From a bacterium (GTDB lineage Bacteria; Patescibacteriota; Minisyncoccia; JAUYLV01): a DNA stretch of 64,000 bases. The position numbers and the translations under genes were made by a program. The notes under the pieces are model-generated. The model was not told the origin of the DNA, did not search any database, and saw nothing but the letters and a program-made list of their open reading frames with translations. Of the stretch, positions 1-64,000 are shown piece after piece (positions within the stretch are counted from its first letter, which is position 1; the number at the start of each line of letters is the position of its first letter). The stretch covers positions 6,824 through 70,823 of the forward strand of contig JAUSGO010000004.1 of NCBI GenBank assembly GCA_030649025.1, in the 5' to 3' direction.

Positions 1-168
1 TCTAAGGGCTTTAAGAGAGAACGGATACAGAATAACACGGATAAGAATGGTAAGAAGTATGATGGCAACTCCAATATCGTGGTGCGGCAGGATATTGTAA
101 ATGCCGATAAGCGCATTAAAGATCGGCCGATACAGCGCTTCATTGAAAATACTTATAAAAATATTCAT
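1..168 (-). CDS. yidC: membrane protein insertase YidC/Oxa1 (short form), N-terminal part; continues off the left edge
   Basis: Reverse-strand ATG at 166-168. Translation MNIFISIFNEALYRPIFNALIGIYNILPHHDIGVAIILLTILIRVILYPFSLKALR is YidC-like. It lies downstream of yidD-rnpA-rpmH as expected. Confidence 0.55.
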   Translation of the reverse strand, partial: MNIFISIFNEALYRPIFNALIGIYNILPHHDIGVAIILLTILIRVILYPFSLKALR

Positions 169-279
169 AATATTGGGCCTTCGCGCTAATAAAGCGCCGA
201 TGGCATAGAATGATTTTTAAAACACGGCCTTTTGGTGCCCACACACGCGCTTGCCGGACACATACTATCGGTGTCGGAA

Positions 280-519
280 TCAGACGGGGTCGTATCCTCC
301 TTGGGAGAACGGGTTACAGCGCATTATTCGCCAAGCGCTTCGCGCTATCCCTTTCAAAAAACCCTTTGTTTGTATCGCCTGCTTAGTGTACGTCGAGCAC
401 GACGGATAATATTTACACGACCCGCTCAAAAATGGCAACGAGATGATTCCGTGGTCCGGCGAGACGGTCTTTTGGTATAACTCAATAAGATTTGTTGCGG
501 TTTTTGAGAGTGTTCGCAT
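280..519 (-). CDS. yidD: membrane protein insertion efficiency factor YidD
   Basis: 79-aa ORF with a YidD-like C-terminal ...[13 protein letters not shown]. Overlaps the rnpA 3' end, as in the canonical rpmH-rnpA-yidD-yidC order. Confidence 0.8.
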
Positions 520-832
520 GATAAGTAAGCTCCTTTACTAAATCAAAAAAATCTGCGTCCTGGATGTTTTTTGAAGGAAAGATAAGCAGATCATATCCGA
601 AGAGGGCGGGCATACATTTCTTGACAACCTCCCTTGTTCTTCGTTTTATAGAGTTTCTTGTAACCGCCTTTTTTGCTTCTTTGGCGCTCACTATAACGGC
701 TATGCGAGGCGGCGCTATCCTTGTTGTTCTTGAAGCCTTCAGGCGGAAAAATCTTCCTCGGGTCTGCGTTCCTTTTTCCAACACAAAAAGAACGTCCTGT
801 CTCTTTTTCAACCTGTTAATGCCGGAGAGCAT
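482..832 (-). CDS. rnpA: RNase P protein component
   Basis: Internal Met of the 180-aa ORF: [21 protein letters not shown]...[27 protein letters not shown], the RnpA signature. 117 aa. Confidence 0.85.
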
Positions 833-849
833 AGAAGGCGGTTTCAGGA

Positions 850-987
850 CTACACAACTAACTTCTTTCTGTGTTTCCGGCGTCGTCTTTGCACCACCCG
901 TCTTCCGCCGGTACGTCGCATGCGTTTTAAAAACCCGTGTACACGACGCCTTCTGCGCTTCTTTGGTTTGTAGGTAAGGGCTAGCAT
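850..987 (-). CDS. rpmH: 50S ribosomal protein L34
   Basis: Not in the ORF track (45 aa). Reverse translation [45 protein letters not shown] matches the L34 consensus; 17 nt upstream of rnpA. Confidence 0.9.
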
Positions 988-1176
988 TCTTGTAAAGAAT
1001 ACATTCTTCGTGTATGCTCGTCAATAGTTAATTTTCATCCACAACTTCTGCACAGATGGGGATTATTTTTTAAGTTTTTTTCTGCGTGCTATACTACCTT
1101 CCGTTGTGTGAATTTATTTTCATTGTTATTGCCTGCGTTCTTCGCATGCATTATAAGATAATTTTTTCTCCTGCAT
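988..1176. promoter_or_regulatory. rpmH-dnaA divergent intergenic region; dnaA promoter with a DnaA-box-like TCATCCACA (about 1049-1057)
   Basis: Position between divergent rpmH and dnaA. One 8/9 match to TTATCCACA. Confidence 0.35.
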
Positions 1177-2571
1177 ATGACCAATGAAGATCTCTGGCAG
1201 ACCGTGTTGGGCGAAATGGAACTTACGCTTTCCAGGGCAAATTTCGTTACCTGGTTTAAAAACACTTCTATTTCTGCTCACGAAAGCGGCGCCGTGATCG
1301 TCAGCGTCCCGAACGGGTTCACACAAGAGTGGTTGGAGAATAAATATAACAAATTTATCCTTAAATCGTTGCGCAAAACATCTCCGGACGTTAAAGAGGT
1401 GAAGTATGTCATAGGCTCCTACAGTCCGCCTCCGCGCCGAGAACACCTTGATGTCTCCCCCGAGACTCAAATGGACAAGGAATCTTTTGCCTACGACGAC
1501 CAGCTTAGCGTCGGTGAACTTGAACAGCCGGTTCTGGTAAATAAAGCGAACCTCAATACCCGCTATACCTTTTCTTCGTTTATCGTTGGTTCTTCAAACG
1601 AATTGGCAAACGCAGCTTCCCTCGCCGTTGCAGGAAGCCCCGGTACGGTATACAACCCCCTACTTATCTATGGGGGAGTTGGGCTTGGAAAAACGCATCT
1701 TATGCAGGCGGTCGGAAACGAAATACTCGCAAAGCGCCCCGGAGCGCAAGTTAAGTACATAGCCGCGGAACGTTTTACGACGGAGCTTATCAATTCGCTC
1801 CAAGATAAGCGTATTGAAGAATTTAAACAGCGCTATCGGGCTTGCGATGTGCTTATTATCGACGATATCCAATTTCTTTCCGGAAAAGAAAAGACTCAGG
1901 AGGAGTTTTTTCATACCTTTAATCATCTTTTTGCCAACAATAAACAGATCATCCTTTCTTCCGACCGCCCTCCAAAAGCCATAGGAGGCATCGAGGAGCG
2001 ACTACGGAGCCGTTTTGAGGGCGGCATGGTCGCCGATGTTGGCATACCAGAGCTTGAGATGCGTGTTGCGATTCTAAAGAAAAAATCAGAAGAAAGAAAT
2101 ATTGCGCTTCCCGATGACGTGCTTATGTATATTTCTACGAAAATCCAGAAAAATATTAGAGAGCTCGAGGGAGCGCTTAATAAAATAGCCGCTTACGTAC
2201 AACACACCAAAACAGTTCCTTCTCTTAAAATAGCAGAGAAAATCCTCTCAAGCCTTATAAATCAGCCAAAACGGATGATTTTGGTACGGGATATTATGAA
2301 GGCTGTGTCGGATTTCTACGATATCGGCCTCGATGAAATTGTAAACCAGTGCCGGAGAAAAGAGGTGGTAAGACCGCGACAAATAACCATGTATCTTCTG
2401 CGCGAAGAGCTGCAAAGCTCTTATCCGGCCATTGGAGCCAAGCTCGGCAACAGAGATCATACGACCGTTATGTACGGCTGCGAAAAAATTACAAAAGAAC
2501 TGGAAAACAACCTTACGCTACAGGAAGAGGTCCGGCTCATTCGGGAGCGCCTGTATGCAAACATGGGATAG
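1177..2571 (+). CDS. dnaA: chromosomal replication initiator DnaA
   Basis: Walker A GVGLGKTHLMQAVGNE, Walker B/sensor LIIDDIQFLSGKEKTQEEFFHTFNHL, and a C-terminal DNA-binding domain. Confidence 0.97.
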   Translation: MTNEDLWQTVLGEMELTLSRANFVTWFKNTSISAHESGAVIVSVPNGFTQEWLENKYNKFILKSLRKTSPDVKEVKYVIGSYSPPPRREHLDVSPETQMDKESFAYDDQLSVGELEQPVLVNKANLNTRYTFSSFIVGSSNELANAASLAVAGSPGTVYNPLLIYGGVGLGKTHLMQAVGNEILAKRPGAQVKYIAAERFTTELINSLQDKRIEEFKQRYRACDVLIIDDIQFLSGKEKTQEEFFHTFNHLFANNKQIILSSDRPPKAIGGIEERLRSRFEGGMVADVGIPELEMRVAILKKKSEERNIALPDDVLMYISTKIQKNIRELEGALNKIAAYVQHTKTVPSLKIAEKILSSLINQPKRMILVRDIMKAVSDFYDIGLDEIVNQCRRKEVVRPRQITMYLLREELQSSYPAIGAKLGNRDHTTVMYGCEKITKELENNLTLQEEVRLIRERLYANMG

Positions 2572-2791
2572 AGTGTGTACAAAAAAAATAATTTTATTTT
2601 TCTCTTTTTTTGTTCACTGAAATATTCCGCTTATAGCCAGGCCCTCCACACCTTTATAAAATTCTTACAGTATATTTTTTGTATAAACAGCGATAAAAAA
2701 CTATTTTCCCCTTTTCCACAGCGCATAATAATAATCATTATAAATATTATATATAAAGAAATCTTATTATATATAATACCGGTGTATAACT
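2572..2791. promoter_or_regulatory. predicted oriC / DNA-unwinding element in the dnaA-dnaN spacer
   Basis: 220-nt spacer that is strongly AT-rich (ataataataatcattataaatattatatataaagaaatcttattatatataat), with a DnaA-box-like TTTTCCACA at about 2717-2725. Classical location for oriC. Confidence 0.45.
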
Positions 2792-3889
2792 ATGAAATTT
2801 TCCTGCATCAGATCATATTTTCTAAACGCGGCAAGCTCCGTTGAAAGAATAATAGAAAAAAATAGCACGCTTCCCATTCTTCAAAATATTTTTATTAAAG
2901 TTGAAAAAGGGAAGACCACACTTTCCACGACAAACCTTGAAATAGGCATACATGCTTCATTCCAATCAAAAGCGGACGAGGAAGGATCTTTTACCGTTCC
3001 TGCAAAAACCCTATTGAATTTTCTTATGTATGTGGATACAGAAAAGATAACAGTCCACACAAAAGGAACAAATCTTATTATAAATGCCGGCTCTCATAAG
3101 GCGGACATTAAAGGACTTGACGCAACTAATTTTCCTATCATTCCTGAAATAACCGAAAGCTTTTCTACTTCTCTGCCTGCAGAAGAATTTTTTTCAGCTC
3201 TTTCTTCCCTAACTTTTCTTTCTTCAATGGGAGACCTGCGGCCGGAGCTTGCGGGAGTTTTTTGCAGTTTTGAAAAAAACCAACTGCGCATGGCTGCAAC
3301 AGACAGTTTTCGTCTCGGAGAATTTATTTTAAAAATCCCTACCCCAAAGAAAGAAACGACCTGTATTATACCTACGCGAACCGTAAACGAAATAATCCGC
3401 TTATTCACCGGGGCCGAAGCCGTTACCTTAAAACTAAGTGCCAATCAAATTCTCATCAAAACACAGGAAAAAGAGCTCATCTCCCGCCTCATCGAAGAAA
3501 AATACCCCGATTATACGGCAGTTATTCCGACATCAAGCACAACCAGAACATATCTTAAAAGGGAAGAGTTTATGCAGGCCTTGCGCGCCGCAAGCGTTTT
3601 TAGCGGAAAGACGCGTGAGGTAAAAATTAATATTTTTCCGGAAGAAAAAAAATATATTATAGAAAGCCGCAATGCCGACATAGGAGAACACAAAAGCGAA
3701 ATTTCTTGCGACGGAAACGGAAAAAACGTGACGGTATCGGTTAACTATCAGTATTTCCTTGATGCCCTCGGGAAGATTTCCGACGAAATGATTTCTTTTG
3801 AGAACAACAACGAAACAGACCCCATTCTTCTTAAGGGGCTTGCGGGCGCCGGACCAAGATATATTATTATGCCGTTGCGCTCGTATTAG
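2792..3889 (+). CDS. dnaN: DNA polymerase III beta sliding clamp
   Basis: 365 aa immediately after dnaA. N-terminus MKFSCIRSYFLNAASSVERIIEKNSTLPILQNIFIKVEKG is typical of DnaN. Confidence 0.95.
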   Translation: MKFSCIRSYFLNAASSVERIIEKNSTLPILQNIFIKVEKGKTTLSTTNLEIGIHASFQSKADEEGSFTVPAKTLLNFLMYVDTEKITVHTKGTNLIINAGSHKADIKGLDATNFPIIPEITESFSTSLPAEEFFSALSSLTFLSSMGDLRPELAGVFCSFEKNQLRMAATDSFRLGEFILKIPTPKKETTCIIPTRTVNEIIRLFTGAEAVTLKLSANQILIKTQEKELISRLIEEKYPDYTAVIPTSSTTRTYLKREEFMQALRAASVFSGKTREVKINIFPEEKKYIIESRNADIGEHKSEISCDGNGKNVTVSVNYQYFLDALGKISDEMISFENNNETDPILLKGLAGAGPRYIIMPLRSY

Positions 3890-3915
3890 GCGGTTCGCGC
3901 TACAAAAAACCTCCT

Positions 3916-4215
3916 ATGAAGCGACTCGGAGAGCTGTTGAAAAGCGTATATGAAAAAAAATCCGAAACATACGACGAGATCGAACGCATAAACATTTTTC
4001 TGAAAAAGCACCACGGCACTTTATCCCCCACTCTTCAAAACCTTCTTGATAGGCGTACAGGAATTTCGTATAAGAATAATATACTTACCATCTTTGTTCC
4101 AAGAGGGCTCTTTTCCCCAGAAACACACTTCGCCGCCCACGAACTCAAAGAATTTTTTCTAAAAGAATCCGAAAAAAAACTTCGCGCGGTGCGATTTGCT
4201 CCGGAACAGCAATGA
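3916..4215 (+). CDS. small conserved protein downstream of dnaN (possible DUF721/DciA-like)
   Basis: 99 aa at the position where recF/DUF721 genes often sit. Weak pattern similarity only. Confidence 0.35.
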   Translation: MKRLGELLKSVYEKKSETYDEIERINIFLKKHHGTLSPTLQNLLDRRTGISYKNNILTIFVPRGLFSPETHFAAHELKEFFLKESEKKLRAVRFAPEQQ

Positions 4216-4260
4216 AAAGCGTGTACCGCACAAGAAAAACGCCAGCAATCTGCTGGCGTT

Positions 4261-6429
4261 TTATTTTTTGGAAAAACCCGTCTGGCCCTGTGTTATCGCG
4301 TCCCGTATCATTTGCTCGGAAAACTCGGGACACGTAGGTAGTTTTTCCGGAGGCACGTCTTGGTAAAGATCCTCCATGATGGTTTTTGCGATCTTTCCGG
4401 GTCCTTTGCCGCCCGGTTCTTTGTGCGGATCGTTTACGCCATGTGCATCGTCTCCGATAGAGGTGTTGTCTTCAAAACCAAGCCACACAAGCACCGTATA
4501 TCCTTTCTGGCCACACGTGGAGATGCTGATCCAAGCATCTTTGAAGTTATTTGTTGTTCCTGTTTTTGCAATTACGGGGAAAGGAAGAGGCGGTCCGTTT
4601 TTAAGCCAGGGGCTTCCTTTCCCGAGTATGTAGTGCGCAGTGCCGTGTTGCCACAGTATCGGGCCGCGAAGCATGGCAAGAAGCTTGGCCTCAGTGTCTT
4701 GAGGAATTACTTGCGCACAATCGTTTTTAAAGTCCTTCCCAGGAAATTCTTCCGGTATTCCTGTCGGATACATCACCCGATCAACAATACGCCCCTTGTC
4801 AATTAAGCACCCGCCGTTTGCGATTGTTGCGTATGCAAGCGCGATATTAAGCGGCGTAGCTTCCACGGCGCCAAGTGCTGCCGTTGGATAGTGATGAACG
4901 TCTCCTTTTGCGTCGACGTAAGACGAAAAATTCCCCTTCAGACCCGCTTGTTTGGCAATCCTTATCACATCGTTAATGTCGACCATATGCAGAACCGCCC
5001 ACATTGTCGCAGCGTTCCGTGATTCCGCAAGCGCAAGCCAACAAGGAATTATCCCTTTGTGCTTTCCGTCGTAATTATTTATTGTTTTTCTTTTGCCATT
5101 GCCCATTTTCACACTTACATATCCATCATTGAGCAGACAGGGTTTTTCGTCGTCTCTGCCGATTCCCCACCCATGAGCAAGCAAGGCAAGGTAGACAAAC
5201 GGCTTGAACGCGGAGCCGAGCTGGCGATTTGCCTGCCAGAGATAGCGAAATCCATACCAAGGATTTGTTCCGCCCTCAGAGACAGCGACAATGTCGCCGT
5301 TGTTTTTAAGAACCAAAGCAAGCCCCGTTATCTTTTTTTGTTTTTCCGGCTGGTCGTAATGGCGCTGGCGGTATGCCAGAAGACCATTTTCCAAAGCCGC
5401 ATCCGCGATGTTCTGAACGGACGCATCGATGGTTGTGAAGACGGCCGGCCCAAAAAGATATAAGCGGTCCCGGTCTTCCTTGGAAAGGCTTTCAAGGGCA
5501 AAGCCGACCGCTGACGGAGCAAAGCTGCGCGCGTTCCACGGATTAGTGCGCAGGTCCCTTACTCCAAGAGGTTTTTTAATGTACGTCTCAAATTGATCTC
5601 GCGTAAGATAGCCGTTCCTATGCATCCGATCGAGTACGATGAATCTTCGTCCAAGAGCCTCTTCCTCGTTCCCTTTTTTGAAGGGAGAGTATTTGACGGG
5701 ATTTTGGATGAGTGCCGCAAGAAGCGCGGCTTCGTGCGGCTCTAGATCCGCAAGCTTTTTCCCGAAATAGAAATCTGACGCCGCAACAAATCCGTATTGC
5801 GGTGCGCCTCCTTTGGGACTCGGGAACCTTCCAAGAAAGACCAATGAAGCGTACTGTTCAAAAATTACCTCTTTGGCTTTTCTCCGATTCCATCCGAAGT
5901 GGCGCCAGAGCACAAACTCCCAACGAAGCGCCATGCGCGCTTCCCGGATTTTTCTAAACCACCTTTCGTGTTTCCCAGATGGTTTTTTATGCCATTCGCG
6001 ATACATCTCTTCCTGTAAAAAACGCATCCTAACAACCTGCTGGGTCATCGTTGAAGCTCCGCCCTTAATTTTCCCCGCAAGAGAATTCTCGATTGCCATA
6101 ATAATCATTCGAAACGGATTAACTCCCGGATGCCACCAAAACTCTTTATCCTCTGCGGAAAGTACGGCGTATTCAAGGGTTTTTGGAATATTTTTGTAAG
6201 GAACGAAAGTCCGGTATTCTCTACCGAACTCTCCAAGAGGCACGCCATCCGATGTGATTATTTTCCCGGAAAGCTGTGGAGAAAATCCGAACATTTCTTC
6301 TTCGGTCGGCAGATCGTATGGAAGCACGTAAACCCACAATGCAACGAACACAGAAAAAAACGTCAGAATGGTCGCTATCCTGTGTTTTTTTACCGTTCTC
6401 CAAAGACGTTCGACGCGCAGAAAACGCAT
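4261..6429 (-). CDS. class A penicillin-binding protein (glycosyltransferase GT51 + transpeptidase), PBP1A family
   Basis: N-terminal TM, GT51 motifs EDKEFWWHPG and GGASTMTQQ. Transpeptidase motifs SAFKPF (SxxK) and KTGTT. Confidence 0.9.
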   Translation of the reverse strand: MRFLRVERLWRTVKKHRIATILTFFSVFVALWVYVLPYDLPTEEEMFGFSPQLSGKIITSDGVPLGEFGREYRTFVPYKNIPKTLEYAVLSAEDKEFWWHPGVNPFRMIIMAIENSLAGKIKGGASTMTQQVVRMRFLQEEMYREWHKKPSGKHERWFRKIREARMALRWEFVLWRHFGWNRRKAKEVIFEQYASLVFLGRFPSPKGGAPQYGFVAASDFYFGKKLADLEPHEAALLAALIQNPVKYSPFKKGNEEEALGRRFIVLDRMHRNGYLTRDQFETYIKKPLGVRDLRTNPWNARSFAPSAVGFALESLSKEDRDRLYLFGPAVFTTIDASVQNIADAALENGLLAYRQRHYDQPEKQKKITGLALVLKNNGDIVAVSEGGTNPWYGFRYLWQANRQLGSAFKPFVYLALLAHGWGIGRDDEKPCLLNDGYVSVKMGNGKRKTINNYDGKHKGIIPCWLALAESRNAATMWAVLHMVDINDVIRIAKQAGLKGNFSSYVDAKGDVHHYPTAALGAVEATPLNIALAYATIANGGCLIDKGRIVDRVMYPTGIPEEFPGKDFKNDCAQVIPQDTEAKLLAMLRGPILWQHGTAHYILGKGSPWLKNGPPLPFPVIAKTGTTNNFKDAWISISTCGQKGYTVLVWLGFEDNTSIGDDAHGVNDPHKEPGGKGPGKIAKTIMEDLYQDVPPEKLPTCPEFSEQMIRDAITQGQTGFSKK

Positions 6430-6585
6430 AACATCCTCCTGATCTTTCCCGACTCAAGGCCGGGACCCCGACTTCTTTAATTCAAAAAAACAGAAGCGTT
6501 GGGGTAGTTTTCAAGGTGCAAAATCACTATCAGCTATATCGTATATGGAGAAAAAACACAACACCCGCGTTCCTATCAAAAATCC

Positions 6586-6608
6586 CTCTCACAAGAGGGG
6601 TTTTTGAT
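6586..6608. terminator. bidirectional rho-independent terminator (ccctctcacaagagggg flanked by an A-run and a T-run)
   Basis: Perfect 6-bp stem with a 5-nt loop, aaaaat before and ttttt after; downstream of ndk on the minus strand. Confidence 0.5.
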
Positions 6609-6807
6609 AGCTTCGCGGACTTCAGGTACACCGTATTCAGCTGGTCTCCAGGTGGGTGCCCGCAATCTTCTTTATCTGAACGTCCTTGGACGGACACTCA
6701 TCAAAAGAAGATACTATGGGGTTCCCAAAGAAAGAAAGATTGTACTAAAACGTTTATACCCAAACACTCCGTGAAGCTATGTATAGTATACCACAACCCG
6801 TGCCAAA

Positions 6808-7416
6808 TTAATACATCACGTCTTCTTCAGCGCGTTTGTAGTCATGAAGCTCCTTTTCCGAAAACCAATACGCAAGCTCTTTCTCCGCCTCTTCCGGAGT
6901 TCCGGATGCGTGTGCAAGGTTTCGTACCGTACGATGGTCTCGGTTGGCGCAAGCGGCGGAATCCGTTGAAAAATCACCGCGAATTGTTCCCATCTCGGCC
7001 AGGGCCGGCATCGTATGCCCGCAAAGCTTACGGATGCCCTCCACCACATGCACCCCCTTGATGGCCACCTTCATAATGGGACCGGAAAGCATGAATTCCA
7101 CGAGCCACGACCTTACCATTCGGCCGATTTCCAGATCGTCATCCGTTCCCATTTCTGCCTTTACATCAATGCCATATTTCTCATAAGTTGCTTTCGTTTT
7201 CCCCGCCAAACTTTTCGCATACGCGTCGCTATTATCATAATGCCCTTCTATTTGTTCCCGCGTCGCCCACACCATTGCAAGGCCGATGATCTTAAAGCCT
7301 CGCATCTCAATACGGCGAATAATCTCTCCGGTTAGCCCGCGCTTTACGCCGTCGGGCTTAACAAGCAGCAGCGTGCGTTCTTCTCTGGGGTGTCGAGGAT
7401 GGACAAGCTCGCTCAT
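6808..7416 (-). CDS. ndk: nucleoside diphosphate kinase with an internal insertion
   Basis: LLLVKPDGVKRGLTGEIIRRIEMRGFKI ... HASGTPEEAEKELAYWF. 202 aa is longer than the usual ~140 aa. Confidence 0.85.
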   Translation of the reverse strand: MSELVHPRHPREERTLLLVKPDGVKRGLTGEIIRRIEMRGFKIIGLAMVWATREQIEGHYDNSDAYAKSLAGKTKATYEKYGIDVKAEMGTDDDLEIGRMVRSWLVEFMLSGPIMKVAIKGVHVVEGIRKLCGHTMPALAEMGTIRGDFSTDSAACANRDHRTVRNLAHASGTPEEAEKELAYWFSEKELHDYKRAEEDVMY

Positions 7417-7464
7417 GAAAAATTTTTTAAAAATGGATTTTTACTGATGTGCGTATTCACTGGG

Positions 7465-7800
7465 CTACTCAAGCTCTCTGTAGAAGCGCCCCGTCGGCGT
7501 CTGCTGGACATCGTGTTGACCGGACAAGACAGGAGAAAAAAAATCTTCTCTTTGTACTTCTTCGATTTCTCGGTTAATTTCTTCTATTTTTCCTTTTTGC
7601 ACCGCATCTGCCCAGGAAGCGCCTTCGGGCCTGCCGATCACGAACGCCTTCTTGTTTTCGACGTTTTTCTGGTGGGCTTGGCGCGCCGTGTTCATATAAT
7701 CCCCGAATACGGAGATAACAAATTTCGGTTGGCCCTCTTCAAGGACCAGAACCTTTCCACCGTGCTCTAGAAATTCTTTTATCTCTTGAGTTAATTCCAT
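7465..7800 (-). CDS. hypothetical protein with a Phd/YefM-antitoxin-like N-terminal pattern
   Basis: IKEFLEHGGKVLVLEEGQPKFVISVFGDY resembles the YefM core. No adjacent toxin gene. Confidence 0.35.
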   Translation of the reverse strand: MELTQEIKEFLEHGGKVLVLEEGQPKFVISVFGDYMNTARQAHQKNVENKKAFVIGRPEGASWADAVQKGKIEEINREIEEVQREDFFSPVLSGQHDVQQTPTGRFYRELE

Positions 7801-7884
7801 ACCACTACAATGCTAGCAGATAAGACGGCGCCGGACAAGCCCGCGCCACTCCTTTGAGAGTAGCTGTGAGCCAGCCTTGGCCCA

Positions 7885-9990
7885 TTATTTTTTTCTTCCA
7901 TTAATGATTTCTTCGGCAACATTGCGTGGCACCTCCTCGTAACTGGAGAACTCCATTGTGTAGGAAGCTCTGCCCTCCGTCATGCTGCGGAGCTTTGTGG
8001 CATAGCCGAACATTTCTGCAAGTGGTACCGCCGCGTCAACAATTTTCAACTGGGCCCGCTGTCCCAGGTTTTCTATGCGCGCCCGCTTGCTGGATAGATC
8101 CCCGGTAACGTCTCCAAGGAATTTTTCTGGCGTTACGGCCTCTACTTTCATTACCGGCTCCAAAATAATGGGCTTTGCGCGTCTCACGCCTTCTTGTAAC
8201 GCCATGGATGCCGCAATTTTAAAAGCTATCTCGGAAGAGTCCACGTCGTGGTATGAGCCATCATAAAGAGTAACCCGCATGTCTTGCAACGGGTATCCGG
8301 CAACAACTCCCCGCTCCATAGCTTCCTTTACGCCTTTTTGCACCGCCGAGATGTACTCCTGCGGGATAACGCCCCCCCGAAGCTTGCTTTCAAATTCGAA
8401 TCCGGCTCCGCGTTCCAGGGCCTCGAGCCTCAGCCAGACGTGGCCGTACTGCCCATGTCCTCCCGTCTGCTTGATGTATTTTCCTTCGGCTTCAGCCGTC
8501 CCTTTGATGGTCTCTTTATATGCGACCTGTGGCGTACCGACGTTCGCTTCCACCTTAAATTCCCGCTTCATGCGATCAACAATGATCTCGAGGTGCAATT
8601 CGCCCATGCCGGAGATAATCGTGTCACCGGTTTCTTCATCTCCCTTGATGCGAAACGTCGGATCTTCGTCGGACAGGCGTTTTAACGCCAACCCCATTTT
8701 CTCCTGGTCGGCCTTCGTCTTTGGTTCAATTCGCTGGGAAATTACCGGTTCCGGAAAAATAATTTTTTCAAGTATGATGGGATTGTCCAGGTCGCAGAGC
8801 GTATCCCCGGTCGTAGTGCCCTTAAGCCCTACCGCGGCGGCAATGCCACCGGCCCAAACTTCTTTGATTTCTTCCCGGTGGTTTGCATGCATCTGCAAAA
8901 TGCGCCCGATGCGCTCTTTGTCACCGGTCCCTGCGTTATACACATAGGACCCGGCCTCTACCCTTCCAGAGTAGACCCGGAAGTAAGTGAGCGAGCCGAC
9001 AAACGGATCGGTGGCCACTTTAAATGCCAAGGCCGAAAACGGAGCCTGGTCGTCGGCAGAACGAACGAGATCTTCTCCCGTTCTTGGATGAGTTCCTGTA
9101 ACCGGGGGACGATCCAGGGGCGATGGTAAGTAATCCACCACCGCGTCAAGCATGAACTGTACGCCTTTATTTTTTAAGGCGGAGCCAACCAAAACAGGAA
9201 TAAGTGCGTTGTTAATGGTGGCCCTGCGAATAATTCGTTTTACTTCTTCGATAGGCGGCTCGACTCCGGCCAAATACTGCTCCATGGCCTTATCGTCCTT
9301 TTCCACAACTTTTTCAATAAGTTCATGGCGAAGTTCTTTGGCGCGTTCCTGCAGATCCGCCGGGACGACGCTTTCCACAATGCGCTCCCCGTGTTCCCCT
9401 TCAAACCGATATGCTTTCATGAGAAGCAGATCCACCACTCCTTCAAATCTATCTTCCTCGCCAATAGGAAGATGCATGCGTATGGCGTTCGGGGTCAGCC
9501 GTTCAAGAATAGAAGCGAAGCTTCGCTCAAAGCTCGCGCCCGCCCTATCGAGCTTGTTGATAAAGCAGATGCGCGGTACGTGGTATTCGTCCGCATAGTG
9601 CCAGTTGGTTTCGCTTTGAGGTTCCACTCCCGCAACGCCATCGAACACTACCACAGCCCCGTCCAGCACCCGCAGGGAGCGTTTTACTTCAACCGTAAAG
9701 TCGATATGTCCCGGCGTATCTATAAGGTTAATGCGATACTCGTGCGTCTTTTTGTCTTTGCCGTAGGGCGTCCAAAAACATGCAGTAGCCGCCGAAGTGA
9801 TGGTGATGCCGCGCTCCCGTTCCTGCTCCATCCAATCCATCACGGTATCGCCCTCGTGCACCTCGCCAATTTTATGCGAGATGCCGGTGTAAAACAAAAC
9901 ACGCTCGGAAACGGTGGTTTTTCCGGCGTCGATATGAGCAATGATGCCAATATCTCGTATACGCTCGAGAGGATAGTCTCTCATAAACAA
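7885..9990 (-). CDS. fusA: elongation factor G
   Basis: [23 protein letters not shown], 701 aa, downstream of rpsG in the str operon. Confidence 0.97.
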
Positions 9991-10095
9991 AAACTCGTTA
10001 TGTCGTTAACGAGTTGGCGAGCTCCCGCCTGAGGCGGATCCGCCTTTGGTGGAAATATGCCGATAGAATTGACCCGTTAACGCGTTAATGAAAAT

Positions 10096-10563
10096 TTACC
10101 AGGAGAAGTGTGCAAATGCCTTGTTCGCTTCCGCCATCCGGTGAGTGTCCGCCTTTTTCTTTATCGCGTATCCCGTGTTATTGGCCGCATCGATAAGCTC
10201 TTCCGCAAGCTTTTGCGCCATAGGCTTGCCCTTCCGGGTCCTTGCCCCGTTAATAAGCCATTTGCACGCCAAAAACATTTTCCGTTCTCCCCGCACTTCA
10301 CGCGGAACCTGATAGTTCGCGCCGCCCACGCGTCTGGATTTAAGTTCAAGCTGCGGCGTAGCGTTTTTTATGGCGGCGTCAAAGGCTTCAAGGGGATCCT
10401 TTTTTGTTTTTTCGCCCATGCGGACCAGCGCCGTATACATAATTCGCTCCGCAGTGGATTTCTTGCCCCGCTCCATAAGGTAATTAATAAATTTTGCGAC
10501 GACGGCGCTCGCGTACTTTGCGTCCGGCTGAATGGTTGTTTTTAGTTTTCGTTTACGCCTCAT
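10096..10563 (-). CDS. rpsG: 30S ribosomal protein S7
   Basis: 155 aa, S7 consensus throughout. Confidence 0.95.
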   Translation of the reverse strand: MRRKRKLKTTIQPDAKYASAVVAKFINYLMERGKKSTAERIMYTALVRMGEKTKKDPLEAFDAAIKNATPQLELKSRRVGGANYQVPREVRGERKMFLACKWLINGARTRKGKPMAQKLAEELIDAANNTGYAIKKKADTHRMAEANKAFAHFSW

Positions 10564-10581
10564 ACTCTATGATTTATTATC

Positions 10582-11001
10582 TTATTTTTTATCCTGCGGC
10601 CGTTTCACGCCATATTTGCTTCGTTCTTGTTTTCTATTTTCCACTCCTCCCGCATCCAAAACTCCCCGCACAATGTGATAGCGCACGCCGGGAAGATCTT
10701 TGACGCGTCCACCACGAATAACCACCACCGAATGTTCCTGTAAGTTATGCCCGATACCGGGAATGTAGGCCGTAACTTCCATGCCGTTCGTAAGCCGCAC
10801 GCGGGCGATTTTGCGTAGGGCGGAATTCGGTTTTTTAGGGGTCATGGTTTTTACACTGATGCACACGCCGCGCTTGAAGGGCGAACTATAAAGTTTCGGC
10901 CTGTTTTTAAGCACGTTAAACCCGCGGGTCAGCACGGGGCTTTTTGATTTTACTTTTTGCGACTTTCGGGGACTCTTAATAAGCTGGTGGATTGTAGGCA
11001 T
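10582..11001 (-). CDS. rpsL: 30S ribosomal protein S12
   Basis: Start at [13 protein letters not shown] (internal Met of the track ORF), then ...[19 protein letters not shown]. Confidence 0.95.
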
Positions 11002-11188
11002 GATGTTAGAAAAGATAGCACACGACCAATCTAAAGACAAGCGAAAGCGTAACAAGGTCTCTTCGCGCTGTCAAATAAAAACTTTTGAATAAAAAACAAT
11101 CCTTGACAATCGTGGCTAATTTGTTAGTCTAATTTCTTCCGGTTCATTGAAATTTAAGAACAAGTTCACAAAGAAGGGGGCGCTTATT

Positions 11189-12388
11189 ATGCATCAAGAA
11201 GTTGCGATAATCGGCTCGGGAATGACGCAGTGTCGGTCGCGGTGGGTCGAGAGAACATTTTGGAACCTTGCACAAGAGGCGGTTGCCGACGCCGTAAAAG
11301 ACGCGGGCATCCATATCAACGAAATAAAGGCCGGTGTTGCGGGTATTTACAACGACATCTTTGAATTTCAGGCAATTCCCGAATCGGGTCTCCAGGGCAT
11401 TGTCGGACTTGCGAACAAGCCTCTGATACGCGTTTCAAACGGTGGGGCAACGGGAGCCTACTCAATGCTTGCGGGCCATAACATGGTCGCAAGCGGCCAG
11501 TATGACCTTGTCGTGGTTTTCGGCGTTGAAAAGGCGCTGGATTGCTATGACTATGAGGCGCGTAGCGCCACACCTGCCGTGGTGCAGACCATTGGTTATT
11601 CGTGGGATCCGTGGTTCGAGCGTCCGCTTGGTGCGCATGCCTCGGAAAGTTACGCGGAGGTTGTACAAGCGTACATGGACGAACATCCAGGAGACCTCGC
11701 TCCGATGGCTCGCGCGAAAGTTGTGGAATTGTTGTGCCAGCACGCGCAGAACAATCCATACGCTCAGCGTCTGGGAGAGAAAGTAACGGCAGACCAAGTG
11801 CTTCGGTCGCGCTACATCGTCTATCCGATCAGGTCGCTTGAGACCTGCGTATACACCGAAGGGGCCTGTGCGCTTATTTTTGCCTCCGAAGACGTGGCAC
11901 GCAGTATGCAACGCATCGGAAAGACCCCCGTCTGGATTTCTGGCGTCGGCGCGGCAAATGAGCCGTATTTTGTGGGACGCGATATCAGCCGCTATAAAGT
12001 CCTGCATCGCATCTATTCCGACTATCTTGCCACAAAGCAGGCTCTTGAGATGGCGCATCTTTCCATTAACGACATTCAGATCATTGAGCTGCACGATGCG
12101 TACATTCCGCAGTTCATGATAACGCTTGCCGAGATGGGTGTTACACCGCTTGGTCGGGCAAATGACCTAGTGGAAGAAGGTATTATTATGCCCGGCGGAC
12201 GCCTCTTGGTAAATCCTTCCGGAGGTCTTGTCTTCGGCGGCCACTTTGTGGGCGGCTCGAACATGATGTCAACTTGGAGCGTGATGCGTGAATTCCGCGA
12301 ACGCAATCTTCAGTTTGGCATGATTCATGGCACGGGCGCATCGCTTTCGATGTATGGCTCCGTATTCGTGCTCGAAAGGAGGTCGTAA
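11189..12388 (+). CDS. thiolase-fold protein (SCP-x/archaeal type) lacking the nucleophilic cysteine; Ltp2-aldolase-like
   Basis: Start MHQEVAIIGSG preceded by the SD agaaggggg. Thiolase N- and C-terminal domains (GQYDLVVVFGVEK; NPSGGLVFGGHFVGGS). The position of the nucleophilic Cys reads RVSNGGATGA (Cys replaced by Gly), and no Cys lies near the C-terminal acid/base position. Confidence 0.8.
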   Translation: MHQEVAIIGSGMTQCRSRWVERTFWNLAQEAVADAVKDAGIHINEIKAGVAGIYNDIFEFQAIPESGLQGIVGLANKPLIRVSNGGATGAYSMLAGHNMVASGQYDLVVVFGVEKALDCYDYEARSATPAVVQTIGYSWDPWFERPLGAHASESYAEVVQAYMDEHPGDLAPMARAKVVELLCQHAQNNPYAQRLGEKVTADQVLRSRYIVYPIRSLETCVYTEGACALIFASEDVARSMQRIGKTPVWISGVGAANEPYFVGRDISRYKVLHRIYSDYLATKQALEMAHLSINDIQIIELHDAYIPQFMITLAEMGVTPLGRANDLVEEGIIMPGGRLLVNPSGGLVFGGHFVGGSNMMSTWSVMREFRERNLQFGMIHGTGASLSMYGSVFVLERRS

Positions 12389-12389
12389 C

Positions 12390-13445
12390 ATGGCAACCGA
12401 GAAAAAATTCGTCATTCCGCCAGCCATGCTACCCGAAGAGGGTATGCACGAGGTTGTGGGAAGAGACGGGGAGACGTATCTTGTCCGAAACGATGCAATG
12501 TTCACCGGCATACAGCATGCCCAGGGGGAATTTTCCGCATTCTTCCTTGCTCTGCGCGATGAGTGCCGCATCTTCGGGCACCGATGTCCGAGTTGTAGAC
12601 ATATCATCGTGCCGCCATTCGAGAAGCTCTGTCCTCCGTGCAATTTCGAGAAAATGACAAAAGAGTACGTGCAGGACGTCGGGATAACCGTAGCGACGCC
12701 CGTCATTACTGTTTTTGCTCCGGCGCGATTCAAGGAAGAAGTTCCGTTTGCGACCGGTAGAGTATACTTAGCCACAGAAGACCACAACTTTGCCGACACA
12801 GCCCTGTTTCTGCGCATGCAGACAACCAAGGGCGCTATTCGTCCGGGGATATTTGGAAAAGAAACTCCGGTGAAAATCGTGTTCCGTGATGTGCGGCGTG
12901 GCGAGATTCGCGATATCTTTGCGGTTCCGCAATCGGAACTTACCGAGACGCAAATAGCCAAAAGCCCGCTCTTGGAAAGCGACCTTGAGTGGAACAGGGT
13001 TGAGGAGCCTCATTGGACCGCAACACCTGAACGCATGGAGGCGCGTCAAAAAGTAGCCAATGGATTTAAGCTTCTTGGCGAACGCATCGCCGCAAGCTCT
13101 CGCGCAACAAAGGACCTGGCAAACTGGAAACGTAATATCGTGGTTCATACCGGCGGCGGAACGTTCTGGTTTGCTATTCAGGACGGAACGCTTGCCGTGC
13201 ATGATGGGCCCTTCTATAGCAATCTTTATGGCGCGGCAGATCTTGTGCTGACCATTGAAGAGCCTGCACTGTTGCTTCATTGGGTAGAGGACGCACTCAA
13301 CACAAGCGGAGAGGGACTGACCAGTCCTCCTCTGACTGACTTTGTCATCGAGGGAACGCTCTTGCTCAACAAGACAGAGCTTGAGACGATCACGCGGCTC
13401 GACCGCATAACCCGTTCGCTTCGCCGGGACGCAAACAAAAAGTAA
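12390..13445 (+). CDS. DUF35 (zinc-ribbon + OB fold) protein fused to a C-terminal SCP2 sterol-carrier-like domain
   Basis: Strong SD aaggagg 8 nt upstream. 4-Cys ribbon CPSCRH...CPPC followed by an OB-like segment. C-terminal TFWFAIQDG...AADLVLTIEEPALLLHWVED...FVIEGTLLLNKTELE matches the SCP2 pattern. Confidence 0.7.
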   Translation: MATEKKFVIPPAMLPEEGMHEVVGRDGETYLVRNDAMFTGIQHAQGEFSAFFLALRDECRIFGHRCPSCRHIIVPPFEKLCPPCNFEKMTKEYVQDVGITVATPVITVFAPARFKEEVPFATGRVYLATEDHNFADTALFLRMQTTKGAIRPGIFGKETPVKIVFRDVRRGEIRDIFAVPQSELTETQIAKSPLLESDLEWNRVEEPHWTATPERMEARQKVANGFKLLGERIAASSRATKDLANWKRNIVVHTGGGTFWFAIQDGTLAVHDGPFYSNLYGAADLVLTIEEPALLLHWVEDALNTSGEGLTSPPLTDFVIEGTLLLNKTELETITRLDRITRSLRRDANKK

Positions 13446-13572
13446 CTTCTTGGCGCACTTTCCGTGCGCCTTTTTATTTCGCAAAACACATTGACGGTCC
13501 GTTGGCGCAATGCTAAACGGTATTATATATGGCTCTTTTATAATTTTTGCATCATTCCATCGGAGGGATCTC

Positions 13573-15552
13573 ATGACGAAAGACCAATTTGACTGGATGC
13601 CGACCAAAACGCATCTGCAAGATTCGCGCATCGGGAGCTTTATGCAGAAACACGGTATCGCAGACTTCAGGAAGCTTATAGAAAAATCGAATGCCGATGT
13701 ATCTTGGTTCTGGACCGCCGCACTGGAAGATCTCGGATTCGAGTGGCATACGCCGTATCATGCGCTTTTTGACGACTCGCTGGGAATGCCGTGGGTAAAG
13801 TGGTTTTTGGGCGGGAGGCTCAACATCGTCCATCACTGTCTGGACCGCCATCTTCGCGACGGAAAATCCAAAAAAGATGCTCTTGTCTGGGAGGGAGAGG
13901 ATGGTCTGATCCGCAAAATCACATATGGAGAACTCGCGCATTTGGTAGAAAAAATTTCTGCGGCTATGACGAGCGTCGGGGTGGCGAAGGGTGATGTTGT
14001 TGCAATGTGCATGGACCTCACCATTGAAGCGGTTGCTGTCATGTTCGCCTCCTTTAAAATAGGCGCAACGTGCCTTCAGACCGGAACGTGGCACGCGCCC
14101 GCGGAGCTTGCCGAAACTTTGCGTCGCGGTGCTCCAAAGATGCTATTTATTCACGAAAGTTTGCGTCGCGGAGGAGAAGAAAAAAGTCTGCAGGCGGCGA
14201 TTGAATCCATAGGATCCGACAGTACGTTGCCCGTAACCGTCGTAGTTGTGCCAAGGATTGGCGCAAGCAAGGAAGAACGAGAAAGCGTTTCAGGTCCTTC
14301 CGGCGGGCGTATAAATAAATTTGGAATTCTGCTGGCGTCCGCAGAGAATAAGCCCGCTGTTAAAACACTGGCACTTGACGCGGAGACGCCGTCGCTCATC
14401 CTTTTTTCTTCCGGCACGACCGGGCGCCCCAAGGCCATTGTCCATACTCACGGAGGAGCACTCGCACAGGTTGTAAAGGAGGTGGGATACGCTTTTGACT
14501 GCCGCGAAAACGACGTTTTCTGCTGGACGACAAATCTTGGATGGATGATGGCGCCATGGGAAATAATCGGAACGATGTTCTTTGGCGCTACGCTGGTCCT
14601 TATCGAAGGATCTTGCGCGTACCCGACGCCGCACCGAATCTTTGAAATCATCCAGCGGCAGCGCATCTCCATCTTAGGCACAACGCCCGGCCACCTTCAG
14701 AAACTGCGGGACTGCTCCGAGCAGTACGGTCGGCATGATCTTTCGAGCCTTAGGATCCTTGGCTCCACTGGAAAAGTTCTTGACGCAGAACTTTGGAGCT
14801 GGTTCTTCACGACATTTGGAGACAAGAAGCTTCCCATCGTCAATATATTCGGCGGCACCGAGGTGCTTGGATGCCTTGGGTCCGCTCTTCCCATTATGCC
14901 CCTTAAGGCAGGAACGGTCGGGATGGCGGCTCTTGGAACTGGTTCAGACGTTTGTGATGATGGAGGAAATTCTGTCCGCGGACAGGCGGGAGATGTGGTT
15001 TGCCGCTCCCCTATTCCTTCCATGACCAGGAGCTTTTTCGGAGATCCTCAGGGATATTTAGATGCCTATTTCTCTCATGGGACGCATCTTTGGTGGCATG
15101 GCGACCGGGCGATCATTGACGAGGATGGTCTCTGGTTCCATCTCGGGAGATCGGATGATCTTATTATAAGGGATGGGGTGAAACATGATCCGGTAAAAAT
15201 TGAGAGCGCGCTCAAGGCATTTCCCGGACCACCGCGTATTCGGGACGTCGCCGCGATAAGCACGACCGACAAGAACGGTCACGACCGCATCGTTTGTTTC
15301 GTCGTAATAGACGGGGCATTCGTGGAAAATGTGAAGGAATTTTTGCACGATGTGCGGGCCCACACGAAAATAACCTATGGAGCGCTCGGACAGCCCGATG
15401 AGGTTTATGTCGTCAGAGAGCTTCCGGTGAACCAGGCAAACAAGGTGCCGCACAAGGCATTACGGCTTATGCTTGAAGGAAAGGATGTGGGCGAAGTAGC
15501 GCTACAGAATCCTTGGGCACTTGAAGAAATACGCAGGGCGCTGAATTGTTAA
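13573..15552 (+). CDS. AMP-forming acyl-CoA (acetyl-CoA-like) synthetase
   Basis: Start MTKDQF after the SD ggaggg. WFLGGRLNIVHHCLDRHL, AMP-binding motif ILFSSGTTGRPKAIVHTHGG, 659 aa. Confidence 0.85.
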   Translation: MTKDQFDWMPTKTHLQDSRIGSFMQKHGIADFRKLIEKSNADVSWFWTAALEDLGFEWHTPYHALFDDSLGMPWVKWFLGGRLNIVHHCLDRHLRDGKSKKDALVWEGEDGLIRKITYGELAHLVEKISAAMTSVGVAKGDVVAMCMDLTIEAVAVMFASFKIGATCLQTGTWHAPAELAETLRRGAPKMLFIHESLRRGGEEKSLQAAIESIGSDSTLPVTVVVVPRIGASKEERESVSGPSGGRINKFGILLASAENKPAVKTLALDAETPSLILFSSGTTGRPKAIVHTHGGALAQVVKEVGYAFDCRENDVFCWTTNLGWMMAPWEIIGTMFFGATLVLIEGSCAYPTPHRIFEIIQRQRISILGTTPGHLQKLRDCSEQYGRHDLSSLRILGSTGKVLDAELWSWFFTTFGDKKLPIVNIFGGTEVLGCLGSALPIMPLKAGTVGMAALGTGSDVCDDGGNSVRGQAGDVVCRSPIPSMTRSFFGDPQGYLDAYFSHGTHLWWHGDRAIIDEDGLWFHLGRSDDLIIRDGVKHDPVKIESALKAFPGPPRIRDVAAISTTDKNGHDRIVCFVVIDGAFVENVKEFLHDVRAHTKITYGALGQPDEVYVVRELPVNQANKVPHKALRLMLEGKDVGEVALQNPWALEEIRRALNC

Positions 15553-15620
15553 TGAGCGCTTGCAGCAAGGCATGTAATCCAAAAACTCCGTTCAAAATTC
15601 GAACAAGTTTTTATTAAAGA

Positions 15621-15652
15621 CGGCGCACACCACTGCGCCGCTTTTCTTTTTC
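15621..15652 (+). terminator. rho-independent terminator (ggcgcacaccactgcgcc + gcttttcttttt)
   Basis: GC stem plus T-run directly after the synthetase gene. Confidence 0.6.
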
Positions 15653-15795
15653 ATCCACGCACCAGTCCCGCCAAGGCGGGACGGTACGGGGTTTCGCCCC
15701 GCACCAGAACACCGCGTCAAGAAACCATTAGTTCTGTTGGCGAAGCTTCATTTTTTCTGCTAAGCTCTATTTAGGATATTTAACCATCCATTCAT

Positions 15796-16401
15796 ATGTC
15801 CGGTGACGCTTCCCAAAAAGAAAAAGAGCTTTACAGCAAATTCAAAAATGCCTATGAAGCACATGAAAAACGTGTATGGGAAATTGAAAAAATCATGGCC
15901 AGGCTTAGCCAGGCAAAAAAAGAAGGGAGAAAAGATCCAGAAAGAGAACGGCAGCGCGAGGAAGCTTCTGCTCTTGTCCAAAAAGAGCTTGACGTCATCC
16001 AGCGGCTTGTTTTAGAGGCAAAAGAAGCGCTGGGTTCGCCAAAAAGCTTTCTCGGCGAGTCGGTTGATGCGAACGGGCTTACCTCGACAATTAGAAAACT
16101 CATTGAGCGGGAAGCGATTGAAAAGGCTGACCTCGCGTTTCCCTACACATTTCGAACAGCTCTTCTTAACGCCTTTCTGGAACGCGAAAAGCAAACAAGG
16201 GCATCGATTTATAAAAAACATGTTCGTAAGGGGTTCGGAAGTTCCGTTGAGAGTCTTATAGAGGAAGAACAGCAGAAAAACGAAGCCTATAGAAAACAAC
16301 TCATGGATAAGTATCCGGACCTTCTATCCCCTAGTGATGTCGAGCTATTCAGCATGGCCTTTAAGCGCCGCATGGCTCGACATGGCGAAGAGGCCGTTTA
16401 A
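15796..16401 (+). CDS. hypothetical coiled-coil protein
   Basis: 201-aa ORF, charged and helical; no family recognised. Confidence 0.45.
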   Translation: MSGDASQKEKELYSKFKNAYEAHEKRVWEIEKIMARLSQAKKEGRKDPERERQREEASALVQKELDVIQRLVLEAKEALGSPKSFLGESVDANGLTSTIRKLIEREAIEKADLAFPYTFRTALLNAFLEREKQTRASIYKKHVRKGFGSSVESLIEEEQQKNEAYRKQLMDKYPDLLSPSDVELFSMAFKRRMARHGEEAV

Positions 16402-16414
16402 GTCGTAGATTATT

Positions 16415-16487
16415 GGGCGCATAGCTCAGCGATTAGAGCATCCGCCTTACACGCGGAGGGTCCTAGGTTTAAATCCTAGTGCGCCCA
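16415..16487 (+). tRNA. tRNA-Val (anticodon TAC)
   Basis: Manual fold: acceptor GGGCGCA/TGCGCCC, D-stem GCTC/GAGC, anticodon stem TCCGC/GCGGA with loop cTTACac, T-stem CCTAG/CTAGG. T-loop TTTAAAT is non-canonical. Confidence 0.75.
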
Positions 16488-16541
16488 CAATAAATTGTTC
16501 CATGTGAAACGTTAGTGTGTTTTTCTATGAAACAGGGCCAC

Positions 16542-16559
16542 ATGTTTCATGGGAAACAT
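16542..16559. promoter_or_regulatory. palindromic operator-like site ATGTTTC-atgg-GAAACAT immediately upstream of the yraN start
   Basis: Perfect inverted repeat. The same 16-mer form TGTTTCATGRGAAACA recurs at 16986-17001. Confidence 0.5.
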
Positions 16560-16568
16560 TTTTTAATC

Positions 16569-16976
16569 ATGGATAGCCGTACGGAAATAGGCAGATCAGG
16601 AGAAGGTGCCGCATCAAGTTTTCTTATCAACAATAATTACCGCATCATCCACAGAAACTTCCACCTAGGAAGAATGGGGGAAATAGACATAATAGCAGAA
16701 AAAAGTGTTGGATTTTGGCCATTTTTAGAGAAAAGTCTAGTTTTTGTAGAAGTAAAAACGCTTGTCATAGGAAGTTTTAAGAAGGAATATGATCCAGAAA
16801 TGCGCGTAGACGGCAAAAAACAAGAAAGACTTATAAGATTGGCCAGTCTATACCTCTCTAAAAACAAGATTAAGGCGGACACGCCGTGGCAAATTGATGT
16901 AATTGCTGTTGAAATAGAAAGTTCCACGGGAAACATAAAAGAGATTCGTCATCATGAAAACGCTGTTCATTTATAG
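16569..16976 (+). CDS. yraN: YraN-family (UPF0102) endonuclease
   Basis: MDSRTEIGRSGEGAASSFLINNNYRIIHRNFHLGRMGEIDIIAEK...FVEVKT...PWQIDVIAVE. The start was chosen at the internal Met; the track ORF begins at 16515. Confidence 0.7.
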   Translation: MDSRTEIGRSGEGAASSFLINNNYRIIHRNFHLGRMGEIDIIAEKSVGFWPFLEKSLVFVEVKTLVIGSFKKEYDPEMRVDGKKQERLIRLASLYLSKNKIKADTPWQIDVIAVEIESSTGNIKEIRHHENAVHL

Positions 16977-16985
16977 AACTCTTCG

Positions 16986-17001
16986 TGTTTCATGAGAAAC
17001 A
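16986..17001. promoter_or_regulatory. second copy of the TGTTTC-N4-GAAACA palindrome, just downstream of yraN
   Basis: TGTTTCATGAGAAACA, perfect inverted repeat. Confidence 0.5.
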
Positions 17002-17009
17002 TTTTTATA

Positions 17010-17043
17010 ATTCCACGTGAAACATTAATGTTTCACGTGGAAT
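17010..17043. repeat. 34-bp perfect palindrome ATTCCACGTGAAACATT|AATGTTTCACGTGGAAT
   Basis: Exact self-complementarity. It carries the same GAAACA/TGTTTC half-sites in the opposite arrangement. Confidence 0.8.
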
Positions 17044-17103
17044 AGATGTTTGCGAACAAATTACTTATTTGATAGCATGATGCTGAAGTAAAATTTAATA
17101 CTT

Positions 17104-17174
17104 GCGGGTATCGTATACCGGTATTATGCCACCTTGCCAAGGTGGAGAAACGGGTTCAATTCCCGTTACCCGCT
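17104..17174 (+). tRNA. tRNA-Gly (anticodon GCC), no encoded CCA
   Basis: Manual fold: acceptor GCGGGTA/TACCCGC, anticodon stem CCACC/GGTGG with loop ttGCCaa, T-stem ACGGG/CCCGT with loop TTCAATT. D-stem is weak (3 pairs) but the D-loop contains GG. Confidence 0.7.
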
Positions 17175-17292
17175 CACCAAAATAAAACTGCCCCTTGTGA
17201 GTAGTTTTATTTTGGTCGAACTTGGGGAATTAAAGGGAGGTCCGGTGGACTTCCCAGGTTTTTCTGAGCCGGAGGAACGAGGAGAGGAAAAG

Positions 17293-17310
17293 AATTCCCG
17301 TTACCTGCTT
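17293..17310. repeat. displaced copy of the tRNA-Gly 3' end (AATTCCCGTTACCtgc vs AATTCCCGTTACCcgc)
   Basis: 13-14-nt exact match to the T-loop/acceptor 3' half of the tRNA-Gly at 17104, about 120 nt downstream of it. Confidence 0.6.
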
Positions 17311-17397
17311 CAAGATGCGACTCAATATGTTCTATAAAATTGGTATTCGCGACGAAGTCCCGATCCGCCAGAGGCGGAGAGGGAAAAATCCTCTCAG

Positions 17398-17868
17398 TTG
17401 CGGCTTTTTCTGTTTACGGATGATGAGAAGTTTGAACCTTTTTATGTTATAATTACCAATATGAACGAGAATCCGGTATCAGTTGTTGTTTTTTACGATA
17501 TCAGTCACAAGCTGCTAATGCACAAAAGAAAGTCTTCTCCGGAAAAATGGGCCTTTATTGGTGGCGGCATCAAAACAAAGGAAGACCCCCTAGTAGCAGC
17601 GAAAAGAGAGGTTCAAGAAGAGCTAGGATACGAAGCAAAAAATTTACGTTTTTTTAGAAAATACGAAGTTTCTCGGGCTGGAGACATTAGCGCTGTTTAC
17701 GTTTACATTGCTCCATTTCCAGGATTCGACCAATTCCACCACACAAAAGAAGGAGACATTAGAAGTGACCTGCATTTAGTTACCATAGAACAAGCGAAAA
17801 CTTTGCCAAGCTTCCCGGTGGCCTATCAAATAATGGAAGACGTTGTAAATTTCTTGAATAGGGCATAG
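17398..17868 (+). CDS. NUDIX hydrolase
   Basis: Nudix box GGGIKTKEDPLVAAKREVQEELGY. Confidence 0.8.
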   Translation: MRLFLFTDDEKFEPFYVIITNMNENPVSVVVFYDISHKLLMHKRKSSPEKWAFIGGGIKTKEDPLVAAKREVQEELGYEAKNLRFFRKYEVSRAGDISAVYVYIAPFPGFDQFHHTKEGDIRSDLHLVTIEQAKTLPSFPVAYQIMEDVVNFLNRA

Positions 17869-17894
17869 CAATTTCCAATGCTGCTATTCCAATA

Positions 17895-17919
17895 GGTTCG
17901 AACAACGCATAACCCGTTC
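17895..17919. repeat. 25-bp direct repeat GGTTCGAACAACGCATAACCCGTTC (copy 1)
   Basis: Exact second copy at 18778-18802. The pair flanks the 18052-18630 gene and its promoter. Confidence 0.85.
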
Positions 17920-17971
17920 AAGTTGATCCAGTCGAAGTGTTTATGGGTGAGGAGAAATCTGATCGCAAGGA

Positions 17972-18000
17972 TCTGGACAGGAAAGTCAAAGTATGCTAAA
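17972..18000 (+). promoter_or_regulatory. promoter for the 18052 gene: -35 TGGACA, 17-nt spacer, extended -10 TGcTAAAAT
   Basis: Sequence match; followed by the SD ggaaggagg before the ATG at 18052. Confidence 0.5.
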
Positions 18001-18051
18001 ATGTCCTGTTCGTTCAAATTCAGGAAAACTTTCCGGAAGGAGGATGCATAA

Positions 18052-18630
18052 ATGGCTGGTTGGTCAGGAATTTACACAAATGATCAGGAGGTTGCCAGAA
18101 GCCTTATTCGGCAACTTACTGAAATGGGGTTGGTGATAGAAAGCAGAGCGTCAACTGACCCGAGCATCTCACTTTGGAAGAACGGGGTCTGGTTTTGGCT
18201 GGATCTGCCGGGTTACTTCCATCCTCTTTCCAAGAAACTGTTTGAGCTTGCGCGCGACATTATGCAGCCGAGGGAAAAACAAGAAGTATACATAAGCCCG
18301 AAAGACCTGCAAAGTCAAAACGCCGACAAGTCACAGGAGGGCGCGGGAGCCGTGCTGGTCTATCAGGCTGCCAACAACACTACTGAAAGCGGGTTCTACG
18401 TTGAGTTCGCCGACGGGGCGGAAACCGAGGCCCACTTCTTTGAGAACCCAGAGGATAAATGCAGTGATGGCTCAAATGAGATTGCCGCAGAATACTTCCT
18501 GAAACGCCACAATCTGGAAATTCACACGGACTTTCCCGATAACTGGAGAGTCGTAGAAGATTATGAACTGACAGAAAAAGCTCTACAAGAAGTGGAAAGA
18601 GAACATAGTTCTATACCAGCGGCGCGATAA
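18052..18630 (+). CDS. hypothetical protein (192 aa) with canonical promoter and SD, flanked by 25-bp direct repeats
   Basis: ORF with strong translation signals; no family recognised. Confidence 0.5.
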   Translation: MAGWSGIYTNDQEVARSLIRQLTEMGLVIESRASTDPSISLWKNGVWFWLDLPGYFHPLSKKLFELARDIMQPREKQEVYISPKDLQSQNADKSQEGAGAVLVYQAANNTTESGFYVEFADGAETEAHFFENPEDKCSDGSNEIAAEYFLKRHNLEIHTDFPDNWRVVEDYELTEKALQEVEREHSSIPAAR

Positions 18631-18777
18631 TCTCGCTCCGTTTTTTCTTTTCCAGCAGAAAAACTTGGCACCCCAAACCAGAGTTGTTATGGGCGACACG
18701 GTTGGGGGCAGTCACAAATCGTAATCGCTAAGACGATTTCTGGTTCATGGGCACAAACCACCCACGCCCACCACAGC

Positions 18778-18802
18778 GGTTCGAACAACGCATAACCCGT
18801 TC
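18778..18802. repeat. 25-bp direct repeat GGTTCGAACAACGCATAACCCGTTC (copy 2)
   Basis: Exact match to 17895-17919. Confidence 0.85.
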
Positions 18803-18833
18803 CAAAAGAAAAAGTCCCTTAGCGGGACTTAAA

Positions 18834-19229
18834 TTAATGAATTCGGACGGTTACCCTGAAAGATCTTGTCGGTGATTTTTGTTTTCCGAACGGCCGCCGA
18901 TACTCCAGCTCAACCACGCAAGAGTCTTTCTTCTTGGCTTTGAGCCTGAAAATCTCCACGGTCTTCATGTTGGGGTATCCCTGCTCCGGCTCCCGGAGAT
19001 TCTTGCCGACAAACTCCAGCAATCTCTTATCGTATTCGGCAAGTTGCCACGAGTAGCCGGTTCCCGGTTGACCTGGAAGTTCAATGACCAAAAAACTTCC
19101 TTTTGCCACCTCAACGGTCTTCCCGTTGTCGGCCTCCGTAACCAGCGCCGTTCCGGGCTCCGAAGCGATTGAAAAAGAGCAAATTGACAGCAAGGCGAGA
19201 AAAAGAACGGAAACAAAAAGTCTACTCAT
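18834..19229 (-). CDS. secreted chagasin-family (I42) cysteine-peptidase inhibitor
   Basis: Signal peptide MSRLFVSVLFLALLSICSFSIA, then ...GSFLVIELPGQPGTGYSWQL, which is chagasin/ICP-like. Start taken at the internal Met because the longer ORF runs into the repeat at 19322-19355. Confidence 0.65.
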   Translation of the reverse strand: MSRLFVSVLFLALLSICSFSIASEPGTALVTEADNGKTVEVAKGSFLVIELPGQPGTGYSWQLAEYDKRLLEFVGKNLREPEQGYPNMKTVEIFRLKAKKKDSCVVELEYRRPFGKQKSPTRSFRVTVRIH

Positions 19230-19321
19230 TGGGGCCTCCCTCCTGCGCAGAAAATTGAAGAACACCAGAAGAATATCATAAATATGTGGACATAGTCGAG
19301 CGCGAGAGCAAAAACGTTCAC

Positions 19322-19355
19322 ATGCCACCTTGCCAAGGTGGAGAAACGGGTTCAA
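19322..19355. repeat. 34-bp exact copy of the tRNA-Gly anticodon-arm-to-T-loop segment (ATGCCACCTTGCCAAGGTGGAGAAACGGGTTCAAT)
   Basis: Identical to 17128-17161 inside the tRNA-Gly. It ends exactly at the T-loop, where the fragment at 17293 begins. Confidence 0.85.
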
Positions 19356-19435
19356 TAAAATGTTCGTAGGCGACGACTGCTTGACTTTGAGATAAATCTT
19401 GCTAGGATAAGGATGACTTTACGGAGGCAAGAAAG

Positions 19436-19705
19436 ATGATACAACTGTTACTGCTTGGGCTCGGATCGTTTATTGTTGTAGCGCTGCTGGTTTTGGTCGG
19501 TCTGAAAATTGGATTGAAAATCGGGGGTTCTTTTTTGAACTTCCTCATGGTTTTTCTGCTCTTCGCGCTTAGTGTTGTTGGAACAGTCGCTCTTTACCAC
19601 CCACACATTCTGTACTTTCTTTACTTCCTTGCTTTTGTTCCGTCGCTTTTTGGAGCGGTCTTGGGCATCGGATGGAAGCTATTACGGGGACAATCCGCAC
19701 AATAA
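19436..19705 (+). CDS. small hydrophobic membrane protein (hypothetical)
   Basis: 89 aa, two predicted TM helices; SD ggagg 9 nt upstream; putative -35 TTGACT upstream. Confidence 0.5.
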   Translation: MIQLLLLGLGSFIVVALLVLVGLKIGLKIGGSFLNFLMVFLLFALSVVGTVALYHPHILYFLYFLAFVPSLFGAVLGIGWKLLRGQSAQ

Positions 19706-19712
19706 GATTTCA

Positions 19713-19745
19713 CGGTGGCAATTTTTGCCACCTTTCTTTTTGCGC
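19713..19745 (+). terminator. rho-independent terminator (ggtggcaatttttgccacc + tttcttttt)
   Basis: Perfect 6-bp stem followed by a T-run. Confidence 0.55.
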
Positions 19746-19810
19746 ACCTGCCAGCGCAAAGACGATTCAGAACGGCGCCCCCGCACGCCTTATCGATTTT
19801 TTACGCGCTT

Positions 19811-22800
19811 TTAGGACGGGTCCATCAAAGCGCGCAAGCGGCAGAATTCGCAGTCTTTTTCATCGCACCGCCGGTTCCAGAATTTCAAGTGCGTGATTTC
19901 ATCGGCAACGCGCTCAATGGTCTCTATCAACTCTTTTTTTTCTGCTTCGGTAATCTCAAACAGCTCTCGCCGATACTTACCCCGCTCATCCGGCTCCAGA
20001 AAATCAATAATGCCGGCTTTCATGTGATATGTTTTTTCGGGCTTCAAATCGAGAAGTAATTTGTAGAATACAAGTTGTCGCTTATATTGGCCACTCCGCT
20101 TGTCCCGGGTTTTGCCTTCTATCCAATTGCGGCTCTGGGGTTGTTTGGTTTTGTAGTCCACTACAGCCACGCTTCTTCCGTCGGCATCCAGCTCCAACTT
20201 ATCAAGGTTTCCGGTAAGTTTGATGTCTTTACCGAGCAACACTCCCGGTACCCTGAATTCGTTTATGGTCTGGGCGCTCCATGTCTCGTGCCAGGCATCA
20301 AAGTACCCTCCGAGCGACACGCCTCCTTTTTTTATAAGCGCCTCTTTGTCGCGTCTGCCAAGAGCCTTGTGGGCCATGTCTTGTCGGAATGCATCGAGTA
20401 AAAAATTCTTGTTCGTGTCCTTTCCCTGATTTCTTGCGTCAAAAAACATCTGCAAAGCTTTGTGCGCAGCAATGCCATATATTTGGAGCGATGTCGGGGA
20501 GGAGAACCAGCGCAGCAAATTCTGATAAAAAAATCGCCACGGACACGACAGATAGTTATTGAGCGCTGTCGCATTCAGTCCTCGCTTCCTGAAAATTTCC
20601 GAGAAATATTCTCTTCCGGGTGCCGCAAGTTCGTGCGGTGGAGCCATAAACGCCTCTCTTCTCTCCGAGAATGCTTTTTCAAACTCATCTCCGGCGTGCG
20701 CCTCGCGCAGATTCTCCCGTATTTCTTCTATGAATTGGCTCGGGACAAGCTCTCTGCCATCGGAAGAGGTCTGGCTATAAGTAATACACGAGACGCGTTT
20801 TGCTCGGGTAAGCGCCATGTAAAAAAGCCTTCGCTCGTCCTCGTTTTTCTCCATTTCTGAAACGTCCGACACCGTCCGGAACGGAAGTTCAAAATATTTG
20901 CGCGACCGCTTATTGCCCCAGTGGCCGTCCGATGCCCCGACAATGAACACCGCTTCAAATTCCAGTCCCTTGGCTTTGTGCGCGGTCATCAGGCGCACCG
21001 CCTCCTCAAGACGCGCGCCGCGTTCTCTGATCGTAGCTCCATGCGAGCGTAGCACCTCCAGATATTCCATGAGATCGCGCAATGCGGCGTCCTGGTGGTT
21101 TTCGGATATCTTTTTTACTTCATCAAAAAACGCGCCGACAGCTTCCATGTTTTTGGCATAATTGCCGTGTTTGAGTGCGTGCTCGAGAAATCCGGACTCA
21201 CGCATGAGCCTGGAGATGAATTTCGCAAGTTCCTCGTTCTCGCTCTGTTGTTTCCAGCGTGCCAATTTCTCGTACAAATCTTTGATTTTTGCCGGTTCGC
21301 GAACGCCAAGCATATCCAAATTCTCTGATCCAGAAACCAGCATCCAAAGCGATACGCGCTTCTCGTCATCCGTGGCGCGGATGAGTCGGTAGATATCCAT
21401 GGGGTCGAGTGCCAAAAAATCAATGTGTAGAATTCGTGCCAGCGCCTCGTCTTCTCCAAAGCGCCAGATCGCATTGCATAAGGCCACGAGTTTCATGATA
21501 AGGCGATTGGCCAGCACGTTTCGGTCCGACTCGATGACAAAAGGTATGTTTTGCGCGGCAAAAAAATCGGCGATGGGCAGCGCATCCCTATTCTCGCGAT
21601 ATAGTATCCCCATATTCTTCCAGGGAACGCCTTGGGAAAAGAGCTCCTTTACACGTCCGGCAAGAAAAAGAAGTTCTGCCTCCGGCAACGAGAACTTCCA
21701 GACCTGTACAAGATCCTTCCCCTTTTTTTCTGCCGCCTGAAGCGAGCCTCGCCTTAGAGGGCGGGCGGCTCGCAGGGGGAGCGACAGCACCGCTTTGTTC
21801 TTTTCTATGAGCGATTGCGCCGAATCCAGGATGGTCTGCGTAGAGCGGTAATTTTCTTCCAGTGAAATGAACTTTGCATCCGCGTATTTATTCTTAAAGT
21901 AAAGAAAATTGTCGAGCGATGCTCCCTGGAACCGGAAAATCGCCTGCTTTTCATCTCCCACCACAAAGAGGTTCGGGTTCGGATAGAAACTTGCCAAAAG
22001 CTCGAGCACTTTGTTCTGGGCACCGTTGGTATCCTGATGCTCGTCAACGAGGATATACTGATAACGTTCCTGCAGTTCTAGCAGAAAATTCTTGTCCGAC
22101 TCCATGGCCTTTATGGTTTCCAGGATCATGTCGTCGAAATCATACAACTTCCGCGTCCGCAGCACTTCCTGATACCGGACGTATATTTCGGAAAGCTCTT
22201 TGTTCCGGTTCAGCTTTTCCAGCCGTCTTTGTGCCGAACCCTTCATTTCATTCTTGTATTTCCCTTTGGTGTGGTGCAGATCGTCGCGCGACTCAAACTC
22301 CTCTTTCTCCCTTTTTACCAATTCGGCAAACGCGTCGAGACCGAATCCTTCTCGCTTGATGTCTTTGATGGCCTTGAGAATTTCCGGTACATAGTAGAAT
22401 TTCTCCGCGAACGGCCGGAGGTTCGTCCAAGAACCTTCTTCGATGATAGCGCGCAGGATGGCCATGGCATCGGCGGGCATGCAGTGTCTGCCGCCCATAA
22501 TAGCCGGATATTTTTCCGGATATTGCTGGATAAGCGCGTTGCAAAACCCATGGAACGTTCCGATGCGGACGTAATAGCCGCGGCTGCCGATAAGCGCAAC
22601 AAGCCTGCGGCGCATGTTCGCGGAAGCAGCTTCGGTGAAGGTGAGCGCCAGGATCGCTTCGGCGGGCGTGTCGGTGCGGGCTAAAATATTGGCAATGCGG
22701 AGCGTCAAGATCTGTGTTTTGCCAGTACCGGGTCCGGCGACAACCATGACGGGTCCTTCAATGTTTTCCACCGCCTCGCGTTGCCGGGGATTTAGTTTTT

Positions 22801-22870
22801 GCATCTCCGTTTCAAAGGGGGTCATGTTGTCGGATGTTACACCTCTCTCCATAGTAGTATAGAGCAGCAA
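19811..22870 (-). CDS. UvrD/PcrA-type SF1 helicase fused to a C-terminal Cas4/AddB-like PD-(D/E)xK nuclease with a 4-Cys Fe-S site
   Basis: N-terminal LNPRQREAV...VVAGPGTGKTQ (Walker A) and UvrD motifs. C-terminal CPWRFF first-Cys motif, VVDYKT nuclease core, terminal C-x4-C-x2-C (RRCDEKDCEFC). 1019 aa. Confidence 0.85.
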   Translation of the reverse strand: MLLYTTMERGVTSDNMTPFETEMQKLNPRQREAVENIEGPVMVVAGPGTGKTQILTLRIANILARTDTPAEAILALTFTEAASANMRRRLVALIGSRGYYVRIGTFHGFCNALIQQYPEKYPAIMGGRHCMPADAMAILRAIIEEGSWTNLRPFAEKFYYVPEILKAIKDIKREGFGLDAFAELVKREKEEFESRDDLHHTKGKYKNEMKGSAQRRLEKLNRNKELSEIYVRYQEVLRTRKLYDFDDMILETIKAMESDKNFLLELQERYQYILVDEHQDTNGAQNKVLELLASFYPNPNLFVVGDEKQAIFRFQGASLDNFLYFKNKYADAKFISLEENYRSTQTILDSAQSLIEKNKAVLSLPLRAARPLRRGSLQAAEKKGKDLVQVWKFSLPEAELLFLAGRVKELFSQGVPWKNMGILYRENRDALPIADFFAAQNIPFVIESDRNVLANRLIMKLVALCNAIWRFGEDEALARILHIDFLALDPMDIYRLIRATDDEKRVSLWMLVSGSENLDMLGVREPAKIKDLYEKLARWKQQSENEELAKFISRLMRESGFLEHALKHGNYAKNMEAVGAFFDEVKKISENHQDAALRDLMEYLEVLRSHGATIRERGARLEEAVRLMTAHKAKGLEFEAVFIVGASDGHWGNKRSRKYFELPFRTVSDVSEMEKNEDERRLFYMALTRAKRVSCITYSQTSSDGRELVPSQFIEEIRENLREAHAGDEFEKAFSERREAFMAPPHELAAPGREYFSEIFRKRGLNATALNNYLSCPWRFFYQNLLRWFSSPTSLQIYGIAAHKALQMFFDARNQGKDTNKNFLLDAFRQDMAHKALGRRDKEALIKKGGVSLGGYFDAWHETWSAQTINEFRVPGVLLGKDIKLTGNLDKLELDADGRSVAVVDYKTKQPQSRNWIEGKTRDKRSGQYKRQLVFYKLLLDLKPEKTYHMKAGIIDFLEPDERGKYRRELFEITEAEKKELIETIERVADEITHLKFWNRRCDEKDCEFCRLRALMDPS

Positions 22871-22910
22871 AAAGAAAAATACGCTGCAATTTGTGCAACG
22901 TATGTTCGAG

Positions 22911-24191
22911 TTAAGACGGCTTCACGATAACCGTTACGAATTTTTCTGGTTTCAGCGTTTGCGCGCGAAGCGCCTCGACCTCTTCAAGAGTGATAGAAGA
23001 GATAATTTTGCGTTGTCGCGGGAAGTAGCGCTCCAAACTTTTGAGCGGCCAGTGTTTTTGTGCTGTGCCAAGAATATGTCCTGACCAGTCTTCCAGTTTC
23101 TCCGGCGTGAGCATATGCAGGTCGTCAAGCGACTCCTGTACTTCCTCGAAAGTGCTTTGATCTTGCAGGGGCGTAAAGACCGAGCTCTCAATAAGTTCCC
23201 GGACCGTATCAATGCGCGAAGAGAGGGTTTCCACATAGGCCGCGAAATAGTAGCCAAGCGGATGGGCGCCCGATATTCCGCCCCATAACGCATATGCAAA
23301 ACCTCTTTTCTCTCGCACCTCGTTCCATAACCGCGACGTCTGGCCGCTCACCAAAAGCCGCATCAAGAACGTTGACATCTGACGCGTCCGCTCGTTCTTG
23401 AAGATGGGAAACTTGCAACCAAAAAGCAGGGTTGCCTTTTCGCTTTTAGGCCGCTCAATAACAACCTCCTGCTTTTCGGGCAGCACTCCGTACTCGTCGT
23501 TCCATGCATTGTGCAGCACGTGCCCGCGTGGCAGAGCAAGGTGTTTTTCCAGTAGCGAGAGGACCTGGTCGTGGCGGACGTCCCCGATGGCAAGCGCGAT
23601 GGTGTTTTTCGGGACAAACCACTTCGCCTTCTCGCGCAGAAGATCTTCCCTGGTAACATTCTGGACTCCTGAGGGCGAGCCTACGCCATGAATGCGCAGA
23701 GGATTTTCCCGCCAGAGCTCCTTCCAGAGCGCAATGTAGGCGAGGTAGTTGTCTTCGTCGTGGTCGCGCGCTATCTCATTGAGCACGACCTCTTTTTCTC
23801 TTTCAACCTCTTCGACGGGGAATCGGGAGTTGCAGTAGATATCGCACATCAGATCACACAAGAGCGGAAATTTTCTTGCGATCGCTTCTCCCTCAAATCC
23901 TATCTCAATGTGCCCGGTATGGGCATTGCGCTCAAGTAAATTCCGTCGAATGAAGGAGTTAATATCCGCAATGCTTCTTCTGGCAGTTCCTTTGAACGCC
24001 ATATGTTCAAAATAATGGAAAAGCCCTTTTTTGCCGGGTGGGTCATAAGCAGACCCTACTCCCGCGACCAGTTCTAGATGCGTTTTTTTTGAAGGAACGC
24101 GGCAGGAGATGATGCGCAGGCCGTCATCACGAACCGTTTCTTGGATTTTCATGAACCACCCCCGTATGCTTGCCAGCCCAGTATGGACCAT
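22911..24191 (-). CDS. M16-family (pitrilysin/insulinase-like) zinc peptidase
   Basis: Inverted zinc motif HYFEHMAFKGT (HxxEH). The start may be the internal MKIQETV. Confidence 0.8.
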   Translation of the reverse strand: MVHTGLASIRGWFMKIQETVRDDGLRIISCRVPSKKTHLELVAGVGSAYDPPGKKGLFHYFEHMAFKGTARRSIADINSFIRRNLLERNAHTGHIEIGFEGEAIARKFPLLCDLMCDIYCNSRFPVEEVEREKEVVLNEIARDHDEDNYLAYIALWKELWRENPLRIHGVGSPSGVQNVTREDLLREKAKWFVPKNTIALAIGDVRHDQVLSLLEKHLALPRGHVLHNAWNDEYGVLPEKQEVVIERPKSEKATLLFGCKFPIFKNERTRQMSTFLMRLLVSGQTSRLWNEVREKRGFAYALWGGISGAHPLGYYFAAYVETLSSRIDTVRELIESSVFTPLQDQSTFEEVQESLDDLHMLTPEKLEDWSGHILGTAQKHWPLKSLERYFPRQRKIISSITLEEVEALRAQTLKPEKFVTVIVKPS

Positions 24192-24252
24192 AAAATCTCA
24201 TTGTCAATCATTCATTCTTGTTCAAAATTCTCTTACTGGGTATACTCAAACA

Positions 24253-25575
24253 GTGAAATTGGATAAAAACTTTTTAAAAGATACGCTTATATCGTCGAGG
24301 GGCATTCTTGTCGGCACAACATTCGCAAGTTATGTTCTCGGTCTTCTGCGCGACCGGCTTTTTGCGCATACCTTTGGCGCGGGACAGGAGTTGGACGCTT
24401 ACCAGGCGGCTTTTTTACTTCCGGATTTTCTTTTGAATTTTTTGATCGCCGGGGGGCTTGCTGCGGCGTTTGTGCCGCTCTTTCTTGAAGCGAAATCAAA
24501 AGATCCGAAACAGGCTATACTGTTTGCCAGAACAATAACCACGATCTCCGCGCTTTTAATGCTTGGGGTTGGCGCGCTGCTTTTCATCTTTGCGCCCTAT
24601 CTTGCGACACTCGTTGCTCCCGGGTTCGGCGCAGAAAACCATATACTTCTGGTGCGTCTCGTGCGCGTGCTTGCGTTTTCTCCCACGATATTTGCGGCGT
24701 CAAACGCCTTGGGCGGCATTCTTGTCGCCGAAAATCGATTTCTCACCTATGGACTTGCACCGGTGTTCTATAACGCGGGCATTATCGTAGGAACATTCTT
24801 TCTCGCGCCCCATTTTGGTATTTTGGGCGTTGCATACGGCACCATAGGCGGCGCCCTACTGCATCTTGCCGTTCGACTTTTGGAACTTAAAACATTGCGC
24901 TTTCCCATCCGCCCCGCGTTCCACATGAAACTTCCCCAATTCATTCCGTTTTTACGCCTGTCCCTTCCTAAAATGTTCGGTCACCCTGTGGAGATGGCAA
25001 CATTTTGGGGATTTACCGCGCTTGCCTCGACTCTGCCAAGCGGCAGTATCGCAATATTGAACTTCGCGAGAAATTTTCAAAGCGTTCCCATAAGCCTTAT
25101 CGGTATCTCGTTTGCGACGGTGTCGTTTTCGCTTCTTGCCAAGGCCCACGCCGAGAAAGACCGCGATCGATTCAATGCCGAGCTTAATCGTACGATGCGG
25201 CATATCGTGATGTTGAGCGTGCTTGCGGCACTAGGCATGTTTTTTTTCCGAAACCTCATTATCTCGCTTCTCATCGGCGGGGGATCGTTTGACGAGCATG
25301 CAGTGCGTGAAACTGCGCTGCTGCTTGGCGCGTTCACCCTCTCGATTCCCTTTGAAGCCGTAAGCCATCTGCAGGCGCGCGCGTTTTATGCGGCGAAAAA
25401 TACACTTTTACCTGTTTTGGCGGGCGCATTCAATCTCATAATCTCCGTTTTTTGCGCATGGATGCTTATTGGTACATTCGGGCTTTTGGCCCTTCCGCTT
25501 GGGTATGCGATAGGAACCCTTGCAAAAGTCATTGTCCTTGGCATTCTTTTGCCAAGACAACTTAAGAATATTTAA
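24253..25575 (+). CDS. murJ: lipid II flippase MurJ (MviN family)
   Basis: Multi-TM protein with a typical MurJ N-terminus SRGILVGTTFASYVLGLLRDRLFAHTFGAG. Start placed at the GTG, since the longer track ORF overlaps the divergent M16 gene. Confidence 0.8.
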   Translation: MKLDKNFLKDTLISSRGILVGTTFASYVLGLLRDRLFAHTFGAGQELDAYQAAFLLPDFLLNFLIAGGLAAAFVPLFLEAKSKDPKQAILFARTITTISALLMLGVGALLFIFAPYLATLVAPGFGAENHILLVRLVRVLAFSPTIFAASNALGGILVAENRFLTYGLAPVFYNAGIIVGTFFLAPHFGILGVAYGTIGGALLHLAVRLLELKTLRFPIRPAFHMKLPQFIPFLRLSLPKMFGHPVEMATFWGFTALASTLPSGSIAILNFARNFQSVPISLIGISFATVSFSLLAKAHAEKDRDRFNAELNRTMRHIVMLSVLAALGMFFFRNLIISLLIGGGSFDEHAVRETALLLGAFTLSIPFEAVSHLQARAFYAAKNTLLPVLAGAFNLIISVFCAWMLIGTFGLLALPLGYAIGTLAKVIVLGILLPRQLKNI

Positions 25576-25655
25576 ATTTTTTTCTCGGATTTTGAGCGCA
25601 GAATTTGTCAGCAATAAAACCCGGCCATTGGTGATGGTCGGGCGTTTAGTACACC

Positions 25656-26759
25656 TCAGAATTGTGTGATGATGAGCACCCAGTCGTTCACGTACTCGTC
25701 ACGCAGTGTTCCGTTGGCGTCCTTTGTGGCACGGATAGCAAACACCTTCCAGGTGTTCTTAATGTGTTCCATGAGTAGGCGGTTGAATGTTTCGTCTCCC
25801 GGACTTGAGAAGATGTGCGTGTCTTCAATGTTGCCGCCCAGTGAGACCTTCAGAGCAAAATACATCGTTTTCCCTCGAAATTTTCGAATAGCTCTGTTTA
25901 GCTCCCGGTTTTGTGTATCGGCCGGAGGATCAGGACGGCTGAAAACAAAAGCTCTTGTGTCGCTTCTGCCTCTTCCGAAACCCGCGCCGATGCCGCCGCC
26001 CTCTCCACCGCCCGTCCCGCCGCCGCTGCCGGGGCCGTAACCGCCGCCGCTGCCGGGGCCTATGCCCGTCCCAGTGCCCGCGCCGATACCACCCGCAGAT
26101 CCCTCGCCATCGGAAGTGGGATTGGGTATGGGGGCCATGGCATCTCCCACAGTATCGGGAAGTGCGGGAATGGGAATTTGTGATGCGTCAATTGAGCCCT
26201 GCAAAGAAGGAGGTTCGGGAATATCCGGATCTATATTCGGCGATGCAACGGAAGGCACGACAATCTGCGCCCGCTTAATGTCGGGAAGTTTTCCGGCAGA
26301 GGGCGGCTTGGGAGAATTTTTCCCTCCGCCTCCGCCGCCTCCGCCAATATCCGTCGAATCCATTTTTGGCATGTAAAGCAGGATGTACGGCGGACGGGTT
26401 TCGGCAACCATCGGTCTTTTTTGGGTCTTGCGGCCCATGAGCATCGCCAAGAGCACGACAATGGTTATGGTCATCGGATAGACCAAGCAAGTCGTTGCAA
26501 GCTGCGCTACCCATCTGTGACGGTTTTCTTTTTCTACCTGGACGACAAGATTTGTCGTCGGTTCGCAAATGCCCAGCGTGATAATGCAGGTGTTTCGATG
26601 TATATTCGTGTTTTCAAGTAGCCGCTCGACACTTCTCAAGGAAGCACGATCGGCTAAGTTTCGCATTATTTTGAGAAACACCGATGCGCCCTCCTTGTGA
26701 GATTGATGTGGATGTCGCATATCGTAGCACCATAACCGGCTATTGACAAGTTTTTCCAT
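25656..26759 (-). CDS. membrane-anchored Gly/Pro-rich protein with a TonB-C-like C-terminal domain (hypothetical)
   Basis: TM segment LVYPMTITIVVLLAMLMG, poly-Gly and Pro-rich low-complexity tracts, and a C-terminal ~90 aa loosely TonB-C-like. Start uncertain. Confidence 0.45.
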   Translation of the reverse strand: MEKLVNSRLWCYDMRHPHQSHKEGASVFLKIMRNLADRASLRSVERLLENTNIHRNTCIITLGICEPTTNLVVQVEKENRHRWVAQLATTCLVYPMTITIVVLLAMLMGRKTQKRPMVAETRPPYILLYMPKMDSTDIGGGGGGGGKNSPKPPSAGKLPDIKRAQIVVPSVASPNIDPDIPEPPSLQGSIDASQIPIPALPDTVGDAMAPIPNPTSDGEGSAGGIGAGTGTGIGPGSGGGYGPGSGGGTGGGEGGGIGAGFGRGRSDTRAFVFSRPDPPADTQNRELNRAIRKFRGKTMYFALKVSLGGNIEDTHIFSSPGDETFNRLLMEHIKNTWKVFAIRATKDANGTLRDEYVNDWVLIITQF

Positions 26760-26821
26760 ATAGCTATACTAGAAGGGTACAAGCCGCCTTAATAAAGGGT
26801 GGTTTTTTGATTAAGAAATTT

Positions 26822-26930
26822 AAAAATCAAAGATCAAAAATCAAAATTAAGGAGTGAAAATTTTTCTTCAAAAAACTTTCACGATACTCCAAAATTTTGC
26901 ATTTTGAGATTTGCATTTTGAATTTTACTA
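26822..26930. repeat. ~110-nt intergenic repeat element, copy A (before nusA)
   Basis: About 85% identical to 50869-50995. Contains ATCAAAA tandems, AAGGAG, a hairpin GTGAAA..TTTCAC and TTTTGCATTTTGAG x2. Confidence 0.85.
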
Positions 26931-26932
26931 CC

Positions 26933-28306
26933 GTGGATCAAAAACAATTTCTTTCGGCGCTTACGCAGATATCCGAAGAAAAGGGCATATCGCGGGAACG
27001 CGTTATTGAAACAATAGAAATGGCTGTCGCCGCGGCCTATAAGCGCGAATATGGCCGCAGAGGACAGATCGTGCGGGCAAAAATGGATCCCGAAACGGGC
27101 GTGATGTCATTCACGCAGGTGAAGTTGATTGTGGAACCCTCAATGCTAAAAACAGAGGAAGAGATTGCCCAGGAGGAAAAAGAAGCGACGGAACGCATTG
27201 CCGCGGCTGCGACGGCAACGCCGGAGGAAAAAAGACTTCAAAAGAAGCGGGAAATGGAGGCCGAAGAACTACTCGAGAAAATTCCCGAATCGGAAGAGGA
27301 GAAAAAAATAAGATTCAATCCCGAGAAGCACATTCTTCTGGAAGATGCCCGGAAAGAAAATAAGGATATTCAGGTCGGCGAAGAGTTTATTACTTCGCTC
27401 GAGACGCATTCGGATTTCGGGCGCATTGCGGCCCAGACCGCAAAACAGGTTATTATCCAGCGCATCCGCGAAGCCGAACGAGATGCGATATTTGCCGAGT
27501 ATAAGGGAAAGGAATGGGAACTGGTGAGCGGTATTGTGCAGCGCATTGAAGGACAGAGTGTTTTTGTGGACCTTGGCAAAACCATCGCAACGCTTTTCCC
27601 CGAGGATCAGCTGCCCACGGAAAACTATCGCATAGGCCAGCGCTTGAGATTCCTGCTCATCAGGGTTGAAATGACGCCCAGAGGCCCCTTGGTACTGCTT
27701 TCCCGGTCGCATCCCATGGTGCTTCGCAAGCTCTTCGCCCTGGAAGTTCCCGAAATAGCCGCAGGAACCGTGGAGATCAAGTCTATAGCGCGCGAAGGCG
27801 GCTCACGAACAAAGGTGGCGGTGGCGTCAAAAGAAGAAGGCATTGATCCCATCGGTTCCTGCGTCGGACAGCGCGGCACGAGAGTGCAGACGGTCATTAA
27901 CGAGATCGGCGGAGAAAAAATAGATATCGTCGAGTGGTCCGAGAATCCGGAAGTGTTCGTTGCCCACGCGCTTTCCCCCGCAAAAGTTCTCGATGTAACG
28001 CTCTTTCCGGACGAGCGCAAGGCGATAGTGGAGGTGCCGCCGGACCAGCTTTCGCTTGCCATCGGGCAGAAAGGACAAAACGTGCGGCTTGCCGCAAAAC
28101 TAACCGGCTGGAAAATAGATATCAAAGGCGCGGAATTACCGGCGGAGGCAAGCGTTGAAGAAGACGTCGCGACAGAAGGCGACGCCCAAGAGGCCACGCT
28201 CTCTGAGCCCGAGACAGAAACGCCCGCTTCGCAAAGCGCTTCTTCGGCAAGCGAAGAAATTCAGCCAGCCGCGGAAGAGAAGGTAACAGATGCGGCAAAG
28301 GAATAA
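26933..28306 (+). CDS. nusA: transcription termination/antitermination factor NusA with an acidic C-terminal tail
   Basis: S1, KH and acidic domains; ...ISEEKGISRERVIETIEMAVAAAYKRE. GTG start chosen because the preceding 36 nt belong to the non-coding repeat; the track ORF starts at 26897. Confidence 0.9.
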   Translation: MDQKQFLSALTQISEEKGISRERVIETIEMAVAAAYKREYGRRGQIVRAKMDPETGVMSFTQVKLIVEPSMLKTEEEIAQEEKEATERIAAAATATPEEKRLQKKREMEAEELLEKIPESEEEKKIRFNPEKHILLEDARKENKDIQVGEEFITSLETHSDFGRIAAQTAKQVIIQRIREAERDAIFAEYKGKEWELVSGIVQRIEGQSVFVDLGKTIATLFPEDQLPTENYRIGQRLRFLLIRVEMTPRGPLVLLSRSHPMVLRKLFALEVPEIAAGTVEIKSIAREGGSRTKVAVASKEEGIDPIGSCVGQRGTRVQTVINEIGGEKIDIVEWSENPEVFVAHALSPAKVLDVTLFPDERKAIVEVPPDQLSLAIGQKGQNVRLAAKLTGWKIDIKGAELPAEASVEEDVATEGDAQEATLSEPETETPASQSASSASEEIQPAAEEKVTDAAKE

Positions 28307-28321
28307 ATTAGGGGGTGGTCT

Positions 28322-28741
28322 TTGAAAATTGAAAGAAGGAAGTTTTTTGAGTGGGACAAGACAACGCAAATGCAACTGAAGCGGGCAACGCTGCCCGGGG
28401 GATACTTGAAGCATTTCATACGGTTATTTCCTGAATCGCCGACGATTGTTGTATTCGAACAGAAGCGTATTAAGGGGTGGGCCTTTGCATTCTTTCACGA
28501 GGGTACGACGGATCTGTTTCTTTTTGTTCACAGACAATACAGAAGACAGGGCGTGGCGACGTTGCTTATTACGGAGGCCATGAAAGACTTTCCGACAATC
28601 ATGCTTGCCAAATGGAATGGGGTGACGGCGCGGTTTTTTCAAAAAATGCACAGAACACATCCTTCGAAAGTGCAGGTCTATGATTGGTGGAAAAGCCTTT
28701 CGAGGTACTCGAAACTTCTTCAACTCACGCCAGCCTCATAG
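28322..28741 (+). CDS. GNAT-family acetyltransferase-like protein
   Basis: Motif A-like FVHRQYRRQGVATLLITEAMK; TTG start. Confidence 0.5.
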   Translation: MKIERRKFFEWDKTTQMQLKRATLPGGYLKHFIRLFPESPTIVVFEQKRIKGWAFAFFHEGTTDLFLFVHRQYRRQGVATLLITEAMKDFPTIMLAKWNGVTARFFQKMHRTHPSKVQVYDWWKSLSRYSKLLQLTPAS

Positions 28742-28806
28742 CCCGCCGTCTACCCGGCGGTTTTTTGTTTGTCTCCGGTGCGGATTCCTGGTATGCTAAA
28801 AAATGC

Positions 28807-29910
28807 ATGAAACAAAAAATAAAAGTCGGCATTATTTTTGGTGGCAAATCAGCAGAACACGAAGTGTCTTTGCAGTCTGCAAAAAATATCATTGCGGCTC
28901 TCGACAAGGAGAAGTATGAATCGGTGCTTGTGGGCATTGATAAAGAGGGCCGGTGGCACCTTGCCGATGATTCTGAATTTCTGCTTCATGCCGAAGATCC
29001 AAAGCTTATTGCGCTGAATAAATCAGCCGCTACCCCTCTTACCGTTTCTCCCGGAGACGGCAAGCGGGGCCTCGTTGCCTTTCCTCTCAGGAAGGATGGA
29101 GAAGGATCCATTGATGTATTGTTCCCCGTGCTTCACGGGCCGTTCGGGGAAGATGGAACCGTGCAGGGGTTGTTGAAACTTCTCGACGTGCCCTTCGTTG
29201 GCGCTGGTGTTTTGGGTTCTGCCGTGGGCATGGATAAGGATGTTGCAAAGCGGCTTTTTCGAGACGCGGGAATTCCTACGGCAAAATTTATTGCATACCG
29301 CGCATCCGGCGGGATTCCTGATTTTGACGAGGTGGAAAAACTGGTCGGTCTGCCTCTTTTTGTAAAACCGGCAAATCTCGGCTCTTCCGTGGGCATCCAT
29401 AAGGTAAAGAACAAAAACGAATTTACCCGGGCATGCCAGGACGCGTTCCAGTATGACGAAAAGATCCTTGTCGAAGAATTTATCAATGGACGGGAAATAG
29501 AATGCGCAGTTTTGGGCAATGATGACCCGATAGCGTCGCTTCCGGGAGAGGTGATACCGCGGCACGAATTTTATTCCTACGAGGCCAAATATATCGACGA
29601 GCAGGGCGCAACCCTGCAAATTCCTGTAAAACTTCCGCCCGCTGTTGTAAAAAAAATCCAGCAGTTGGCTCTGCGAGCTTTTAAGGCGCTGTGTTTAGAA
29701 GGTATGGCGCGCGTGGATTTCTTTTTGAGAAATGGCACCGAAGCGCTTATAAACGAGGTGAATACCATCCCGGGTTTTACCAATATCAGCATGTATCCGA
29801 AATTGTGGGAGGCAAGCGGCCTCTCATATGCGAAACTCATTGATAAATTAATCGAGCTTGCCATGGAGAGGCATGAGAAAGAGAAAAAACTAAAAACATC
29901 CGTTGGGTGA
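28807..29910 (+). CDS. ddl: D-alanine--D-alanine ligase
   Basis: MKQKIKVGIIFGGKSAEHEVSLQSAKNIIAALD and an ATP-grasp core; 367 aa. Confidence 0.92.
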   Translation: MKQKIKVGIIFGGKSAEHEVSLQSAKNIIAALDKEKYESVLVGIDKEGRWHLADDSEFLLHAEDPKLIALNKSAATPLTVSPGDGKRGLVAFPLRKDGEGSIDVLFPVLHGPFGEDGTVQGLLKLLDVPFVGAGVLGSAVGMDKDVAKRLFRDAGIPTAKFIAYRASGGIPDFDEVEKLVGLPLFVKPANLGSSVGIHKVKNKNEFTRACQDAFQYDEKILVEEFINGREIECAVLGNDDPIASLPGEVIPRHEFYSYEAKYIDEQGATLQIPVKLPPAVVKKIQQLALRAFKALCLEGMARVDFFLRNGTEALINEVNTIPGFTNISMYPKLWEASGLSYAKLIDKLIELAMERHEKEKKLKTSVG

Positions 29911-29923
29911 TGCGGCATACGCC

Positions 29924-29952
29924 TTCAAGGAAGCGAAAGAGCGTGCGAGCGT
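29924..29952 (+). terminator. rho-independent terminator after ddl
   Basis: 8-bp stem (with one G-U pair), loop tgcgag, then tttgtttcttttgg. Confidence 0.5.
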
Positions 29953-30040
29953 TCTTTTTTGTTTCTTTTGGCGCCGCCTTGACGGGGCATCATGGTAAGA
30001 GTATGATAAGTATGAAATATCATTCACTAAGCATTCCCCT

Positions 30041-30361
30041 ATGAAGCTCGATAAAGCGTTCTTAGAGCGCGCAAAAAAACTGCATAACCAAGACCGGCTT
30101 TACGGAACGACCACGATGGGTGCACGGGGGCAGGTGGTCATTCCCGCAAAAGCCCGGGCGGATTTCAAGTTGAAGGCCGGAGATCAACTGCTCGTTCTTG
30201 GGAAGTTCGGCAAGGTTTTGGCGTTCATGAAAGCGGATCAGATGGAAGAGTTCGTTAATATGATCATGGATCATGTTGCGGGCACTTCTGCGGAGTCTTT
30301 AGCCAAAACACACATCACAAAGTTATTCGGCTCGCTTAAAAAATCTAAGAAAAATTCATAA
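30041..30361 (+). CDS. AbrB/MazE/SpoVT-family DNA-binding protein
   Basis: TTTMGARGQVVIPAKARADFKLKAGDQLLV, the swapped-hairpin pattern. Putative promoter TTGACG-17-TATGAT at about 29979-30007. Confidence 0.6.
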   Translation: MKLDKAFLERAKKLHNQDRLYGTTTMGARGQVVIPAKARADFKLKAGDQLLVLGKFGKVLAFMKADQMEEFVNMIMDHVAGTSAESLAKTHITKLFGSLKKSKKNS

Positions 30362-30364
30362 TAT

Positions 30365-31915
30365 ATGAAGCTACGTACAAAAATCGTTCTGGGAATTATT
30401 GTTGTCACAACTATCGGCGGCATTTCATACCGTCTTATTTGGGGCGGGAACGCCGCCGGCAATATCCAGACCGACTGGGTGAAAAAACAAAACCTGCGAT
30501 CCACGGTGCTTACCACGGGACAGGTTGTCTCTTCAACGGACCTTGCTTTGGGCTTCAAGGCAAGCGGTGTTGTAAAGAAGATTTCGGTCAGAGAGGGCGA
30601 TGTGGTGAAAGAGGGAGAAACTCTGGCCATGCTTGATCAAACCGATGCCTATGCTTCTTTAACGTCCGCCCAAGGAAGCCTCGCGCAGGCCAAAGCTAAT
30701 TACGACAAGGTGCTTGCCGGTGCCTCGAGCGAGGCGATAGCGGTTGCAGAAAAAGCGGTTGAGGCGTCCCAGGTTGCACTGGATAATGCAAACACGAACC
30801 TTCAGAGCATCAAGGCTACACAGGAGACCGCCGTGGTTAATGCTTATGCCACACTGCTTAATACGTCTTTTTCGGCGGTGGCGGGTTCCGGCAATCTGGA
30901 TAACGTTGTTCCCACCATTACCGGCACCTACATTGGTTTGCAGGAAGGAATATATCAGATCAGTCTTTTAAACAGCGGCAACGGTCTTCGTTTTCAAACT
31001 CAGGGACTTGAAAGTTCTTCGGGCGATGTAAAAACAACGCCGGTTTTTATGGGCACGAAGGGTCTCTACATCACGTTCGCATCGACCCCATCCATCGCAG
31101 ACACCTGGACCGTGAACATTCCAAATACTTATGCCTCTGCTTATGTTTCCAACAACAATGCCTATCAAGCAGCGCTAAAAGCGCGCGAAAGCGCCATAGC
31201 GAGTGCTCAGGCGCAGGTGAGTTCCGCCCAGGCAGCTCTGCTTCAGGCTCAAGCGTCCGAAGCTTCTACGCGTGCCCAAGCGCGGCCGGCCGATATTGCG
31301 GTTGCAAAAGCACAAATACTTTCTGCGGAAGGTCAGGTGAAGACCGCACAAGCTCTTGTGGAGAATACGACACTGAAAGCTCCGGCGGACGGTACGATAA
31401 CCCAGGTGGATATCAAGGTGGGCGAACAGACTACGGCATTGAAGGAGATTATTGTGTTGCAAGATGTGGGAAATTTGCATGTAGAGGCGAATGTCTCTGA
31501 GGCGTCGATTGCATCGCTCAAATCCGGTCAAGACGCGGATCTTACGTTTGATGCGCTGGGTCCGGACCGGCATTTTGCAGGGAAGGTAGAAAGCATTAAT
31601 CCGGCCTCCGTGGTCATTTCGGGCGTGGTGAACTATAAGATCACGGCAAGCTTTGAACCCATTCCCGACATCAGGCCCGGCATGACGGCCAACATGACCA
31701 TTCTTGCCGCGAAGAAAGAAGGAGTCCTTGCCGTGCCGCAGCGCGCGGTCATCAGCAAGGACGGTAAAAAATTCGTTCGGGTCATTGATGACGCAAAGAG
31801 GAAGGCCTATCACGAAACAGAGGTGGGAACGGGACTTGAGGCGGATGGCGGGCTTGTTGAAATAATCTTTGGTCTTTCGGAGGGGCAGGAAGTGGTGACA
31901 TATATCAAGGCATAA
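30365..31915 (+). CDS. HlyD-family membrane fusion/periplasmic adaptor protein (MacA/YknX-like)
   Basis: N-terminal TM, biotinyl-lipoyl-like hairpin, long coiled coil, beta-barrel C-terminus; precedes the ABC ATPase and FtsX permeases. Confidence 0.8.
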   Translation: MKLRTKIVLGIIVVTTIGGISYRLIWGGNAAGNIQTDWVKKQNLRSTVLTTGQVVSSTDLALGFKASGVVKKISVREGDVVKEGETLAMLDQTDAYASLTSAQGSLAQAKANYDKVLAGASSEAIAVAEKAVEASQVALDNANTNLQSIKATQETAVVNAYATLLNTSFSAVAGSGNLDNVVPTITGTYIGLQEGIYQISLLNSGNGLRFQTQGLESSSGDVKTTPVFMGTKGLYITFASTPSIADTWTVNIPNTYASAYVSNNNAYQAALKARESAIASAQAQVSSAQAALLQAQASEASTRAQARPADIAVAKAQILSAEGQVKTAQALVENTTLKAPADGTITQVDIKVGEQTTALKEIIVLQDVGNLHVEANVSEASIASLKSGQDADLTFDALGPDRHFAGKVESINPASVVISGVVNYKITASFEPIPDIRPGMTANMTILAAKKEGVLAVPQRAVISKDGKKFVRVIDDAKRKAYHETEVGTGLEADGGLVEIIFGLSEGQEVVTYIKA

Positions 31916-31916
31916 T

Positions 31917-32633
31917 ATGCATTTGATCCGGGTAGAAAAATTGATGAAGGATTACACGAATGAAGATGTGGTAACGCAAGTGCTGCGCGGGATTGATTTT
32001 ATCGTGGAGCCCGGCGAGTTCGTTGCCATTATGGGGCCGAGCGGCTCCGGAAAGTCTACGCTCATGCATATTTTAAGTTTTCTGGACCGGCCGACCTCGG
32101 GGTTTTTTGAGTTCGAAGGCAAGGATACAAAAGATTTTTCCGATGAGTATCTGGCCGAGCTTCGGAATGAGCGCGTTGGATTTGTATTCCAGTCATTCAA
32201 TTTACTTAGCCGGACCACGGTGCTGGACAATGTGAAGCTGCCTCTTATCTATAGTAAGAAGAAAGAACAGGACCGGCTTGCCAAGGAAGCGCTTGAGGCA
32301 GTCGGCCTTTCGCATCGGCTCGATTATTTCACCAATCAGATCTCCGGCGGCGAAAAACAGCGCGTGGCCATTGCCCGGGCTTTGGTGTGCGATCCGGCGG
32401 TTATATTCGCCGATGAGCCGACGGGAAACCTGGATTCAAAATCGGGACATTCCATCATGCGCATTTTACAGGAGTTGAATGCACAGGGGCGCACCATTAT
32501 CCTTGTCACTCACGAAACCGACACGGCAAACCACGCAAAACGCGTCATTCGCATCAGGGATGGCGCGATAATTTCGGACGAACCGGTCAAAATTCGGACC
32601 ATGGCTACGGCGGAAAGCGAATTAACGAAATAA
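31917..32633 (+). CDS. ABC transporter ATP-binding protein (MacB/LolD type)
   Basis: Walker [15 protein letters not shown], signature [15 protein letters not shown], Walker [12 protein letters not shown]. Confidence 0.9.
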
Positions 32634-32634
32634 A

Positions 32635-33906
32635 ATGAGCTTTCTCTCCACCATAAAACTGGTTGTCCGCACACTGCTCGCCCGCAAGGGGCGTTCTTTT
32701 CTTACGATCCTGGGCATCATCATCGGTGTCGGCGGGGTCATAACCATCATCGCGCTGGGAGCCGGGGCGCAAAGCCTGGTGCTGGGACAGGTGACGAAAC
32801 TCGGGACCAATCTTCTCTATGTTCAGCCCTGGACCGGAAGCGAGAACGGTCCTCCTTCCACCGTGTTCGGCGTGGTCATAACCACCCTGACCAACGAAGA
32901 TGCCGATGCTCTGCGCGATAAGGGACGCGTGCCACATGCCGTGGCAGTCAACCCATCGGTACAGGGTACGGCCACAATCACCTGGGGCACCGCAAACGTA
33001 GATACCAATTTTACCGCAACGGATTTCAACTATCCTGTAGGCGTCAACTTTACTATGCGCGAAGGGAGATTTTTCAGCGAGCAGGAAGATCGGGGCGATG
33101 CCAACGTTATTGTATTGGGCAGCACCGTGGCAGAAGAGCTTTTTGGCGGCACCGGAATAGACCCGGTGGGGCAGACAGTGAAGGCAAAAACCGCTTCGCA
33201 AAAAGAACCGGGCGGCATACCCTTGCGCGTTTCGGGCGTTATCAATTCTCGGGGAAGCTCCTTTTTCCAGGATCAGGACGATATGGTGTTCATGCCCCTG
33301 GGCATCGGGCAAAAACAGATGCTTGGCATCCGGTATCTGCAGGGCATCGGTATCAAAGTAGATTCGGCCGATACGGTCTCTTCAACGGCGGCGGATATAA
33401 CACAAGTGCTGAAAGAAAGACATCGTATCAAGGAAGATGTAGATCTGGATTTTATCATTCGCAACCAGGCGGAAGCCATCAACATTTTAAGCACCATTAC
33501 CAATGCGCTAAAACTTTTCCTAGTCTCCATGGCGGGGATCGCTTTGGTTGTTGCCGGAATCGGCATTTTAAACATCATGCTTGTGACAGTTGCCGAGCGC
33601 ACGCGTGAAATTGGGCTCCGCAAGGCCGTGGGCGCTACGAACGCCGCTATCCGAAACCAGTTTTTATTTGAGGCCGGTACCTTGACGCTTCTTGGCGGAA
33701 TGTTCGGGATCGTGGGAGGGGTTGTTGTCTCGTATCTTGCGGCTATCATCATGCGCTCTTTAGACTACGACTGGGCTTTTGTCATCTCGCCGTCGTCGGT
33801 GGTGCTGGCAGTGGGCGTTTCCATTCTCACCGGTGTCGTGTTCGGCCTGTACCCGGCCCTCAAGGCATCTCGGCTCAATCCGATAGATGCGTTGAGATAT
33901 GAATAA
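32635..33906 (+). CDS. ABC transporter permease, FtsX/MacB-like with a large extracytoplasmic domain
   Basis: N-terminal TM, periplasmic domain, C-terminal FtsX 3-TM bundle. Confidence 0.85.
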   Translation: MSFLSTIKLVVRTLLARKGRSFLTILGIIIGVGGVITIIALGAGAQSLVLGQVTKLGTNLLYVQPWTGSENGPPSTVFGVVITTLTNEDADALRDKGRVPHAVAVNPSVQGTATITWGTANVDTNFTATDFNYPVGVNFTMREGRFFSEQEDRGDANVIVLGSTVAEELFGGTGIDPVGQTVKAKTASQKEPGGIPLRVSGVINSRGSSFFQDQDDMVFMPLGIGQKQMLGIRYLQGIGIKVDSADTVSSTAADITQVLKERHRIKEDVDLDFIIRNQAEAINILSTITNALKLFLVSMAGIALVVAGIGILNIMLVTVAERTREIGLRKAVGATNAAIRNQFLFEAGTLTLLGGMFGIVGGVVVSYLAAIIMRSLDYDWAFVISPSSVVLAVGVSILTGVVFGLYPALKASRLNPIDALRYE

Positions 33907-33912
33907 TGGTAT

Positions 33913-35169
33913 ATGTTGAAAGCGCTGAAACAATCTATAAAGGCCCTGAGGTCAAATTCCGTACGCACGGTACTCACAACGCTTGGCATCGTTATTGGTA
34001 TTGCTACCGTCATTTTAGTGCTCTCGGCCGGGGCTGGTTTTCGAGGATTGGTGAATAACGAGATTGCTTCGCTTGGCACCAACACCCTGGTCATCGCAAC
34101 AAAAGTTCCGCCTACTACCAAGAATCGGGCCTCGGCTTCGGGGCTTGGTCCGGGCAGCGGGAATTTTAATGAAACGGTGGCCGTCACTTCGTTCAAGTTG
34201 CGCGACCTTGACGACATAAAGCGTCTGCCAAATGTGGCAGACGCATACGGTATTGTTGTGGGGCAGGGAACGGCAAGTTACCGCAATAATAAAAAAAGCG
34301 CCATGTATATCGGCGCGGGCGCTTCCAGGTTCAACATCGATAAAGGGACTCTCGGCGAAGGCCGTTTTTATACCGATGGAGAGGACGTGGGAGCGGCGCA
34401 GGTAGCGGTGCTCGGTTCCTCCATGGCGAGAGAACTTTTTGGGCAAGATCTGCCTCTGGGGAAATATTTGCGCCTGGGTTCTCTTAATTTCCAGGTGATC
34501 GGCGTGTATAATTCGAGGGGCGGAGTTGGTCCGGGCAATGATGATGCCATATTCATTCCTCTCATAACCGCGCAAAAGAAGATGCTTGGCATTGACCATA
34601 TTGCGCGGGCGGTGGTGGCAATGCAGGATACGGACCTGTCAGACGCTACGGCGGAGGACATCCGACTGGTATTGCGCCATAACCACGATATTACGGACAC
34701 CGCAAAGGACGACTTTACGGTGGCAACGCAGGAGGACGTTCTGGCAACGCTCGGTACTGTTTTCAACGGCATCACCATCCTGCTCATTGCCATTGCGGCC
34801 ATTTCCCTTGTCGTCGGCGGGGTCGGTATTATGAATATTATGTACGTGGTGGTAACGGAGCGCACGGCGGAGATCGGCCTCAAAAAAGCCATTGGAGCAA
34901 AGAACGGCGACATCTTGAACGAATTTCTTATTGAATCGGTTCTGGTGACGGTGCTGGGCGGCATTATCGGCATATTTCTGGGTGCGTTTCTTGCGTGGCT
35001 TGTTTCCGTTATTGCATCCGCCAATAATCTTACCTGGGCTTTTACCGTGCCCCTTTATGCCATCGGTATCGGCGTTGGAGTTTCGGCAACCATCGGTATA
35101 AGCTTCGGAGTGCTGCCCGCCAGAAGTGCCGCAAAACTTGATCCGGTAGAAGCGCTGCGGTACGAGTGA
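33913..35169 (+). CDS. second FtsX/MacB-like ABC transporter permease
   Basis: Paralog of the previous gene with the same architecture. Confidence 0.85.
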   Translation: MLKALKQSIKALRSNSVRTVLTTLGIVIGIATVILVLSAGAGFRGLVNNEIASLGTNTLVIATKVPPTTKNRASASGLGPGSGNFNETVAVTSFKLRDLDDIKRLPNVADAYGIVVGQGTASYRNNKKSAMYIGAGASRFNIDKGTLGEGRFYTDGEDVGAAQVAVLGSSMARELFGQDLPLGKYLRLGSLNFQVIGVYNSRGGVGPGNDDAIFIPLITAQKKMLGIDHIARAVVAMQDTDLSDATAEDIRLVLRHNHDITDTAKDDFTVATQEDVLATLGTVFNGITILLIAIAAISLVVGGVGIMNIMYVVVTERTAEIGLKKAIGAKNGDILNEFLIESVLVTVLGGIIGIFLGAFLAWLVSVIASANNLTWAFTVPLYAIGIGVGVSATIGISFGVLPARSAAKLDPVEALRYE

Positions 35170-35205
35170 TTTTCTTTTTGCCATAAGCGTTTGAATAGCA
35201 AAAAA

Positions 35206-35236
35206 AACGGCACCGCATAAGTGCCGCTCATTTTTT
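35206..35236. terminator. bidirectional rho-independent terminator (aaaaaaaa-cggcaccgcataagtgccg-ctcatttttt)
   Basis: 6-bp GC stem flanked by an A-run and a T-run. Confidence 0.6.
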
Positions 35237-35252
35237 CCTTGTTGCCTAAAGG

Positions 35253-35513
35253 CTACGAGGACTTTTTTGTTCTTCTGAAGCCCAACAATCCCGGATATTT
35301 TTGAAGAAAAGCCTCAACCTTTTTCTTGGTGGTCTGGACAACGATGCGCCGCCCTCTTTCTCCACGCGACCGGTCGGGTTGCATACCATGTTCGACAACT
35401 CTGATGCCGTTATTCCGAAGCAATCCCTCGGCAGTTCCGGGCATCATTCTGGCGGTGTTCCAATAAGCCCCAAAGCGCAATCCAGTAGTTCTGGCCATCA
35501 TCTCTCCCTTCAA
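35253..35513 (-). CDS. hypothetical small basic protein
   Basis: 86-aa ORF; no family recognised. Confidence 0.3.
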   Translation of the reverse strand: MKGEMMARTTGLRFGAYWNTARMMPGTAEGLLRNNGIRVVEHGMQPDRSRGERGRRIVVQTTKKKVEAFLQKYPGLLGFRRTKKSS

Positions 35514-35684
35514 GTAGTTTTTCTAGAATTTTCCTGTTCTCAAACAACAAGATAGTATAGAGCACACAGAGATTTTTGCAATAGAGCGATGGATTCATTT
35601 GACACGGACACCCCGATTCATATAAAATAAATATTCTCAAACGAGAAGAGTTCTTTAAGAATAATTTAATAGAAGGAGGGCTTT

Positions 35685-36680
35685 ATGAGGGGTCGCGTCA
35701 GGGTTTTCCTGTTTTTGCTGTTATGTGTTCCGCAAGCCAGCCTTGCCTATGATAGTTGCGATGCCATCTTGTCCGAAGCAGACATCCGTTCCACCGTGGA
35801 CATTCTTGCTCATCCGGCGCTTGCTGGCCGCGGAACTGGTCAGCGGGGGTTTTATGTTGCAGGACTCTTTCTTGCCCGGGAATTGCGCAATGCCGGATTT
35901 ATGCCGTTGCCGAATAACACCGAAGGATATTTTCAAACGTTTAGAGCGTATACCGGAGCGAAGGCCGGCGGAGAAATATCACGAAATGTTATCGGCTATC
36001 TCCCGGGAAAAGTTTCTGGAGAATATGTTATTATCGGCGCCCACTACGACCACCTCGGTGAAGAAATGGGAACAACATATCTTGGTGCCGACGACAATGC
36101 ATCCGGCACCTCAGGAGTCCTTGCAATTGCAAGACAGCTGGGTGCATGTGTCGGCTCCGGGAAAAAGCTTCGCAGAAGCGTCATCGTCGGATTTTGGGGA
36201 GCCGAGGAAATGGGCCTTGTCGGTTCGGAGTATTTTGTCGCAAGCAACATCGTGCCACTCAAAGAGATTGTCACGGTCTTTAATCTCGACATGGTGGGCC
36301 GCAACAACCCGCGACAACTTACAGCCATCGGAGCAGAACGTCCGATAGATTTTCCTCGCGCAAATCCGATACTCGAAAAACTTCTTCAGGAAGAGAACGC
36401 GAAGCTTGTTTTGCCTTTTGCCATCGGGTACGAGGACGGCGGCGTCGGATACTTCAACAGAACCGACAGCTACTCGTTCTTTGACGCCAGTTCTCCGAAA
36501 AACCGCCTTCCCGTTTTGACCCTTACTTCGCTCCTCCACAAGGACTACCACAGGCCGACGGATACTCCGGAAAAAATAGATGCCGGAAAGGTCCGGAACG
36601 TTGCACAACTTTTGTACCAAATCGTCGTGCGTCTTGCGACAAGCGCTCTTCGCCCGGCATATACGACGCAAACACATTAA
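35685..36680 (+). CDS. M28-family zinc aminopeptidase, secreted
   Basis: Signal peptide; HYDHLG...DDNASG...GFWGAEEMGLVGSEYF metal-binding motifs. Confidence 0.85.
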   Translation: MRGRVRVFLFLLLCVPQASLAYDSCDAILSEADIRSTVDILAHPALAGRGTGQRGFYVAGLFLARELRNAGFMPLPNNTEGYFQTFRAYTGAKAGGEISRNVIGYLPGKVSGEYVIIGAHYDHLGEEMGTTYLGADDNASGTSGVLAIARQLGACVGSGKKLRRSVIVGFWGAEEMGLVGSEYFVASNIVPLKEIVTVFNLDMVGRNNPRQLTAIGAERPIDFPRANPILEKLLQEENAKLVLPFAIGYEDGGVGYFNRTDSYSFFDASSPKNRLPVLTLTSLLHKDYHRPTDTPEKIDAGKVRNVAQLLYQIVVRLATSALRPAYTTQTH

Positions 36681-36832
36681 TGCGGGTGGAAAGCACAACA
36701 TAGCCCTCGGTAACGCCGCGGGCTTTTTGATGTTTTGTCCACGCCAGGGCGGGGCTACGAAACGAAACCCCGCACGCAGTTTGCCAGATGTATTGGAACA
36801 TACTTCTGCAAAGACAGAGAACTGCCTTTGTG

Positions 36833-36887
36833 CGCGAAGCGCGTGCGCCGAATAGGCGCATCCCGTTGCGCCCGCAGCGCTTCGCCT
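36833..36887. repeat. GC-rich structured repeat R1 (CGCGAAGCGCG-GCGCCGAATAGGCGC-ATCCC...AGCGCTTCGCC)
   Basis: Shares a ~55-90-nt pattern with 37573-37628. Contains nested hairpins (gcgcc-gaata-ggcgc; gcgaagcgc/gcgcttcgc). Confidence 0.7.
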
Positions 36888-36987
36888 CACAATAAAATTG
36901 CAAACTGTCGTGCTGGGCTGTTGATTTTTTCCGCGCGACGTGCTTAATTAAAGCGAAGTTCTTTTCATTTCACCACGGAGGTGCGCC

Positions 36988-37431
36988 TTGCCCCATAAAT
37001 ACTGGAAGAAGGAAGACGAGAAGGCCGTAAAACTCGCAAGATCTTATCCGGAGCTCTGTACGGTTGCAAAACGCGTTCTTGGGAGAATCGGGGAAGACGT
37101 TTGTTTCGTATGCGGACCCATCACCACGGGCGGCGCCGGATCCGTAAAGAAAAATATCGTTGTATTGAAGCGGCGCATTACACTTCTTCGCAAAGAAGGC
37201 AAAAACGTTTTTGATCAGATGGCGTTTGAAAAAGCGCTTTGGCGTATAGAAAAGCTGGTGAGGGGCTCGGAAAAAGACCTTCTCAATGGATTTTATCGGC
37301 CTCTGTTTGAGCTGGGAAAGATCAAAACATTTTATTTCGTTTTCGGATGGGAGACCTCATACGGGGCGCAGTGGGAATATAACCAGGCACGGCGCCTGGG
37401 CATCCGGACGGTTTTTCTTGGGAAATTATAG
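36988..37431 (+). CDS. hypothetical protein (147 aa) flanked by direct GC-rich structured repeats
   Basis: ORF with CxxC (CFVCGP); no confident family. Confidence 0.45.
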   Translation: MPHKYWKKEDEKAVKLARSYPELCTVAKRVLGRIGEDVCFVCGPITTGGAGSVKKNIVVLKRRITLLRKEGKNVFDQMAFEKALWRIEKLVRGSEKDLLNGFYRPLFELGKIKTFYFVFGWETSYGAQWEYNQARRLGIRTVFLGKL

Positions 37432-37572
37432 ACACGCCGGAAATCACCCTTCTTTAGGAGGGGATTTTTTATTGTTTCGTCTGCCGAATGGCAGCAACGA
37501 AACAATAACCCAGTTCCAATTTTGCCTTTCATTTCTTGCTATACCGCGAATAAAGATTTGCATTTTTTAACA

Positions 37573-37628
37573 CCCGCGAAACGCGGGCGCCGAATAGGCG
37601 CATCCCATCATGCGCGAAGCGCTTCGCC
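37573..37628. repeat. GC-rich structured repeat R2 (CCCGCGAAACGCGG-GCGCCGAATAGGCGC-ATCCC...GCGAAGCGCTTCGCC)
   Basis: Direct repeat of R1 about 740 nt downstream. The conserved core is GCGCCGAATAGGCGCATCCC plus AGCGCTTCGCC. Confidence 0.7.
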
Positions 37629-37714
37629 AATGTTCTGCCACGCAAAATTGGTGCTCGGGTATTTTTTAAGGCAATTTCCAAAACAACTTCTCCCTGCTAC
37701 ACTGGGGTCGTGCT

Positions 37715-39556
37715 ATGGACAAGCGATTCATAAGAAATTTTGTCATTATTGCGCACATAGATCACGGCAAGTCGACCCTTGCCGATCGGTTTTTGGAATT
37801 GACCGGAACGGTGGAGACGCGGAAGATGCATGCGCAGTATCTGGACACCATGGATATTGAGCAGGAACGAGGCATCACTATTAAGATGCAGCCGGTACGG
37901 ATGCAATACGTCTTGGACGGGGATCCGTACACGCTCGATCTTATAGATACGCCCGGGCATGTGGATTTCACCTACGAAGTATCCCGTTCGCTTGCGGCGG
38001 TGGAGGGAGCCGTTCTACTTGTGGATGCAACGAAAGGCATTCAGGCCCAGACTCTCGCGAATCTGAGGCTTGCGCAAAAAGAAGGGCTTGTCGTTGTTCC
38101 TGCTATAAACAAAATAGACCTTCCCAATGCCGATCCTGAAAAAGTAAGCGAGGAGCTCACGGCGCTGCTTGGTATTGAAGCGTCCGCTATATCCCATATT
38201 TCCGCAAAGGACGGCATAGGCGTCAAAGAACTCCTTTCGCGCGTGATCAAGGAAGTTCCTTCGCCAAAAACCGAAACGCAAAAAGTCGCGCGTATACGCG
38301 CTCTTGTGTTCGATTCATCTTACGATACATATAAGGGCGCACTTGCGTATGTTCGTGTGGTGAATGGCCGGGTGAGAAGAGGAGATGCTATTTCCTTTTT
38401 TGCGACGGGTGCTTTGTGCGAAGTATTGGAAGTGGGATATTTCAAGCCCCATATGCTTGTGACAGAGGCGATTGAAGAGGGAGAGATAGGCTATATTGCT
38501 ACCGGCTTGAAAGATGTAAGCAAATGCCGCGTCGGAGATACCATCACAAACAATGCCCAACTTTCGATTTCCTCTTCGAATCGGGGACCGGGGGAAAATT
38601 TTCAAACACATATTGAGCCATTGCCGGGCTATGCCGAACCTCGGCCCATGGTATTCGCAAGTTTTTATCCCACGGAAGGAGACGACTTTGACATGCTTAG
38701 GGATGCGCTTTCCAAGCTTAAGCTGAACGACGCAGCCATTACTTTCGAGCCGGAAACATCGGAGGCGCTGGGCAGAGGATTCCGTTGCGGGTTTTTGGGA
38801 ATGCTGCACCTGGAAATAGCCAAGGAGCGCCTGCGGAGAGAATTTGATATTGATCTGGTGGTCACCACGCCGTCGGTGCTTTATAAAGTAACGTGCAATG
38901 ACGAAAAAGTCCTGGACATCGCCGCCGCAGGGTTTTTGCCGGACCCCGCGCTTGTCAAAGAAATCCATGAGCCGTGGGTTGAGCTCGATATTGTCACTCC
39001 CCTCTCATTCATGGGCAACATCATGGAGCTTGTAAAAGCATTCCGCGCAATCTACAAAGAAACGGAGTATTTGAGTAAAGACCATCTCGTATTGCACTAC
39101 GAGGCTCCGCTCGCCGAGATCATCACGAATTTTTACGATCGCCTTAAATCGGTTTCGAGCGGATATGCTTCCATGAATTATAACCTCTCCGGATACCGCC
39201 AGGGAGATTTGATAAAGCTCGACATTCTGGTTGCGGGAGAGAGCGTGGAGGCTTTCTCGCATATTGCGCCAAGACAATCTGCTGAAAATCGGGGAAGACG
39301 CATCGTAGAGCGCCTAAAGGAACTCATTCCCCAGCAGCTTTTTGCCGTGTCATTGCAGGCGGCGATAGGCGGAAAGGTCATTGCGCGCGAGACGATTTCG
39401 GCCATGCGTAAAGATGTGACGGGGTATCTCTACGGAGGAGACTATACGCGCAAGCGCAAGCTCTTAGAGAAACAGAAGAAGGGCAAGAAAAAAATGAAGG
39501 CCATTGGTCGTGTGAACATCCCCTCAAACGTATTTTTGGAGATGCTGAAAGAGTGA
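37715..39556 (+). CDS. lepA: elongation factor 4 (LepA)
   Basis: NFVIIAHIDHGKSTLADRFL...DTMDIEQERGITIK; LepA-specific C-terminal domain; 613 aa. Confidence 0.95.
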   Translation: MDKRFIRNFVIIAHIDHGKSTLADRFLELTGTVETRKMHAQYLDTMDIEQERGITIKMQPVRMQYVLDGDPYTLDLIDTPGHVDFTYEVSRSLAAVEGAVLLVDATKGIQAQTLANLRLAQKEGLVVVPAINKIDLPNADPEKVSEELTALLGIEASAISHISAKDGIGVKELLSRVIKEVPSPKTETQKVARIRALVFDSSYDTYKGALAYVRVVNGRVRRGDAISFFATGALCEVLEVGYFKPHMLVTEAIEEGEIGYIATGLKDVSKCRVGDTITNNAQLSISSSNRGPGENFQTHIEPLPGYAEPRPMVFASFYPTEGDDFDMLRDALSKLKLNDAAITFEPETSEALGRGFRCGFLGMLHLEIAKERLRREFDIDLVVTTPSVLYKVTCNDEKVLDIAAAGFLPDPALVKEIHEPWVELDIVTPLSFMGNIMELVKAFRAIYKETEYLSKDHLVLHYEAPLAEIITNFYDRLKSVSSGYASMNYNLSGYRQGDLIKLDILVAGESVEAFSHIAPRQSAENRGRRIVERLKELIPQQLFAVSLQAAIGGKVIARETISAMRKDVTGYLYGGDYTRKRKLLEKQKKGKKKMKAIGRVNIPSNVFLEMLKE

Positions 39557-39668
39557 AGGGTGAGGTGGACAGTTTTTTTGTTTTCATGATACACTGTACA
39601 ATTCCAGCATAGTTGCCAGTTTTTGTGGCTGTGTCTGGGAAGATTTTTGAAAAAGAAGGGGGGGTCCT

Positions 39669-40289
39669 ATGAAGAAACTTTATTGGCACTTCAGTTTTTT
39701 CGGCATAGCGGCCTTAATTTTTGGCGGCATTGCCACCGCAGAAACCTGGAAGAGCACATATCTCGCCGTTACGATGATCGGCACCGGCACGTTGCTCTTT
39801 ATCGCGGTCTGCTACAAGGACGATCCTGGCTACCACAAAATGCTTGCAGTCTACGACGAAAAGGGGATATTCCTGGGTTTTGAAAATGGCCCCGTCTGGC
39901 TCGGATTGTCCCATAGGCGACGCGTAGTTCCGATAGTCACCGGCGCATTTCTTAGCTCCGGATTTAAGTATGTGACCGAGAACCCCCGCATCACGCAGTT
40001 CCGGTACAATGTCAAGGTGGTTCCGAAAGATCTCTCTGAAAAGACAGCTCGACTTCTGGAGGCTCGCTTCGGAGTGGATTTTCCCGAAGCACTCATGGAA
40101 AGGCATATCGAACAATGCCTCTTCGAGCTCAACAGCGATTTCACGAAAGAAGAGTACCAGCGCTTCAGGAAACCCCATGTAGAAGCGGAAGAGTTGGCGT
40201 TCCAGAATTTCATGCAAGGGAGGCTCGACCCCATACTTGCGGAAGTGGGATTACGGATTGCCGATGCCAGATTTTCCATTTCTTTTTAA
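39669..40289 (+). CDS. hypothetical membrane protein
   Basis: 206 aa with two N-terminal TM helices; no family. Confidence 0.45.
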   Translation: MKKLYWHFSFFGIAALIFGGIATAETWKSTYLAVTMIGTGTLLFIAVCYKDDPGYHKMLAVYDEKGIFLGFENGPVWLGLSHRRRVVPIVTGAFLSSGFKYVTENPRITQFRYNVKVVPKDLSEKTARLLEARFGVDFPEALMERHIEQCLFELNSDFTKEEYQRFRKPHVEAEELAFQNFMQGRLDPILAEVGLRIADARFSISF

Positions 40290-40294
40290 TTAAG

Positions 40295-40321
40295 CTCATT
40301 GGGGGAGATCTCGTCTCCCCT
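40295..40321 (+). terminator. rho-independent terminator (ggggagatctcgtctcccc + tatttt)
   Basis: 7-bp GC stem followed by T-rich sequence. Confidence 0.55.
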
Positions 40322-40357
40322 ATTTTAATATACAGAATCCATAAGACCGGAGGCTTA

Positions 40358-40385
40358 TTGACACCGCTTCTTTTATGTATATAAT
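40358..40385 (+). promoter_or_regulatory. sigma70-type promoter of the tuf/S10 operon: -35 TTGACA, 16-nt spacer, -10 TATAAT
   Basis: Perfect consensus hexamers about 130 nt upstream of tuf. Confidence 0.65.
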
Positions 40386-40476
40386 TAGATAGTAATTGTG
40401 AGGTATTTATAAATATTGGCATATTTTAGGCAAAAACAGTAAACAAATAACAAAAAGCAAATAACAAGATCATCCC

Positions 40477-40504
40477 GCTATTTGCTATCTGCTATTTGCT
40501 ATTT
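40477..40504 (+). repeat. 4x heptamer tandem repeat (GCTATTT/GCTATCT/GCTATTT/GCTATTT) 12 nt upstream of the tuf ATG
   Basis: Direct reading. Related array TGCTATT/TGCCATC/TGCTGTT/TGCTATC before rplO. Confidence 0.8.
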
Positions 40505-40516
40505 ACTGAAATCGTT

Positions 40517-41710
40517 ATGGCTGAAAAATTCGATCGTTCAAAGCCCCATGTTAACGTTGGCACCATTGGCCATGTTGACCATGGGAAAACCACTCTTACC
40601 GCCGCGATTCTTCACGTTCTCAACATGAAGGGATTTGTGAAAAAAGTTGAGGGAGTGAATGACATCGACAATGCTCCCGAAGAGCGCGCCCGCGGTATTA
40701 CCATTGCACTGCATCACTCCGAATATGAATCCGAAAAACGCCACTACGCTCACATTGACGCACCGGGACACGCAGATTATATCAAAAACATGATAACCGG
40801 GGCCGCTCAAATGGACGGCGCAACGTTGGTCGTTGCGGCAACCGACGGTCCTATGCCGCAAACACGAGAACACATTCTGCTTGCGCGTCAGGTCGGCGTG
40901 CCGTCACTGGTGGTATTTCTTAATAAAGTGGACATGGTCGAGGACCCCGAGCTCATTGATCTTGTGGAGGCGGAAGTTCGTGAACTTCTTACAAAGTATC
41001 AATTTCCTGGCGACAAAACCCCGATTATTCGTGGTTCCGCGCTCAAGGCCCTTGAAGCAAAGTCCGTTGACGATCCGGCGGCAAAACCAATCTTGGATCT
41101 TATCGCGGCTCTGGACGCCTTTGTGCCGGATCCGGTGCGCGATATCGAAAAGCCGTTTTTGATGCCCGTTGAGGACATCTTCTCTATTGAGGGCCGGGGC
41201 ACCGTTGTAACTGGCAGGATTGAGCGCGGGAAGGTCAAGTTGAATGATGAAATTGAGATCATCGGGCTCCGTCCGACCTCAAAAACCGTGGTTACGGGCA
41301 TTGAAATGTTCAACAAATCCCTTGATGAAGGCATGGCCGGTGATAATGCGGGCATTTTATTGCGCGGCACGAAAAAAGAAGAAATAGAGCGCGGGCAGGT
41401 TTTGGCAAAGCCGGGTTCGGTCACGCCGCATACCGAGTTTGACGCAGAAGTATACGTGCTTTCGAAAGAAGAGGGAGGCCGTCACACCCCGTTCTTTAAG
41501 GGCTACAAACCGCAGTTTTACATTCGCACCACCGACGTTACGGGAGAGGTATTTTTGCCGGAAGGGACGGAGATGGTCATGCCGGGAGACACCGTTAACA
41601 TCAAGGTGGCGCTTATGTACCCGGTCGCACTTGAAGAAAAACAACGGTTTGCTATTCGAGAAGGCGGAAAAACGGTGGGCGCGGGTGTCGTGACGAAGAT
41701 TAACAAATAA
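40517..41710 (+). CDS. tuf: elongation factor Tu
   Basis: [31 protein letters not shown]; start at the internal ATG of the track ORF. Confidence 0.97.
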
Positions 41711-41781
41711 AAAACGATATTTTTTGAGTACACGATTAAGAAAAACAAGGCAGTTAAGTTGGTTTTGTAGTTCTTTGCAAC

Positions 41782-42147
41782 ATGGGCACCGCTCAAACAA
41801 AAATAAAGAATGACGATACGATGAAAGCCGAGGAAGAGCAAAAGTCTCGCCTACGCATACGTATTCGGGCCTATGACAACAAGATCATCGACCAATGCGC
41901 AAAGCAGATCATGGAGACCGCAGAGCGCGTGGGCGCGGAAGTTTCCGGACCGGTTCCTCTGCCTACCGAAATCCGTAAATACACGGTAAACCGGGCAACT
42001 TTCAAATACAAAGACGCAAGGGAACAGTACGAAATGCGGGCCCACAAGCGCCTGATTGACATCTTGAATCCGAATCCCAAGGTCATTGACGCGCTCACCA
42101 ATCTGAATTTGCCAGCCGGCGTTGATATCGAGATAAAAATGACTTAA
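41782..42147 (+). CDS. rpsJ: 30S ribosomal protein S10
   Basis: [38 protein letters not shown]. The start may be the internal MKAEEE at 41821. Confidence 0.9.
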
Positions 42148-42327
42148 GGGGGATTTGAATGCGCAGCAGCGACGGAGAATATACGAAAAATAACGAATAG
42201 TTTTTAGCGGGCAATGTTCGGTGGACAAACTCTAATGAGGAAGTCCGGTTCACAACCTATTTAATGTTCTAAAGACTCGTCTTGCGGGAATTGTTTACCG
42301 GGCGATGTCCGGTTTTTTTTATTGCTT

Positions 42328-42930
42328 ATGAAATGTTTACTTGCTCAGAAACTTGGCATGTCGCAGATCTATACGGACGCTGGCATCGTTATGCCCGTCA
42401 CCGTTGTTTCTGTTGCGCCGAATACGGTCATACGGGTCCGTTCAAACGATGCACGCGGCTATGATGCGGTGCAAGTTGGCGCGGGATCCAGAAAAAAACT
42501 CACAAAACCGATGGCCGGGCAATTTAAAGAACTCGGAAAATTTAAATGGGTGAAGGAATTCAGAACAAGGGCAGGAGATCTGAAGCGTGGCGACATTATA
42601 GGTATTTCGGTATTTACCGAGGGAGACGTAGTGGATGTTACCTCGACGAGCAAGGGGAAGGGGTTTGCGGGCGTGGTGAAGCGGCATCATTTTCGCGGAG
42701 GACCGGCGTCGCACGGCCATCCACACAATCACCGCGCTCCGGGATCCATCGGATGCCGTTTTCCGCAACATGTGCACAAAGGAAAGCGCATGGCGGGTCA
42801 CATGGGCTTTGAAACCGTGACGGTAAAAAATCTAAAAGTGGTGCGGATCAATGAGGAACAGGGTCTTATGGCTATAAAGGGAGCGATACCGGGAAGCAGG
42901 GGGACGCTGGTGAAGATCATGGGAAGATGA
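42328..42930 (+). CDS. rplC: 50S ribosomal protein L3
   Basis: MKCLLAQKLGMSQIY...GKGFAGVVKRHHFRGGPASHG. Confidence 0.93.
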   Translation: MKCLLAQKLGMSQIYTDAGIVMPVTVVSVAPNTVIRVRSNDARGYDAVQVGAGSRKKLTKPMAGQFKELGKFKWVKEFRTRAGDLKRGDIIGISVFTEGDVVDVTSTSKGKGFAGVVKRHHFRGGPASHGHPHNHRAPGSIGCRFPQHVHKGKRMAGHMGFETVTVKNLKVVRINEEQGLMAIKGAIPGSRGTLVKIMGR

Positions 42931-42987
42931 ATTATGCTTAATTACGGATTACGCATTACGAATTAATTCGCAATACGCAATTCGCAA

Positions 42988-43632
42988 TTGAGTGATTCAG
43001 CAATGCAGGCAAAACTCTACAACCAAGACGGAAAAGAAGCCGGGACAACCGAATTGCCCGATGCGATATTTAATGTTCCGCAAAACTCCGCACTGGTAAA
43101 GCAGGTTGTCGAGGTGGAGCGGGCTAATAGACGAAAACCCCTTGCCCACACCAAGGTACGCAGCGAGGTGCGCGGCGGAGGCAAAAAACCGTGGAAGCAG
43201 AAGGGCACGGGAAGGGCGCGTCATGGCTCAATTCGTTCGCCGCTGTGGAAGGGAGGCGGAACAACTTTCGGGCCGCGGAACGAGACAGTTTTTAAAAAGC
43301 ACATCAATAAAAAAATGAGACGAAAGGCTCTTTTTATTGTACTTTCGGCAAAAGTAAAGGACGGGGAATGCGTTTTTATTGATCGGATACAGCTCAACGA
43401 GTCCAAGACAAAGGCGTTTTCTAAAATCATAAAAAATTTTAAAGAAACATTGGGCAGGTCGCTTGCATTTGTAAGTTCGGGTGATGCCGTGCTTGAACGG
43501 GCCGCGCGCAATATTGAAAAACTTTCCGTATACCAAGCCTCTCAGCTCAATGCGCTCGATTTGTTACAAAAGAAGTTTCTCTTTATACCGAAGTCAGCAA
43601 TCGAAGTTATTGAAAAAACTTTTTTGAAATAA
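42988..43632 (+). CDS. rplD: 50S ribosomal protein L4
   Basis: ...RGGGKKPWKQKGTGRARHGSIRSPLWKGGG. Confidence 0.93.
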   Translation: MSDSAMQAKLYNQDGKEAGTTELPDAIFNVPQNSALVKQVVEVERANRRKPLAHTKVRSEVRGGGKKPWKQKGTGRARHGSIRSPLWKGGGTTFGPRNETVFKKHINKKMRRKALFIVLSAKVKDGECVFIDRIQLNESKTKAFSKIIKNFKETLGRSLAFVSSGDAVLERAARNIEKLSVYQASQLNALDLLQKKFLFIPKSAIEVIEKTFLK

Positions 43633-43636
43633 TCCC

Positions 43637-44053
43637 ATGTCCATCGTACAAACTTTAAAAAAGAAAATTGTTCGCAAGGAAACCGGGAAAGAAGAAGCTC
43701 CTTCCTCCGCTTCCGCGACCCCGGGCCATATGAACGAAGCGGATCGGATAGGAGAGTCCGTCCAAGAAAAGAAGGGGCAAGCCACGGCCGTTTTAAGAAA
43801 GCCGCGTGTCACGGAAAAAACTGCGGAGCTTGGCATCGAGCGCATCTATACGTTCGACGTAGATCCTAAGGCTTCAAAACATGAAGTGCGCCTGGCAGTG
43901 GAAAAAATGTACGGCGTCAATGCCGTAAGCGTGCGCACCATTACCGTGCATCGCAAAAAACGGACGCGTGGGAAACTTGAGGGATGGAAGAAGGGATATA
44001 AAAAGGCACTGGTGAAAATAAAAGAAGGACAAACAATAGAGATTTCAAGCTGA
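43637..44053 (+). CDS. rplW: 50S ribosomal protein L23 with an N-terminal extension
   Basis: VLRKPRVTEKTAELGIERIYTFDVDPKASKHEVRLAVEKMYGV. Confidence 0.9.
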   Translation: MSIVQTLKKKIVRKETGKEEAPSSASATPGHMNEADRIGESVQEKKGQATAVLRKPRVTEKTAELGIERIYTFDVDPKASKHEVRLAVEKMYGVNAVSVRTITVHRKKRTRGKLEGWKKGYKKALVKIKEGQTIEISS

Positions 44054-44092
44054 TTAGCTTATTAGCTTCTTAGGGAATTCAAAAAAAAGTCC

Positions 44093-44124
44093 TAAAAAGC
44101 TAAAAAGCTAAAAAGCTAAAAAGC
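44093..44124 (+). repeat. 4x octamer tandem repeat TAAAAAGC ending 1 nt before the rplB GTG start
   Basis: Direct reading: cc-taaaaagc x4 - t - GTG. Confidence 0.85.
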
Positions 44125-44125
44125 T

Positions 44126-44956
44126 GTGAAGTATTTCAAACCAATAACGCCAGGACAACGGCAAAAAACCACAGTAGACTACAGCGCTCTGACGCCGCGG
44201 ACAAAGCCCGAAAAATCTTTGCTCGCGCCCTACGCAAAAAAAAGCGGGCATGGAGCTCTTGGCCGCATTACGGTCCGCCATAGAGGCGGGGGGCACAAGC
44301 GTAGGTACCGGATTATCGATTTCAAAGGCGATAAATTTGACGTGCCGGCCACAATTTCTTCAATAGAATACGATCCGAATCGCTCGGCCTTTATCGCATT
44401 GCTTTCATATAAAGACGGAGAGAAGCGGTATATTCTTGCGCCAAAAGATGTCGGAGTGGGAAACGTCGTACTCGCCTCTAAGAATCGCTTGCCGGCAGAA
44501 CCGGGCAACCGCATGCCGTTGAAGTTTCTACCCGTAGGGACCTTTGTGCATAACGTGGAGCTGTTTCCTGGGCGTGGCGGGGCGGCAGTGCGTTCGGCCG
44601 GCTCATATGCGGAAGTGCTTGCACAAGAAGGACGATTCACGAATCTTAAGCTTCCCTCAATCGAAGTACGAAAATTTTTTTCCGAGTGCCTTGCGACCAT
44701 AGGACAGCTTTCTAACTCCGAACATAATTTGGAAAATCTTGGCAAGGCCGGGCGTGCACGATGGAAAGGAATCCGTCCCCAGGTGCGAGGGAGCGCGATG
44801 AATCCGGTTGATCATCCGCATGGCGGAGGCGAGGGCAGGCAGCCCATCGGGCTTCCCGGTCCGAAGACCCCCTGGGGGAAACCGGCGCTTGGCGTGAGAA
44901 CAAGAGACAGAAAAAAACAAAGTTCAAAGTATATTGTGTCGAGAAGAAGGAAATAA
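44126..44956 (+). CDS. rplB: 50S ribosomal protein L2
   Basis: GTG start VKYFKPITPGQRQ; GHKRRYR; HPHGGGEG. Confidence 0.95.
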   Translation: MKYFKPITPGQRQKTTVDYSALTPRTKPEKSLLAPYAKKSGHGALGRITVRHRGGGHKRRYRIIDFKGDKFDVPATISSIEYDPNRSAFIALLSYKDGEKRYILAPKDVGVGNVVLASKNRLPAEPGNRMPLKFLPVGTFVHNVELFPGRGGAAVRSAGSYAEVLAQEGRFTNLKLPSIEVRKFFSECLATIGQLSNSEHNLENLGKAGRARWKGIRPQVRGSAMNPVDHPHGGGEGRQPIGLPGPKTPWGKPALGVRTRDRKKQSSKYIVSRRRK

Positions 44957-44964
44957 ATTATTCA

Positions 44965-44987
44965 GTTAACGCATTTGCGCGTTAACG
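44965..44987. promoter_or_regulatory. 23-nt hairpin motif GTTAACGCATTTGCGCGTTAACG (8-bp inverted repeat GTTAACGC/GCGTTAAC) preceding the 4x octamer array before rpsS
   Basis: A near-identical motif GTTAACGAATTTGCGAGTTAACG occurs at 54041-54063 before map. Confidence 0.6.
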
Positions 44988-45000
44988 GGTTCCGTAAAAA

Positions 45001-45032
45001 CTCGTTAACTCGTTAACTCGTTAACTCGTTAA
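45001..45032 (+). repeat. 4x octamer tandem repeat CTCGTTAA ending 2 nt before the rpsS GTG start
   Basis: Direct reading. Confidence 0.85.
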
Positions 45033-45034
45033 CG

Positions 45035-45376
45035 GTGTCACGAAGTCTTAAAAAGGGCCCGTATATTGAACCAAAATTGCTTAAAAAACTAGGCAGGGTT
45101 CGTATTGGCGACAAGGTAGTGATAAAGACGTGGTCGCGCGCCTCCACAATCTCCCCCGAGATGGTCGGCTTTACCATCGGCGTACATAACGGCAAGATTC
45201 ATATTCCGATATTCATTACCGAGGAGATGGTAGGTCATCGACTTGGCGAATTTTCTTCAACGCGCAAGTTTGTTCGTCACGGCGGACGCATGCAAAAAGA
45301 ACAAGAACTGAAAGCCAAGGAAGCCGAGCAGGAATCCGAAAAGGCAGCAAAAACAGCGGCCACAGAGAAGAAATAA
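45035..45376 (+). CDS. rpsS: 30S ribosomal protein S19 with a Lys/Glu/Ala-rich C-terminal tail
   Basis: GTG start [18 protein letters not shown]... Confidence 0.93.
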
Positions 45377-45466
45377 AGATCAGCTTATAGGTTATAGCTG
45401 CTAACTTGTAGGGATGAAGAAAGAACGAGTTAAGCTCAAAAAGCTATAAGCTCTAAGTCATAAGGT

Positions 45467-46003
45467 ATGTCAGCGATTGTTGCAAAACTTAATCATTTTA
45501 GAATGAGTCCGCGCAAGGTTCGGCTGGTTGCGGATCTCGTGCGCGGCAAGGATGTGGACGATGCAGAGGCTCAACTGGAACATATGCGGAAGCACGCCGC
45601 CCTGGCAATAAAAAAACTGTTACGATCCGCCATTGCCAACGCTGAGCACAATTTTCAAAAAACTCGATCCGCACTTTTCATCCAGACGCTTACGGTAGAT
45701 GGCGGGCCGACGCTAAAACGTTTTCGCGCACGGGCATTCGGGAGAGCTGCGGACATCCATAAGCGGACAAGCCACATAACGCTTGTGCTTGGAGAACGTA
45801 GCGAGGCGCTAAGGAAGAAACGTTTTGTTCTGCCTGAAGCAAAAAAATCAAAAGAAGCGACAACTCTTGAAGATCTTAGTCAAGAGAAAAAGAAACCGGA
45901 AACAGGCTTCTCCCCAAAGGAACTACGGAAAGAACCGCGGGGCGGGATTCAAAAAAAAGTCGCCGACATGGGCAGAAAATTTTTTAGAAGAAAAAGTGTG
46001 TGA
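45467..46003 (+). CDS. rplV: 50S ribosomal protein L22 with a C-terminal extension
   Basis: MSAIVAKLNHFRMSPRKVRLVADLVRGKDVDDAEAQL. Confidence 0.93.
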   Translation: MSAIVAKLNHFRMSPRKVRLVADLVRGKDVDDAEAQLEHMRKHAALAIKKLLRSAIANAEHNFQKTRSALFIQTLTVDGGPTLKRFRARAFGRAADIHKRTSHITLVLGERSEALRKKRFVLPEAKKSKEATTLEDLSQEKKKPETGFSPKELRKEPRGGIQKKVADMGRKFFRRKSV

Positions 46004-46032
46004 CAAGTAAATCGGGCTGAAGCCACTCTTAT

Positions 46033-46686
46033 ATGGGACATAAAATTCATCCAATATCATTCCGTTTGGGATACATCGAACCGTGGCGATCGCGGTGGCT
46101 CAACCGAAACCGCAAAAGCTTTAGGGCGTCTTTGGAACAAGACGTGAAGATTCGTCGCTATTTGGAAAAAAAGTTTCGCGGGGCAGCGGTAGACGTAATT
46201 GAAATTGAGCGCACTCCGAACTTGGCCACGATCATCATTAAAACAGCGCGCCCCGGCATTGTCATAGGAAGGGGCGGAGGCGGAATTGAAGATTTGCAAA
46301 AACAGCTAGCCCACATCGTTGGAGTAGAAGATAAAGGAAAAATAAAAGTTCAGGTCGAAGAGGTTAGAAGTGCCGAATCGTCTGCGCGCATTATGGCAGA
46401 GACCATCGCCGAGCAGCTTGAAAAGCGCATGCAGCATCGACGGATCATGAAACAAGCCATTGAAAAGATTATGGCAAACAAAAAGGAGGTGGAGGGGGTC
46501 AAAATCAGGCTCGCCGGACGCATCGGAGGAGCCGAGATCTCGCGTGCCGAATGGCTTGCAAAGGGGCGATTACCGCTGCACACTCTGCGTGCAAGAATTG
46601 ATTTTGCAACGAGCGAGGCTCACACCACCTATGGCGTTATCGGCGTGAAAGTATGGATATACAAAGGACAGGTATTTCAGAAATAG
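46033..46686 (+). CDS. rpsC: 30S ribosomal protein S3
   Basis: MGHKIHPISFRLGYIEPWRSRW; KH domain. Confidence 0.95.
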   Translation: MGHKIHPISFRLGYIEPWRSRWLNRNRKSFRASLEQDVKIRRYLEKKFRGAAVDVIEIERTPNLATIIIKTARPGIVIGRGGGGIEDLQKQLAHIVGVEDKGKIKVQVEEVRSAESSARIMAETIAEQLEKRMQHRRIMKQAIEKIMANKKEVEGVKIRLAGRIGGAEISRAEWLAKGRLPLHTLRARIDFATSEAHTTYGVIGVKVWIYKGQVFQK

Positions 46687-46745
46687 GTTATAGCTGATAG
46701 GTTTTAGCTTGTAGAGTTTTGAGGGATGCGCATACCCTCACTCGA

Positions 46746-46773
46746 AGCTATAAGCTATAAGCTATAAGCTATA
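46746..46773 (+). repeat. 4x heptamer tandem repeat AGCTATA ending 2 nt before the rplP ATG
   Basis: Direct reading: g-aagctata x4 - ac - ATG. Confidence 0.85.
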
Positions 46774-46775
46774 AC

Positions 46776-47180
46776 ATGTTATCTCCGAAGAAAGTAAAAC
46801 ATCGAAAATGGCAAAAGGGTCGCACGCGAGGAATCTCTTCGCGGGGAACCGTCTTGGCGTTTGGGGTATTTGGGCTTAAAGCGAATGGATCGAAATGGAT
46901 CACCGCGCGTCAAATAGAAGCGGCCCGTCGGGCAATGACGCGTTTTGTCCAGCGCGGGGGCAAGATATGGATTCGGGTGTTTCCGGATAAACCGGTTACA
47001 AAAAAGGGGACGGAGGTGCCCATGGGAGGCGGCAAGGGCGGCGTGGACCACTACGTTGTTCCCGTTCTTCCCGGAAGAATTCTTTTCGAAATTGATGGTG
47101 TTAGCGAGACGCTGGCCAGGGAAGCCATGCGGCTTGCGGCACACAAACTTCCGATACGCACGCTTTTCGTAAAAAAATGA
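46776..47180 (+). CDS. rplP: 50S ribosomal protein L16
   Basis: [19 protein letters not shown]. Confidence 0.95.
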
Positions 47181-47211
47181 TTGATCTCTATTTAGGATTT
47201 AAAGTAAGCCC

Positions 47212-47523
47212 ATGAGCGACAAACACACCAAAAAACACAAAATATTCCGCGGCGTTGTGGTTTCGGATAAGATGCAAAAAACGATAGTGGTGCGAGTAGA
47301 CCGCATTAAGGAACATCCGAAATATGAACGCAGATATCGTGTATCGAAGAGATATAAAGCCCATGATGAAAAGGGGGAGTTTCGCACCGGAGATATCGTG
47401 CTTATTGAAGAGGTGCGCCCTTTGTCGCGAGACAAAAGGTGGCGTGCCGTGAAGAAAATAGGAGAAAATAGAACGGAAGTCCTCGAAGCAAATCCCAAAG
47501 ACGATCCGAGTAACTCTGAATAA
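47212..47523 (+). CDS. rpsQ: 30S ribosomal protein S17
   Basis: [33 protein letters not shown]; follows L16 directly with no L29 gene between. Confidence 0.93.
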
Positions 47524-47604
47524 CAAGACTTGTAGCCTCTTAACTTCTTAGCTTCTTGGGCGGATTCCTAAAAAGCTGAAAGTTAAAAGCTGGAAGTTGT
47601 TTGA

Positions 47605-47970
47605 ATGATCCAGGCCGGCACATGGTTAAACGTTGCAGACAACACGGGAGCGCGGCTCGTGAAGTGTTTTAAGGTTTATGGAGGAACGCGCCGAAGATAT
47701 GCGGGCCTGGGTGACATTATTATGGCCTCCATAAAGGAGGCAGAGCCCCGTAAGGCGGTAAAGAAAAAAGACGTAGTGAAGGGTGTTATTGTGCGCACGA
47801 AAGCCGCAACCAGGCGCTCCGATGGTTCTTATGTTCGATTTGATGACAATGCTATGGTGATCCTGGATGGCAAGGAGCCAAAGGGCGGAAGAATATTTGG
47901 TCCGGTTGCCCGGGAGCTTCGCGAAAAGGGGTTCATGAAAATAATTTCATTAGCACCCGAGGTGGTGTAG
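47605..47970 (+). CDS. rplN: 50S ribosomal protein L14
   Basis: [24 protein letters not shown]. Confidence 0.95.
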
Positions 47971-47980
47971 TAATGCACGT

Positions 47981-48286
47981 ATGCGAATCAAAAAAGGAGA
48001 CACTATAAAAATGATTTCGGGAAAAGACCGGGGGAGAACGGGAAAGGTTTTACGTACCGATCCTCACAAGGAACGCGTTGCGATCGAAGGACTGAATATG
48101 ATAAAAAAACATCTCCGACCGCGCAAACAGGGAGAGAAGGGACAGATAGCGACCATACCGTCCCTGGTACACGTTTCAAAAGTGATTATTATTTGCTCGA
48201 AGTGCGGGAAAGAGACCCGCATCGGATACGGCGGAACAGAGGGAAGAAAGCACCGAATCTGTAAAAAATGCGGCAGCGAGATTTGA
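47981..48286 (+). CDS. rplX: 50S ribosomal protein L24, zinc-ribbon variant
   Basis: KOW N-terminus GKDRGRTGKVL. The C-terminus reads CSKCGKETRIGYGGTEGRKHRICKKCGSEI, i.e. CxxC...CxxC replacing the usual DPKTG...RIAKKSG. Confidence 0.9.
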   Translation: MRIKKGDTIKMISGKDRGRTGKVLRTDPHKERVAIEGLNMIKKHLRPRKQGEKGQIATIPSLVHVSKVIIICSKCGKETRIGYGGTEGRKHRICKKCGSEI

Positions 48287-48359
48287 TAGGGGGCCGATGG
48301 CCTATAAGAACAAGAAAACAAGCAAAAATCTTTTTCTATAAGCTCTATACCATAAGTCC

Positions 48360-48917
48360 ATGATGTCATTATTCGAAAAATATAAAAAACAAGTTGTGCC
48401 GGCGATGCAAGAAAAGCTCGGTCTGAGAAACGCTTTGGCGCTTCCCGCCATTGAAAAAGTTACAGTGAATTCGGGAATAGGAAAATTTCTTAAAGATCCA
48501 AAAATCCTCGATGACATTGAACGAGATCTTACCCGCATTATTGGGCAAAAACCCATGCGCACAAAAACAAAAAAAGCCATAGCTTCATTCAAGACGAGAC
48601 AGGGCATGGAAATTGGTTTTAAGGCCACGCTCCGCGGACGACGCATGTGGGATTTTCTGGAGCGCCTTATCGGAATTGCGCTTCCCAGAACCCGAGATTT
48701 TCGAGGAATTCCGGATACCTCTTTTGACAAGGACGGCAATCTTTCCATCGGCATTCGGGAACATATCGTATTTCCGGAAACTTCAGGGGATGACGTGAAG
48801 ACTATTTTTGGCTTCCAGGCGGTTTTGACCACCAAGGTCCACAAAAAAGAGGATGGCGTCTTGCTGCTCAAATTGTTAGGATTTCCCATAACAAGCATTA
48901 AAAATACAAAATCCTAA
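48360..48917 (+). CDS. rplE: 50S ribosomal protein L5
   Basis: LPAIEKVTVNSGIGKF... Confidence 0.93.
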   Translation: MMSLFEKYKKQVVPAMQEKLGLRNALALPAIEKVTVNSGIGKFLKDPKILDDIERDLTRIIGQKPMRTKTKKAIASFKTRQGMEIGFKATLRGRRMWDFLERLIGIALPRTRDFRGIPDTSFDKDGNLSIGIREHIVFPETSGDDVKTIFGFQAVLTTKVHKKEDGVLLLKLLGFPITSIKNTKS

Positions 48918-48964
48918 ATATTCGGAATATAACCACCCGCATTCGTTAGTTTTAATTTGAGGGT

Positions 48965-49150
48965 ATGGCAAAAAAATCCCAAATTGCACGAGCAAAAAAG
49001 AAACCGAAGTTCTCTACGCGAATCGTGCGCAGATGTTTCCGTTGCGGACGGCGGCGGGGATATTTGAGGGATTTTAACTTGTGCAGAATCTGTTTCAGGG
49101 AGCTGGCGCGCAAAGGCGAGGTTCCGGGTATACGGAAATCTTCCTGGTAG
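48965..49150 (+). CDS. rpsN: 30S ribosomal protein S14 type Z (zinc-binding)
   Basis: 61 aa with CFRCG...CRIC. Confidence 0.93.
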
Positions 49151-49229
49151 CCGGTGAGAACAATCTAATTATTTTCTTCTTTCAATTCCGTTTTCATCAG
49201 TTCATAAGGAGACTCTAACATTTATTTTT

Positions 49230-49616
49230 ATGGACCCCATCGCAGATCTACTGACGTGCATTCGAAATGCAAATGCAGTAGGAAATCCCGTAGCAGTTAT
49301 TCCGTTTTCAAAATTATCGTTCGCCATCGCGGAAGTTTTGGCGCACAAGAAATGGATTGACGGCGTGACAAAGCCGGGGAAGAAGGCAAAAAAGACCCTC
49401 GAGATTGCGCTCAAATATTCCGGCAAGACTCCCGCCATAACCGGTGTTCGCAGAATTTCCAAGCTCGGAAAACGCGTATATAAAGGATGGAAAACGCTAC
49501 GTCCAGTACGCCAAGGATATGGGATGGCGCTTATTTCAACTCCACAGGGACTTCTTACCGACACGGAGGCAAGAAAATTAAAAGTAGGAGGAGAGGTATT
49601 ATTAGAAATCTGGTAA
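49230..49616 (+). CDS. rpsH: 30S ribosomal protein S8
   Basis: MDPIADLLTCIRNANAVGN. Confidence 0.95.
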   Translation: MDPIADLLTCIRNANAVGNPVAVIPFSKLSFAIAEVLAHKKWIDGVTKPGKKAKKTLEIALKYSGKTPAITGVRRISKLGKRVYKGWKTLRPVRQGYGMALISTPQGLLTDTEARKLKVGGEVLLEIW

Positions 49617-49860
49617 GGGCTTTGTCTGCGTTTCGGAGCGCCTTTGTCGCGAACGAAACGCAGGAACAAAACCTTACCCCCTCACTCATCCCGGCAAGAC
49701 ATTCTCGATGTATGTAGCTGGAAAGGCGAAGCCGCCTTCGGCTCTCGGCCCTATATATCGAAAAGCTCTCGTAAGGATGAGTGAGGGGGTGCTCACTGTT
49801 GTAGCTAAAAATCATTCGCTCAACATTGGGTCTCGCTCATAATTTTTAGACAACATTGGC
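49617..49860 (+). other. 244-nt structured spacer between rpsH and rplF, with a 15-bp perfect inverted repeat (49677-49691 / 49775-49789) and additional hairpins; candidate cis-regulatory RNA or ncRNA
   Basis: CCCCCTCACTCATCC ... GGATGAGTGAGGGGG enclosing 83 nt. A 10-bp hairpin CTGCGTTTCG/CGAAACGCAG lies just after the rpsH stop. CAACATTGG is repeated twice before the rplF ATG. Confidence 0.45.
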
Positions 49861-50409
49861 ATGTCAAGAATCGGAAAACAACCCATTAAGATCCCCGCCG
49901 ACATTAACGTTGAAATTCTGGGCAACGTTGTTAAAGTTATGGGCTCCAAGGGAACGCTCAAACGCCTTTTGCATGACGAAATTCACGCCGAGTTTCGGGA
50001 TCACATGTTGTATGTTACGCCCAGCTTCCAGACAAAACGCACTGCGGCGCTCTGGGGCTTGGAACGGGCACTTTTAGCCAATATTGTTCATGGTGTTGCG
50101 AATGGATATGAAAAGCGGTTAGAGCTGGAGGGGGTCGGATATCGCGTGCAATTGGTCAACGATAAAGAGCTTGCGCTTGCGCTCGGCTTTTCTCATCCCG
50201 TGACGGTTATTGCGCCGGAAGGCATTACCTTTAAGACAGAAAAAAATGTCATTATCGTCTCCGGGATAGATAAGGCGCTTGTGGGGCAAGTTGCCGCAAA
50301 CATTCGAGCAAAGAAACCCCCAGAACCCTATAAGGGCAAGGGCATACATTATATGGGAGAAGTTATTAGGAGAAAGGCCGGCAAAAAAGCCACTGCGGCA
50401 GCTAAATAA
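49861..50409 (+). CDS. rplF: 50S ribosomal protein L6
   Basis: MSRIGKQPIKIPADINVEI. Confidence 0.95.
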   Translation: MSRIGKQPIKIPADINVEILGNVVKVMGSKGTLKRLLHDEIHAEFRDHMLYVTPSFQTKRTAALWGLERALLANIVHGVANGYEKRLELEGVGYRVQLVNDKELALALGFSHPVTVIAPEGITFKTEKNVIIVSGIDKALVGQVAANIRAKKPPEPYKGKGIHYMGEVIRRKAGKKATAAAK

Positions 50410-50494
50410 AGCCTTTAGCCGATTAGCCCACTAGTTTCCTAGGAATAATAACCTAGTTGATCTAATAGGCTCATAGGCTAGTAAGCTAAACACC

Positions 50495-50872
50495 TTGAGG
50501 AAGAATCGTGCAAAACACAATATACTCATGCGTACGCGCAGGCATGGGCGCATTCGCGGCAAAATACAGGGGACCGCGGATCGGCCAAGGCTCTCCGTGT
50601 TCCGTTCCGCAAAACATCTCGCCCTTCAACTTATAGATGATGAGGCTCAAAGAACGATTGTTGGGATTACCGACGAGAAGAAAACTAAAAAAATAAACAA
50701 GGGCTCTGGGGCGGCAAAAGTTGAAAAGGCGAGGGCGGCCGGCAAAGTGCTGGCGGAAAAGGCTTTGGCAAAGGGGATTAAAAAAGTGGTATTTGATAGA
50801 GGCGGTTATGCGTATCATGGAAGGGTTCGGGCGGTTGCGGAGGGCGCAAGAGAAGGAGGACTTCAGTTTTGA
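50495..50872 (+). CDS. rplR: 50S ribosomal protein L18
   Basis: L18 consensus; 125 aa. Confidence 0.93.
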
Positions 50873-50995
50873 AAATCAAAAGTCAAAAATCAAAAGTCAA
50901 AAATCAAAATTAAGGAGCGAAAGTTTCTCTTGCAAGAAAAACTTTCACGATATTCCCAAGTTTTGCATTTTGAGTTTTGCATTTTGAATTTGTAA
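50869..50995. repeat. ~125-nt intergenic repeat element, copy B (between rplR and rpsE)
   Basis: About 85% identical to 26822-26930; starts at the rplR stop and ends at the rpsE ATG. Confidence 0.85.
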
Positions 50996-50996
50996 A

Positions 50997-51488
50997 ATGG
51001 CCAGACAACAACATCGGCAAGAAAAACAAAAAGGCGAGTTTGAACAAAAAACACTCGAAGTCAGCCGCGTGACACGCGTCGTTGAAGGCGGAAAGCGTTT
51101 TTCTTTTCGCGCTGCGCTGGTTATCGGCGATCTCAGGGGGCGCGTAGCTTTGGGTGTCGCAAAGGGCGCCGACGTCTCGCTTGCCATTGAGAAGGCGGCA
51201 TTCCGCGCGAAGAAAGATCTTTTTTCCGTTCCGCTCACGAAGGAGGGGTCTATTTCTCATGAGGTGCGTGCGAAATACGGCAGCGCCAAGGTCTTGTTAA
51301 AGCCGGCGGCAGAGGGCCGCGGTATTGTGGCTGGTGGCGCCATGCGCACGGTATGCGCGCTTTCGGGAATTCGACATGTAACCGGGAAAATACTTAATTC
51401 TACAAACAAGATAAACATTGCGCGGGCCACCATTGCGGCGCTCAGACAACTTAGACCGTCAAAAGAGCAAACAACAAAAAACAAATAA
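50997..51488 (+). CDS. rpsE: 30S ribosomal protein S5
   Basis: ...VTRVVEGGKRFSFRAALVIGDLRGRVALGVAKGADV. Confidence 0.95.
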   Translation: MARQQHRQEKQKGEFEQKTLEVSRVTRVVEGGKRFSFRAALVIGDLRGRVALGVAKGADVSLAIEKAAFRAKKDLFSVPLTKEGSISHEVRAKYGSAKVLLKPAAEGRGIVAGGAMRTVCALSGIRHVTGKILNSTNKINIARATIAALRQLRPSKEQTTKNK

Positions 51489-51503
51489 CAGGCTTCAGCC
51501 GCT

Positions 51504-51531
51504 TGCTATTTGCCATCTGCTGTTTGCTATC
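51504..51531 (+). repeat. 4x heptamer tandem array TGCTATT/TGCCATC/TGCTGTT/TGCTATC ending 5 nt (CGTTA) before the rplO ATG
   Basis: Direct reading; same family as the array before tuf. There is no L30 gene between rpsE and rplO. Confidence 0.8.
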
Positions 51532-51536
51532 CGTTA

Positions 51537-51971
51537 ATGCAGCTGCATAATCTTTCGGGAAAGAAAAACAAAAAAAAGCGAGTTGGTCGCGGCGGGAAAC
51601 GCGGTACATATTCGGGTCGTGGCGGCAAGGGGCAGACCGCGCGAGCGGGGCATCGGATACGGCCGGCAATTCGAGATTATCTCAAGCAGATTCCCAAGCG
51701 TCGCGGGCGGCACAAACATGGTTTTATAAGCGTTCAACGCAAGCCGGCAATAGTGTCCCTTAGAGATATCGAGAAGGTTTTCACGGTCGGCGAAACGGTG
51801 AGTCCAAAGACTCTTACGCAAAAGAGCCTGGTATTTCCTTTTGGTTCGATAATGCCGAAAGTCAAAATTCTTGACGGAGGAAAGCTTGGCAAAAGCCTTG
51901 TTGTGCGAGGTTGTGCGGTGTCGGCAAGCGCAAGAAAGGCCATAGAGGCAGTTGGCGGCAAAGTTCTCTAG
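51537..51971 (+). CDS. rplO: 50S ribosomal protein L15
   Basis: MQLHNLSGKKNKKKRVGRGGKRG; internal Met of the track ORF. Confidence 0.93.
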   Translation: MQLHNLSGKKNKKKRVGRGGKRGTYSGRGGKGQTARAGHRIRPAIRDYLKQIPKRRGRHKHGFISVQRKPAIVSLRDIEKVFTVGETVSPKTLTQKSLVFPFGSIMPKVKILDGGKLGKSLVVRGCAVSASARKAIEAVGGKVL

Positions 51972-52021
51972 TATTAAGAATTTGTATGTTAAAATAGGCT
52001 GGCATATCAGCGACCGCTCTC

Positions 52022-53293
52022 ATGGAAAAGATTCTTCAACTTTTTAGAGCAAAAGATCTGCGCGACAAACTGCTATACATCGCGGCGCTTCTTACGGTAT
52101 TCCGGATTGCTTCGGCGATTCCCGTTCCCGGAGTTGACATAGCCCGCCTTAAGCGTTTTTTCGAGGATAATCAGGTTTTTGGGCTTTTCAATTTATTTTC
52201 TGGGGGCGCGCTTTCAAACTTTTCATTGGTCATGCTTGGGGTCGGTCCGTATATTACCGCCTCCATCATTATGCAGCTCCTTACCATGATTTTTCCGAAA
52301 CTGAAAGAAATGTATCAGGAAGGAGGAGAAATGGGGCGTCAAAAATTTAATCAGTATTCCCGCCTGCTTACGGTTCCCCTTGCGGTCTTGCAGGCTTACG
52401 GCACCATCACACTTCTGCAGAATCAGCAGGTGGTGGTCCCACTCCAGCCGCTCACGCTTGTTACCACGATATGCACCATAGCAGCCGGAAGCCTTCTTTT
52501 GATGTGGCTTGGCGAGCTTATTTCGGAAAAGGGCATGGGGAACGGCGTCTCTCTTATTATTTTTGCGGGCATCGTGGCGGGCATTCCCTCGTCAATTCAA
52601 CAAACGCTTCTTTCGGGGAATGCGGGTTCAAACATTCCCCTCTATGTTGTTCTTGCGGTCGTTACCGTAGTGGTTATTGCGGCGGTTGCGTTTATAACCG
52701 AAGCGGAACGGCTCATACCCGTTACCTATGCAAAACGAGTGCGGGGCATGAAAATGTTCGGCGGCGCCTCTACATACTTGCCGCTACGCATAAACCAGGC
52801 CGGTGTCATACCCATTATTTTCGCGCTTTCCATTATGCTGTTCCCCGGCATGATCGCAAGCTTTTTTTCGCAATCTTCTGTTCCCTGGATCGCAAGCGTC
52901 GCACACTTTATGGCGGGGCTTTTCACCGATCAGAAGATATACGGAATAGTTTATTTTCTGCTTATTATACTCTTCACATATTTCTATACCGCAGTGACGT
53001 TCGAACCCCACCAGATAGCAGAGAATGTGCAGAAACAGGGGGGGTTCATTCCCGGCATCCGCCCGGGGAAGCCAACAGCGGATTATTTTGCGTATATCAT
53101 CAACCGCGTCACGCTTGCCGGAGCGGTGTTTTTGGGTATTATTGCGATTCTACCCTTTATACTACAGGCCGCAACCGGGCTTTCCGCGCTCACCATAGGC
53201 GGCACCGCAGTGCTTATCGTGGTCTCCGTGGTTTTGGAGAGCATGAAGGCGGTGAAAGCACAGCTTACGATGCGGCAATACGAGTCATTCTAA
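52022..53293 (+). CDS. secY: preprotein translocase subunit SecY
   Basis: 10-TM SecY; 423 aa. Confidence 0.95.
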   Translation: MEKILQLFRAKDLRDKLLYIAALLTVFRIASAIPVPGVDIARLKRFFEDNQVFGLFNLFSGGALSNFSLVMLGVGPYITASIIMQLLTMIFPKLKEMYQEGGEMGRQKFNQYSRLLTVPLAVLQAYGTITLLQNQQVVVPLQPLTLVTTICTIAAGSLLLMWLGELISEKGMGNGVSLIIFAGIVAGIPSSIQQTLLSGNAGSNIPLYVVLAVVTVVVIAAVAFITEAERLIPVTYAKRVRGMKMFGGASTYLPLRINQAGVIPIIFALSIMLFPGMIASFFSQSSVPWIASVAHFMAGLFTDQKIYGIVYFLLIILFTYFYTAVTFEPHQIAENVQKQGGFIPGIRPGKPTADYFAYIINRVTLAGAVFLGIIAILPFILQAATGLSALTIGGTAVLIVVSVVLESMKAVKAQLTMRQYESF

Positions 53294-53377
53294 AGGCTTA
53301 TAGCTTTTGGCCCATAGCTCATAGGTTTCATGCGGCTACCACGATTCTTCCTGTCGGCTATTAATCATTAGTTATCG

Positions 53378-54037
53378 GTGATCAGTTTGGATATGCCGTT
53401 AACCGTTATTTTTCTCGGGAAGGCCGGAGCGGGCAAAGGAACCCAGGGGCACCTGCTCGAGCAAAAAATTAAGATGAAAGTCGTCGGCACCGGAGACCTA
53501 CTCCGAGCGTTTACGGCTCTTGATATACCTGCGGCGCGGCGTATTGAAAAAGAGGTCTTGCTTGCGGGCAAACTTGCGCCTTCATGGTTTGTGAGCTACT
53601 TATGGATGCACGAGGTGCTTCATGCCGAACCCAAAGAAAGCATTCTTTTTGACGGCAGTCCGCGCATGCTCCCTGAGGCGCTCCTTATAGACGATGTGCT
53701 TGATTGGAATGGCCGCATACCCCCCAAAGTCTTTCTATTGGACATTAGCGACGAAGAGGCAACGCGGCGGCTGCTTTCGCGAAAAATGTGCGAAATGTGT
53801 AAAAAGATCTATCAGGGAGATTCTGCCGAGGTTGTATCTGGGGTGTGTCCGTGCGGTGGAAAACTTGTAAAACGTCGTGATGATGTTCCGAAGGCCATCC
53901 AGAGCCGCCTGGCGTATTTCAAGACGGATGTTGTGCCGGTGATTGAACATTATCAAAAAAAAGAATGGCTCATCCGTATCAATGGCGAACAGTCGCCAGA
54001 GAAGGTGCACGAAGACATTCTTAAGCATCTTGGTTAG
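53378..54037 (+). CDS. adk: adenylate kinase with a zinc-binding lid
   Basis: P-loop GKAGAGKGTQ; lid CEMCKK...CPCGG. Confidence 0.93.
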   Translation: MISLDMPLTVIFLGKAGAGKGTQGHLLEQKIKMKVVGTGDLLRAFTALDIPAARRIEKEVLLAGKLAPSWFVSYLWMHEVLHAEPKESILFDGSPRMLPEALLIDDVLDWNGRIPPKVFLLDISDEEATRRLLSRKMCEMCKKIYQGDSAEVVSGVCPCGGKLVKRRDDVPKAIQSRLAYFKTDVVPVIEHYQKKEWLIRINGEQSPEKVHEDILKHLG

Positions 54038-54040
54038 TCG

Positions 54041-54063
54041 GTTAACGAATTTGCGAGTTAACG
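54041..54063. promoter_or_regulatory. second copy of the 23-nt GTTAACG hairpin motif (GTTAACGAATTTGCGAGTTAACG), preceding the 4x octamer array before map
   Basis: 21/23 identity to 44965-44987. Confidence 0.6.
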
Positions 54064-54072
54064 CGTTATTTT

Positions 54073-54104
54073 AACCCGTCAACCCGTCAACCCGTCAACC
54101 CGTT
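54073..54104 (+). repeat. 4x octamer tandem repeat AACCCGTC (last unit AACCCGTT) ending 5 nt before the map GTG start
   Basis: Direct reading. Same octamer family AAC(T/C)CGT(T/C) as the array before rpsS. Confidence 0.85.
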
Positions 54105-54109
54105 AATGG

Positions 54110-54871
54110 GTGTTTCAGCCCAAATCTCCACAGGAAATAGCGATAATGGCACGCGGCGGAGCGATACTCGCAAAAACATTCCGAAGGCTACGGCACGCGG
54201 CATATACGGGAATCACCACAAAAGAACTTGACGAGCTTGCGCGCAAGCTCGTTTTGTCATACGGCGCAAAGCCCGCGTTTCTCGGCTACGCATCGGGCGC
54301 TTCAGGTAAGAAATTCCCAGCATCTCTCTGCGTCTCGGTTGGCGATGAAGTTGTGCATGGTATTCCCGGAACTCGCTTCTTGAAAGATGGTGATATCGCG
54401 GGACTTGATCTGGGCGTACTGTACAATGGTTTTTATACGGATTCTGCGATTACGATAGGCATTGGCGCCATTTCAAAGAAAGCCCAGCGACTCATTGAGG
54501 TAACGGAGCGGGCGTTATATCTTGGCATTGACATGGCCCGCCTTGGCAATACTACTGGAGATATTGGGCAGGCGGTGCAGTCCTATGTGGAGGCACAGGG
54601 ATTTTCCGTTGTGCGGGATCTTGTGGGGCATGGCATAGGGAGGGAGCTTCACGAAGAACCTCAAGTCCCGAATTATGGGAAAGTGGACCGCGGTATAAAA
54701 CTTGAAGAAGGCATGGTGGTCGCCATTGAACCCATGGTGACCGAGGGCAGTTGGCAGGTTGTGCTTTCTCCGGACGGCTGGACGTATAAAACCGCGGACG
54801 GCTCTCTCTCGGCGCATTTTGAACACACCGTAGCAATCACCAAAAAAGGCCCGAGAATTCTTACGAAGTAA
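54110..54871 (+). CDS. map: methionine aminopeptidase type I
   Basis: GTG start; SPQEIAIMARGGAILAK; metal ligands D..D..H..E..E. Confidence 0.93.
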   Translation: MFQPKSPQEIAIMARGGAILAKTFRRLRHAAYTGITTKELDELARKLVLSYGAKPAFLGYASGASGKKFPASLCVSVGDEVVHGIPGTRFLKDGDIAGLDLGVLYNGFYTDSAITIGIGAISKKAQRLIEVTERALYLGIDMARLGNTTGDIGQAVQSYVEAQGFSVVRDLVGHGIGRELHEEPQVPNYGKVDRGIKLEEGMVVAIEPMVTEGSWQVVLSPDGWTYKTADGSLSAHFEHTVAITKKGPRILTK

Positions 54872-54946
54872 TCCCTCGTCAAGTGCGAGGGATTTTTGTA
54901 TAATAAATAAACACCCTACGATTTAGACATTAAATATTCTCTGCCT

Positions 54947-55759
54947 ATGCCCACCATCCCCTTTCTCTCCATTGTTATTCCCGCCTACAATGAGGAAAAG
55001 CGCATTGCCAATACGCTTCTTATTGTGGATAAGTACGTAAACTCCAAGCGGTTTAAGGACATTCTGCGCTCGGAAGGATACGTTCGGGACGGTGAAGGAT
55101 ATGAGATCGTCGTGGTGTCTGATGGCGCAAAAGACAATACCGTTAGCATCGCGACAAAATTCACCACACTTATTCGCAATCTGCGACTCATAGCTAATAA
55201 GGAGAACCACGGAAAAGGATACGTGGTGCGACAGGGAATGATGGAGGCAAAAGGATTGTATCGCCTTTTTACAGATGCGGATAATGCAACGCCGATCGAA
55301 GAAGTTGAAAAACTGCTTCCGTATCTCAAAGGAGTTAAGTGGAGCGTTGGCACGAGCAAGGATTTTTCTCAATACGACGTTTCCATCGGCTCAATAGGCC
55401 TCAAGGAAAGCTCCGTAGGGAAAGCAGAGCCCCTGCTTCGCGTGGTGCTGGGAAAGATGGCAAATTTTCTCATCCAGGTTGTTGCGGTATGGGGTATTCA
55501 TGACACGCAGCGCGGATTTAAGCTGTTCACGGCGCAAGCCGCGAAAGACATTTTTCCACGTCTTCGCATTGACCGATGGGCATTCGACATTGAAGCACTC
55601 GCTCTTGCGCGAAAACTCAACTATCGCATTAAAGAAGTGCCGGTGCGATGGTTCCACGATCCGGACAGCAAGGTTACGGCAAGCGCCTACATAAAGACAC
55701 TTTTTGAACTTTTCCGGATAAAGTGGCTTCTTATCACGAACGCACATATAAAAAAATAA
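54947..55759 (+). CDS. GT2-family glycosyltransferase (polyprenyl-phosphate sugar transferase-like)
   Basis: SIVIPAYNEE and DADNATP motifs. Confidence 0.8.
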   Translation: MPTIPFLSIVIPAYNEEKRIANTLLIVDKYVNSKRFKDILRSEGYVRDGEGYEIVVVSDGAKDNTVSIATKFTTLIRNLRLIANKENHGKGYVVRQGMMEAKGLYRLFTDADNATPIEEVEKLLPYLKGVKWSVGTSKDFSQYDVSIGSIGLKESSVGKAEPLLRVVLGKMANFLIQVVAVWGIHDTQRGFKLFTAQAAKDIFPRLRIDRWAFDIEALALARKLNYRIKEVPVRWFHDPDSKVTASAYIKTLFELFRIKWLLITNAHIKK

Positions 55760-55835
55760 TTTTCAATGAATCAATTTTCAAAGCGTCCTCCAAAATTTTT
55801 ATTTGAAAATTAAAAATTGAAAATTAAGAATTGTC

Positions 55836-56879
55836 TTGAAAGGTCCAGCGGTAAAAAAAGCACCCGGGACACTGGGGAGCAGTCGGTCTTCAGAGTTAAG
55901 GCAAGACCTTGTTTCTTTGGATTGGGTGACCATCGCCACGGGACGAGCAAGGCGTCCACACGCTTTTGCCGCGACAAAGGAGTTTGTTCATGATGACATT
56001 ACGACGTGCCCTTTTGAAGACTTGGAGAGATCGGGCAACGAGAAGCCGGCATTGGTGTATCGCGACAAGCGGCGCGACTGGTCGCTTGCCGTTGTCCCGA
56101 ATAAATATCCGGCCTTCACTAATGGCAGAACCGGATGCCCGCCGGTATTTCCCGTTGGGCCGCATCAGGTTATGGAAGGCATCGGGTTTCACGAGGTTTT
56201 TGTATTGCGCGACCACCTCAAACAACCGGCGGAACTTCCCGTAACGAAAGTTCGCGAGCTGCTGCACGCTTACATGGAACGGTACCGCGCTCTTAAGGGC
56301 GAAGGATGCGTGCGGTATATCTCAATATTCCATAATCACGGGAAAGATGCCGGCGCCTCACTGACTCATCCTCATTCACAGCTTATCGCCATTCCCGTTA
56401 TTCCTCCCGATGTACACAGAAGTCTTGAGGGGTCGGAACGATACTATTTGGGAGAGCGCAAATGCATACATTGCGTGATGCTTGAATACGAACGAAAAGA
56501 AAAAAAGCGCGTCGTGTTTGAAAACGACTGCATGATGGTTATAGCCCCCTATGCTTCACATTCGGCATTCGAGATGCGCATATTTCCCAAAGCCCATCAT
56601 CCGCACTTTGAGGCAATGAGCGGACAAGAGGAGCAGTGTGCGGCAGAGGCGCTTAAAGTGACCCTTTGGAAGCTTTTCCGGGGCCTCAAAAATCCCTCCT
56701 ACAATTACTTTGTACACACGGCCCCCCCGGCGACAGAACACGGCTCCGACCACTATCACTGGCATATCGAGATCGTTCCGAAGTCCCAGATTTGGGCCGG
56801 ATTTGAGATTGGTACCGGTATTGAAATTTCTGCTATTTCCCCGGAGGATGCCGCGACATTTCTTCGCTCTGTTAAATAA
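55836..56879 (+). CDS. galT: galactose-1-phosphate uridylyltransferase (HIT family)
   Basis: CPFE...KYPAF...HPHSQLIAIP (HxHxQ). TTG start; an alternative TTG at 55914. Confidence 0.8.
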   Translation: MKGPAVKKAPGTLGSSRSSELRQDLVSLDWVTIATGRARRPHAFAATKEFVHDDITTCPFEDLERSGNEKPALVYRDKRRDWSLAVVPNKYPAFTNGRTGCPPVFPVGPHQVMEGIGFHEVFVLRDHLKQPAELPVTKVRELLHAYMERYRALKGEGCVRYISIFHNHGKDAGASLTHPHSQLIAIPVIPPDVHRSLEGSERYYLGERKCIHCVMLEYERKEKKRVVFENDCMMVIAPYASHSAFEMRIFPKAHHPHFEAMSGQEEQCAAEALKVTLWKLFRGLKNPSYNYFVHTAPPATEHGSDHYHWHIEIVPKSQIWAGFEIGTGIEISAISPEDAATFLRSVK

Positions 56880-56928
56880 TGGGTTGAGTATTTTCCGGAG
56901 ATCTTCCACAGTGTGCCCGCCCCCGTGT

Positions 56929-57717
56929 ATGAAAAAAAAACTTATTGTAGCAAACTGGAAGGCGTACCTCGCGTCACAGAAAGAAGTCAAAGAGTACGTT
57001 TCGGTGTTCTCCAGAAATTTCGGAAAGTCCGGCGCTAAAAACGCCGCAGACGTTGTTTTTTGTCCCCCGTTCTTATATCTTGCGGCATTCCGGTCGGCGC
57101 ACATAGGGGGTGTTGCCGTGGGCGCTCAAGATGTATTTTGGGAGGAGCGGGGTCCTTATACGGGAGAGGCGACAACGAGCATGCTTAAAGATGCGGGCGC
57201 CTCCTATGTTATCATTGGCCACTCGGAGCGGCGGAGATATCTTGGGGAAAACGACGAAATGGTAAGTAAAAAATTGCGTGGGGCGCTTGAAGCGAAGATC
57301 AATGTAATACTATGTATTGGAGAGTGGACAAAAGCCTCCGACGATGTAGGCGAGAAAAAAACACTAGACTTTATCAAAAACCAGCTACACTGCGCTCTTG
57401 CGGGCGTTTCCAGGACCCTCCTAAAACGGATGGTGGTGGTGTACGAACCCGTGTGGGCCATTAGCGGGAACTCTGGCATTGCCGACACGCCCGAGAATGC
57501 TTCGCGCATGATCATGTTTATCAGACGCATTATTGCGAAGCTCTACGATGGGCATACCGCAAGATCTTTAGCCGTTCTTTATGGGGGGAGTGTATCTTCG
57601 CAAAATGCGGCCGGATTTATCCGTCAGGACACTATTGACGGAGTTTTGGTTGGCAGCGCAAGCGCGAATCCAAATGAATTTTTGAAAATTATAGCGGAAG
57701 CAACTCGTAAAACATAG
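56929..57717 (+). CDS. tpiA: triosephosphate isomerase
   Basis: MKKKLIVANWKAY...IIGHSERR...ILCIGE. Confidence 0.93.
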   Translation: MKKKLIVANWKAYLASQKEVKEYVSVFSRNFGKSGAKNAADVVFCPPFLYLAAFRSAHIGGVAVGAQDVFWEERGPYTGEATTSMLKDAGASYVIIGHSERRRYLGENDEMVSKKLRGALEAKINVILCIGEWTKASDDVGEKKTLDFIKNQLHCALAGVSRTLLKRMVVVYEPVWAISGNSGIADTPENASRMIMFIRRIIAKLYDGHTARSLAVLYGGSVSSQNAAGFIRQDTIDGVLVGSASANPNEFLKIIAEATRKT

Positions 57718-57752
57718 TTTGTGCGAGTAAAAATTCCAAACAAAAGTTCTAC

Positions 57753-58925
57753 ATGATGCGCTCTCTAACCACTCAAGACGTGAAAGGCAAGCGTATTCTT
57801 GTGCGCATTGATGTAGACGTCGAGCTCGCGGGGGACCGCAAAACCATTGCGAGTGATTTTAAGTTGCGCTCGCAAATTTCCACGATCGAGTGGCTGCGCA
57901 GAAATGGCGCGAAGGCGATCCTTGTGGGCCACTTCGGTCGCCCGGACGGCAAGAAAGACGCGAATCTTTCGCTTGCCCCCATGGCAAAAATATTTTCCGA
58001 ACTTTTAAGAAAGCGGGTAAAACTGCTCGGGGACTGTGTGGGCGACGAAGTAGAAGATGAGGTCCTGCACATGAAGAACGAAGACGTCGTTCTACTTGAG
58101 AACGTGCGGTTTCACAAAGGGGAAACCGAGAACGACATGGTATTTGCGCGTAGACTTGCTCGCCTCGCGGACATCTACGTCAATAATGCATTTGCAAACT
58201 GCCACCGAAAACACGCTTCCATGGTCGCCATCGCCGGGCTTCTACCCTCCTATGCGGGCATACTTCTTGAGAAGGAGGTCTTGGCGCTCTCCCTGGTGCT
58301 TAAAAATCCAAAAAGGCCGCTTGTGCTTGTTATTGGAGGAGCAAAAATAGAAACAAAACTTCCTATTATAAAAAACTTCTTAAAAAATGCTTCAGCAATT
58401 CTCGTTGGCGGGGCGGTTGCGAACACTTTTTTTGCGGGAAAAGGATACCGGACGGAGGCGTCAAGAGTCGAACGGGATTTCATTCCTGTAGCACGGCGCC
58501 TGCTTAAAAACAGAAAGATCGTATTACCCATAGATGTGGTAACCTCTCCAAATCCTCACGGGAAAAAAGGCATTGCGTTCCGCGATGCCAAAAAAATACA
58601 ATCCGGTGAAATGATACTCGATATAGGACAGAAATCTCTTGAGCGCTTCTCCGCCCATATCCATAAAGCCGGAACGGTGGTGTGGAACGGTCCCATGGGG
58701 CTTTTTGAAATTGCGGCTTTTGCGCACGGTACGGATGCTTTGGCCAGGATCATCGCCTCAAGCAAAGCGTACAAAGTTGTCGGGGGCGGGGAGACCGGTA
58801 TCGTACTGAAGAATCTTGGCATAGAGGATAAGATAAACCACATCTCAACCGGCGGTGGTGCCATGCTTGAGTTCCTTGGCGGAAAGAGGCTTTCGGGACT
58901 GGAGGCCCTGGGGTATTACAAATAA
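57753..58925 (+). CDS. pgk: phosphoglycerate kinase
   Basis: KRILVRIDVDVE...; 390 aa. Confidence 0.95.
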   Translation: MMRSLTTQDVKGKRILVRIDVDVELAGDRKTIASDFKLRSQISTIEWLRRNGAKAILVGHFGRPDGKKDANLSLAPMAKIFSELLRKRVKLLGDCVGDEVEDEVLHMKNEDVVLLENVRFHKGETENDMVFARRLARLADIYVNNAFANCHRKHASMVAIAGLLPSYAGILLEKEVLALSLVLKNPKRPLVLVIGGAKIETKLPIIKNFLKNASAILVGGAVANTFFAGKGYRTEASRVERDFIPVARRLLKNRKIVLPIDVVTSPNPHGKKGIAFRDAKKIQSGEMILDIGQKSLERFSAHIHKAGTVVWNGPMGLFEIAAFAHGTDALARIIASSKAYKVVGGGETGIVLKNLGIEDKINHISTGGGAMLEFLGGKRLSGLEALGYYK

Positions 58926-58962
58926 CTTGCCGCCTTGCGTGAATATGATACCGTAAGACGTT

Positions 58963-59700
58963 ATGCAAAACGTCTTTTTTGATACGGCCAAAACCTTCTT
59001 GCTGGACCTTCTTTTTCCCGTCGAATGCTTTGGGTGCGGCATAGCCGGTACGTATCTTTGCGCGCCGTGCTTTGCGAAGCTTCCCCTGCAAGAATTATTT
59101 ATCTGTCCGGTGTGTGAGAAGCCCTCGTTTGAACATGCGGTCTGCGTCGAATGTACCAAAAGAACGAAGCTCGACGGCCTTATTGCCGCATCGTTTTATG
59201 ACATAGCGCTCCTGCGCCGCCTCATCTTTGCCTATAAATATAAATTCGTAAAGCCGCTCGCCCTTCCTCTTTCACAGCTTATAGTAAAGTGCCTGACCCT
59301 GCACAACCATTCGCTTTTTCACAGAAACGACCTTGTACTTGTTCCCGTGCCGCTTTCCAAAAGACGTGAGCGCTGGCGCGGCTTTAATCAGGCGCGCGAG
59401 ATTGCCGTGTTGCTTGGGAAGGCTCTGCAAATTTCTCTTTGCGATAACGCGCTTTTCCGAACGCGGAATACCGTGCCGCAAATAGAGGCAGTGTCGCGCA
59501 AAGAACGCTTTGAGAACATTCGCGGTGCATTCAAGGTCGCCGACCCCCTCCAGATTAAAAATAAAACCATCCTGCTTGTGGATGATGTGGCCACATCTCT
59601 TGCAACGCTCAATGAATGTGCCCGCGTTCTAAAGGGGGCCGGCGCAAAAGAGGTATGGGGCATTGTGGTCGCAAGAGAGTATGTTAAGAAGGAGAATTAA
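58963..59700 (+). CDS. ComF-family phosphoribosyltransferase
   Basis: N-terminal double CxxC zinc finger plus PRTase motif ILLVDDVATSLATL. Confidence 0.8.
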   Translation: MQNVFFDTAKTFLLDLLFPVECFGCGIAGTYLCAPCFAKLPLQELFICPVCEKPSFEHAVCVECTKRTKLDGLIAASFYDIALLRRLIFAYKYKFVKPLALPLSQLIVKCLTLHNHSLFHRNDLVLVPVPLSKRRERWRGFNQAREIAVLLGKALQISLCDNALFRTRNTVPQIEAVSRKERFENIRGAFKVADPLQIKNKTILLVDDVATSLATLNECARVLKGAGAKEVWGIVVAREYVKKEN

Positions 59701-60256
59701 AGAGGAGGGTTTTTAACTTCGTTCGTTCGATAACTAAGCCCGCTATCCAGGCGCTTAAAAGTCCGACAGCAATGCCGCCGAAAATATCTGTGGGATAGTG
59801 GATGCCGGCGGCTATACGGGCGATGCCAATGAGGGCGGCGGAAATAAAAAAATACACACCCAGGCGCCGGTTTCGGAAATATACAAACCACGCTATGCCG
59901 AAAAAGAACGCGGCATGTCCAGATGGGAACGAGGCGGAGGTTTCGTGCGCGATAAGCGGAATAAAGTGCAACGCCACAAAAGGCCTGGGGCGGTTATAGA
60001 AAAAGCGAACAAGCTCGGTAAGCGCAAGCCGCGAGATAAGGGCTGTCGCTATGGAGCCCCAGGCCATAAGGCGCGTTCTTTCCTCGTCCCCCGGCATCCT
60101 ACGTTTGCCAAGCCATGGCCGCAAAAGAAGCGCGCCTACAACCGCGTACTGAAGCCACGAACCAAAGAAAATTACAAGTATATTGGCGAGCGCCGATCTG
60201 TCGGCAAGGTTATGTAGGGCGAGCACGATAGATGTGTCCATGAATGAGAAATTCAC
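59684..60256 (-). CDS. PAP2-family membrane phosphatase
   Basis: PSGH and HYPTD motifs; multi-TM. Confidence 0.8.
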   Translation of the reverse strand: MNFSFMDTSIVLALHNLADRSALANILVIFFGSWLQYAVVGALLLRPWLGKRRMPGDEERTRLMAWGSIATALISRLALTELVRFFYNRPRPFVALHFIPLIAHETSASFPSGHAAFFFGIAWFVYFRNRRLGVYFFISAALIGIARIAAGIHYPTDIFGGIAVGLLSAWIAGLVIERTKLKTLLFNSPS

Positions 60257-60262
60257 GTTGAT

Positions 60263-61477
60263 CTAATACGGAAGAGGAAACTTTTTGCAGAGCTTAAGTA
60301 CGTCTTTGTGTATCGTATTTAACGGACGTTTTTTTGTGAGCGCATCATGTATAAGCTGTGCAAGAGAATGCATTTCGCGCTCTCCCATGCCTCTGGAAGT
60401 GACCGATGGCGTTCCCATGCGAACCCCTGAAGGATCGAAGGGTTTCGTGTCTCCCGGAACGGTGTTGCGGTTTGCGATGATGCCGACTTCTTCGAGTAAA
60501 TCCTGGGCAATTTTTCCCTGAATATTTTTTTGGCGTAAATCGAGCAAGAGCAAGTGCGTATCGGTGCCTCCGGTCACCAGCGTATAACCAAGCCGCAAGA
60601 GCTCGTCGGCGAGGGCGATTGCGTTTTTTATAACCCGGATCTGGTAAGTTTTATACGAGGGCTTCAGCGCCTCTTCGAGCGCTACTCCGATTCCGGCGAT
60701 CGTGTGCAGGTGCGGACCTCCCTGGAGGCCCGGGAAGACGGCCTTGTCGATCTTTTCCATCACCTCTTTTTTGCCTACGATGACGGCGCCGCGAGGTCCG
60801 CGCAGGGTTTTGTGTGTGGTGAATGTTACAATGTCCGTGAACGGGAATGGCGAGGGATGCAGGCCTGCTCCGACCAGTCCTGCAATATGCGAGATGTCCG
60901 CCATGGAATATGCTCCAACTTCTTTTGCGATGTCATGGAATTTTTTAAAATCAATGCGTCGGGGATAAGCCGTTGCGCCAGAAACGATGAGCTTTGGCAT
61001 GAAACGCTTTGCGGTATCGCGTACGGCCCCGTAGTCCAAAAGCCCCGTCTCTTGATTGACGAAGTATTTTATGGATGTAAATAGCTTGCCGGTTGCCGAG
61101 ACTTTGTGTCCATGAGTGAGATGCCCGCCGTGGGAAAGCTCCAGTCCCATAAATGGGTCTCCGGGGCTCAAAAGCGCCATATATACGGCAAGATTTGCGG
61201 GTGAGCCCGAATGCGGCTGGACATTTACGGCATAACTCTCGTCAAGCAAAAAAACTTTTCGTATAAGTTGTTGAACGTACGTTTCTAACTCATCCGCGAC
61301 AGCGTTTCCCGGATAGTAGCGTCGTCCCGGATAGCCTTCGGCGTACTTATTGATGAATGGCGAGGCAATGGCATTGAGCACTGCCGGGGAGGCGATGTTC
61401 TCCGAAGGTATCAAGTCGAGCGTCATCCGCTGTCGCCCAAGCTCTTTCTTAATTAGTGCGGTAATGTGCGATTTCAT
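60263..61477 (-). CDS. glyA: serine hydroxymethyltransferase
   Basis: LIPSENIASPAVLNAIASPFINKYAEGYPGRRYY; THKTLRGPRG. Confidence 0.95.
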   Translation of the reverse strand: MKSHITALIKKELGRQRMTLDLIPSENIASPAVLNAIASPFINKYAEGYPGRRYYPGNAVADELETYVQQLIRKVFLLDESYAVNVQPHSGSPANLAVYMALLSPGDPFMGLELSHGGHLTHGHKVSATGKLFTSIKYFVNQETGLLDYGAVRDTAKRFMPKLIVSGATAYPRRIDFKKFHDIAKEVGAYSMADISHIAGLVGAGLHPSPFPFTDIVTFTTHKTLRGPRGAVIVGKKEVMEKIDKAVFPGLQGGPHLHTIAGIGVALEEALKPSYKTYQIRVIKNAIALADELLRLGYTLVTGGTDTHLLLLDLRQKNIQGKIAQDLLEEVGIIANRNTVPGDTKPFDPSGVRMGTPSVTSRGMGEREMHSLAQLIHDALTKKRPLNTIHKDVLKLCKKFPLPY

Positions 61478-62127
61478 TTCTTTTTTAGATCGTTAAAAAG
61501 GCGTATAAGTTCTTGCGGAGACACGGGGCCGACGCGGACCATCTTTGGTTCATTTCCCGTAATGTCTATAACGGTTGAGGCAGGACTTGGACGGAGCGTG
61601 CCCGCATCCACAATAAGATCGGGAAGATGTTTTTTATTTTTAAATTGGGCGCGAAGGGCCCTGATATCGGAAACGGGAGGCTCGCCGGAAATATTTGCGG
61701 AAGTTGTTGTTAGAGGAAAGTCGATGCGTGAAAAAAGCATTTCAAGAAAATCGTTTTTAAAACAGCGAAGACCAATGGGCCCGCCGCCAGTAAGGATATC
61801 CGGCGCCACAGATCGTTTTGGCAAAATGACCGTGACGGCTCCCGGCCAGACACGTGCCAGGAATTTTTCAGCAACCGCCGAGACAACTGCGATGCGGCGC
61901 GCCATTGCGACATCTTTTACTGCAACAGAGATGGGTTTTTGCTTTACGCGTTCTTTAATGAGGAAAACTTTTTCTATTGCCCGCTCATCAAGCGCGTTGG
62001 TGCCAAGTCCGTACACGGTATCTGTGGGGTACACCATGACGCCGCCTTGCCCCAGAATCTCCGACGCCAATTGGACGGCCCGCTCGACGCTTCGCGGATT
62101 CTGAAGGTCAAGATGAATATTTTTCAT
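61474..62127 (-). CDS. tsaC: L-threonylcarbamoyladenylate synthase (TsaC/YrdC/Sua5 family)
   Basis: VMVYPTDTVYGLGTNALDERAIEKVFLIKER. Confidence 0.85.
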   Translation of the reverse strand: MKNIHLDLQNPRSVERAVQLASEILGQGGVMVYPTDTVYGLGTNALDERAIEKVFLIKERVKQKPISVAVKDVAMARRIAVVSAVAEKFLARVWPGAVTVILPKRSVAPDILTGGGPIGLRCFKNDFLEMLFSRIDFPLTTTSANISGEPPVSDIRALRAQFKNKKHLPDLIVDAGTLRPSPASTVIDITGNEPKMVRVGPVSPQELIRLFNDLKKK

Positions 62128-62723
62128 GATGATGCGCGCATGGTCCCGCCACCCATTTTTTGTTCGAAATAGGAAGCGTATTCTGAAAAAAAATTACGTC
62201 GATCCGGATGCCGAGTTGCGAGATATTTGAAGTTGAGGGCGAATTGATCTAACAGGAAACTGGTTTCCGCTTCCGGTTTTTGAAAATACGTATGAGGTTT
62301 ATCGCCGCTATTATAATGTTCAAGCGCCATTTTCCATTTTTCCGGATTTCCGCCGGAAAGCAATGCGCGCGGCATAGGATCCACATAGAGAGGCCTCCCC
62401 CTTTCATCATAAAGCTTCTCTACGATAGGCATGCGCGCGATGCTTGCAAGCTTTGCCTGCCGAATATCGGAATCTCTAGCAAATGATAGCTGGATGGCTA
62501 TTTGTTTTCCGTTTTTCAGTGTAACGACCAGGTCGATAAGCTCATGGTCCTCCGTTCTCGTTCCGCTTCTTACCTCTCGAAACAGGTCTTGTCCGGCGTA
62601 TGCTAAAAATTCTCTGAACACCGGTTCGAGCTCCTTGCCGAGCTTCTCCTGCTCGGCCCTTCTTTGTTCGAAGTCGATACGACGCACATAAAGATCTTCG
62701 ATTGCGGAGGCACGCATAGCCAT
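62124..62723 (-). CDS. hypothetical protein, first gene of a three-gene operon with tsaC and glyA
   Basis: 199-aa ORF with 4-nt overlaps to the downstream genes. Confidence 0.45.
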   Translation of the reverse strand: MAMRASAIEDLYVRRIDFEQRRAEQEKLGKELEPVFREFLAYAGQDLFREVRSGTRTEDHELIDLVVTLKNGKQIAIQLSFARDSDIRQAKLASIARMPIVEKLYDERGRPLYVDPMPRALLSGGNPEKWKMALEHYNSGDKPHTYFQKPEAETSFLLDQFALNFKYLATRHPDRRNFFSEYASYFEQKMGGGTMRASS

Positions 62724-62725
62724 AC

Positions 62726-63037
62726 TTGATTAGTTATCCACCCAAGCATACCATGTCCATTGACGTCCTTTCAATGAGGTGTACACTAGGAACATTACCA
62801 ATAGTTATTGCCATGCTTGGAGAATCTATAACAAAGAAAGAGTTGGAAGATTTGCTCGGAGAGTCCCAGCAGACCATTATTGAAGCCGTTGATTATAAGT
62901 TCCAGGACATCGAAAAACACCTCATGCGTATCGAGGATAGTCTTGACAAGACCTATGGACGCACATTAGAGCGTCACGAGTCGCTTTTAACAAAAATAGC
63001 CCGCAAGTTAGGGCTGGAGGAGGAACTTAAGGCCTAG
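62726..63037 (+). CDS. hypothetical small coiled-coil protein
   Basis: 103-aa ORF; no family. Confidence 0.35.
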   Translation: MISYPPKHTMSIDVLSMRCTLGTLPIVIAMLGESITKKELEDLLGESQQTIIEAVDYKFQDIEKHLMRIEDSLDKTYGRTLERHESLLTKIARKLGLEEELKA

Positions 63038-63162
63038 AATCAAGAAAAAGGCGTAGAGGCTTTAGCATGGACCGCCGGAAGGCGGTGTTGTTTTTATGGA
63101 CGCGCGCATAAAGAATTGGTCTTTGGCATTTTTTATTCAAGTACCGGCGACCAATCTTGGTA

Positions 63163-63190
63163 TTGACTTTTAAAATAGTTATGCTATACT
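63163..63190 (+). promoter_or_regulatory. sigma70-type promoter: -35 TTGACT, 16-nt spacer, -10 TATACT, then SD GGAGG 4 nt before the ATG at 63235
   Basis: Hexamer matches and spacing. Confidence 0.55.
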
Positions 63191-63234
63191 CTTTTGTGCC
63201 GTAGAAACTTCTTTTCAAAAAGAATAGGAGGACA

Positions 63235-64000
63235 ATGCGCAACGACTTTGCGAAGGTCATTGTGGAGCGGCCGCGAACGGGGTCGCATCTGCCGAACCTG
63301 AAAACGCGTCTGCCGCGCATTCACTCTTGGGACACGGAAGCGGATGAGTACACCGGTCCCCTTCGGATTTCCCGGCGTGCGCGCTGGCATTCCCGGGACG
63401 CCAAGGGCCAGACGGATTTTTTGAGTCCGCTCACGCGCTTCTTGCACGCGCAGGTAGGCAAACCGTGGAATCGGGTCTGGAGCGAGATCAAGCATCGGTT
63501 TGACGAACGGTCGCTAGTGCAGTGGCACTTCGTGCAGCACGTGAAGCAGATGGTGGAGCTGAATTGCTTCATTGGCAAGGGTAGTGCGGTGTACGATGGC
63601 AGTCCCCGTGACGGCGGCACATTCACTCGGGTGGACGGGTTTTACGTCCATCCGGAAACCAAAACGCTAGAGTGGGCGGATTCTTGGAGAAATTCCCTCA
63701 GCAAGCATCCCGAGCACCCCGTCATACTCATTGTCCCCGACGCAAATACCGAGTATCGGCGTATCGGGGGTATCTGGTACGTGTTGACGTACGCGTACTA
63801 TGATCCGGAAGAAACTGTTTCGGAGCGCTTCGATGGCTTATTGGGTAAATTCGTTCCCGTTTTGCGCAAGGAACAGAAGGACGCTCCCAGGCGATACCTC
63901 CTGCGCCGGAAGCAAGCCAACCGAAAAGAGCTTCTGGAGATCAGGAAATATCTTGCGGATGCGCCGCAGCTAATCAAAAAGCGCGACTGGCAGAAACTCA
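63235..64000 (+). CDS. hypothetical protein, 5' partial (open to the window end), in a segment of visibly higher GC content
   Basis: Not in the ORF track because it has no stop before the window end. Uninterrupted reading frame MRNDFAKVIVERPRTGSHLPNLKTRL...; the apparent GC rise from about 63.2 kb is judged by eye. The antisense ORFs listed in this area are probably artefacts. Confidence 0.55.
   Translation, partial: MRNDFAKVIVERPRTGSHLPNLKTRLPRIHSWDTEADEYTGPLRISRRARWHSRDAKGQTDFLSPLTRFLHAQVGKPWNRVWSEIKHRFDERSLVQWHFVQHVKQMVELNCFIGKGSAVYDGSPRDGGTFTRVDGFYVHPETKTLEWADSWRNSLSKHPEHPVILIVPDANTEYRRIGGIWYVLTYAYYDPEETVSERFDGLLGKFVPVLRKEQKDAPRRYLLRRKQANRKELLEIRKYLADAPQLIKKRDWQKL

Follow-up and report, generated by a model that had tools for sequence, protein, structure and literature searches.

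The AdnAB helicase-nuclease of mycobacteria is an obligate heterodimer in which each subunit consists of a UvrD-like motor and a C-terminal RecB-family nuclease, and the adnAB genes, like the addAB genes, are normally adjacent. AddA also combines an SF1A motor with a C-terminal nuclease, which has no Fe-S cluster; AddB carries an Fe-S stapled nuclease and a degenerate motor, and in Dna2 the nuclease is joined to an SF1B helicase, with the domain order reversed. Earlier work has shown that translocation by AdnAB is driven by the motor of AdnB, which bears the other nuclease; the Fe-S nuclease belongs to the non-driving subunit, AdnA, and deals with the 5' strand where the fork junction lies (PMC8789073). 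In addition, a study of 2017 recognized fusions of a UvrD-like SF1 helicase with a Cas4-like PD-(D/E)XK nuclease as making up the largest branch of PF12705 (Hudaiberdiev et al., PMC5704561). They were linked to type III restriction-modification, Dcm/Vsr and WYL regulators and interpreted as defence-linked, and CPR bacteria were treated in that work for solo-Cas4 only (PMC5704561). One protein with UvrD-like helicase and Cas4-like Fe-S nuclease domains, ZomB from the Streptococcus pneumoniae element ICESp23FST81, was purified in 2022 and found to be an ATP-dependent nuclease (PMC9453066); such a fusion can therefore work without a partner subunit.

Here we analyzed a gene of this architecture in a window of 64 kb (the whole stretch of DNA under study) from a member of the Patescibacteria. 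An open reading frame without interruption occupies positions 19811-22870 of the minus strand and encodes 1019 amino acids if read from a TTG codon, the length adopted in a sequence-only reading of this DNA. A protein of 1004 amino acids, starting at the ATG at 22825, is however the most likely product, because the TTG directly follows a terminator-like hairpin (22903-22879), and because both the N-termini of the homologues, in a family alignment of 27 sequences, and the GenBank model (MDO8557709.1, 1004 amino acids, 100% identical to the window protein) begin at this ATG. The hairpin is a pattern match only, and the count of terminator-like sites in the region was not above shuffled expectation. 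The features of the locus are listed below, and residue numbers of domains and motifs follow the 1019-amino acid numbering throughout.

19811..22825, minus strand: helicase-nuclease gene with its likeliest start, ATG at 22825 (1004 amino acids plus stop); the mechanical open reading frame reaches the TTG at 22870
21884..22795, minus strand: UvrD-helicase (Pfam), SF1A N-terminal half, residues 26-329, E 2e-64
20771..21868, minus strand: UvrD_C (Pfam), SF1A C-terminal half, residues 335-700, E 3.8e-37
19829..20578, minus strand: PDDEXK_1 (Pfam PF12705), nuclease of the Cas4/AddB/AdnA-type PD-(D/E)XK group, residues 765-1014, E 6.2e-22, 79.2 bits against a cut-off of 22
20528..20545, minus strand: CPWRFF, residues 776-781, with C776 as first ligand of the predicted Fe-S cluster; invariant in 27/27 sequences, Cys in 72/84 species-level homologues
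20150..20203, minus strand: catalytic core, from motif II D890 (GNLDKLE) to motif III D905-Y-K907; conserved in 84/84
20063..20077, minus strand: QLVFY, the Q-x3-Y motif IV of RecB/Cas4-type nucleases (Q932, Y936); conserved in 84/84
19841..19867, minus strand: CDEKDCEFC, residues 1002-1010, C1002-x4-C1007-x2-C1010, the three C-terminal ligands of the predicted Fe-S cluster; invariant in 27/27, present in 75-79 of 84 homologues
22879..22903, minus strand: terminator-like hairpin with T-run, separating the M16 peptidase gene upstream (22911-24191) from the helicase-nuclease gene

The N-terminal half of the helicase contains the Walker A motif GPGTGKT (residues 46-52; 22715-22735, minus strand), a VGDEKQ motif and the DEHQDT motif (residues 276-281; 22028-22045, minus strand), and the UvrD_C part holds the 2B region and motifs V and VI (TAHKAKG and TRAK). 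These helicase motifs are conserved in 84 of 84 genomes, with Walker A found in 83 owing to a single alignment gap. Judged by its sequence, the motor has every SF1A ATPase and translocation motif intact. The Pfam domains and intact motifs thus bear out the proposal, made from the letters alone, that a complete UvrD/PcrA-type helicase and a C-terminal PD-(D/E)xK nuclease are present in one chain.

The approximately 270 residues that follow the helicase form a single domain in the structure model of this region (pLDDT 93). The CPWRFF and terminal C-x4-C-x2-C motifs noted earlier were both located, and the alignment shows the catalytic residues D890, D905 and K907, conserved in all 84 homologues. 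In the 27-sequence family alignment CPWRFF, CDEKDCEFC, D890, D905/K907 and Q932/Y936 are invariant, as are Walker A and DEHQDT. The sequence shows that the active site (D...D-x-K...Q-x3-Y) is intact and that the four cysteines of this protein are positioned like those of the Fe-S 'staple' in AddB, AdnA and Cas4. About 12 of the 84 homologues have lost at least one cysteine ligand, and the predicted Fe-S cluster is therefore not essential to the function of the family. When the nuclease-domain model was compared with known structures using Foldseek, the AdnA nuclease ranked first (E 3.8e-7, TM 0.60), accompanied by ACE1, AddB, Exo5, Cas4 and Dna2 (Cas4, ACE1, Exo5 and Dna2 share the PD-(D/E)XK fold and the cysteine staple; E 7e-7 to 2e-4), and AddA and RecB ranked lower, in line with the earlier assignment to the Cas4/AddB type. 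A family profile searched against the PDB also gave AdnA as its top sequence match, with D905 falling on the AdnA catalytic residue D934; a phmmer search of the PDB with the single nuclease-domain sequence returned nothing meaningful, and the family profile was needed to reach AdnA. The overall identity of AdnAB to the window protein is only 16-20%. The full-length model matches the fold of AddA with a TM of about 0.55, but gives no rigid superposition on AddA, AdnA or RecB (rmsd 17-34 Å).

Two familiar identities were considered and set aside. The protein is not a CRISPR Cas4, as it scores under the cut-offs of the corresponding models (Cas_Cas4, PF01930, 21.1 against 22.7; TIGR00372, 32.5 against 65) and has no cas context, no cas genes being found among the annotated open reading frames of the 64-kb window. 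Nor is it an ordinary AddA, in agreement with the initial proposal: the NCBIfam AddA models failed (TIGR02784, 160.8 bits against 860.75; TIGR02785, 137.9 against 707.65), the nuclease is of the Fe-S type and a partner gene is absent nearby. The AddB model TIGR02773 gave 31 against a cut-off of 904. In contrast to AddB and AdnA, the window protein has an intact motor with invariant motifs, so that motor and Fe-S-type nuclease are found in one chain. The lack of an adjacent AddB/RecC-like partner, already remarked upon in the sequence-only reading, was confirmed: there is no AddB/RecC-like or second UvrD-like gene in the 64-kb window, and likewise no second Cas4-like gene. In 85 related loci, too, a second UvrD-like or Cas4-like gene was looked for up to a distance of 10 kb and not found; the Patescibacteria sequence covered, approximately 1.5 Mb with some 20 kb from each relative, is too small a sample to decide the matter.

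Characteristic features of the UvrD-Cas4-like family were found in this protein, namely a PF00580 plus PF13361 helicase, a PF12705 nuclease, the four cysteines and end-to-end homologues outside Patescibacteria; the likeness to the family is drawn from its published description. More than 7900 homologues were detected with E <= 1e-10, far beyond chance, and the nuclease domain was matched by 1455 clusters at 50% identity (E <= 1e-10). The clade is present in at least 593 species-level genomes, and of the best 80 nearly every one bears the label Patescibacteria; a contig labelled Roizmanbacteria also carries the gene. Outside this group, a protein from a Hymenobacter plasmid aligns from end to end (30% identity over ~1000 amino acids, E 2e-132), with the same Pfam architecture and the same C-x4-C-x2-C, and two IMG/VR contigs (L088 and L102) encode full-length homologues with 28% identity. 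Among Patescibacteria (CPR bacteria) the gene is widespread and chromosomal, lies in housekeeping surroundings and is probably inherited vertically. This distinguishes the window clade from the family as published, since it is a conserved chromosomal gene that is often located after dnaG-rpoD. The difference with ZomB, compared by description, is twofold: ZomB has two Cas4-like domains, whereas the window protein has one PDDEXK_1, and it is encoded by a conjugative element and influences the transcription of pneumolysin (PMC9453066), whereas the window gene belongs to the chromosomal core. The combination of domains had been implied to be unusual, a view that is not supported in light of the 2017 description, of purified ZomB (PMC9453066) and of the number of genomes that carry the clade. 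The architecture has been known since 2017, and GenBank already contains this very protein; because the architecture is not new, the value of these results lies in the biology of the lineage and in annotation, with no new principle involved.

The explanation we favor, in which we would place about half of our confidence, is that the protein works on its own as a single-chain ATP-dependent helicase-nuclease and belongs, as a chromosomal member found across Patescibacteria, to the described UvrD-Cas4-like fusion family. Statements in the literature on the repair genes of CPR bacteria are indirect: CPR bacteria, and Roizmanbacteria specifically, have been reported to be devoid of RecBCD (PMC6509639), and CPR bacteria have been reported to be naturally competent and to possess genes of homologous recombination (PMC12455944). 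The most likely role of the protein is that of a repair helicase-nuclease, plausibly in the resection of double-strand-break ends where RecBCD is reported absent. The motor would load on a DNA end or a nick and translocate 3'->5' along one strand, as PcrA/UvrD do, while the Fe-S nuclease would degrade the displaced 5'-terminated strand, leaving a 3' single-stranded tail for RecA. The closest structural relatives of this nuclease, AdnA, AddB, Cas4, Exo5 and Dna2, are 5'-strand or 5'->3' nucleases. A single polypeptide, perhaps as a homodimer, could in this way carry out the resection done elsewhere by RecBCD, AddAB or AdnAB; the strand polarity of the nuclease, the loading substrate and the oligomeric state are those that we infer from the comparisons above. 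In these small genomes the protein would be the UvrD/PcrA-like helicase as well, and might therefore have additional housekeeping roles of the UvrD/PcrA type.

Those roles are the core of the best-surviving alternative, which we regard as possible although rather doubtful: functionally, the protein would be the UvrD/PcrA of Patescibacteria, involved in strand removal during nucleotide excision repair, in mismatch repair, in the clearing of RecA or RNA polymerase and in replication through transcription units, and the nuclease would serve only as an accessory in degrading the oligonucleotide or flap that has been displaced. A sequence search of the PDB placed the motor closest to PcrA/UvrD (1pjr, E 1.5e-68), and PcrA and UvrD were also the top Foldseek matches of the full-length AF2 model (1pjr, E 1.6e-35, 26-28% identity). 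With all SF1A motifs present, identity to PcrA, UvrD and Rep over the helicase core is 24-28%, with Foldseek E values of about 1e-35 to 1e-32. In addition, homologues are named 'DNA helicase II / PcrA' by JGI. On the other hand, no equivalog cut-off is reached, PcrA being the top NCBIfam model (333.7 bits against 911), with UvrD at 262.8 against 1144 and Rep at 272 against 951, so that the window protein scores at approximately one third of the cut-offs. It also differs from these helicases in the ~270-amino acid nuclease domain behind the motor: PcrA and UvrD have a C-terminal domain or extension at that point, and in the window protein the nuclease fills this region. Moreover, the nuclease active site is kept in all 84 genomes, which argues for a central rather than an accessory function.

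Gene order gives weak evidence for this alternative. Among 84 relatives the conserved neighbors are dnaG, rpoD, hisS, uppP and a gene for a DsbA-like protein, and the gene directly follows dnaG (27/84) or rpoD (30/84) on the same strand, a replication and transcription context found in about one third of the genomes. In one genome the gene lies between uvrB and uvrA, with GIY-YIG, nth and dinB nearby. A link to nucleotide excision repair suggested by that neighborhood is not general, since UvrB was found in only two and UvrA in one of the 85 loci. The UvrD/PcrA alternative and the single-chain helicase-nuclease that we favor are compatible with each other and not mutually exclusive.

A stronger version of the favored explanation, which we consider unlikely, is that in all Patescibacteria this polypeptide alone provides both the helicase of the UvrD/PcrA family and the enzyme for double-strand-break resection. 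It would then correspond to AdnAB/AddAB in minimal form, as a monomer or homodimer in which an active 3'->5' motor and an Fe-S 5'-strand nuclease share one chain, maybe resembling the ancestral state of the heterodimeric machines. If this were true, the subclade that has lost cysteines would show that the Fe-S staple has been dispensed with in nature.

Defence against plasmids or phages, the function proposed for UvrD-Cas4 fusions beside restriction-modification systems and also contemplated in the sequence-only reading, appears improbable for this clade. The published ties of the family to type III restriction-modification, Dcm/Vsr and WYL regulators (PMC5704561) point in that direction, and the full-length homologues of 28-30% identity include the Hymenobacter plasmid gene, which adjoins BREX-1, and that of the IMG/VR contig L088, which adjoins a WYL regulator and McrBC; in one locus, a Dcm-Vsr pair was found 8-10 kb from the gene. 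The presence of distant members of the wider family in defence contexts (PMC5704561; the BREX-1 and McrBC loci) also speaks against the explanation we favor. However, the neighbors of the gene are housekeeping genes, both across the 84 relatives and in the window, where an M16 peptidase, murJ, nusA, a chagasin-like inhibitor and tRNAs are found, together with dnaA, dnaN and ribosomal protein clusters, and no defence genes were found in the 64 kb. A scan of DnaA boxes showed no cluster, so that the origin was not located. PADLOC returned generic UvrD-type matches to GajB and DRT helicases only, which are diagnostic of no defence system, and no GajA-like partner appeared among the annotated neighbors. 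Furthermore, searches of phage, plasmid and viral collections brought up no close relative, and the broad conservation and synteny of the gene are unlike the patchy islands typical of defence genes.

Least probable of all is that the protein is an AddA-, AdnA- or AdnB-like component of a two-subunit enzyme and that the gene for the other subunit lies elsewhere in the genome, of which our view is limited to the 64-kb window: the UvrD-like motor with a C-terminal RecB-family nuclease is common to AddA, AdnA and AdnB, and AdnA is the top PDB match of the nuclease profile, but addAB and adnAB are normally adjacent pairs and no second UvrD-like or Cas4-like gene accompanies this one in the window or, up to 10 kb away, in the 85 loci, the AddA and AddB models are far under their cut-offs, and AddAB and AdnAB place the Fe-S nuclease on the subunit with an inactive or dispensable motor (for AdnA, PMC8789073), whereas the motor is intact here.

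If the role of the stand-alone helicase-nuclease in repair is true, Patescibacteria, with their very small genomes, reported absence of RecBCD and reported natural competence, would process DNA ends with one protein of ~1000 amino acids, as against the two or three subunits of RecBCD, AddAB and AdnAB. It would also offer a compact model of an SF1A motor coupled to an Fe-S nuclease, and close a gap in repair-pathway reconstructions of a very large uncultured bacterial radiation. The current annotation of the protein in Patescibacteria is 'ATP-dependent DNA helicase' or 'PcrA' only.

The reading frame is open throughout 19811-22870 on the minus strand (ORF listing of the window), and a Pfam scan of its product gave three domains above threshold. 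With the helicase and nuclease motifs located by motif search, these results confirm the sequence-only reading of the gene as a single chain joining a UvrD helicase to a PD-(D/E)XK nuclease.

Features of the minus-strand helicase-nuclease gene (residues numbered from the TTG at 22870, 1019 aa)
Residues 26-329: UvrD-helicase domain (Pfam, 2e-64)
Residues 335-700: UvrD_C domain (Pfam, 4e-37)
Residues 765-1014: PDDEXK_1 domain (Pfam, 6e-22; 79 bits, gathering score 22)
Residues 776-781: CPWRFF
D890, D905-Y-K907 and Q932-x3-Y936: nuclease motifs
Residues 1002-1010: CDEKDCEFC, i.e. C-x4-C-x2-C
GPGTGKT, DEHQDT, VGDEKQ and NYRS: helicase motifs
22879-22903, minus strand: terminator-like hairpin with a T-run, separating the M16 peptidase gene from the helicase-nuclease gene

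The start at 22870, giving 1019 aa, is the less likely one. That mechanically listed TTG abuts the hairpin, the N-termini of homologues align at an ATG at 22825, and GenBank already holds the identical protein as 1004 aa (MDO8557709.1); the gene is therefore best described as 19811-22825, with the ATG as its likely true start.

The helicase half is closest to PcrA and UvrD in both sequence and fold. Its PDB sequence match is 1pjr (1.5e-68), the top NCBIfam model is PcrA (334 bits), and the full-length AlphaFold model (pLDDT 84, pTM 0.73) matches PcrA/UvrD folds with E values of about 1e-35 to 1e-32 at 24-28% identity. None of the NCBIfam equivalog cut-offs is reached (PcrA 911, UvrD 1144, Rep 951, RecB 696, AddA 708-861), and rigid superposition of the full-length model on AddA, RecB or AdnA fails (rmsd 17-34 Å). 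The nuclease domain, modelled by itself with pLDDT 93 and pTM 0.90, has the AdnA nuclease as its closest solved fold (E 3.8e-7, TM 0.60), followed by the Cas4-family ACE1, AddB, and then RecE, Exo5, type I-C Cas4 and Dna2; the AddA and RecB nucleases, which are cluster-free, rank lower (7e-4 and 2e-3). AdnA was also the sole match of the nuclease-domain family profile among PDB sequences (E about 0.01), and in the profile alignment of motifs II and III D905 falls on AdnA D934, the residue altered in the D934A structures. The Cas_Cas4 Pfam model stays marginally under its cut-off (21.1 against 22.7 bits). All four cysteines are present in the protein. Fold, active site and cysteine pattern therefore support the proposed Cas4/AddB-type nuclease with its putative Fe-S cluster.

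The absence of an adjacent AddB/RecC-like partner, also proposed from the sequence, was upheld: tblastn with each half of the protein as query revealed no second UvrD-like or Cas4-like gene in the window, and there is none within 10 kb in 85 related loci of about 20 kb each. The gene can be excluded as an ordinary AddA, since the AddA cut-offs are not reached, the nuclease fold lies nearer to AdnA, ACE1 and AddB, and no partner gene is nearby.

A protein database search returned more than 7900 homologues, and nearly all of the best 120 share this Pfam architecture and a length of about 1000 aa; the taxon-named entries among these 120 are Patescibacteria/Parcubacteria MAGs, annotated as 'ATP-dependent DNA helicase' or 'PcrA'. 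The nuclease domain alone matched 1455 clusters (50% identity) at E <= 1e-10. At least 593 loci with a relative were found in the species-representative genome collection, and nearly all of the best 80 are labelled Patescibacteria (Paceibacteria, Nomura-, Kaiser-, Taylor-, Woese- and Roizmanbacteria, and 'Saccharibacteria'). Five homologues with 39-40% identity (L021, L046, L049, L052 and L083) lie on contigs labelled Methanosarcinales, Pseudomonadales or Gammaproteobacteria; all five are TPA assemblies, probably mis-binned or mislabelled Patescibacteria contigs, although horizontal transfer is a possible alternative.

In an alignment of 84 homologues drawn from species-representative loci, the helicase motifs are kept in all 84 (Walker A residues in 83, with one alignment gap), and so are D, D-x-K and Q-x3-Y of the nuclease; lack of the C-terminal D/E-x-K triad was one of the two findings named beforehand as refuting the sequence-only reading. 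The cysteines are kept in only 72-79 of the 84, and the active site is thus more tightly constrained than the cluster ligands. A cysteine-poor subclade (L033, L041, L068, L070-L073, L077, L079, L082, L084 and L085) has Ser, Asp or Asn in place of the first cysteine and often of the third too, with patterns such as SCSC, SITE, NESA and DP-R at the four positions, and retains every nuclease catalytic residue and helicase motif. Judging from these alignments, some lineages appear to have lost the Fe-S cluster.

Flanking the gene in the window are a same-strand M16 peptidase gene upstream and, on the other side, a gene for a chagasin-like inhibitor; murJ, nusA, ddl, NUDIX, YraN and tRNA-Val/Gly are close by. 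The remainder is core chromosome (rnpA, dnaA, dnaN, fusA, rpsL, rpsG, lepA, tuf, the S10/spc ribosomal protein cluster, secY, adk, map, tpiA, pgk, glyA and tsaC), and neither recA, recBCD, addAB, recFOR, cas nor recognisable defence genes were found in the 64 kb. Clustering of neighbour genes across the related loci, with Pfam on representatives, revealed a shared gene order in roughly one third of the genomes (about 30 of 84 loci, e.g. L008, L050, L051, L082 and L084). Directly upstream on the same strand are dnaG (27/84) and rpoD (30/84), with rpoB-rpoC farther upstream; immediately downstream and convergent is a membrane-anchored DsbA-like thioredoxin (31/84), and beyond it a predicted 3'-5' exonuclease of 190 aa (DEDD/RNase_H_2/DNA_pol_B_exo2-type, 27/84), then hisS and uppP. 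This exonuclease may act together with the helicase-nuclease, or may simply be syntenic. This is a housekeeping neighbourhood and not a defence island, and the conserved dnaG-rpoD-linked synteny suggests that the gene is vertically inherited. In one genome, L005, the gene is flanked by uvrB and uvrA, in company with dinB and nth; this arrangement is not shared across the related loci, and was rejected as a general feature.

The architecture itself is already known, with comparative-genomic and biochemical precedent; the view of the sequence-only reading that the helicase-nuclease combination is notable is therefore not supported. Proteins in which a UvrD-like SF1 helicase is fused with a Cas4-like nuclease make up the largest branch of PF12705; they occur in many bacteria and mesophilic archaea, both halves are monophyletic, and they have been predicted to unwind and cleave DNA in an ancillary capacity, in analogy with RecB and AddB (Hudaiberdiev et al., 2017; PMC5704561). 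CPR bacteria appear in that work for solo-Cas4 only. For ZomB of Streptococcus pneumoniae ICESp23FST81, in which Cas4-like Fe-S nuclease domains accompany a UvrD-like helicase, ATP-dependent nuclease activity was demonstrated with the purified protein (PMC9453066). What may be new, in a modest way, is the very large Patescibacteria-wide clade at a housekeeping, dnaG-rpoD-linked position, its predicted joining of an active motor to an Fe-S-type nuclease, and the subclade without cysteine ligands.

Taken together, one chain contains an SF1A motor and a RecB-family nuclease of the Fe-S type, both intact, and its gene has a conserved chromosomal position and no partner gene nearby. The closest structural relatives of the nuclease, AdnA, AddB, Cas4, Exo5 and Dna2, act on the 5' strand. 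By analogy, the motor would translocate 3'->5', like PcrA and UvrD, and the nuclease would attack the 5' strand as it is displaced, so that 3' tails would result for RecA. The protein could thus carry out end resection on its own in genomes for which RecBCD is reported missing, and might additionally serve as their UvrD/PcrA, the two roles being compatible; we give this combined reading about even chances. RecBCD has been reported absent from CPR bacteria, and specifically from Roizmanbacteria (PMC6509639), and Patescibacteria have been reported to retain homologous-recombination genes (PMC12455944).

A mainly UvrD/PcrA-type role would agree with the affinities of the helicase half, and has to be set beside the invariant nuclease residues; we consider it rather unlikely. 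A role in defence appears improbable. Fusions of this family often adjoin type III R-M, Dcm/Vsr or WYL regulators, or stand alone (PMC5704561), and full-length colinear homologues outside the clade (28-30% identity) include a 1065-aa 'ATP-dependent DNA helicase' with the same C-x4-C-x2-C on a Hymenobacter plasmid (L086, NZ_CP095057.1), flanked by a BREX-1 system and a sigma-54-dependent regulator, then umuDC, and a 1021-aa protein flanked by a WYL/HTH regulator and McrBC (L088, IMGVR_UViG_3300020048_006163). These two contexts are of the defence type described in the literature, whereas that of the Patescibacteria clade is housekeeping; no close relatives were found in phage genomes, nor in 2.9 million viral contigs (identity <=31%). 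On another plasmid, of Hymenobacter sp. DG25B (L087, NZ_CP010055.1, 5656-8900), the two halves are annotated as adjacent genes, an 'ATP-dependent helicase' of 599 aa and a 'PD-(D/E)XK nuclease family protein' of 458 aa, which is either a split form of the fusion or a frameshifted copy. Finally, a hidden partner subunit encoded elsewhere would recall AdnAB, in which the AdnA nuclease carries the Fe-S cluster, located at the fork junction along the 5'-strand path, and AdnB drives translocation (PMC8789073); given a complete set of motor motifs in the same chain, we regard it as very doubtful.

Some other observations were made in the window. Three origin-region markers lie within its first 4 kb:

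482-1024, minus strand: rnpA
1177-2571: dnaA
2792-3889: dnaN

Despite this, the cumulative GC skew minimum and the switch in gene orientation do not come until about 10-11 kb, and no DnaA-box cluster was found (17 one-mismatch matches in 64 kb, 10.6 expected). A thiolase-like gene and an overlapping ORF of 372 aa, for which Pfam gave nothing significant, are grouped at 11147-15552 with an AMP-binding enzyme resembling acetyl-CoA synthetase; together they may constitute an acyl-CoA module, which would be unusual for a very reduced genome. Five ORFs of 192-367 aa (15796-16401, 18052-18630, 25656-26759, 39669-40289 and 62124-62723) matched no Pfam family at the thresholds applied, and are candidates for lineage-specific proteins or else non-genes. 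The YraN/UPF0102 protein (16515-16976) belongs to what we take to be a family of small predicted PD-(D/E)XK-type endonucleases. A ComFC-like protein with a double zinc ribbon and a phosphoribosyltransferase domain (58963-59700) fits the natural competence reported for Patescibacteria (PMC12455944).

Follow-up and report, generated by a model that had tools for sequence, protein, structure and literature searches.

Putative dispersed hairpin repeats with heptamer arms precede nusA and rpsE in a Patescibacteria-like organism

Results

The nusA leader and the rplR-rpsE junction

The window (the whole stretch of 64 kb that was analysed) contains two copies of a repeat element, copy A in the nusA leader and copy B between rplR and rpsE (L18-S5). 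The coordinates of all features are given in Table 1. Copies A (26816-26925) and B (50879-50991) were 87.6% identical over 113 nt (blastn, E = 1e-29), and alignment of both copies in a wider frame with MAFFT gave a mean column identity of 84%, in line with the ~85% assigned to the same places in a first-pass annotation of this DNA. The features listed there (ATCAAAA tandems, an AAGGAG, a hairpin and a duplicated tract) were each found in both copies. The objection raised in advance that the similarity might reflect only low-complexity A/T sequence fails, since the inner, unique 57 nt, comprising AAGGAG, the inner hairpin and ACGATAYTCC without the repeats, were 84% identical (blastn, E = 2e-8). 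The copies had also been described as ending exactly at a start codon; the homology stops 5-7 nt short of GTG 26933 and ATG 50997.

The proposal that the first 36 nt of the annotated nusA open reading frame are non-coding and that translation starts at GTG 26933 was borne out by the NusA proteins of five relatives, which begin with M(x)DQKQF(L/V)SA, colinear with VDQKQFLSA at 26933. The in-frame codons 5' of this GTG are repeat sequence. At the second site, copy B had been thought to split the normally contiguous rplR and rpsE genes. An insertion is indeed indicated by relatives with the same gene order, in which the spacer measures 16 nt (L014) or 13 nt (L060).

Table 1. Coordinates of genes, signals and hairpin elements in the window
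Feature	Position	Strand	Basis
GTTAAC-family hairpin, rpsG-fusA spacer	9985-10095	-	related; other strand
nusA promoter, sigma-70-like TTGACA-16-TATACT	26743-26770	+	11/12 consensus match; conserved in L056-L059 and L061
Small hairpin with 3' T-run in the nusA leader, before copy A and outside the repeat	26781-26809	+	terminator-like match; found with covarying stems in 6/6 nusA leaders
Copy A, whole periodic hairpin, nusA 5' UTR	26815-26926	+	predicted MFE -28.3 kcal/mol, z -4.0; 87.6% identity to copy B
Copy A 5' arm, AAAAATC heptamer array (AAAATCA-type), 3.6 units	26822-26846	+	TRF; pairs with 3' arm
Copy A core	26849-26882	+	sequence; AAGGAG 26849-26854 and 10-bp inner hairpin GTGAAAATTT...AAACTTTCAC 26854-26882
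Copy A 3' arm, TTTTGCA/TTTTGAG heptamers (TTTTGCATTTTGAG-type tandems)	26893-26926	+	TRF, period 7 and 14
nusA true start codon GTG	26933-26935	+	alignment with the NusA N-termini of five relatives
Sister element, AACAAAT / GCTATTT arms, tuf 5' UTR	40437-40508	+	TRF, fold; family also before nusA in L057 and L058
Sister element, AATTACG / AATTCGC arms, L3-L4 spacer	42928-42999	+	TRF, fold
Sister element, AGCTTATT / CTAAAAAG arms, L23-L2 spacer	44042-44125	+	TRF, fold, family alignment
Sister element, GTTAACG.. / AACTCGTT arms, L2-S19 spacer	44964-45033	+	TRF, fold
Sister element, AGCTTAT-type, S19-L22 spacer	45383-45458	+	fold
Sister element, AAGCTAT-unit arms and inner GC hairpin, fills S3-L16 spacer exactly	46687-46775	+	z -6.2 to -7.3
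Sister element, AGCTTCTT / AAAAGCT arms, S17-L14 spacer	47527-47598	+	fold
Sister element, L6-L18 spacer	50410-50487	+	fold, z -3.4
rplR (L18) stop TGA, within TTTTGAAAA, left edge of copy B	50870-50872	+	ORF 50495-50872; ...QF* C-terminus conserved in relatives
Copy B, whole periodic hairpin filling rplR-rpsE spacer	50877-50992	+	homology to copy A over 50879-50991
Copy B 5' arm, AAAATCA/AAAAGTC array, 5.4 units	50872-50909	+	TRF period 7; period 14 at 100% match
Copy B core	50912-50948	+	sequence, folds; AAGGAG 50912-50917 and 10-bp inner hairpin 50917-50948
Copy B 3' arm, TTTTGCATTTTGAG array	50959-50991	+	TRF
rpsE start codon ATG	50997-50999	+	S5 proteins of relatives start MARQQHRQEKQK
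Sister element, AACAAAT family, S5-L15 junction	51466-51528	+	5' arm overlaps S5 C-terminal codons
Sister element, GTTAACG.. / AACCCGTC arms, adk-map spacer	54040-54105	+	fold weak on sense, strong on antisense strand
Sister element, TTTTCAA / TTGAAAA arms, before galT	55760-55823	+	fold; same family in L002 adk-map spacer

TTTTGA is present on both sides of copies A and B but is identical to the repeat unit, and no clear target-site duplication could be discerned. Only two copies of the A/B family are known, both in the window. In a scan of the metagenome collection, an 18-mer of the unique core (AAACTTTCACGATAYTCC) gave 39 matches, none with flank similarity and all attributable to chance. 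The A/B sequence family was not found in any relative examined. Independent confirmation comes from another assembly of this organism, in Logan, which matched the window at 100% over 50963-61488; it starts inside the 3' arm of copy B, and thus broke at the repeat.

Predicted fold of the element

Both copies carry two tandem arrays (AAAATCA and TTTTGNN) that are reverse complements of each other, a relationship overlooked in the first-pass annotation. By structure prediction the element is an imperfect palindrome of ~115 nt, in which arms of complementary 7-nt tandem units (AAAATCA / TTTTGAN) flank a short unique core, and each copy forms a single hairpin of this length with an interruption every 7 nt. 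Because complementary arrays are present in both arms, either strand is predicted to fold into a long hairpin, in which internal loops (1x1 or 2x2) divide the stem into helices of 4-7 bp. The consensus fold common to A and B comprises 35 pairs, none of which is broken in either copy, and pairing is kept at all three one-sided changes. The minimum free energy calculated for copy B was -31 to -32.0 kcal/mol, with z-scores of -2.5 to -6.2 that varied with the frame and the shuffle.

Among 37 elements of this type, the antisense strand had a slight advantage, folding better in 24 against 13 for the sense strand (p = 0.04). Wobble pairs in one family (AGCTT, see below) show the opposite bias, with 9 G.U against 2 A.C on the sense strand. 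As the G.U versus A.C asymmetry conflicts between families, it does not discriminate between constraint at the RNA level and constraint at the DNA level.

Coding, promoter and terminator signals

Three identities had initially been offered for the element: a small non-coding RNA gene, an internal promoter or leader, and a miniature mobile element, of which the last fits best. It is extremely improbable that the element is a small RNA gene in its own right, a promoter within the operon or an attenuator with a leader peptide. Such a function could be read into the AAGGAG of both copies, a 20-codon open reading frame in copy B (TTG...TAA) that finishes 2 nt short of the rpsE ATG, and a promoter-like match in copy B (TTGAGT-17-TAAAAT, overlapping the ATG), but AAGGAG is 80 nt away from the real starts, the TTG of the small open reading frame is TTC in copy A, the promoter-like match, the sole one in B, is missing from copy A, and the plus strand has no terminator 3' of the element. 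For the element, all Rfam matches, none of them above E = 0.29, were far below the gathering scores. At the gathering threshold only two tRNAs passed, which speaks against the RNA-gene option and assigns the element to no Rfam family, and a permissive search returned only generic miRNA-type hairpins (E at least 0.03). The conserved-leader option is not supported, the A/B sequence family being confined to this organism among the genomes examined; absence from relatives, which had been named beforehand as evidence against the idea, argues against a conserved functional RNA.

Several more specific candidates were rejected. A leader peptide or MIRU-like coupling open reading frame is not conserved, given the change from TTG (B) to TTC (A); in other families, the 7-nt periodicity places stops in every frame. 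Use of AAGGAG as the nusA or rpsE Shine-Dalgarno sequence via a hairpin bridge, in the style of T4 gene 38, was discarded for reasons of distance (~50 nt with the inner hairpin folded). In addition, AAGGAG is itself paired with AYUCC in the fold (AAGGA with UCC in the predicted fold of the copy A core). An intrinsic terminator or attenuator was dismissed, since no plus-strand match falls within A or B, the sole one being the small hairpin at 26781-26805; the inner hairpin of copy B scores as a terminator only on the minus strand.

Sister elements in the window

Periodic hairpins are predicted for at least 12 spacers of the window, with z-scores from -2.5 to -7, a wider set that the first-pass annotation had missed, and all elements are intergenic or located in 5' UTRs. 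When the whole window was searched with TRF, 16 of 16 period-7/8 tandem arrays (merged) lay in the nusA leader or in the tuf-galT ribosomal cluster at 40.4-55.9 kb, and array density was 8.8 per 10 kb in these translation loci versus 0.5 in the rest of the window. At least eight unrelated unit sequences coexist, every array having a complementary partner array. The weaker tract before galT that had been noted earlier as similar to copies A and B proved to be a real hairpin of the same architecture but belongs to a separate sequence family. The minus-strand element between rpsG and fusA was aligned both ways, with slightly better results in chromosomal orientation; its family is too palindromic for orientation to be informative.

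The arrays detected by TRF, i.e. the 3' arms with three to five near-perfect 7/8-nt units, end 0-15 nt 5' of start codons, and most genes of the cluster, including those served by elements, have no Shine-Dalgarno sequence. This arrangement recalls the TAACTGA heptamer direct repeats found before starts in Beggiatoaceae, cyanobacteria and Bacteroidetes (MacGregor 2015, PMC4679880) and the heptamer repeats upstream of starts in Nostoc PCC 7120, such as (TTTTGAA)3 (bioRxiv 10.1101/2022.06.06.494920), whose unit is nearly that of the A/B 3' arms. In those systems, as here, 7-nt units in two to six tandem copies end a few nt before the start, ribosome-binding sites are rare, and internal junctions of ribosomal-protein operons are also occupied. 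It is conceivable, if improbable, that the heptamer arrays rather than the hairpins are the functional units, to which the ribosome or a protein with affinity for RNA (S1, Csp, CsrA-like) would bind ahead of the starts, a role that has been proposed for the TAACTGA repeats of Beggiatoaceae and the Nostoc heptamers. The placement of the 3' arms and the literature parallel agree with this idea. However, TAACTGA repeats are unpaired direct arrays in which a single heptamer dominates each genome and for which no secondary structure is predicted (PMC4679880), whereas each array in the window is paired with a complementary one, and the coexistence of so many unrelated units in one genome fits no single sequence-specific binder.

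Relatives, families and spacer geometry

In relatives with 60-83% protein identity, the same architecture is found at the same junctions with different repeat units. The nusA leader is occupied by some hairpin in five of six genomes, by three different families (TAAATCC units in L056 and L059, AACAAAT in L057 and L058), and is an empty site of 25 nt without a long hairpin in L061. Likewise, the L18-S5 junction holds some hairpin in four of six genomes, with AGCTTAT units in L016, AGCTTCTT in L002 and ACACGAAT in L003. The nine members of the AGCTT family come from the window, from L002 and from L016, where they sit at different junctions; they have a common loop and are not flanked by a duplication. 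In their alignment, 90.5% of cells are paired and four pairs show compensatory changes, versus 30-64% pairing in slid controls, and covariation was 0.28 versus 0.18 in shuffles, with 1 of 500 shuffles as high.

Filled spacers (n = 29) had a median length of 81 nt and a median unpaired flank of 9 nt (IQR 7-12), and empty spacers (n = 31) a median length of 10 nt; the median distance from the stop codon to the stem is ~3 nt, and that from the stem to the start codon ~6 nt. Period-7/8 arrays reached densities per 10 kb of 9.0 in L002, 4.4 in L003, 0.5 in L014 and 0-1 in ten other lineages, a patchiness typical of repeat expansions. The three element-rich genomes share 4-5 occupied junctions, versus ~4.6 expected by chance.

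These data bear on a possible, if somewhat doubtful, alternative in which the elements are selected cis-acting mRNA hairpins of strongly expressed translation operons with few Shine-Dalgarno sequences, acting in strict translational coupling or as RNase III-type processing sites or exonuclease-barrier stabilisers, so that the sequence drifts and the hairpin stays. The confinement of the elements to the ribosomal-protein cluster and to the leaders of nusA and tuf, the filling of the nusA leader by three families, the position of the stem edges, the lack of a Shine-Dalgarno sequence before the served genes and the compensatory changes in the AGCTT family with their sense-strand G.U bias are all consistent with such selection, as is a weak similarity of the copy A 3' arm to its orthologous counterparts from L056 and L059 (25/32, z 4-6). 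Against it, L014, L060 and L061 have empty sites in intact operons; L014 is nearer to the window by its S5 protein (78%) than L002 (68%) yet contains almost no arrays; junction sharing does not exceed chance; and the antisense strand folds better for many elements. Moreover, copies A and B, 24 kb apart and 87.6% identical, require copying rather than convergence.

The hairpins could also be a local mutational by-product of slippage and template switching in situ, with neither inter-site transfer nor function. Units of 7-8 nt belong to the size class reported to expand most readily in prokaryotes (Mrazek 2007, cited in PMC4679880), unit counts in the 5' arms differ between copies A and B (3.6 versus 5.4, TRF), and the periodic mismatches resemble copies of a single founding unit. 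As the sole explanation, however, this is highly improbable, being largely refuted by sequence comparison of the unique cores: A and B have theirs in common, and AGCTT-family loops are common across junctions and genomes. Slippage is nonetheless the likely source of variation in arm length.

Discussion

Nature and spread of the elements

The A/B family is one of several sequence families in a lineage-specific class of periodic hairpins built from units of 7 or 8 nt, a class which in this Patescibacteria-like organism and some of its relatives occupies nusA and tuf 5' UTRs and the stop-start spacers of the ribosomal-protein/translation cluster. The same architecture with other units in relatives, together with empty sites elsewhere, identifies A and B as two members of one family of dispersed, insertion-type hairpin repeats. 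We favour, with moderate confidence, an explanation in which such repeats spread by copy-paste, are co-transcribed and fold out of the mRNA. New sites would receive whole copies through transposition of the REP/REPIN or MITE type or through ectopic conversion, and arm length would change by replication slippage of the 7-8-nt units. Transposase, RAYT and Y1_Tnp domains were absent from the 30 non-ribosomal open reading frames of the window that were searched, a set without those at 58.9-62.7 kb and a few hypotheticals.

Once transcribed with its operon, the self-folded element may loop out of the mRNA and leave ~9 unpaired nt from stop to start, which is the ordinary spacer length here, so that translational coupling in these Shine-Dalgarno-poor operons would survive the insertion. 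As the base of the stem joins nucleotides that directly follow the stop to nucleotides that directly precede the start, the stem would be opened by a ribosome that terminates there, and the next start would become accessible. Probably the hairpin would form a barrier to exonucleases as well. Any such function, in translational coupling or in mRNA stability, is put forward here as a suggestion, and the empty sites of relatives imply that the element is dispensable.

Confinement to translation-gene operons would be unexpected for a purely selfish or neutral element and hints at a function or at transcription-linked targeting; the frequent occupancy of the nusA leader (5/6) and the L18-S5 junction (4/6) might likewise reflect selection that favours a hairpin there. 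In the boldest version, which we regard as unlikely, the elements are a lineage-specific translation device of operons poor in Shine-Dalgarno sequences, a domesticated self-spreading regulatory module in which the hairpin ties the stop to the next start and the ribosome unzips or shunts and re-initiates, giving 1:1 synthesis of ribosomal proteins; the stems might double as processing punctuation that yields near-leaderless cistrons, and the tandem 7-8-nt units would make stem length tunable by slippage.

Under the favoured reading of dispersed insertions, a 16-kb ribosomal-protein cluster tolerates a dozen self-folding insertions of 70-125 nt between essential, presumably translationally coupled genes, and constitutes a natural experiment on permissible intercistronic spacer content. 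Should the role of the hairpins go beyond keeping clear of translation, they would represent a new solution to initiation or coupling where Shine-Dalgarno use is scant.

Comparison with known systems

Full-text literature searches found no published description of these elements. The nearest counterparts of the class are REP/REPIN/MITE elements and the start-proximal heptamer repeats of Beggiatoaceae and cyanobacteria, and it would connect the latter to hairpin repeats of the REP/REPIN type. The REP/REPIN (BIME) sequences of Proteobacteria are short imperfect palindromes dispersed in extragenic DNA, each composed of two halves in inverted orientation that form a ~100-nt hairpin. They often lie within operons and are co-transcribed, several families occur per genome, presence varies at orthologous sites, and target-site duplications are absent. 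Each genome has tens to hundreds of near-identical copies and a cognate RAYT (Y1 transposase) gene flanked by repeats. The elements described here are likewise imperfect palindromes that form hairpins in extragenic DNA, but their arms are tandem 7-8-nt arrays with periodic internal loops, they lie immediately 5' of start codons (5' UTRs included) and cluster in translation operons, the 64 kb contain only two A/B copies, and no RAYT was seen among the 30 open reading frames mentioned above.

Pneumococcal BOX and RUP, Neisseria Correia and enterobacterial ERIC elements are 100-150 nt long, form hairpins, are co-transcribed and can alter mRNA stability; BOX elements are modular, with a variable number of internal 45-nt boxB subunits. 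The present elements are also modular hairpins with inverted arms, but their subunits measure 7-8 nt, and terminal inverted repeats and a target-site duplication are not established. We know of no parent IS for them.

At the RNA level, intercistronic stabiliser or processing hairpins, such as the RNase III sites of the T7 early region, the malE-malF REP and the RNase III sites of the E. coli metY-nusA-infB leader, are a proposed functional analogue. These too are long imperfect hairpins with internal loops, situated between cistrons or in the leader of the nusA operon. They are unique and conserved, with demonstrated cleavage or stabilisation, whereas the elements of the window are repeated, variable and dispensable. 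Mycobacterial MIRUs, direct repeats of 46-101 bp, also reside in intercistronic spacers of operons and preserve translational coupling, but do so through small open reading frames that overlap the neighbouring stop and start codons; the present elements have no conserved open reading frame, and coupling would rely on folding. A TIGR array was excluded, as such arrays have ~36-nt units with two variable spacers, box C/D motifs and an adjoining Nop-domain Tas gene (PMC12045711), while the units here are 7-8 nt long without spacers and the neighbours are ribosomal genes.

Consequences for annotation

Assemblies of such Patescibacteria/CPR-type genomes break at the repeats, and start codons are mis-called into them: the open reading frame scan puts the nusA start at 26897, and the NCBI protein (462 aa) implies TTG 26918. 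At the opposite end of the elements, C-terminal tails of upstream genes extend into the 5' arms.

Copies A and B belong to one family of periodic hairpins

Copy A in the nusA 5' UTR and copy B in the rplR-rpsE (L18-S5) spacer are both copies of a single family, which belongs to a lineage-specific class of insertion-type elements whose inverted tandem repeats form hairpins. Positions 26816-26925 (A) and 50879-50991 (B) aligned over 113 nt with 87.6% identity (blastn, E = 1e-29), or 84% over a wider frame (MAFFT). Because a non-repetitive 57-nt core (AAGGAG, a 10-bp inner hairpin and ACGATAYTCC) was by itself 84% identical (E = 2e-8), the likeness is more than A/T-rich low complexity. No third copy was found by blastn in the window or in any relative's locus compared, and an 18-mer from the core gave only chance matches in a metagenome collection. 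A Logan assembly made independently from the same organism was 100% identical to window positions 50963-61488; its first base lies inside the 3' arm of copy B, indicating that the assembler stopped at the repeat.

In each copy, the 5' array (AAAATCA/AAAAGTC) is the reverse complement of the 3' array (TTTTGAG/TTTTGCA), except for 1-2 positions per unit, so that the copy folds into one long hairpin. In the predicted fold, helices of 4-7 bp are broken every 7 nt by 1x1 or 2x2 internal loops, and the tip comprises AAGGAG, with AAGGA paired to UCC, and the inner hairpin. None of the 35 pairs of the A/B consensus fold is broken in either copy, and at three one-sided substitutions pairing is kept via G.U. 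The minus strands of A and B fold at least equally well (-31.3 and -41.4 kcal/mol).

The features listed for both copies by the first-pass annotation were all confirmed on reading the two regions. Its suggestions of a small ncRNA gene or an internal promoter were dropped, as the elements matched no Rfam family and had neither a conserved promoter nor a plus-strand terminator nor a small ORF; its miniature mobile or leader element was retained. No transposase was detected among 30 window ORFs.

Sister elements fill spacers of translation operons

All period-7/8 arrays of the 64-kb window (Tandem Repeats Finder) lay in the nusA leader or at 40.4-55.9 kb, the tuf-S10-spc-secY-adk-map-GT2-galT cluster. 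After merging of overlaps, this cluster held 14 arrays in 16 kb (8.8 per 10 kb), and the remaining 40 kb scanned (1-40000) held two, both in copy A. Complementary array pairs fill the tuf 5' UTR and the L3-L4, L23-L2, L2-S19, S19-L22, S3-L16, S17-L14, L6-L18, L18-S5, S5-L15, adk-map and GT2-galT spacers, with units varying among elements (AACAAAT, AATTACG, AGCTTATT/CTAAAAAG, AACTCGTT, AAGCTAT, AACCCGTC, TTTTCAA). The remaining structured spacers are ordinary GC-rich terminators. Like most window genes, those served by elements lack a Shine-Dalgarno sequence. About 5 of 64 window genes have a recognisable one ≤15 nt from the start, and Shine-Dalgarno-led initiation seems to matter little in this organism. 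Hairpin 5' arms (51455-51488; proteins P0002, P0004, P0010 and P0012) enter the 3' ends of upstream genes, giving low-complexity C-terminal tails such as S5 ...QTSSQIQNPNIQ and ...KFQTPSPKQAPNPNDQNSKPQET; 3' arms were taken into mis-called N-termini (LLLLFADCYLL... in P0012).

With Moran-, Uhr-, Sung- and Parcubacteria proteins, window S5 and NusA share 55-62% identity, which indicates a Patescibacteria/CPR-type organism. Among related loci, most r-protein junctions of L002 and L003 carry periodic hairpins; array density per 10 kb was 9.0 in L002, 4.4 in L003, 0.5 in L014 and 0-1 in ten other lineages. The relatives' non-translation junctions (topA, tpi, pgk) had no such hairpins. Pure neutrality is opposed by this restriction to translation operons and by the frequent occupation of the nusA leader. 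An essential function is opposed by the existence of empty sites, the patchy distribution among close relatives and junction sharing at chance level (4-5 observed, ~4.6 expected).

Hairpins, related L18-S5 spacers and other features (window coordinates unless a locus is named; percentages for loci are S5 identities)
Feature	Position	Strand	Details
Copy A hairpin	26815-26926	+	-28.3 kcal/mol, z -4.0
Copy B hairpin	50877-50992	+	about -31 to -32 kcal/mol, z -2.5 to -6.2 by frame and shuffle
L016 L18-S5			83%; hairpin, AGCTTAT arms and inner hairpin
L002 L18-S5			68%; hairpin, AGCTTCTT/ACAAGCT arms
L003 L18-S5			61%; hairpin, ACACGAAT-type arms
L014 L18-S5			78%, fully syntenic; empty, 16-nt spacer
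L060 L18-S5			81%; empty, 13-nt spacer
L003 map heptamer run	13618-13644		ATCAAAA-type
nusA promoter, small hairpin/U-run	26743-26809		TTGACA-16-TATACT; also upstream of nusA in L056, L057, L058, L059, L061
S8-L6 spacer	49617-49860		z -8.9
GC-rich palindrome in S8-L6	49676-49790		38-nt arms, 79% complementary
Motif TGTTTCATGNGAAACA	16496-16516, 16543-16563, 16986-17006		palindromic
15-bp hairpin	about 17010-17045		perfect; CCACGTGAAACA...TGTTTCACGTGG
tRNA-Gly(GCC)	17104-17175		
Inner 35 nt of tRNA-Gly	17126-17160		
Exact 35-nt repeat	19322-19356		2.2 kb downstream
dnaA-dnaN	1177-3889		start of window
str operon (rpsL-rpsG-fusA)	7885-11055		strand opposite to S10/spc cluster

The nusA leader and start codon

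All six nusA leaders carry a TTGACA...TATACT promoter followed by a small hairpin and a U-run. The small stems covary (CCGCC/GGTGG, CCACC/GGTGG, CCCTCA/TGAGGG, CCATTCTT/AAGGATGG, CCATCC/GGATGG), and the structure resembles a terminator or attenuator in the leader, possibly serving NusA autoregulation. In five of the six, a long periodic hairpin follows and ends no more than about 10 nt before the start; it comes from three families (AAAATCA in the window, TAAATCC in L056 and L059, AACAAAT in L057 and L058). In L061 (76%) this hairpin is absent, and there are only 25 nt. Between the 3' arm of copy A and its orthologous counterparts in L059 and L056 there is weak similarity (25/32 identities, z 4-6), so A may be the element resident in the nusA leader, from which B was copied. 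Since NusA begins with M(x)DQKQF in all relatives, the window nusA start is fixed at GTG 26933, bearing out the first-pass proposal. The gene had been mis-called into the repeat (26897-26932), from TTG 26897 in the ORF scan and from TTG 26918 as implied by the 462-aa NCBI protein.

Dispersal, pairing and geometry

The AGCTT family (consensus TTAGCTTCTTAGCTTCTTAGG-loop-CCTAAAAAGCTAMAAGCT) has nine members at different junctions across the window, L002 and L016. In its alignment 90.5% of cells were paired, falling to 30-64% when partners were slid as a control, and compensatory double changes occurred at four pairs (e.g. A-U to G-C in three members). For covariation the alignment scored 0.28, compared with 0.18 after shuffling (1/500 shuffles as high). 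Dispersal with retained pairing indicates that whole elements were copied between sites and that the hairpin is under constraint. Results on which strand pairing matters were mixed: over all elements the antisense strand had a slight advantage in folding (24 vs 13, p = 0.04); the AGCTT family has 9 G.U pairs vs 2 A.C in the sense strand, and the sole minus-strand element is alignable in both orientations.

Filled spacers (n = 29) had a median of 81 nt, with unpaired flanks beyond the main stem totalling a median of 9 nt (IQR 7-12); element-free spacers of the same operons (n = 31) had a median of 10 nt. Folding would bring back the normal stop-to-start distance. At the stem base, nucleotides right after the stop are paired with those right before the start. 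The elements would have spread through some copy mechanism, arm length changing via slippage. Their folding out of the transcript would make them tolerable, and perhaps of use, in coupled operons that are poor in Shine-Dalgarno sequences. On terminating, a ribosome would unzip the base of the stem and so free the start codon that follows; protection or punctuation of the mRNA may be further roles of the stems. The hairpins would gain in interest if they turned out to be a translational coupling device.

Relation to known repeats

A full-text literature search found no description of these hairpins. REP/REPIN sequences and structured MITEs are nearest in shape, dispersal and operon location, but the present elements have periodic tandem arms and adjoin start codons. 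Also among the nearest are heptamer direct repeats just 5' of start codons in Beggiatoaceae, cyanobacteria and Bacteroidetes, which likewise occur within r-protein operons, without ribosome-binding sites and with no known function (PMC4679880), and (TTTTGAA)3 repeats upstream of starts in Nostoc (bioRxiv 10.1101/2022.06.06.494920); the present elements differ in their many unit families and in always matching an array with a complementary partner. CPR bacteria also have TIGR arrays (PMC12045711), but the unit architecture of these differs. The elements were classified as REP/MITE-like hairpin repeats made of start-proximal heptamer arrays.

Other insertions and repeats

In L003 the heptamer run falls within the coding sequence of map (methionine aminopeptidase) and is apparently inserted in frame. 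A second insertion type occurs in the same operons: in the window S8-L6 spacer (a GC-rich palindrome), in L002 (another GC-rich palindrome of ~180 nt, present once in L15-secY and once in map-GT2 and oppositely oriented) and in L060 (a hairpin after S5 with perfect 23-bp terminal inverted repeats). The 35-nt tRNA-Gly duplication looks like an att-type repeat from an integrated element; the repeats flank nudix, hypothetical and chagasin-like inhibitor genes, with no integrase between them. Motif TGTTTCATGNGAAACA occurs three times around a UPF0102 gene and two tRNA genes. The position of dnaA-dnaN indicates that the window adjoins the replication origin.

Follow-up and report, generated by a model that had tools for sequence, protein, structure and literature searches.

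Tandem heptamer and octamer arrays next to start codons in a tuf-S10-spc cluster: probable arms of duplicating hairpin elements in candidate-phyla (CPR) bacteria

REP/REPIN/BIME elements and the bacterial MITEs (Correia, RUP, ERIC) are small, non-coding, imperfectly palindromic, multi-copy sequences that occupy intergenic positions in operons and are co-transcribed; those of the REP type leave no target-site duplication. The cyanobacterial STRR repeats are a few fixed tandem heptamers, intergenic and lineage-specific, and we know of no organisation of these repeats as stop-to-start hairpins. REP/REPIN/BIME elements and MITEs are among the subjects of two reviews (PMC3184786, PMC2229807). In marine Beggiatoaceae, some cyanobacteria and Bacteroidetes, direct TAACTGA repeats form sets of 2-6 tandem heptamers that end a few nt before start codons, in spacers from which the Shine-Dalgarno (SD) sequence is mostly missing, with several copies in r-protein operons; a single heptamer is used genome-wide, 169 direct sets are opposed to 1 indirect set, and a translational role has been proposed as a hypothesis (MacGregor 2015, PMC4679880). 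In Haemophilus influenzae, one phase-variable virulence locus, hmw, has in its 5'-UTR an (ATCTTTC)n tract of 10 or more repeats that pairs with a non-repetitive G-rich arm; the resulting long hairpin lies ahead of the start, and cleavage of its repeat arm by RNase III raises expression (PMC12721329). The rRNA genes of CPR bacteria are rich in insertions, and the introduction to the survey that describes them mentions RNase III-excised intervening sequences in 23S/16S helices of other bacteria (PMC11270868).

The 64-kb stretch of DNA analysed here (the window, to which all coordinates refer) includes a tuf-S10-spc cluster that appears to be a single transcription unit. The initial annotation reported six tandem arrays immediately ahead of start codons in this cluster, and all six are indeed present at the reported places (Table 1), with the starts of tuf, rplB, rpsS, rplP, rplO and map pinned down by canonical N-termini. 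The arrays do lie close to the starts, although the distance is 0-13 nt rather than the 1-11 nt originally given, and of the degenerate periodicity described for other genes, that before rplD, rplN and rplV is visible whereas that before rplE and adk is weak. When arrays are defined by a period of 7-8 and at least 3 copies, 12 of them are spread over 10 of the 23 cluster spacers, compared with a mean of 0.04 and a maximum of 1 in 200 dinucleotide-preserving shuffles, which bears out the claim that the repeats are non-random. Throughout the window, all 16 such arrays are located in spacers, and only the one at 51468-51490 reaches into coding sequence (the last codons of rpsE). The arrays at 42940, 42965, 44048, 47533, 47571, 50872, 50961 and 55806 and those at 26822 and 26893 before nusA were initially missed, as was the complementary pairing of arrays. 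The data support the view that the repeats are systematic, common to a lineage, enriched in the tuf-S10-spc unit and geometrically tied to start codons.

Table 1. Elements and flanking signals in the window; the sixth column describes the array reported ahead of the start, and z refers to the predicted fold.
Feature	Position	Strand	Make-up	Start	Reported array (period, copies, matches)	z
nusA-leader element, outside cluster	26818..26933	+	arrays 26822-26846 and 26893-26926, inner hairpin			
Terminator-like hairpin, just upstream of tuf promoter	40300-40322					
Sigma-70-type promoter of tuf-S10-spc unit	40358..40385	+	TTGACA-16-TATAAT, 12/12 matches			
tuf-leader element	40442..40504	+	(AACAAAT)x3.7 at 40442-40467, loop TCATCCC, (GCTATTT)x4	ATG 40517	40477-40504 (7, x4.0, 90%)	-2.3 sense, -7.2 antisense
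rplC>rplD element	42931..42987	+	(AATTACG)x3.7, then (AATTCGC)x3.6	TTG 42988		
rplW>rplB element, TAGCTT/AAGCTA family	44054..44125	+	(TTAGCTTN)x3, loop, (TAAAAAGC)x4.2	GTG 44126	44092-44125 (8, x4.2, 100%)	-4.5/-6.0
rplB>rpsS element	44957..45034	+	GTTAACGCATTTGCGCGTTAACG 5' part, (CTCGTTAA)x4.4	GTG 45035	44999-45033 (8, x4.4, 100%)	
rpsS>rplV element	45377..45466	+	degenerate TATAGCT/AAGCTAT type			
rpsC>rplP element	46684..46775	+	TAG series, GC-rich inner hairpin, (AAGCTAT)x4.3	ATG 46776	46745-46774 (7, x4.3, 100%)	-6.8
rpsQ>rplN element, TAGCTT/AAGCTA family	47524..47604	+	arrays 47533-47557 and 47571-47598			
rplF>rplR element	50410..50494	+	degenerate period-8, 5' TAG series, 3' CTA series	TTG 50495		-2.6/-3.8
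rplR>rpsE element	50873..50996	+	(AAAATCA/AAAGTCA)x5.4, inner hairpin about 50917-50948, (TTTTGCA/TTTTGAG)x4.4			-4.6/-7.0
rpsE>rplO element	51468..51531	+	5' arm overlaps last rpsE codons; TGCTATT-type x4	ATG 51537	51503-51531 (7, x4, 71-85%)	
secY>adk element	53294..53377	+	degenerate TATAGCT type	GTG 53378		
adk>map element	54038..54109	+	GGTTAACGAATTTGCGAGTTAACG 5' part, (AACCCGTC)x3.9	GTG 54110	54073-54103 (8, x3.9, 100%)	
Terminator-like hairpin + T-run, end of tuf-to-map transcription unit	54870..54894	+				
GT2>galT element	55760..55835	+	TTTTCAA.../...GAAAATT, array 55806-55832	TTG 55836		-3.2

In each case the reported array makes up the 3' arm of a quasi-palindromic element, in which a stop codon is followed by a 5' array, a loop or inner hairpin, the complementary 3' array, 0-13 nt and a start codon. 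The predicted minimum-free-energy (MFE) hairpins reach from stop to start (z-scores -2 to -7), with stems of 20-40 bp interrupted by periodic mismatches; at the base of the helix, the stop codon on one side and the start codon on the other are 0-9 nt away. In the rpsC>rplP element, five TAG triplets follow each other with an exact period of 7 (46684, 46691, 46698, 46705, 46712), the first of which terminates rpsC, and the predicted hairpin (MFE -40.1 kcal/mol) directly joins the stop and start codons at its base; the first TAG of the element is also the stop codon of rplO in the relative L082. Given the position of the promoter, the tuf element sits in a 5' UTR; the nusA-leader array ends 7 nt before the following GTG start, and the GT2>galT element lies between two non-translation genes. 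In the 79 spacers that bear arrays, the median distance is 5 nt from the stop to the beginning of the first array and 7 nt from the end of the last array to the start, the period being 7 in 46, 8 in 27, 9 in 5 and 6 in 1. The same architecture with unrelated unit sequences is found in other species (L003, L018, L028, L017), and several unrelated unit families occur together in one genome. No Rfam family matched the spacers, and the spacer elements carry no T-tails, so they are not terminators. No TAACTGA arrays were found in the 64-kb window and, unlike those direct repeats, the arrays described here comprise many unrelated 7-8 nt units and invariably have a complementary 5' partner array, the two giving a hairpin; they also differ from the STRR repeats in their stop-to-start organisation, which is not known for the latter, while sharing with them tandem heptamers in intergenic regions and lineage specificity. 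The regular spacing of 7-8 nt with about 4 units per arm, together with UAG recurring every 7-8 nt in many 5' arms, might suggest that the units are bound at regular intervals by an oligomeric nucleic-acid-binding protein (S1, cold-shock, HutP/TRAP-like or DNA-binding) that regulates translation or transcription, and S1, Csp and CsrA have already been suggested for the TAACTGA repeats (PMC4679880). Unrelated units between families of one genome, the occurrence of both orientations and of copies in rRNA helices, and the dispensability of the elements in close relatives make this highly improbable.

Whole elements recur at unlinked sites of the window, and the paralogy extends to non-repetitive loops and inner hairpins. 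In particular, the nusA-leader and rplR>rpsE elements are about 90% identical over 105 nt (z=31), and further paralogous pairs are rplB>rpsS and adk>map (z=23), the tuf leader and rpsE>rplO (z=17.7), rpsS>rplV and rpsC>rplP (z=15.8), and rpsQ>rplN and rplW>rplB (z=12). Near-identical copies are present inside single contigs elsewhere (L018, L028, L093, L137), and the (TAAAAAGC)x4 array before rpsC in L083 is identical to that of rplW>rplB in the window. Between the window and its relatives L085 and L082, homology stops at the coding boundaries. L085 (81% SecY identity) has spacers of 1-9 nt where the window has elements of 57-90 nt (rplC>rplD 1 nt, rplW>rplB 2 nt, rpsS>rplV 9 nt), and L082 (94% SecY identity) carries different families in three spacers, the family in the rplR>rpsE spacer differing from that of the window and a GTTAACG-type element standing in secY>adk in place of the TATAGCT type. 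Only the adk>map spacer is clearly orthologous between the window and L082. Its 3' array is perfect in the former and degenerate in the latter, so one lineage has changed, either by homogenisation of the window array or by decay of the other. Conservation at orthologous spacers is not what we find, even at 94% SecY identity, and in close relatives the elements are missing or exchanged for others. Could the arrays have expanded in situ, through slippage of 7-8 nt units and template switching in poorly repaired AT-rich spacers, with neither mobility nor function? Among long simple-sequence repeats in bacteria, heptamer units are the most frequent (Mrazek 2007, as cited in PMC4679880), perfect or near-perfect arrays suggest youth, paralogues differ in copy number (L018), and the adk>map difference and the strand symmetry described below are compatible with such neutral expansion. 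However, the full-length paralogues at unlinked loci argue against it, as do the recurrence of one family across many metagenome stretches, the insertions within rRNA and T-box helices, and the lack of elements in most other, equally AT-rich window spacers, so that we regard it as rather improbable.

The TAGCTT/AAGCTA family (AGCTTCTTAG...CTAAAAAGCT, that is, (TAGCTTnT)n-loop-(nAAGCTA)n) has matches in at least 120 metagenome stretches; both orientations occur, and the unit and the AGGA...TCCT flanking the loop are the same. About 12-15 of 83 copies lie in S10-spc clusters, where elements are enriched roughly 6-10-fold over the genome share of the cluster; 5 of the 83 are inside 16S or 23S rRNA genes and at least 2 inside T-box leaders, within otherwise conserved helices, and others are upstream of clpB, dnaJ, groEL, ssb, pheT, hisS, murG and glycosyltransferase genes. 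The rRNA copies resemble the intervening sequences and CPR rRNA insertions in being sporadic, hairpin-forming extra sequence at helix tips; the survey of the latter, in contrast, is concerned with introns and homing-endonuclease ORFs, and hairpin, tandem or palindromic insertions go unmentioned in it (PMC11270868), whereas the present family is found mostly between protein-coding genes. The elements might be RNA-processing cassettes, with hairpins that would serve as RNase III substrates, behaving like intervening sequences in rRNA and, in mRNA, separating cistrons by cleavage, leaving short leaders and altering stability or initiation. The occurrence of one element in the very helices that harbour excised sequences in other bacteria (PMC11270868, introduction), the long predicted stems and the cleaved hmw repeat arm (PMC12721329) would agree with this; the hmw case shares heptamer repeats in a 5' leader as one arm of a long hairpin but lacks the present arrangement, in which each arm has about 4 units and dozens of housekeeping loci carry such hairpins. 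Cleavage would, however, abolish coupling, and strand bias is absent. Leaderless or short-leader initiation normally favours AUG, whereas GTG and TTG are enriched here, and we consider this reading quite improbable.

The strand symmetry is apparent from the mismatches (G.U 37 vs A.C 32) and from folding energy, half of the oriented copies (22 of 44) folding more stably as the sense strand; several window hairpins fold far better as antisense RNA (tuf -16 vs -36, adk>map -17 vs -35 kcal/mol). Covariation between arms is weak, as is the advantage of pairing between a copy's own arms over pairing across copies (-13.0 vs -11.7 kcal/mol, p=0.03), and therefore these data do not demonstrate selection for the hairpin within individual copies.

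The arrays had been contrasted with accessory genes that use classic SD sequences, and the direction of this contrast is right: at a threshold of dG <= -7 kcal/mol, SD-like sites are found in 0 of 28 cluster genes of the window, 0 of 26 in L085 and 0 of 23 in L083, and strong AGGAGG/GGAGG sites are present in the window at 11189, 12390, 13573, 18052, 19436 and 63236-63241. The lack of SD is nevertheless independent of the arrays, because L085 is equally SD-less without elements, with ATG at 26 of 26 cluster starts, and in the window rpsL, rpsG and fusA lack both SD and arrays; the same is true of lepA, dnaA, dnaN, pgk and glyA, all missed at first. Immediately downstream of arrays, non-ATG starts are strongly overrepresented (GTG/TTG at 12 of 22 vs 12 of 84 within the clade, p about 1e-4; 20% vs 7% over all loci), a shift which suggests that the element does alter initiation of the downstream cistrons. 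Of the proposed alternative initiation or regulatory architecture, then, the systematic, lineage-shared, start-linked nature and the GTG/TTG association stand, but a stand-in for SD in translation-machinery genes is not supported, since SD-lessness is independent, the arrays are 3' arms, the elements lack conservation between orthologous spacers, and the family also turns up inside rRNA genes and T-box leaders and ahead of chaperone, tRNA-synthetase, SSB and glycosyltransferase genes. A more specific variant is an SD-independent coupling device, in which the hairpin would mask the start until a terminating ribosome unzips the 5' arm, freeing the 3' arm and the start for strictly coupled reinitiation, the elements being selected modules whose spread reflects recruitment, not selfish proliferation. 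The closeness of stop and start codons to the helix base, the use of the first TAG as a stop, the non-ATG starts, the cluster enrichment and the apparent single transcription unit are all compatible with this. Conversely, L085 translates the same SD-less genes across 1-9 nt spacers, there is no ORF upstream of the tuf or nusA copy to allow coupling, rRNA genes and T-box leaders contain copies, and neither wobble pairs nor folding energy show a sense-strand bias, with tuf and adk>map favouring the antisense; on balance, such a device is unlikely.

The explanation we favour, and consider probable, is that the arrays belong, as 3' arms, to duplicating, turning-over non-coding quasi-palindromic elements tolerated in transcribed gaps rather than a substitute for SD. 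Such elements, of about 55-125 nt with arms of 3-6 tandem units of 7-8 nt, would be copied, lost and replaced within the genomes of Parcubacteria-like CPR bacteria and settle in intercistronic spacers, 5' leaders and the helices of rRNA and T-box leaders. They would resemble REP/REPIN/BIME elements and MITEs as small non-coding multi-copy palindromes in operon gaps whose presence varies between relatives and, like REP-type elements, show no target-site duplication; they differ in arms made of tandem unit arrays with periodic mismatches, in several unrelated families per genome, in copies inside rRNA genes and in that no transposase or RAYT-like partner was found. It is paralogy and turnover that suggest mobility, which gene conversion between spacers could mimic, and unrelated unit families that coexist in a genome fit poorly with a single sequence-specific mobilising enzyme, which counts against this reading. 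Furthermore, enrichment at highly expressed loci (the r-protein cluster, rRNA, tuf, nusA, chaperones) and the non-ATG association could reflect a selected function instead of tolerance, and perfect x4 arrays at different sites in different species ((TAAAAAGC)x4 in the window and L083) suggest constraint on unit sequence and number.

Because the hairpin element comes and goes between relatives and is also found in rRNA genes and T-box leaders, it is better viewed as an insertion-element family of CPR bacteria, apparently undescribed so far, than as a dedicated replacement of the ribosome-binding site. The repeats would appear to abut starts because ancestral r-protein gaps are 1-10 nt long, so that an inserted element adjoins both stop and start. 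Its RNA may fold as a long hairpin with periodic mismatches, the base of which would bring the upstream stop next to the downstream start; termination-coupled (re)initiation would then stay possible, or RNase III may cleave the hairpin as it does an rRNA intervening sequence, and either property would explain how insertions are tolerated in an essential operon.

The six tandem arrays that the initial annotation had described before tuf, rplB, rpsS, rplP, rplO and map were all recovered at their positions, with TRF periods in agreement, 3.9-4.4 copies and 71-100% unit identity, and end 0-13 nt upstream of start codons that were set by canonical N-termini (see the table). Altogether, 12 arrays with a period of 7-8 and three or more copies occupy 10 of the 23 spacers of the tuf-S10-spc cluster, compared with a mean of 0.04 and a maximum of 1 in 200 dinucleotide-preserving shuffles, so that the claim of non-randomness is borne out; by TRF and the shuffles alike, these are long simple-sequence repeats in the sense of Mrazek (tandem 5-11 nt units, longer than chance allows). 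Across the whole 64-kb window there are 16 such arrays, all of them in spacers, with a single one overlapping the last rpsE codons. TIGR or CRISPR-like arrays, in which variable spacers separate the repeats, do not fit: the units here are contiguous and identical, with no variable spacers interspersed. Many units contain a 4-6 nt palindrome of the restriction- or methylation-site type (AGCT, GTTAAC, TGCA, CATG) and some families contain none (TTCCACA); by our estimate, about one random heptamer array in three would contain such a palindrome. A coding repeat of 12 nt, CGCCGATGCCGC, present in 6.8 copies, lies within an ORF without a Pfam match, the start of which may be a GTG preceded by a strong AGGAGG site.

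Each array makes up only one half of a larger structure. When all cluster spacers were printed, almost every one of 50-125 nt proved to follow a common plan: a 5' array right after the upstream stop, usually the more degenerate of the two and in many cases showing a TAG at intervals of 7-8 nt; a short centre, in some spacers with a GC-rich hairpin of its own; and a 3' array complementary to the first, followed after 0-13 nt by the start codon. Partner arrays appear as pairs in the TRF output, and RNAfold predicts long imperfect hairpins from stop to start, with z-scores of -2 to -7 against dinucleotide shuffles and one mismatch recurring in each unit. At the helix base in rpsC>rplP (A>B denotes the spacer between genes A and B), the nucleotide after the TAG stop is predicted to pair with the nucleotide before the ATG, and the rpsC stop is itself the first of five TAGs spaced exactly 7 nt apart. 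Could the elements then be all-frame stop-codon traps? As a general explanation we reject this, because TAG is periodic only in the TAGC-type families and not in AAAATCA, AATTACG or GTTAACG. Outside the cluster, the rpsG>fusA spacer holds TTAACGCGTTAACGGG ... CTCGTTAACGACATAACGAG and no tandem array; this sequence is akin to the GTTAACG/CTCGTTAA family, to which the rpsS and map elements belong, and may be a decayed copy.

Positions of features in the window and in other contigs
Feature	Sequence	Position	Detail
tuf start	window	40517	ATG
rplB start	window	44126	GTG
rpsS start	window	45035	GTG; N-terminus SRSLKKGP
rplP start	window	46776	ATG
rplO start	window	51537	ATG
map start	window	54110	GTG
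Partner-array pairs (TRF)	window	40442/40477, 42940/42965, 44048/44092, 47533/47571, 50872/50961, 26822/26893	
TAGs at rpsC stop	window	46684, 46691, 46698, 46705, 46712	
Array overlapping rpsE	window	51468-51490	
Promoter	window	40358-40385	perfect TTGACA-16-TATAAT, upstream of tuf hairpin
Strongest terminator-like hairpins	window	40300-40322; 54870-54894	flank unit; second after map
Terminator-like hairpin	window	42297-42313	directly before rplC
rpsJ>rplC spacer	window	42148-42321	174 nt
rpsH>rplF spacer	window	49617-49860	244 nt
rplP-rpsQ gap	window	47181-47211	31 nt
S17 ORF	window	47212-47523	103 aa
rpsG>fusA spacer	window	9985-10095	minus strand
12-nt coding repeat	window	25985-26066	within 367-aa ORF
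367-aa ORF	window	25656-26759	minus strand; candidate GTG start 26681
TAGCTT-family element	L208	7125-7168	viral-collection contig
T-box leader	L103	154-366	64 bits
T-box leader	L109	8894-9184	36 bits
Paired heptamer arrays	L076	3343-3400; 13465-13493	GGTTTCN / CTGAAAC, just upstream of ATG

The initial annotation had linked the arrays to the lack of Shine-Dalgarno (SD) sites in the cluster, and had set against this the classic sites of six accessory genes. The contrast itself holds: when the 28 genes from tuf to comF were scored with a generic anti-SD, which may differ from the host's own, no SD-like site, defined as pairing with the anti-SD CCUCC at 4-13 nt ahead of the start codon, reached a dG of -7 kcal/mol or below, and strong AGGAGG/GGAGG sites precede about 10-11 of the ~40 other genes, including all six that had been named. 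The linkage to arrays does not hold, since rpsL, rpsG, fusA, lepA, dnaA, dnaN, the ABC operon, pgk and glyA have neither SD nor array, and since the compact, element-free spacers of L085, a contig with 81% SecY identity to the window, are equally SD-less (0 of 26).

The initial annotation had proposed a comparison with related genomes. Where relatives have arrays, the architecture recurs with unit sequences that bear no relation to the window's (e.g., AGGAATC/TTCCACA, GGGTATT/CTAAACC and ATAGAAT/ATTCTAA). The closest species representatives, with only ~58% L6 identity, are Patescibacteria/CPR MAGs of the Parcubacteria type, and SecY relatives at ~65% identity carry Portnoy- or Azambacteria names. 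We fetched 80 loci via L6 and scanned 82 sequences for arrays; 49 contain none, and several CPR MAGs carry dense arrays of period 7 or 8 (L003, L018, L028 from Liptonbacteria, L017, L005, L006 and L015), with one palindromic unit, AAATATTT, recurring in six spacers of L017. L076, from a MAG labelled Lentisphaerae, also has paired heptamer arrays; unless its bin label is unreliable, the phenomenon is not confined to CPR. In the 79 spacers with arrays, the median distance is 5 nt from the stop to the first array and 7 nt from the last array to the start, with periods of 7 (n=46), 8 (n=27), 9 (n=5) and 6 (n=1). The window cluster is the most expanded of all, with 18 of 22 spacers at least 40 nt long and a median of 72 nt versus 3-10 nt in most CPR relatives.

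Turnover is evident among the nearest contigs, as ranked by SecY identity (L082, 94%; L083, 82%; L085 and L087, 81%; L086, 75%). The rplC>D, rplW>B, rpsS>V, rplV>rpsC and rpsC>rplP spacers measure 1-9 nt in L085; in the window, rplV>rpsC is 29 nt long and array-free, and the other four are elements of 57-90 nt. Even L082 has another family at rplR>rpsE and secY>adk, and an element in rplO>secY where the window has none; adk>map is the only clearly orthologous spacer of the two, its 3' array being perfect in the window and degenerate in L082. Alignments of the window with L082 show ~90% identity in the coding flanks and end at coding boundaries. Conversely, the family (TTAGCTTC)n-AGGA..TCCT-(AAAAGCTA/CAAGCTA)n occupies non-orthologous spacers in the window, L082, L083 and L087, and an identical (TAAAAAGC)x4 stands before rplB in the window and before rpsC in L083. 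A search for contigs with exactly matching proteins found L081 alone, whose 100% identity to the window makes it uninformative on strain-level variation of copy number. Because the ancestral gaps between ribosomal protein genes were only a few nucleotides long, an insert there would touch both stop and start, which would account for the arrays abutting start codons with which the initial annotation began.

Within the window, elements form paralogous pairs with unrelated flanks: the nusA leader and rplR>rpsE (z 31; ~90% identity over 105 nt, the non-repetitive inner hairpin included), rplB>rpsS and adk>map (z 23), the tuf leader and rpsE>rplO (z 17.7), rpsS>rplV and rpsC>rplP (z 15.8), and rplW>B and rpsQ>N (z 12), this last pair being of the TAGCTT family, (TAGCTTnT)n-loop-(nAAGCTA)n. 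In being small, palindromic, intergenic and multi-copy, the elements resemble REP/REPIN sequences and MITEs, and the REP-type traits include imperfect palindromes (z -2 to -7), paralogous copies and, for one family, at least 120 metagenome stretches. They differ in their tandem-unit arms, which REP/REPIN and MITEs lack. Of the two MITE hallmarks, terminal inverted repeats and target-site duplications, the arms are inverted and no duplications were seen at the boundaries of the paralogous pairs or at the window/L082 breakpoints; no RAYT (Y1 transposase) domain was found among the Pfam-scanned window ORFs. REP sequences have a conserved GTAG head beside a GC-rich stem; here, (G/T)TAGC recurs in the TAGCTT family and is missing from other families, and the stems consist of AT-rich tandem units. 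Among published observations, the closest is a heptamer repeat of Beggiatoaceae, TAACTGA, which lies near start codons in SD-poor spacers, including those of ribosomal protein operons (PMC4679880). The likeness consists in array ends few nucleotides from starts (here a median of 7) in spacers without SD; the difference is that the TAACTGA system has a single unit with no inverted partner (PMC4679880), and TAACTGA is the repeat unit in none of the 37 TRF rows for the window. A full-text literature search returned no description of such elements in CPR, and a systematic survey of CPR rRNA insertions (PMC11270868) does not mention such hairpins.

One family was sampled more widely by scanning metagenome contigs for AGCTTCTTAG-N(2-32)-CTAAAAAGCT, which yielded at least 120 stretches, of which 83 distinct copies were examined. 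The family is quasi-symmetric, its reverse complement having a like form, and copies adjoin ORF boundaries in both orientations; within-contig copies are nearly identical in L093 and L137. Among the matches listed, about 12-15 of the 83 neighbour S10-spc genes, an enrichment over the cluster's share of a CPR genome and yet a minority of copies; downstream genes in the same list include ClpB (twice), DnaJ, GroEL, SSB, PheT, HisS, an EF-type GTPase, ParA, MurG, glycosyltransferases, an ABC ATPase, PilN and others. Five of the 83 among these matches lie in Rfam-defined SSU or LSU rRNA genes: two in 16S (L100, at about position 1170, and L145, in V1) and three, from the independent contigs L114, L134 and L150, at one shared 23S site ~250-300 nt from the 5' end, which we take to be the helix-9 region. 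In alpha-proteobacteria, this region carries intervening sequences excised by RNase III. Insertion at a helix within an rRNA gene is thus seen for copies in relatives and not in the window itself. Two more of the matches listed lie in T-box leaders (L103 and L109), which score below the Rfam gathering threshold of 93 bits, a shortfall that seems to stem from insertion of a TAGCTT-family hairpin shortly before the conserved T-box sequence GGTGGTACCGCG; L115 has flanks in common with these copies, and a copy in L106 adjoins what reads as a tRNA 3' end. A phage vector for the elements we rejected, given just one match in viral contigs. That contig, L208 (IMGVR_UViG_3300025520_000003), may come from a CPR phage or from a CPR genome and have been misclassified as viral.

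Is the hairpin selected as RNA? For selection specific to the sense RNA, two tests gave no strand signal: mismatches in Watson-Crick-only helices comprise 37 G.U versus 32 A.C, with many transversion mismatches as well, and the sense RNA is the stabler strand in 22 of 44 oriented copies. Some window hairpins would be much stabler as antisense RNA. Pairing of an element's own arms is slightly stronger than that across copies (-13.0 versus -11.7 kcal/mol, p=0.03), a weak covariation effect, and tandem arms can pair in several registers, which renders alignments for column-wise covariation ambiguous. With no strand signal and with own and cross-copy arms nearly equal, palindromy is therefore a family-level, DNA-symmetric property. 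Nor did the terminator and promoter scan support terminators or promoters within the elements. In this window, which opens with dnaA-dnaN, the unit has a promoter ahead of the tuf hairpin and is bounded by two of the three strongest terminator-like hairpins, the third lying directly before rplC. It follows that the elements are transcribed together with the genes. None has a T-tail, so that they lack the GC-rich hairpin plus T-run of intrinsic terminators or attenuators; the coding-strand scan reported no array hairpin, the only two hits at elements being on the minus strand (one at the centre of the tuf leader, one at the inner hairpin of rplR>rpsE), and terminator-like hits other than the three strongest are weak, with at least as many in shuffles. 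No element matched Rfam at gathering score; the sub-threshold hits were to miRNA precursors only.

Several other features of the cluster deserve separate mention. The rpsJ>rplC spacer, without an Rfam match and similarly long in L085 (169 nt), ends in a GC-rich hairpin and a T8 run directly before the rplC TTG start; it looks like an attenuator, and could be an L4-type autoregulatory leader shifted downstream of rpsJ. The rpsH>rplF spacer, also without an Rfam match, is GC-rich and forms a very stable nested palindrome (predicted MFE -105 kcal/mol, z -7.3 as sense RNA; -120 kcal/mol, z -11.5 as antisense) with near-perfect 17-nt arms, TTACCCCCTCACTCATCC...GGATGAGTGAGGGGGTG, a type different from the tandem-armed elements; it measures 96, 37 and 41 nt in relatives. 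The rpmC gene (L29) is absent between rplP and rpsQ, where L018 and L028 have a stretch of 200-240 nt, apparently with an L29-like ORF; L30, which CPR usually lack, is likewise missing between rpsE and rplO.

The association with start codons is a different matter. In the close clade, GTG or TTG is the start of 12 of the 22 genes preceded within 45 nt by an array, versus 12 of 84 without (Fisher p about 1e-4), with tuf scored as ATG, in a comparison that is phylogenetically non-independent and subject to start calling that favours ATG; over all loci, non-ATG starts make up 20% and 7%, respectively. L085 has ATG at 26 of 26 starts. Orthologues switch repeatedly between ATG and GTG: secY starts with GTG in L082, downstream of an element, and with ATG in the window, where no tandem-array element precedes it; rplB and rpsS have GTG behind elements in the window and ATG without them in L083 and L085; and rpsC has GTG behind an element in L083 and ATG without one in the window and L085. 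The effect is large despite kinship and the bias of start calling towards ATG, and is a real link to translation. The shift suggests that the elements alter initiation at the downstream cistron, so that they may have a role in functional coupling.

On the best-supported reading, these form a class of small hairpin elements that duplicate, have arms built of tandem units, and settle in those non-coding gaps of CPR genomes that are transcribed. The hairpin form is a plausible basis of their tolerance: in rRNA and T-box contexts it would lengthen an RNA helix, and between cistrons it would draw stop and start together. RNase III may act at these hairpins, by analogy with rRNA intervening sequences (PMC11270868) and the heptamer hairpin of Haemophilus influenzae hmw (PMC12721329). 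A bolder reading, which we think rather unlikely, makes them an undescribed class of proliferating tandem-armed hairpin elements in CPR that act as modular intercistronic cassettes. Such a cassette would provide the upstream stop codon through TAGs periodic in all frames, and its fold would let stop and start touch; initiation at the downstream SD-less cistron would then require either the ribosome that has just terminated or processing by RNase III, with start codons drifting or being tuned towards GTG/TTG. Helices of rRNAs and riboswitches would tolerate the same hairpins as expansion or intervening segments.

Given the tiny, streamlined genomes of CPR/Patescibacteria, the padding of the most conserved operon of bacteria with hairpins of 55-125 nt is unexpected, and so are the copies in rRNA and T-box sequences. 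The elements will mislead gene-start prediction, rRNA-based taxonomy, primer design and operon annotation in metagenome-assembled CPR genomes. If mobile, they would be a new kind of small bacterial repeat element, one with tandem-unit arms; if they affect initiation, as the GTG/TTG starts hint, they would offer a natural system for the study of initiation and coupling of SD-less cistrons in uncultivated bacteria.
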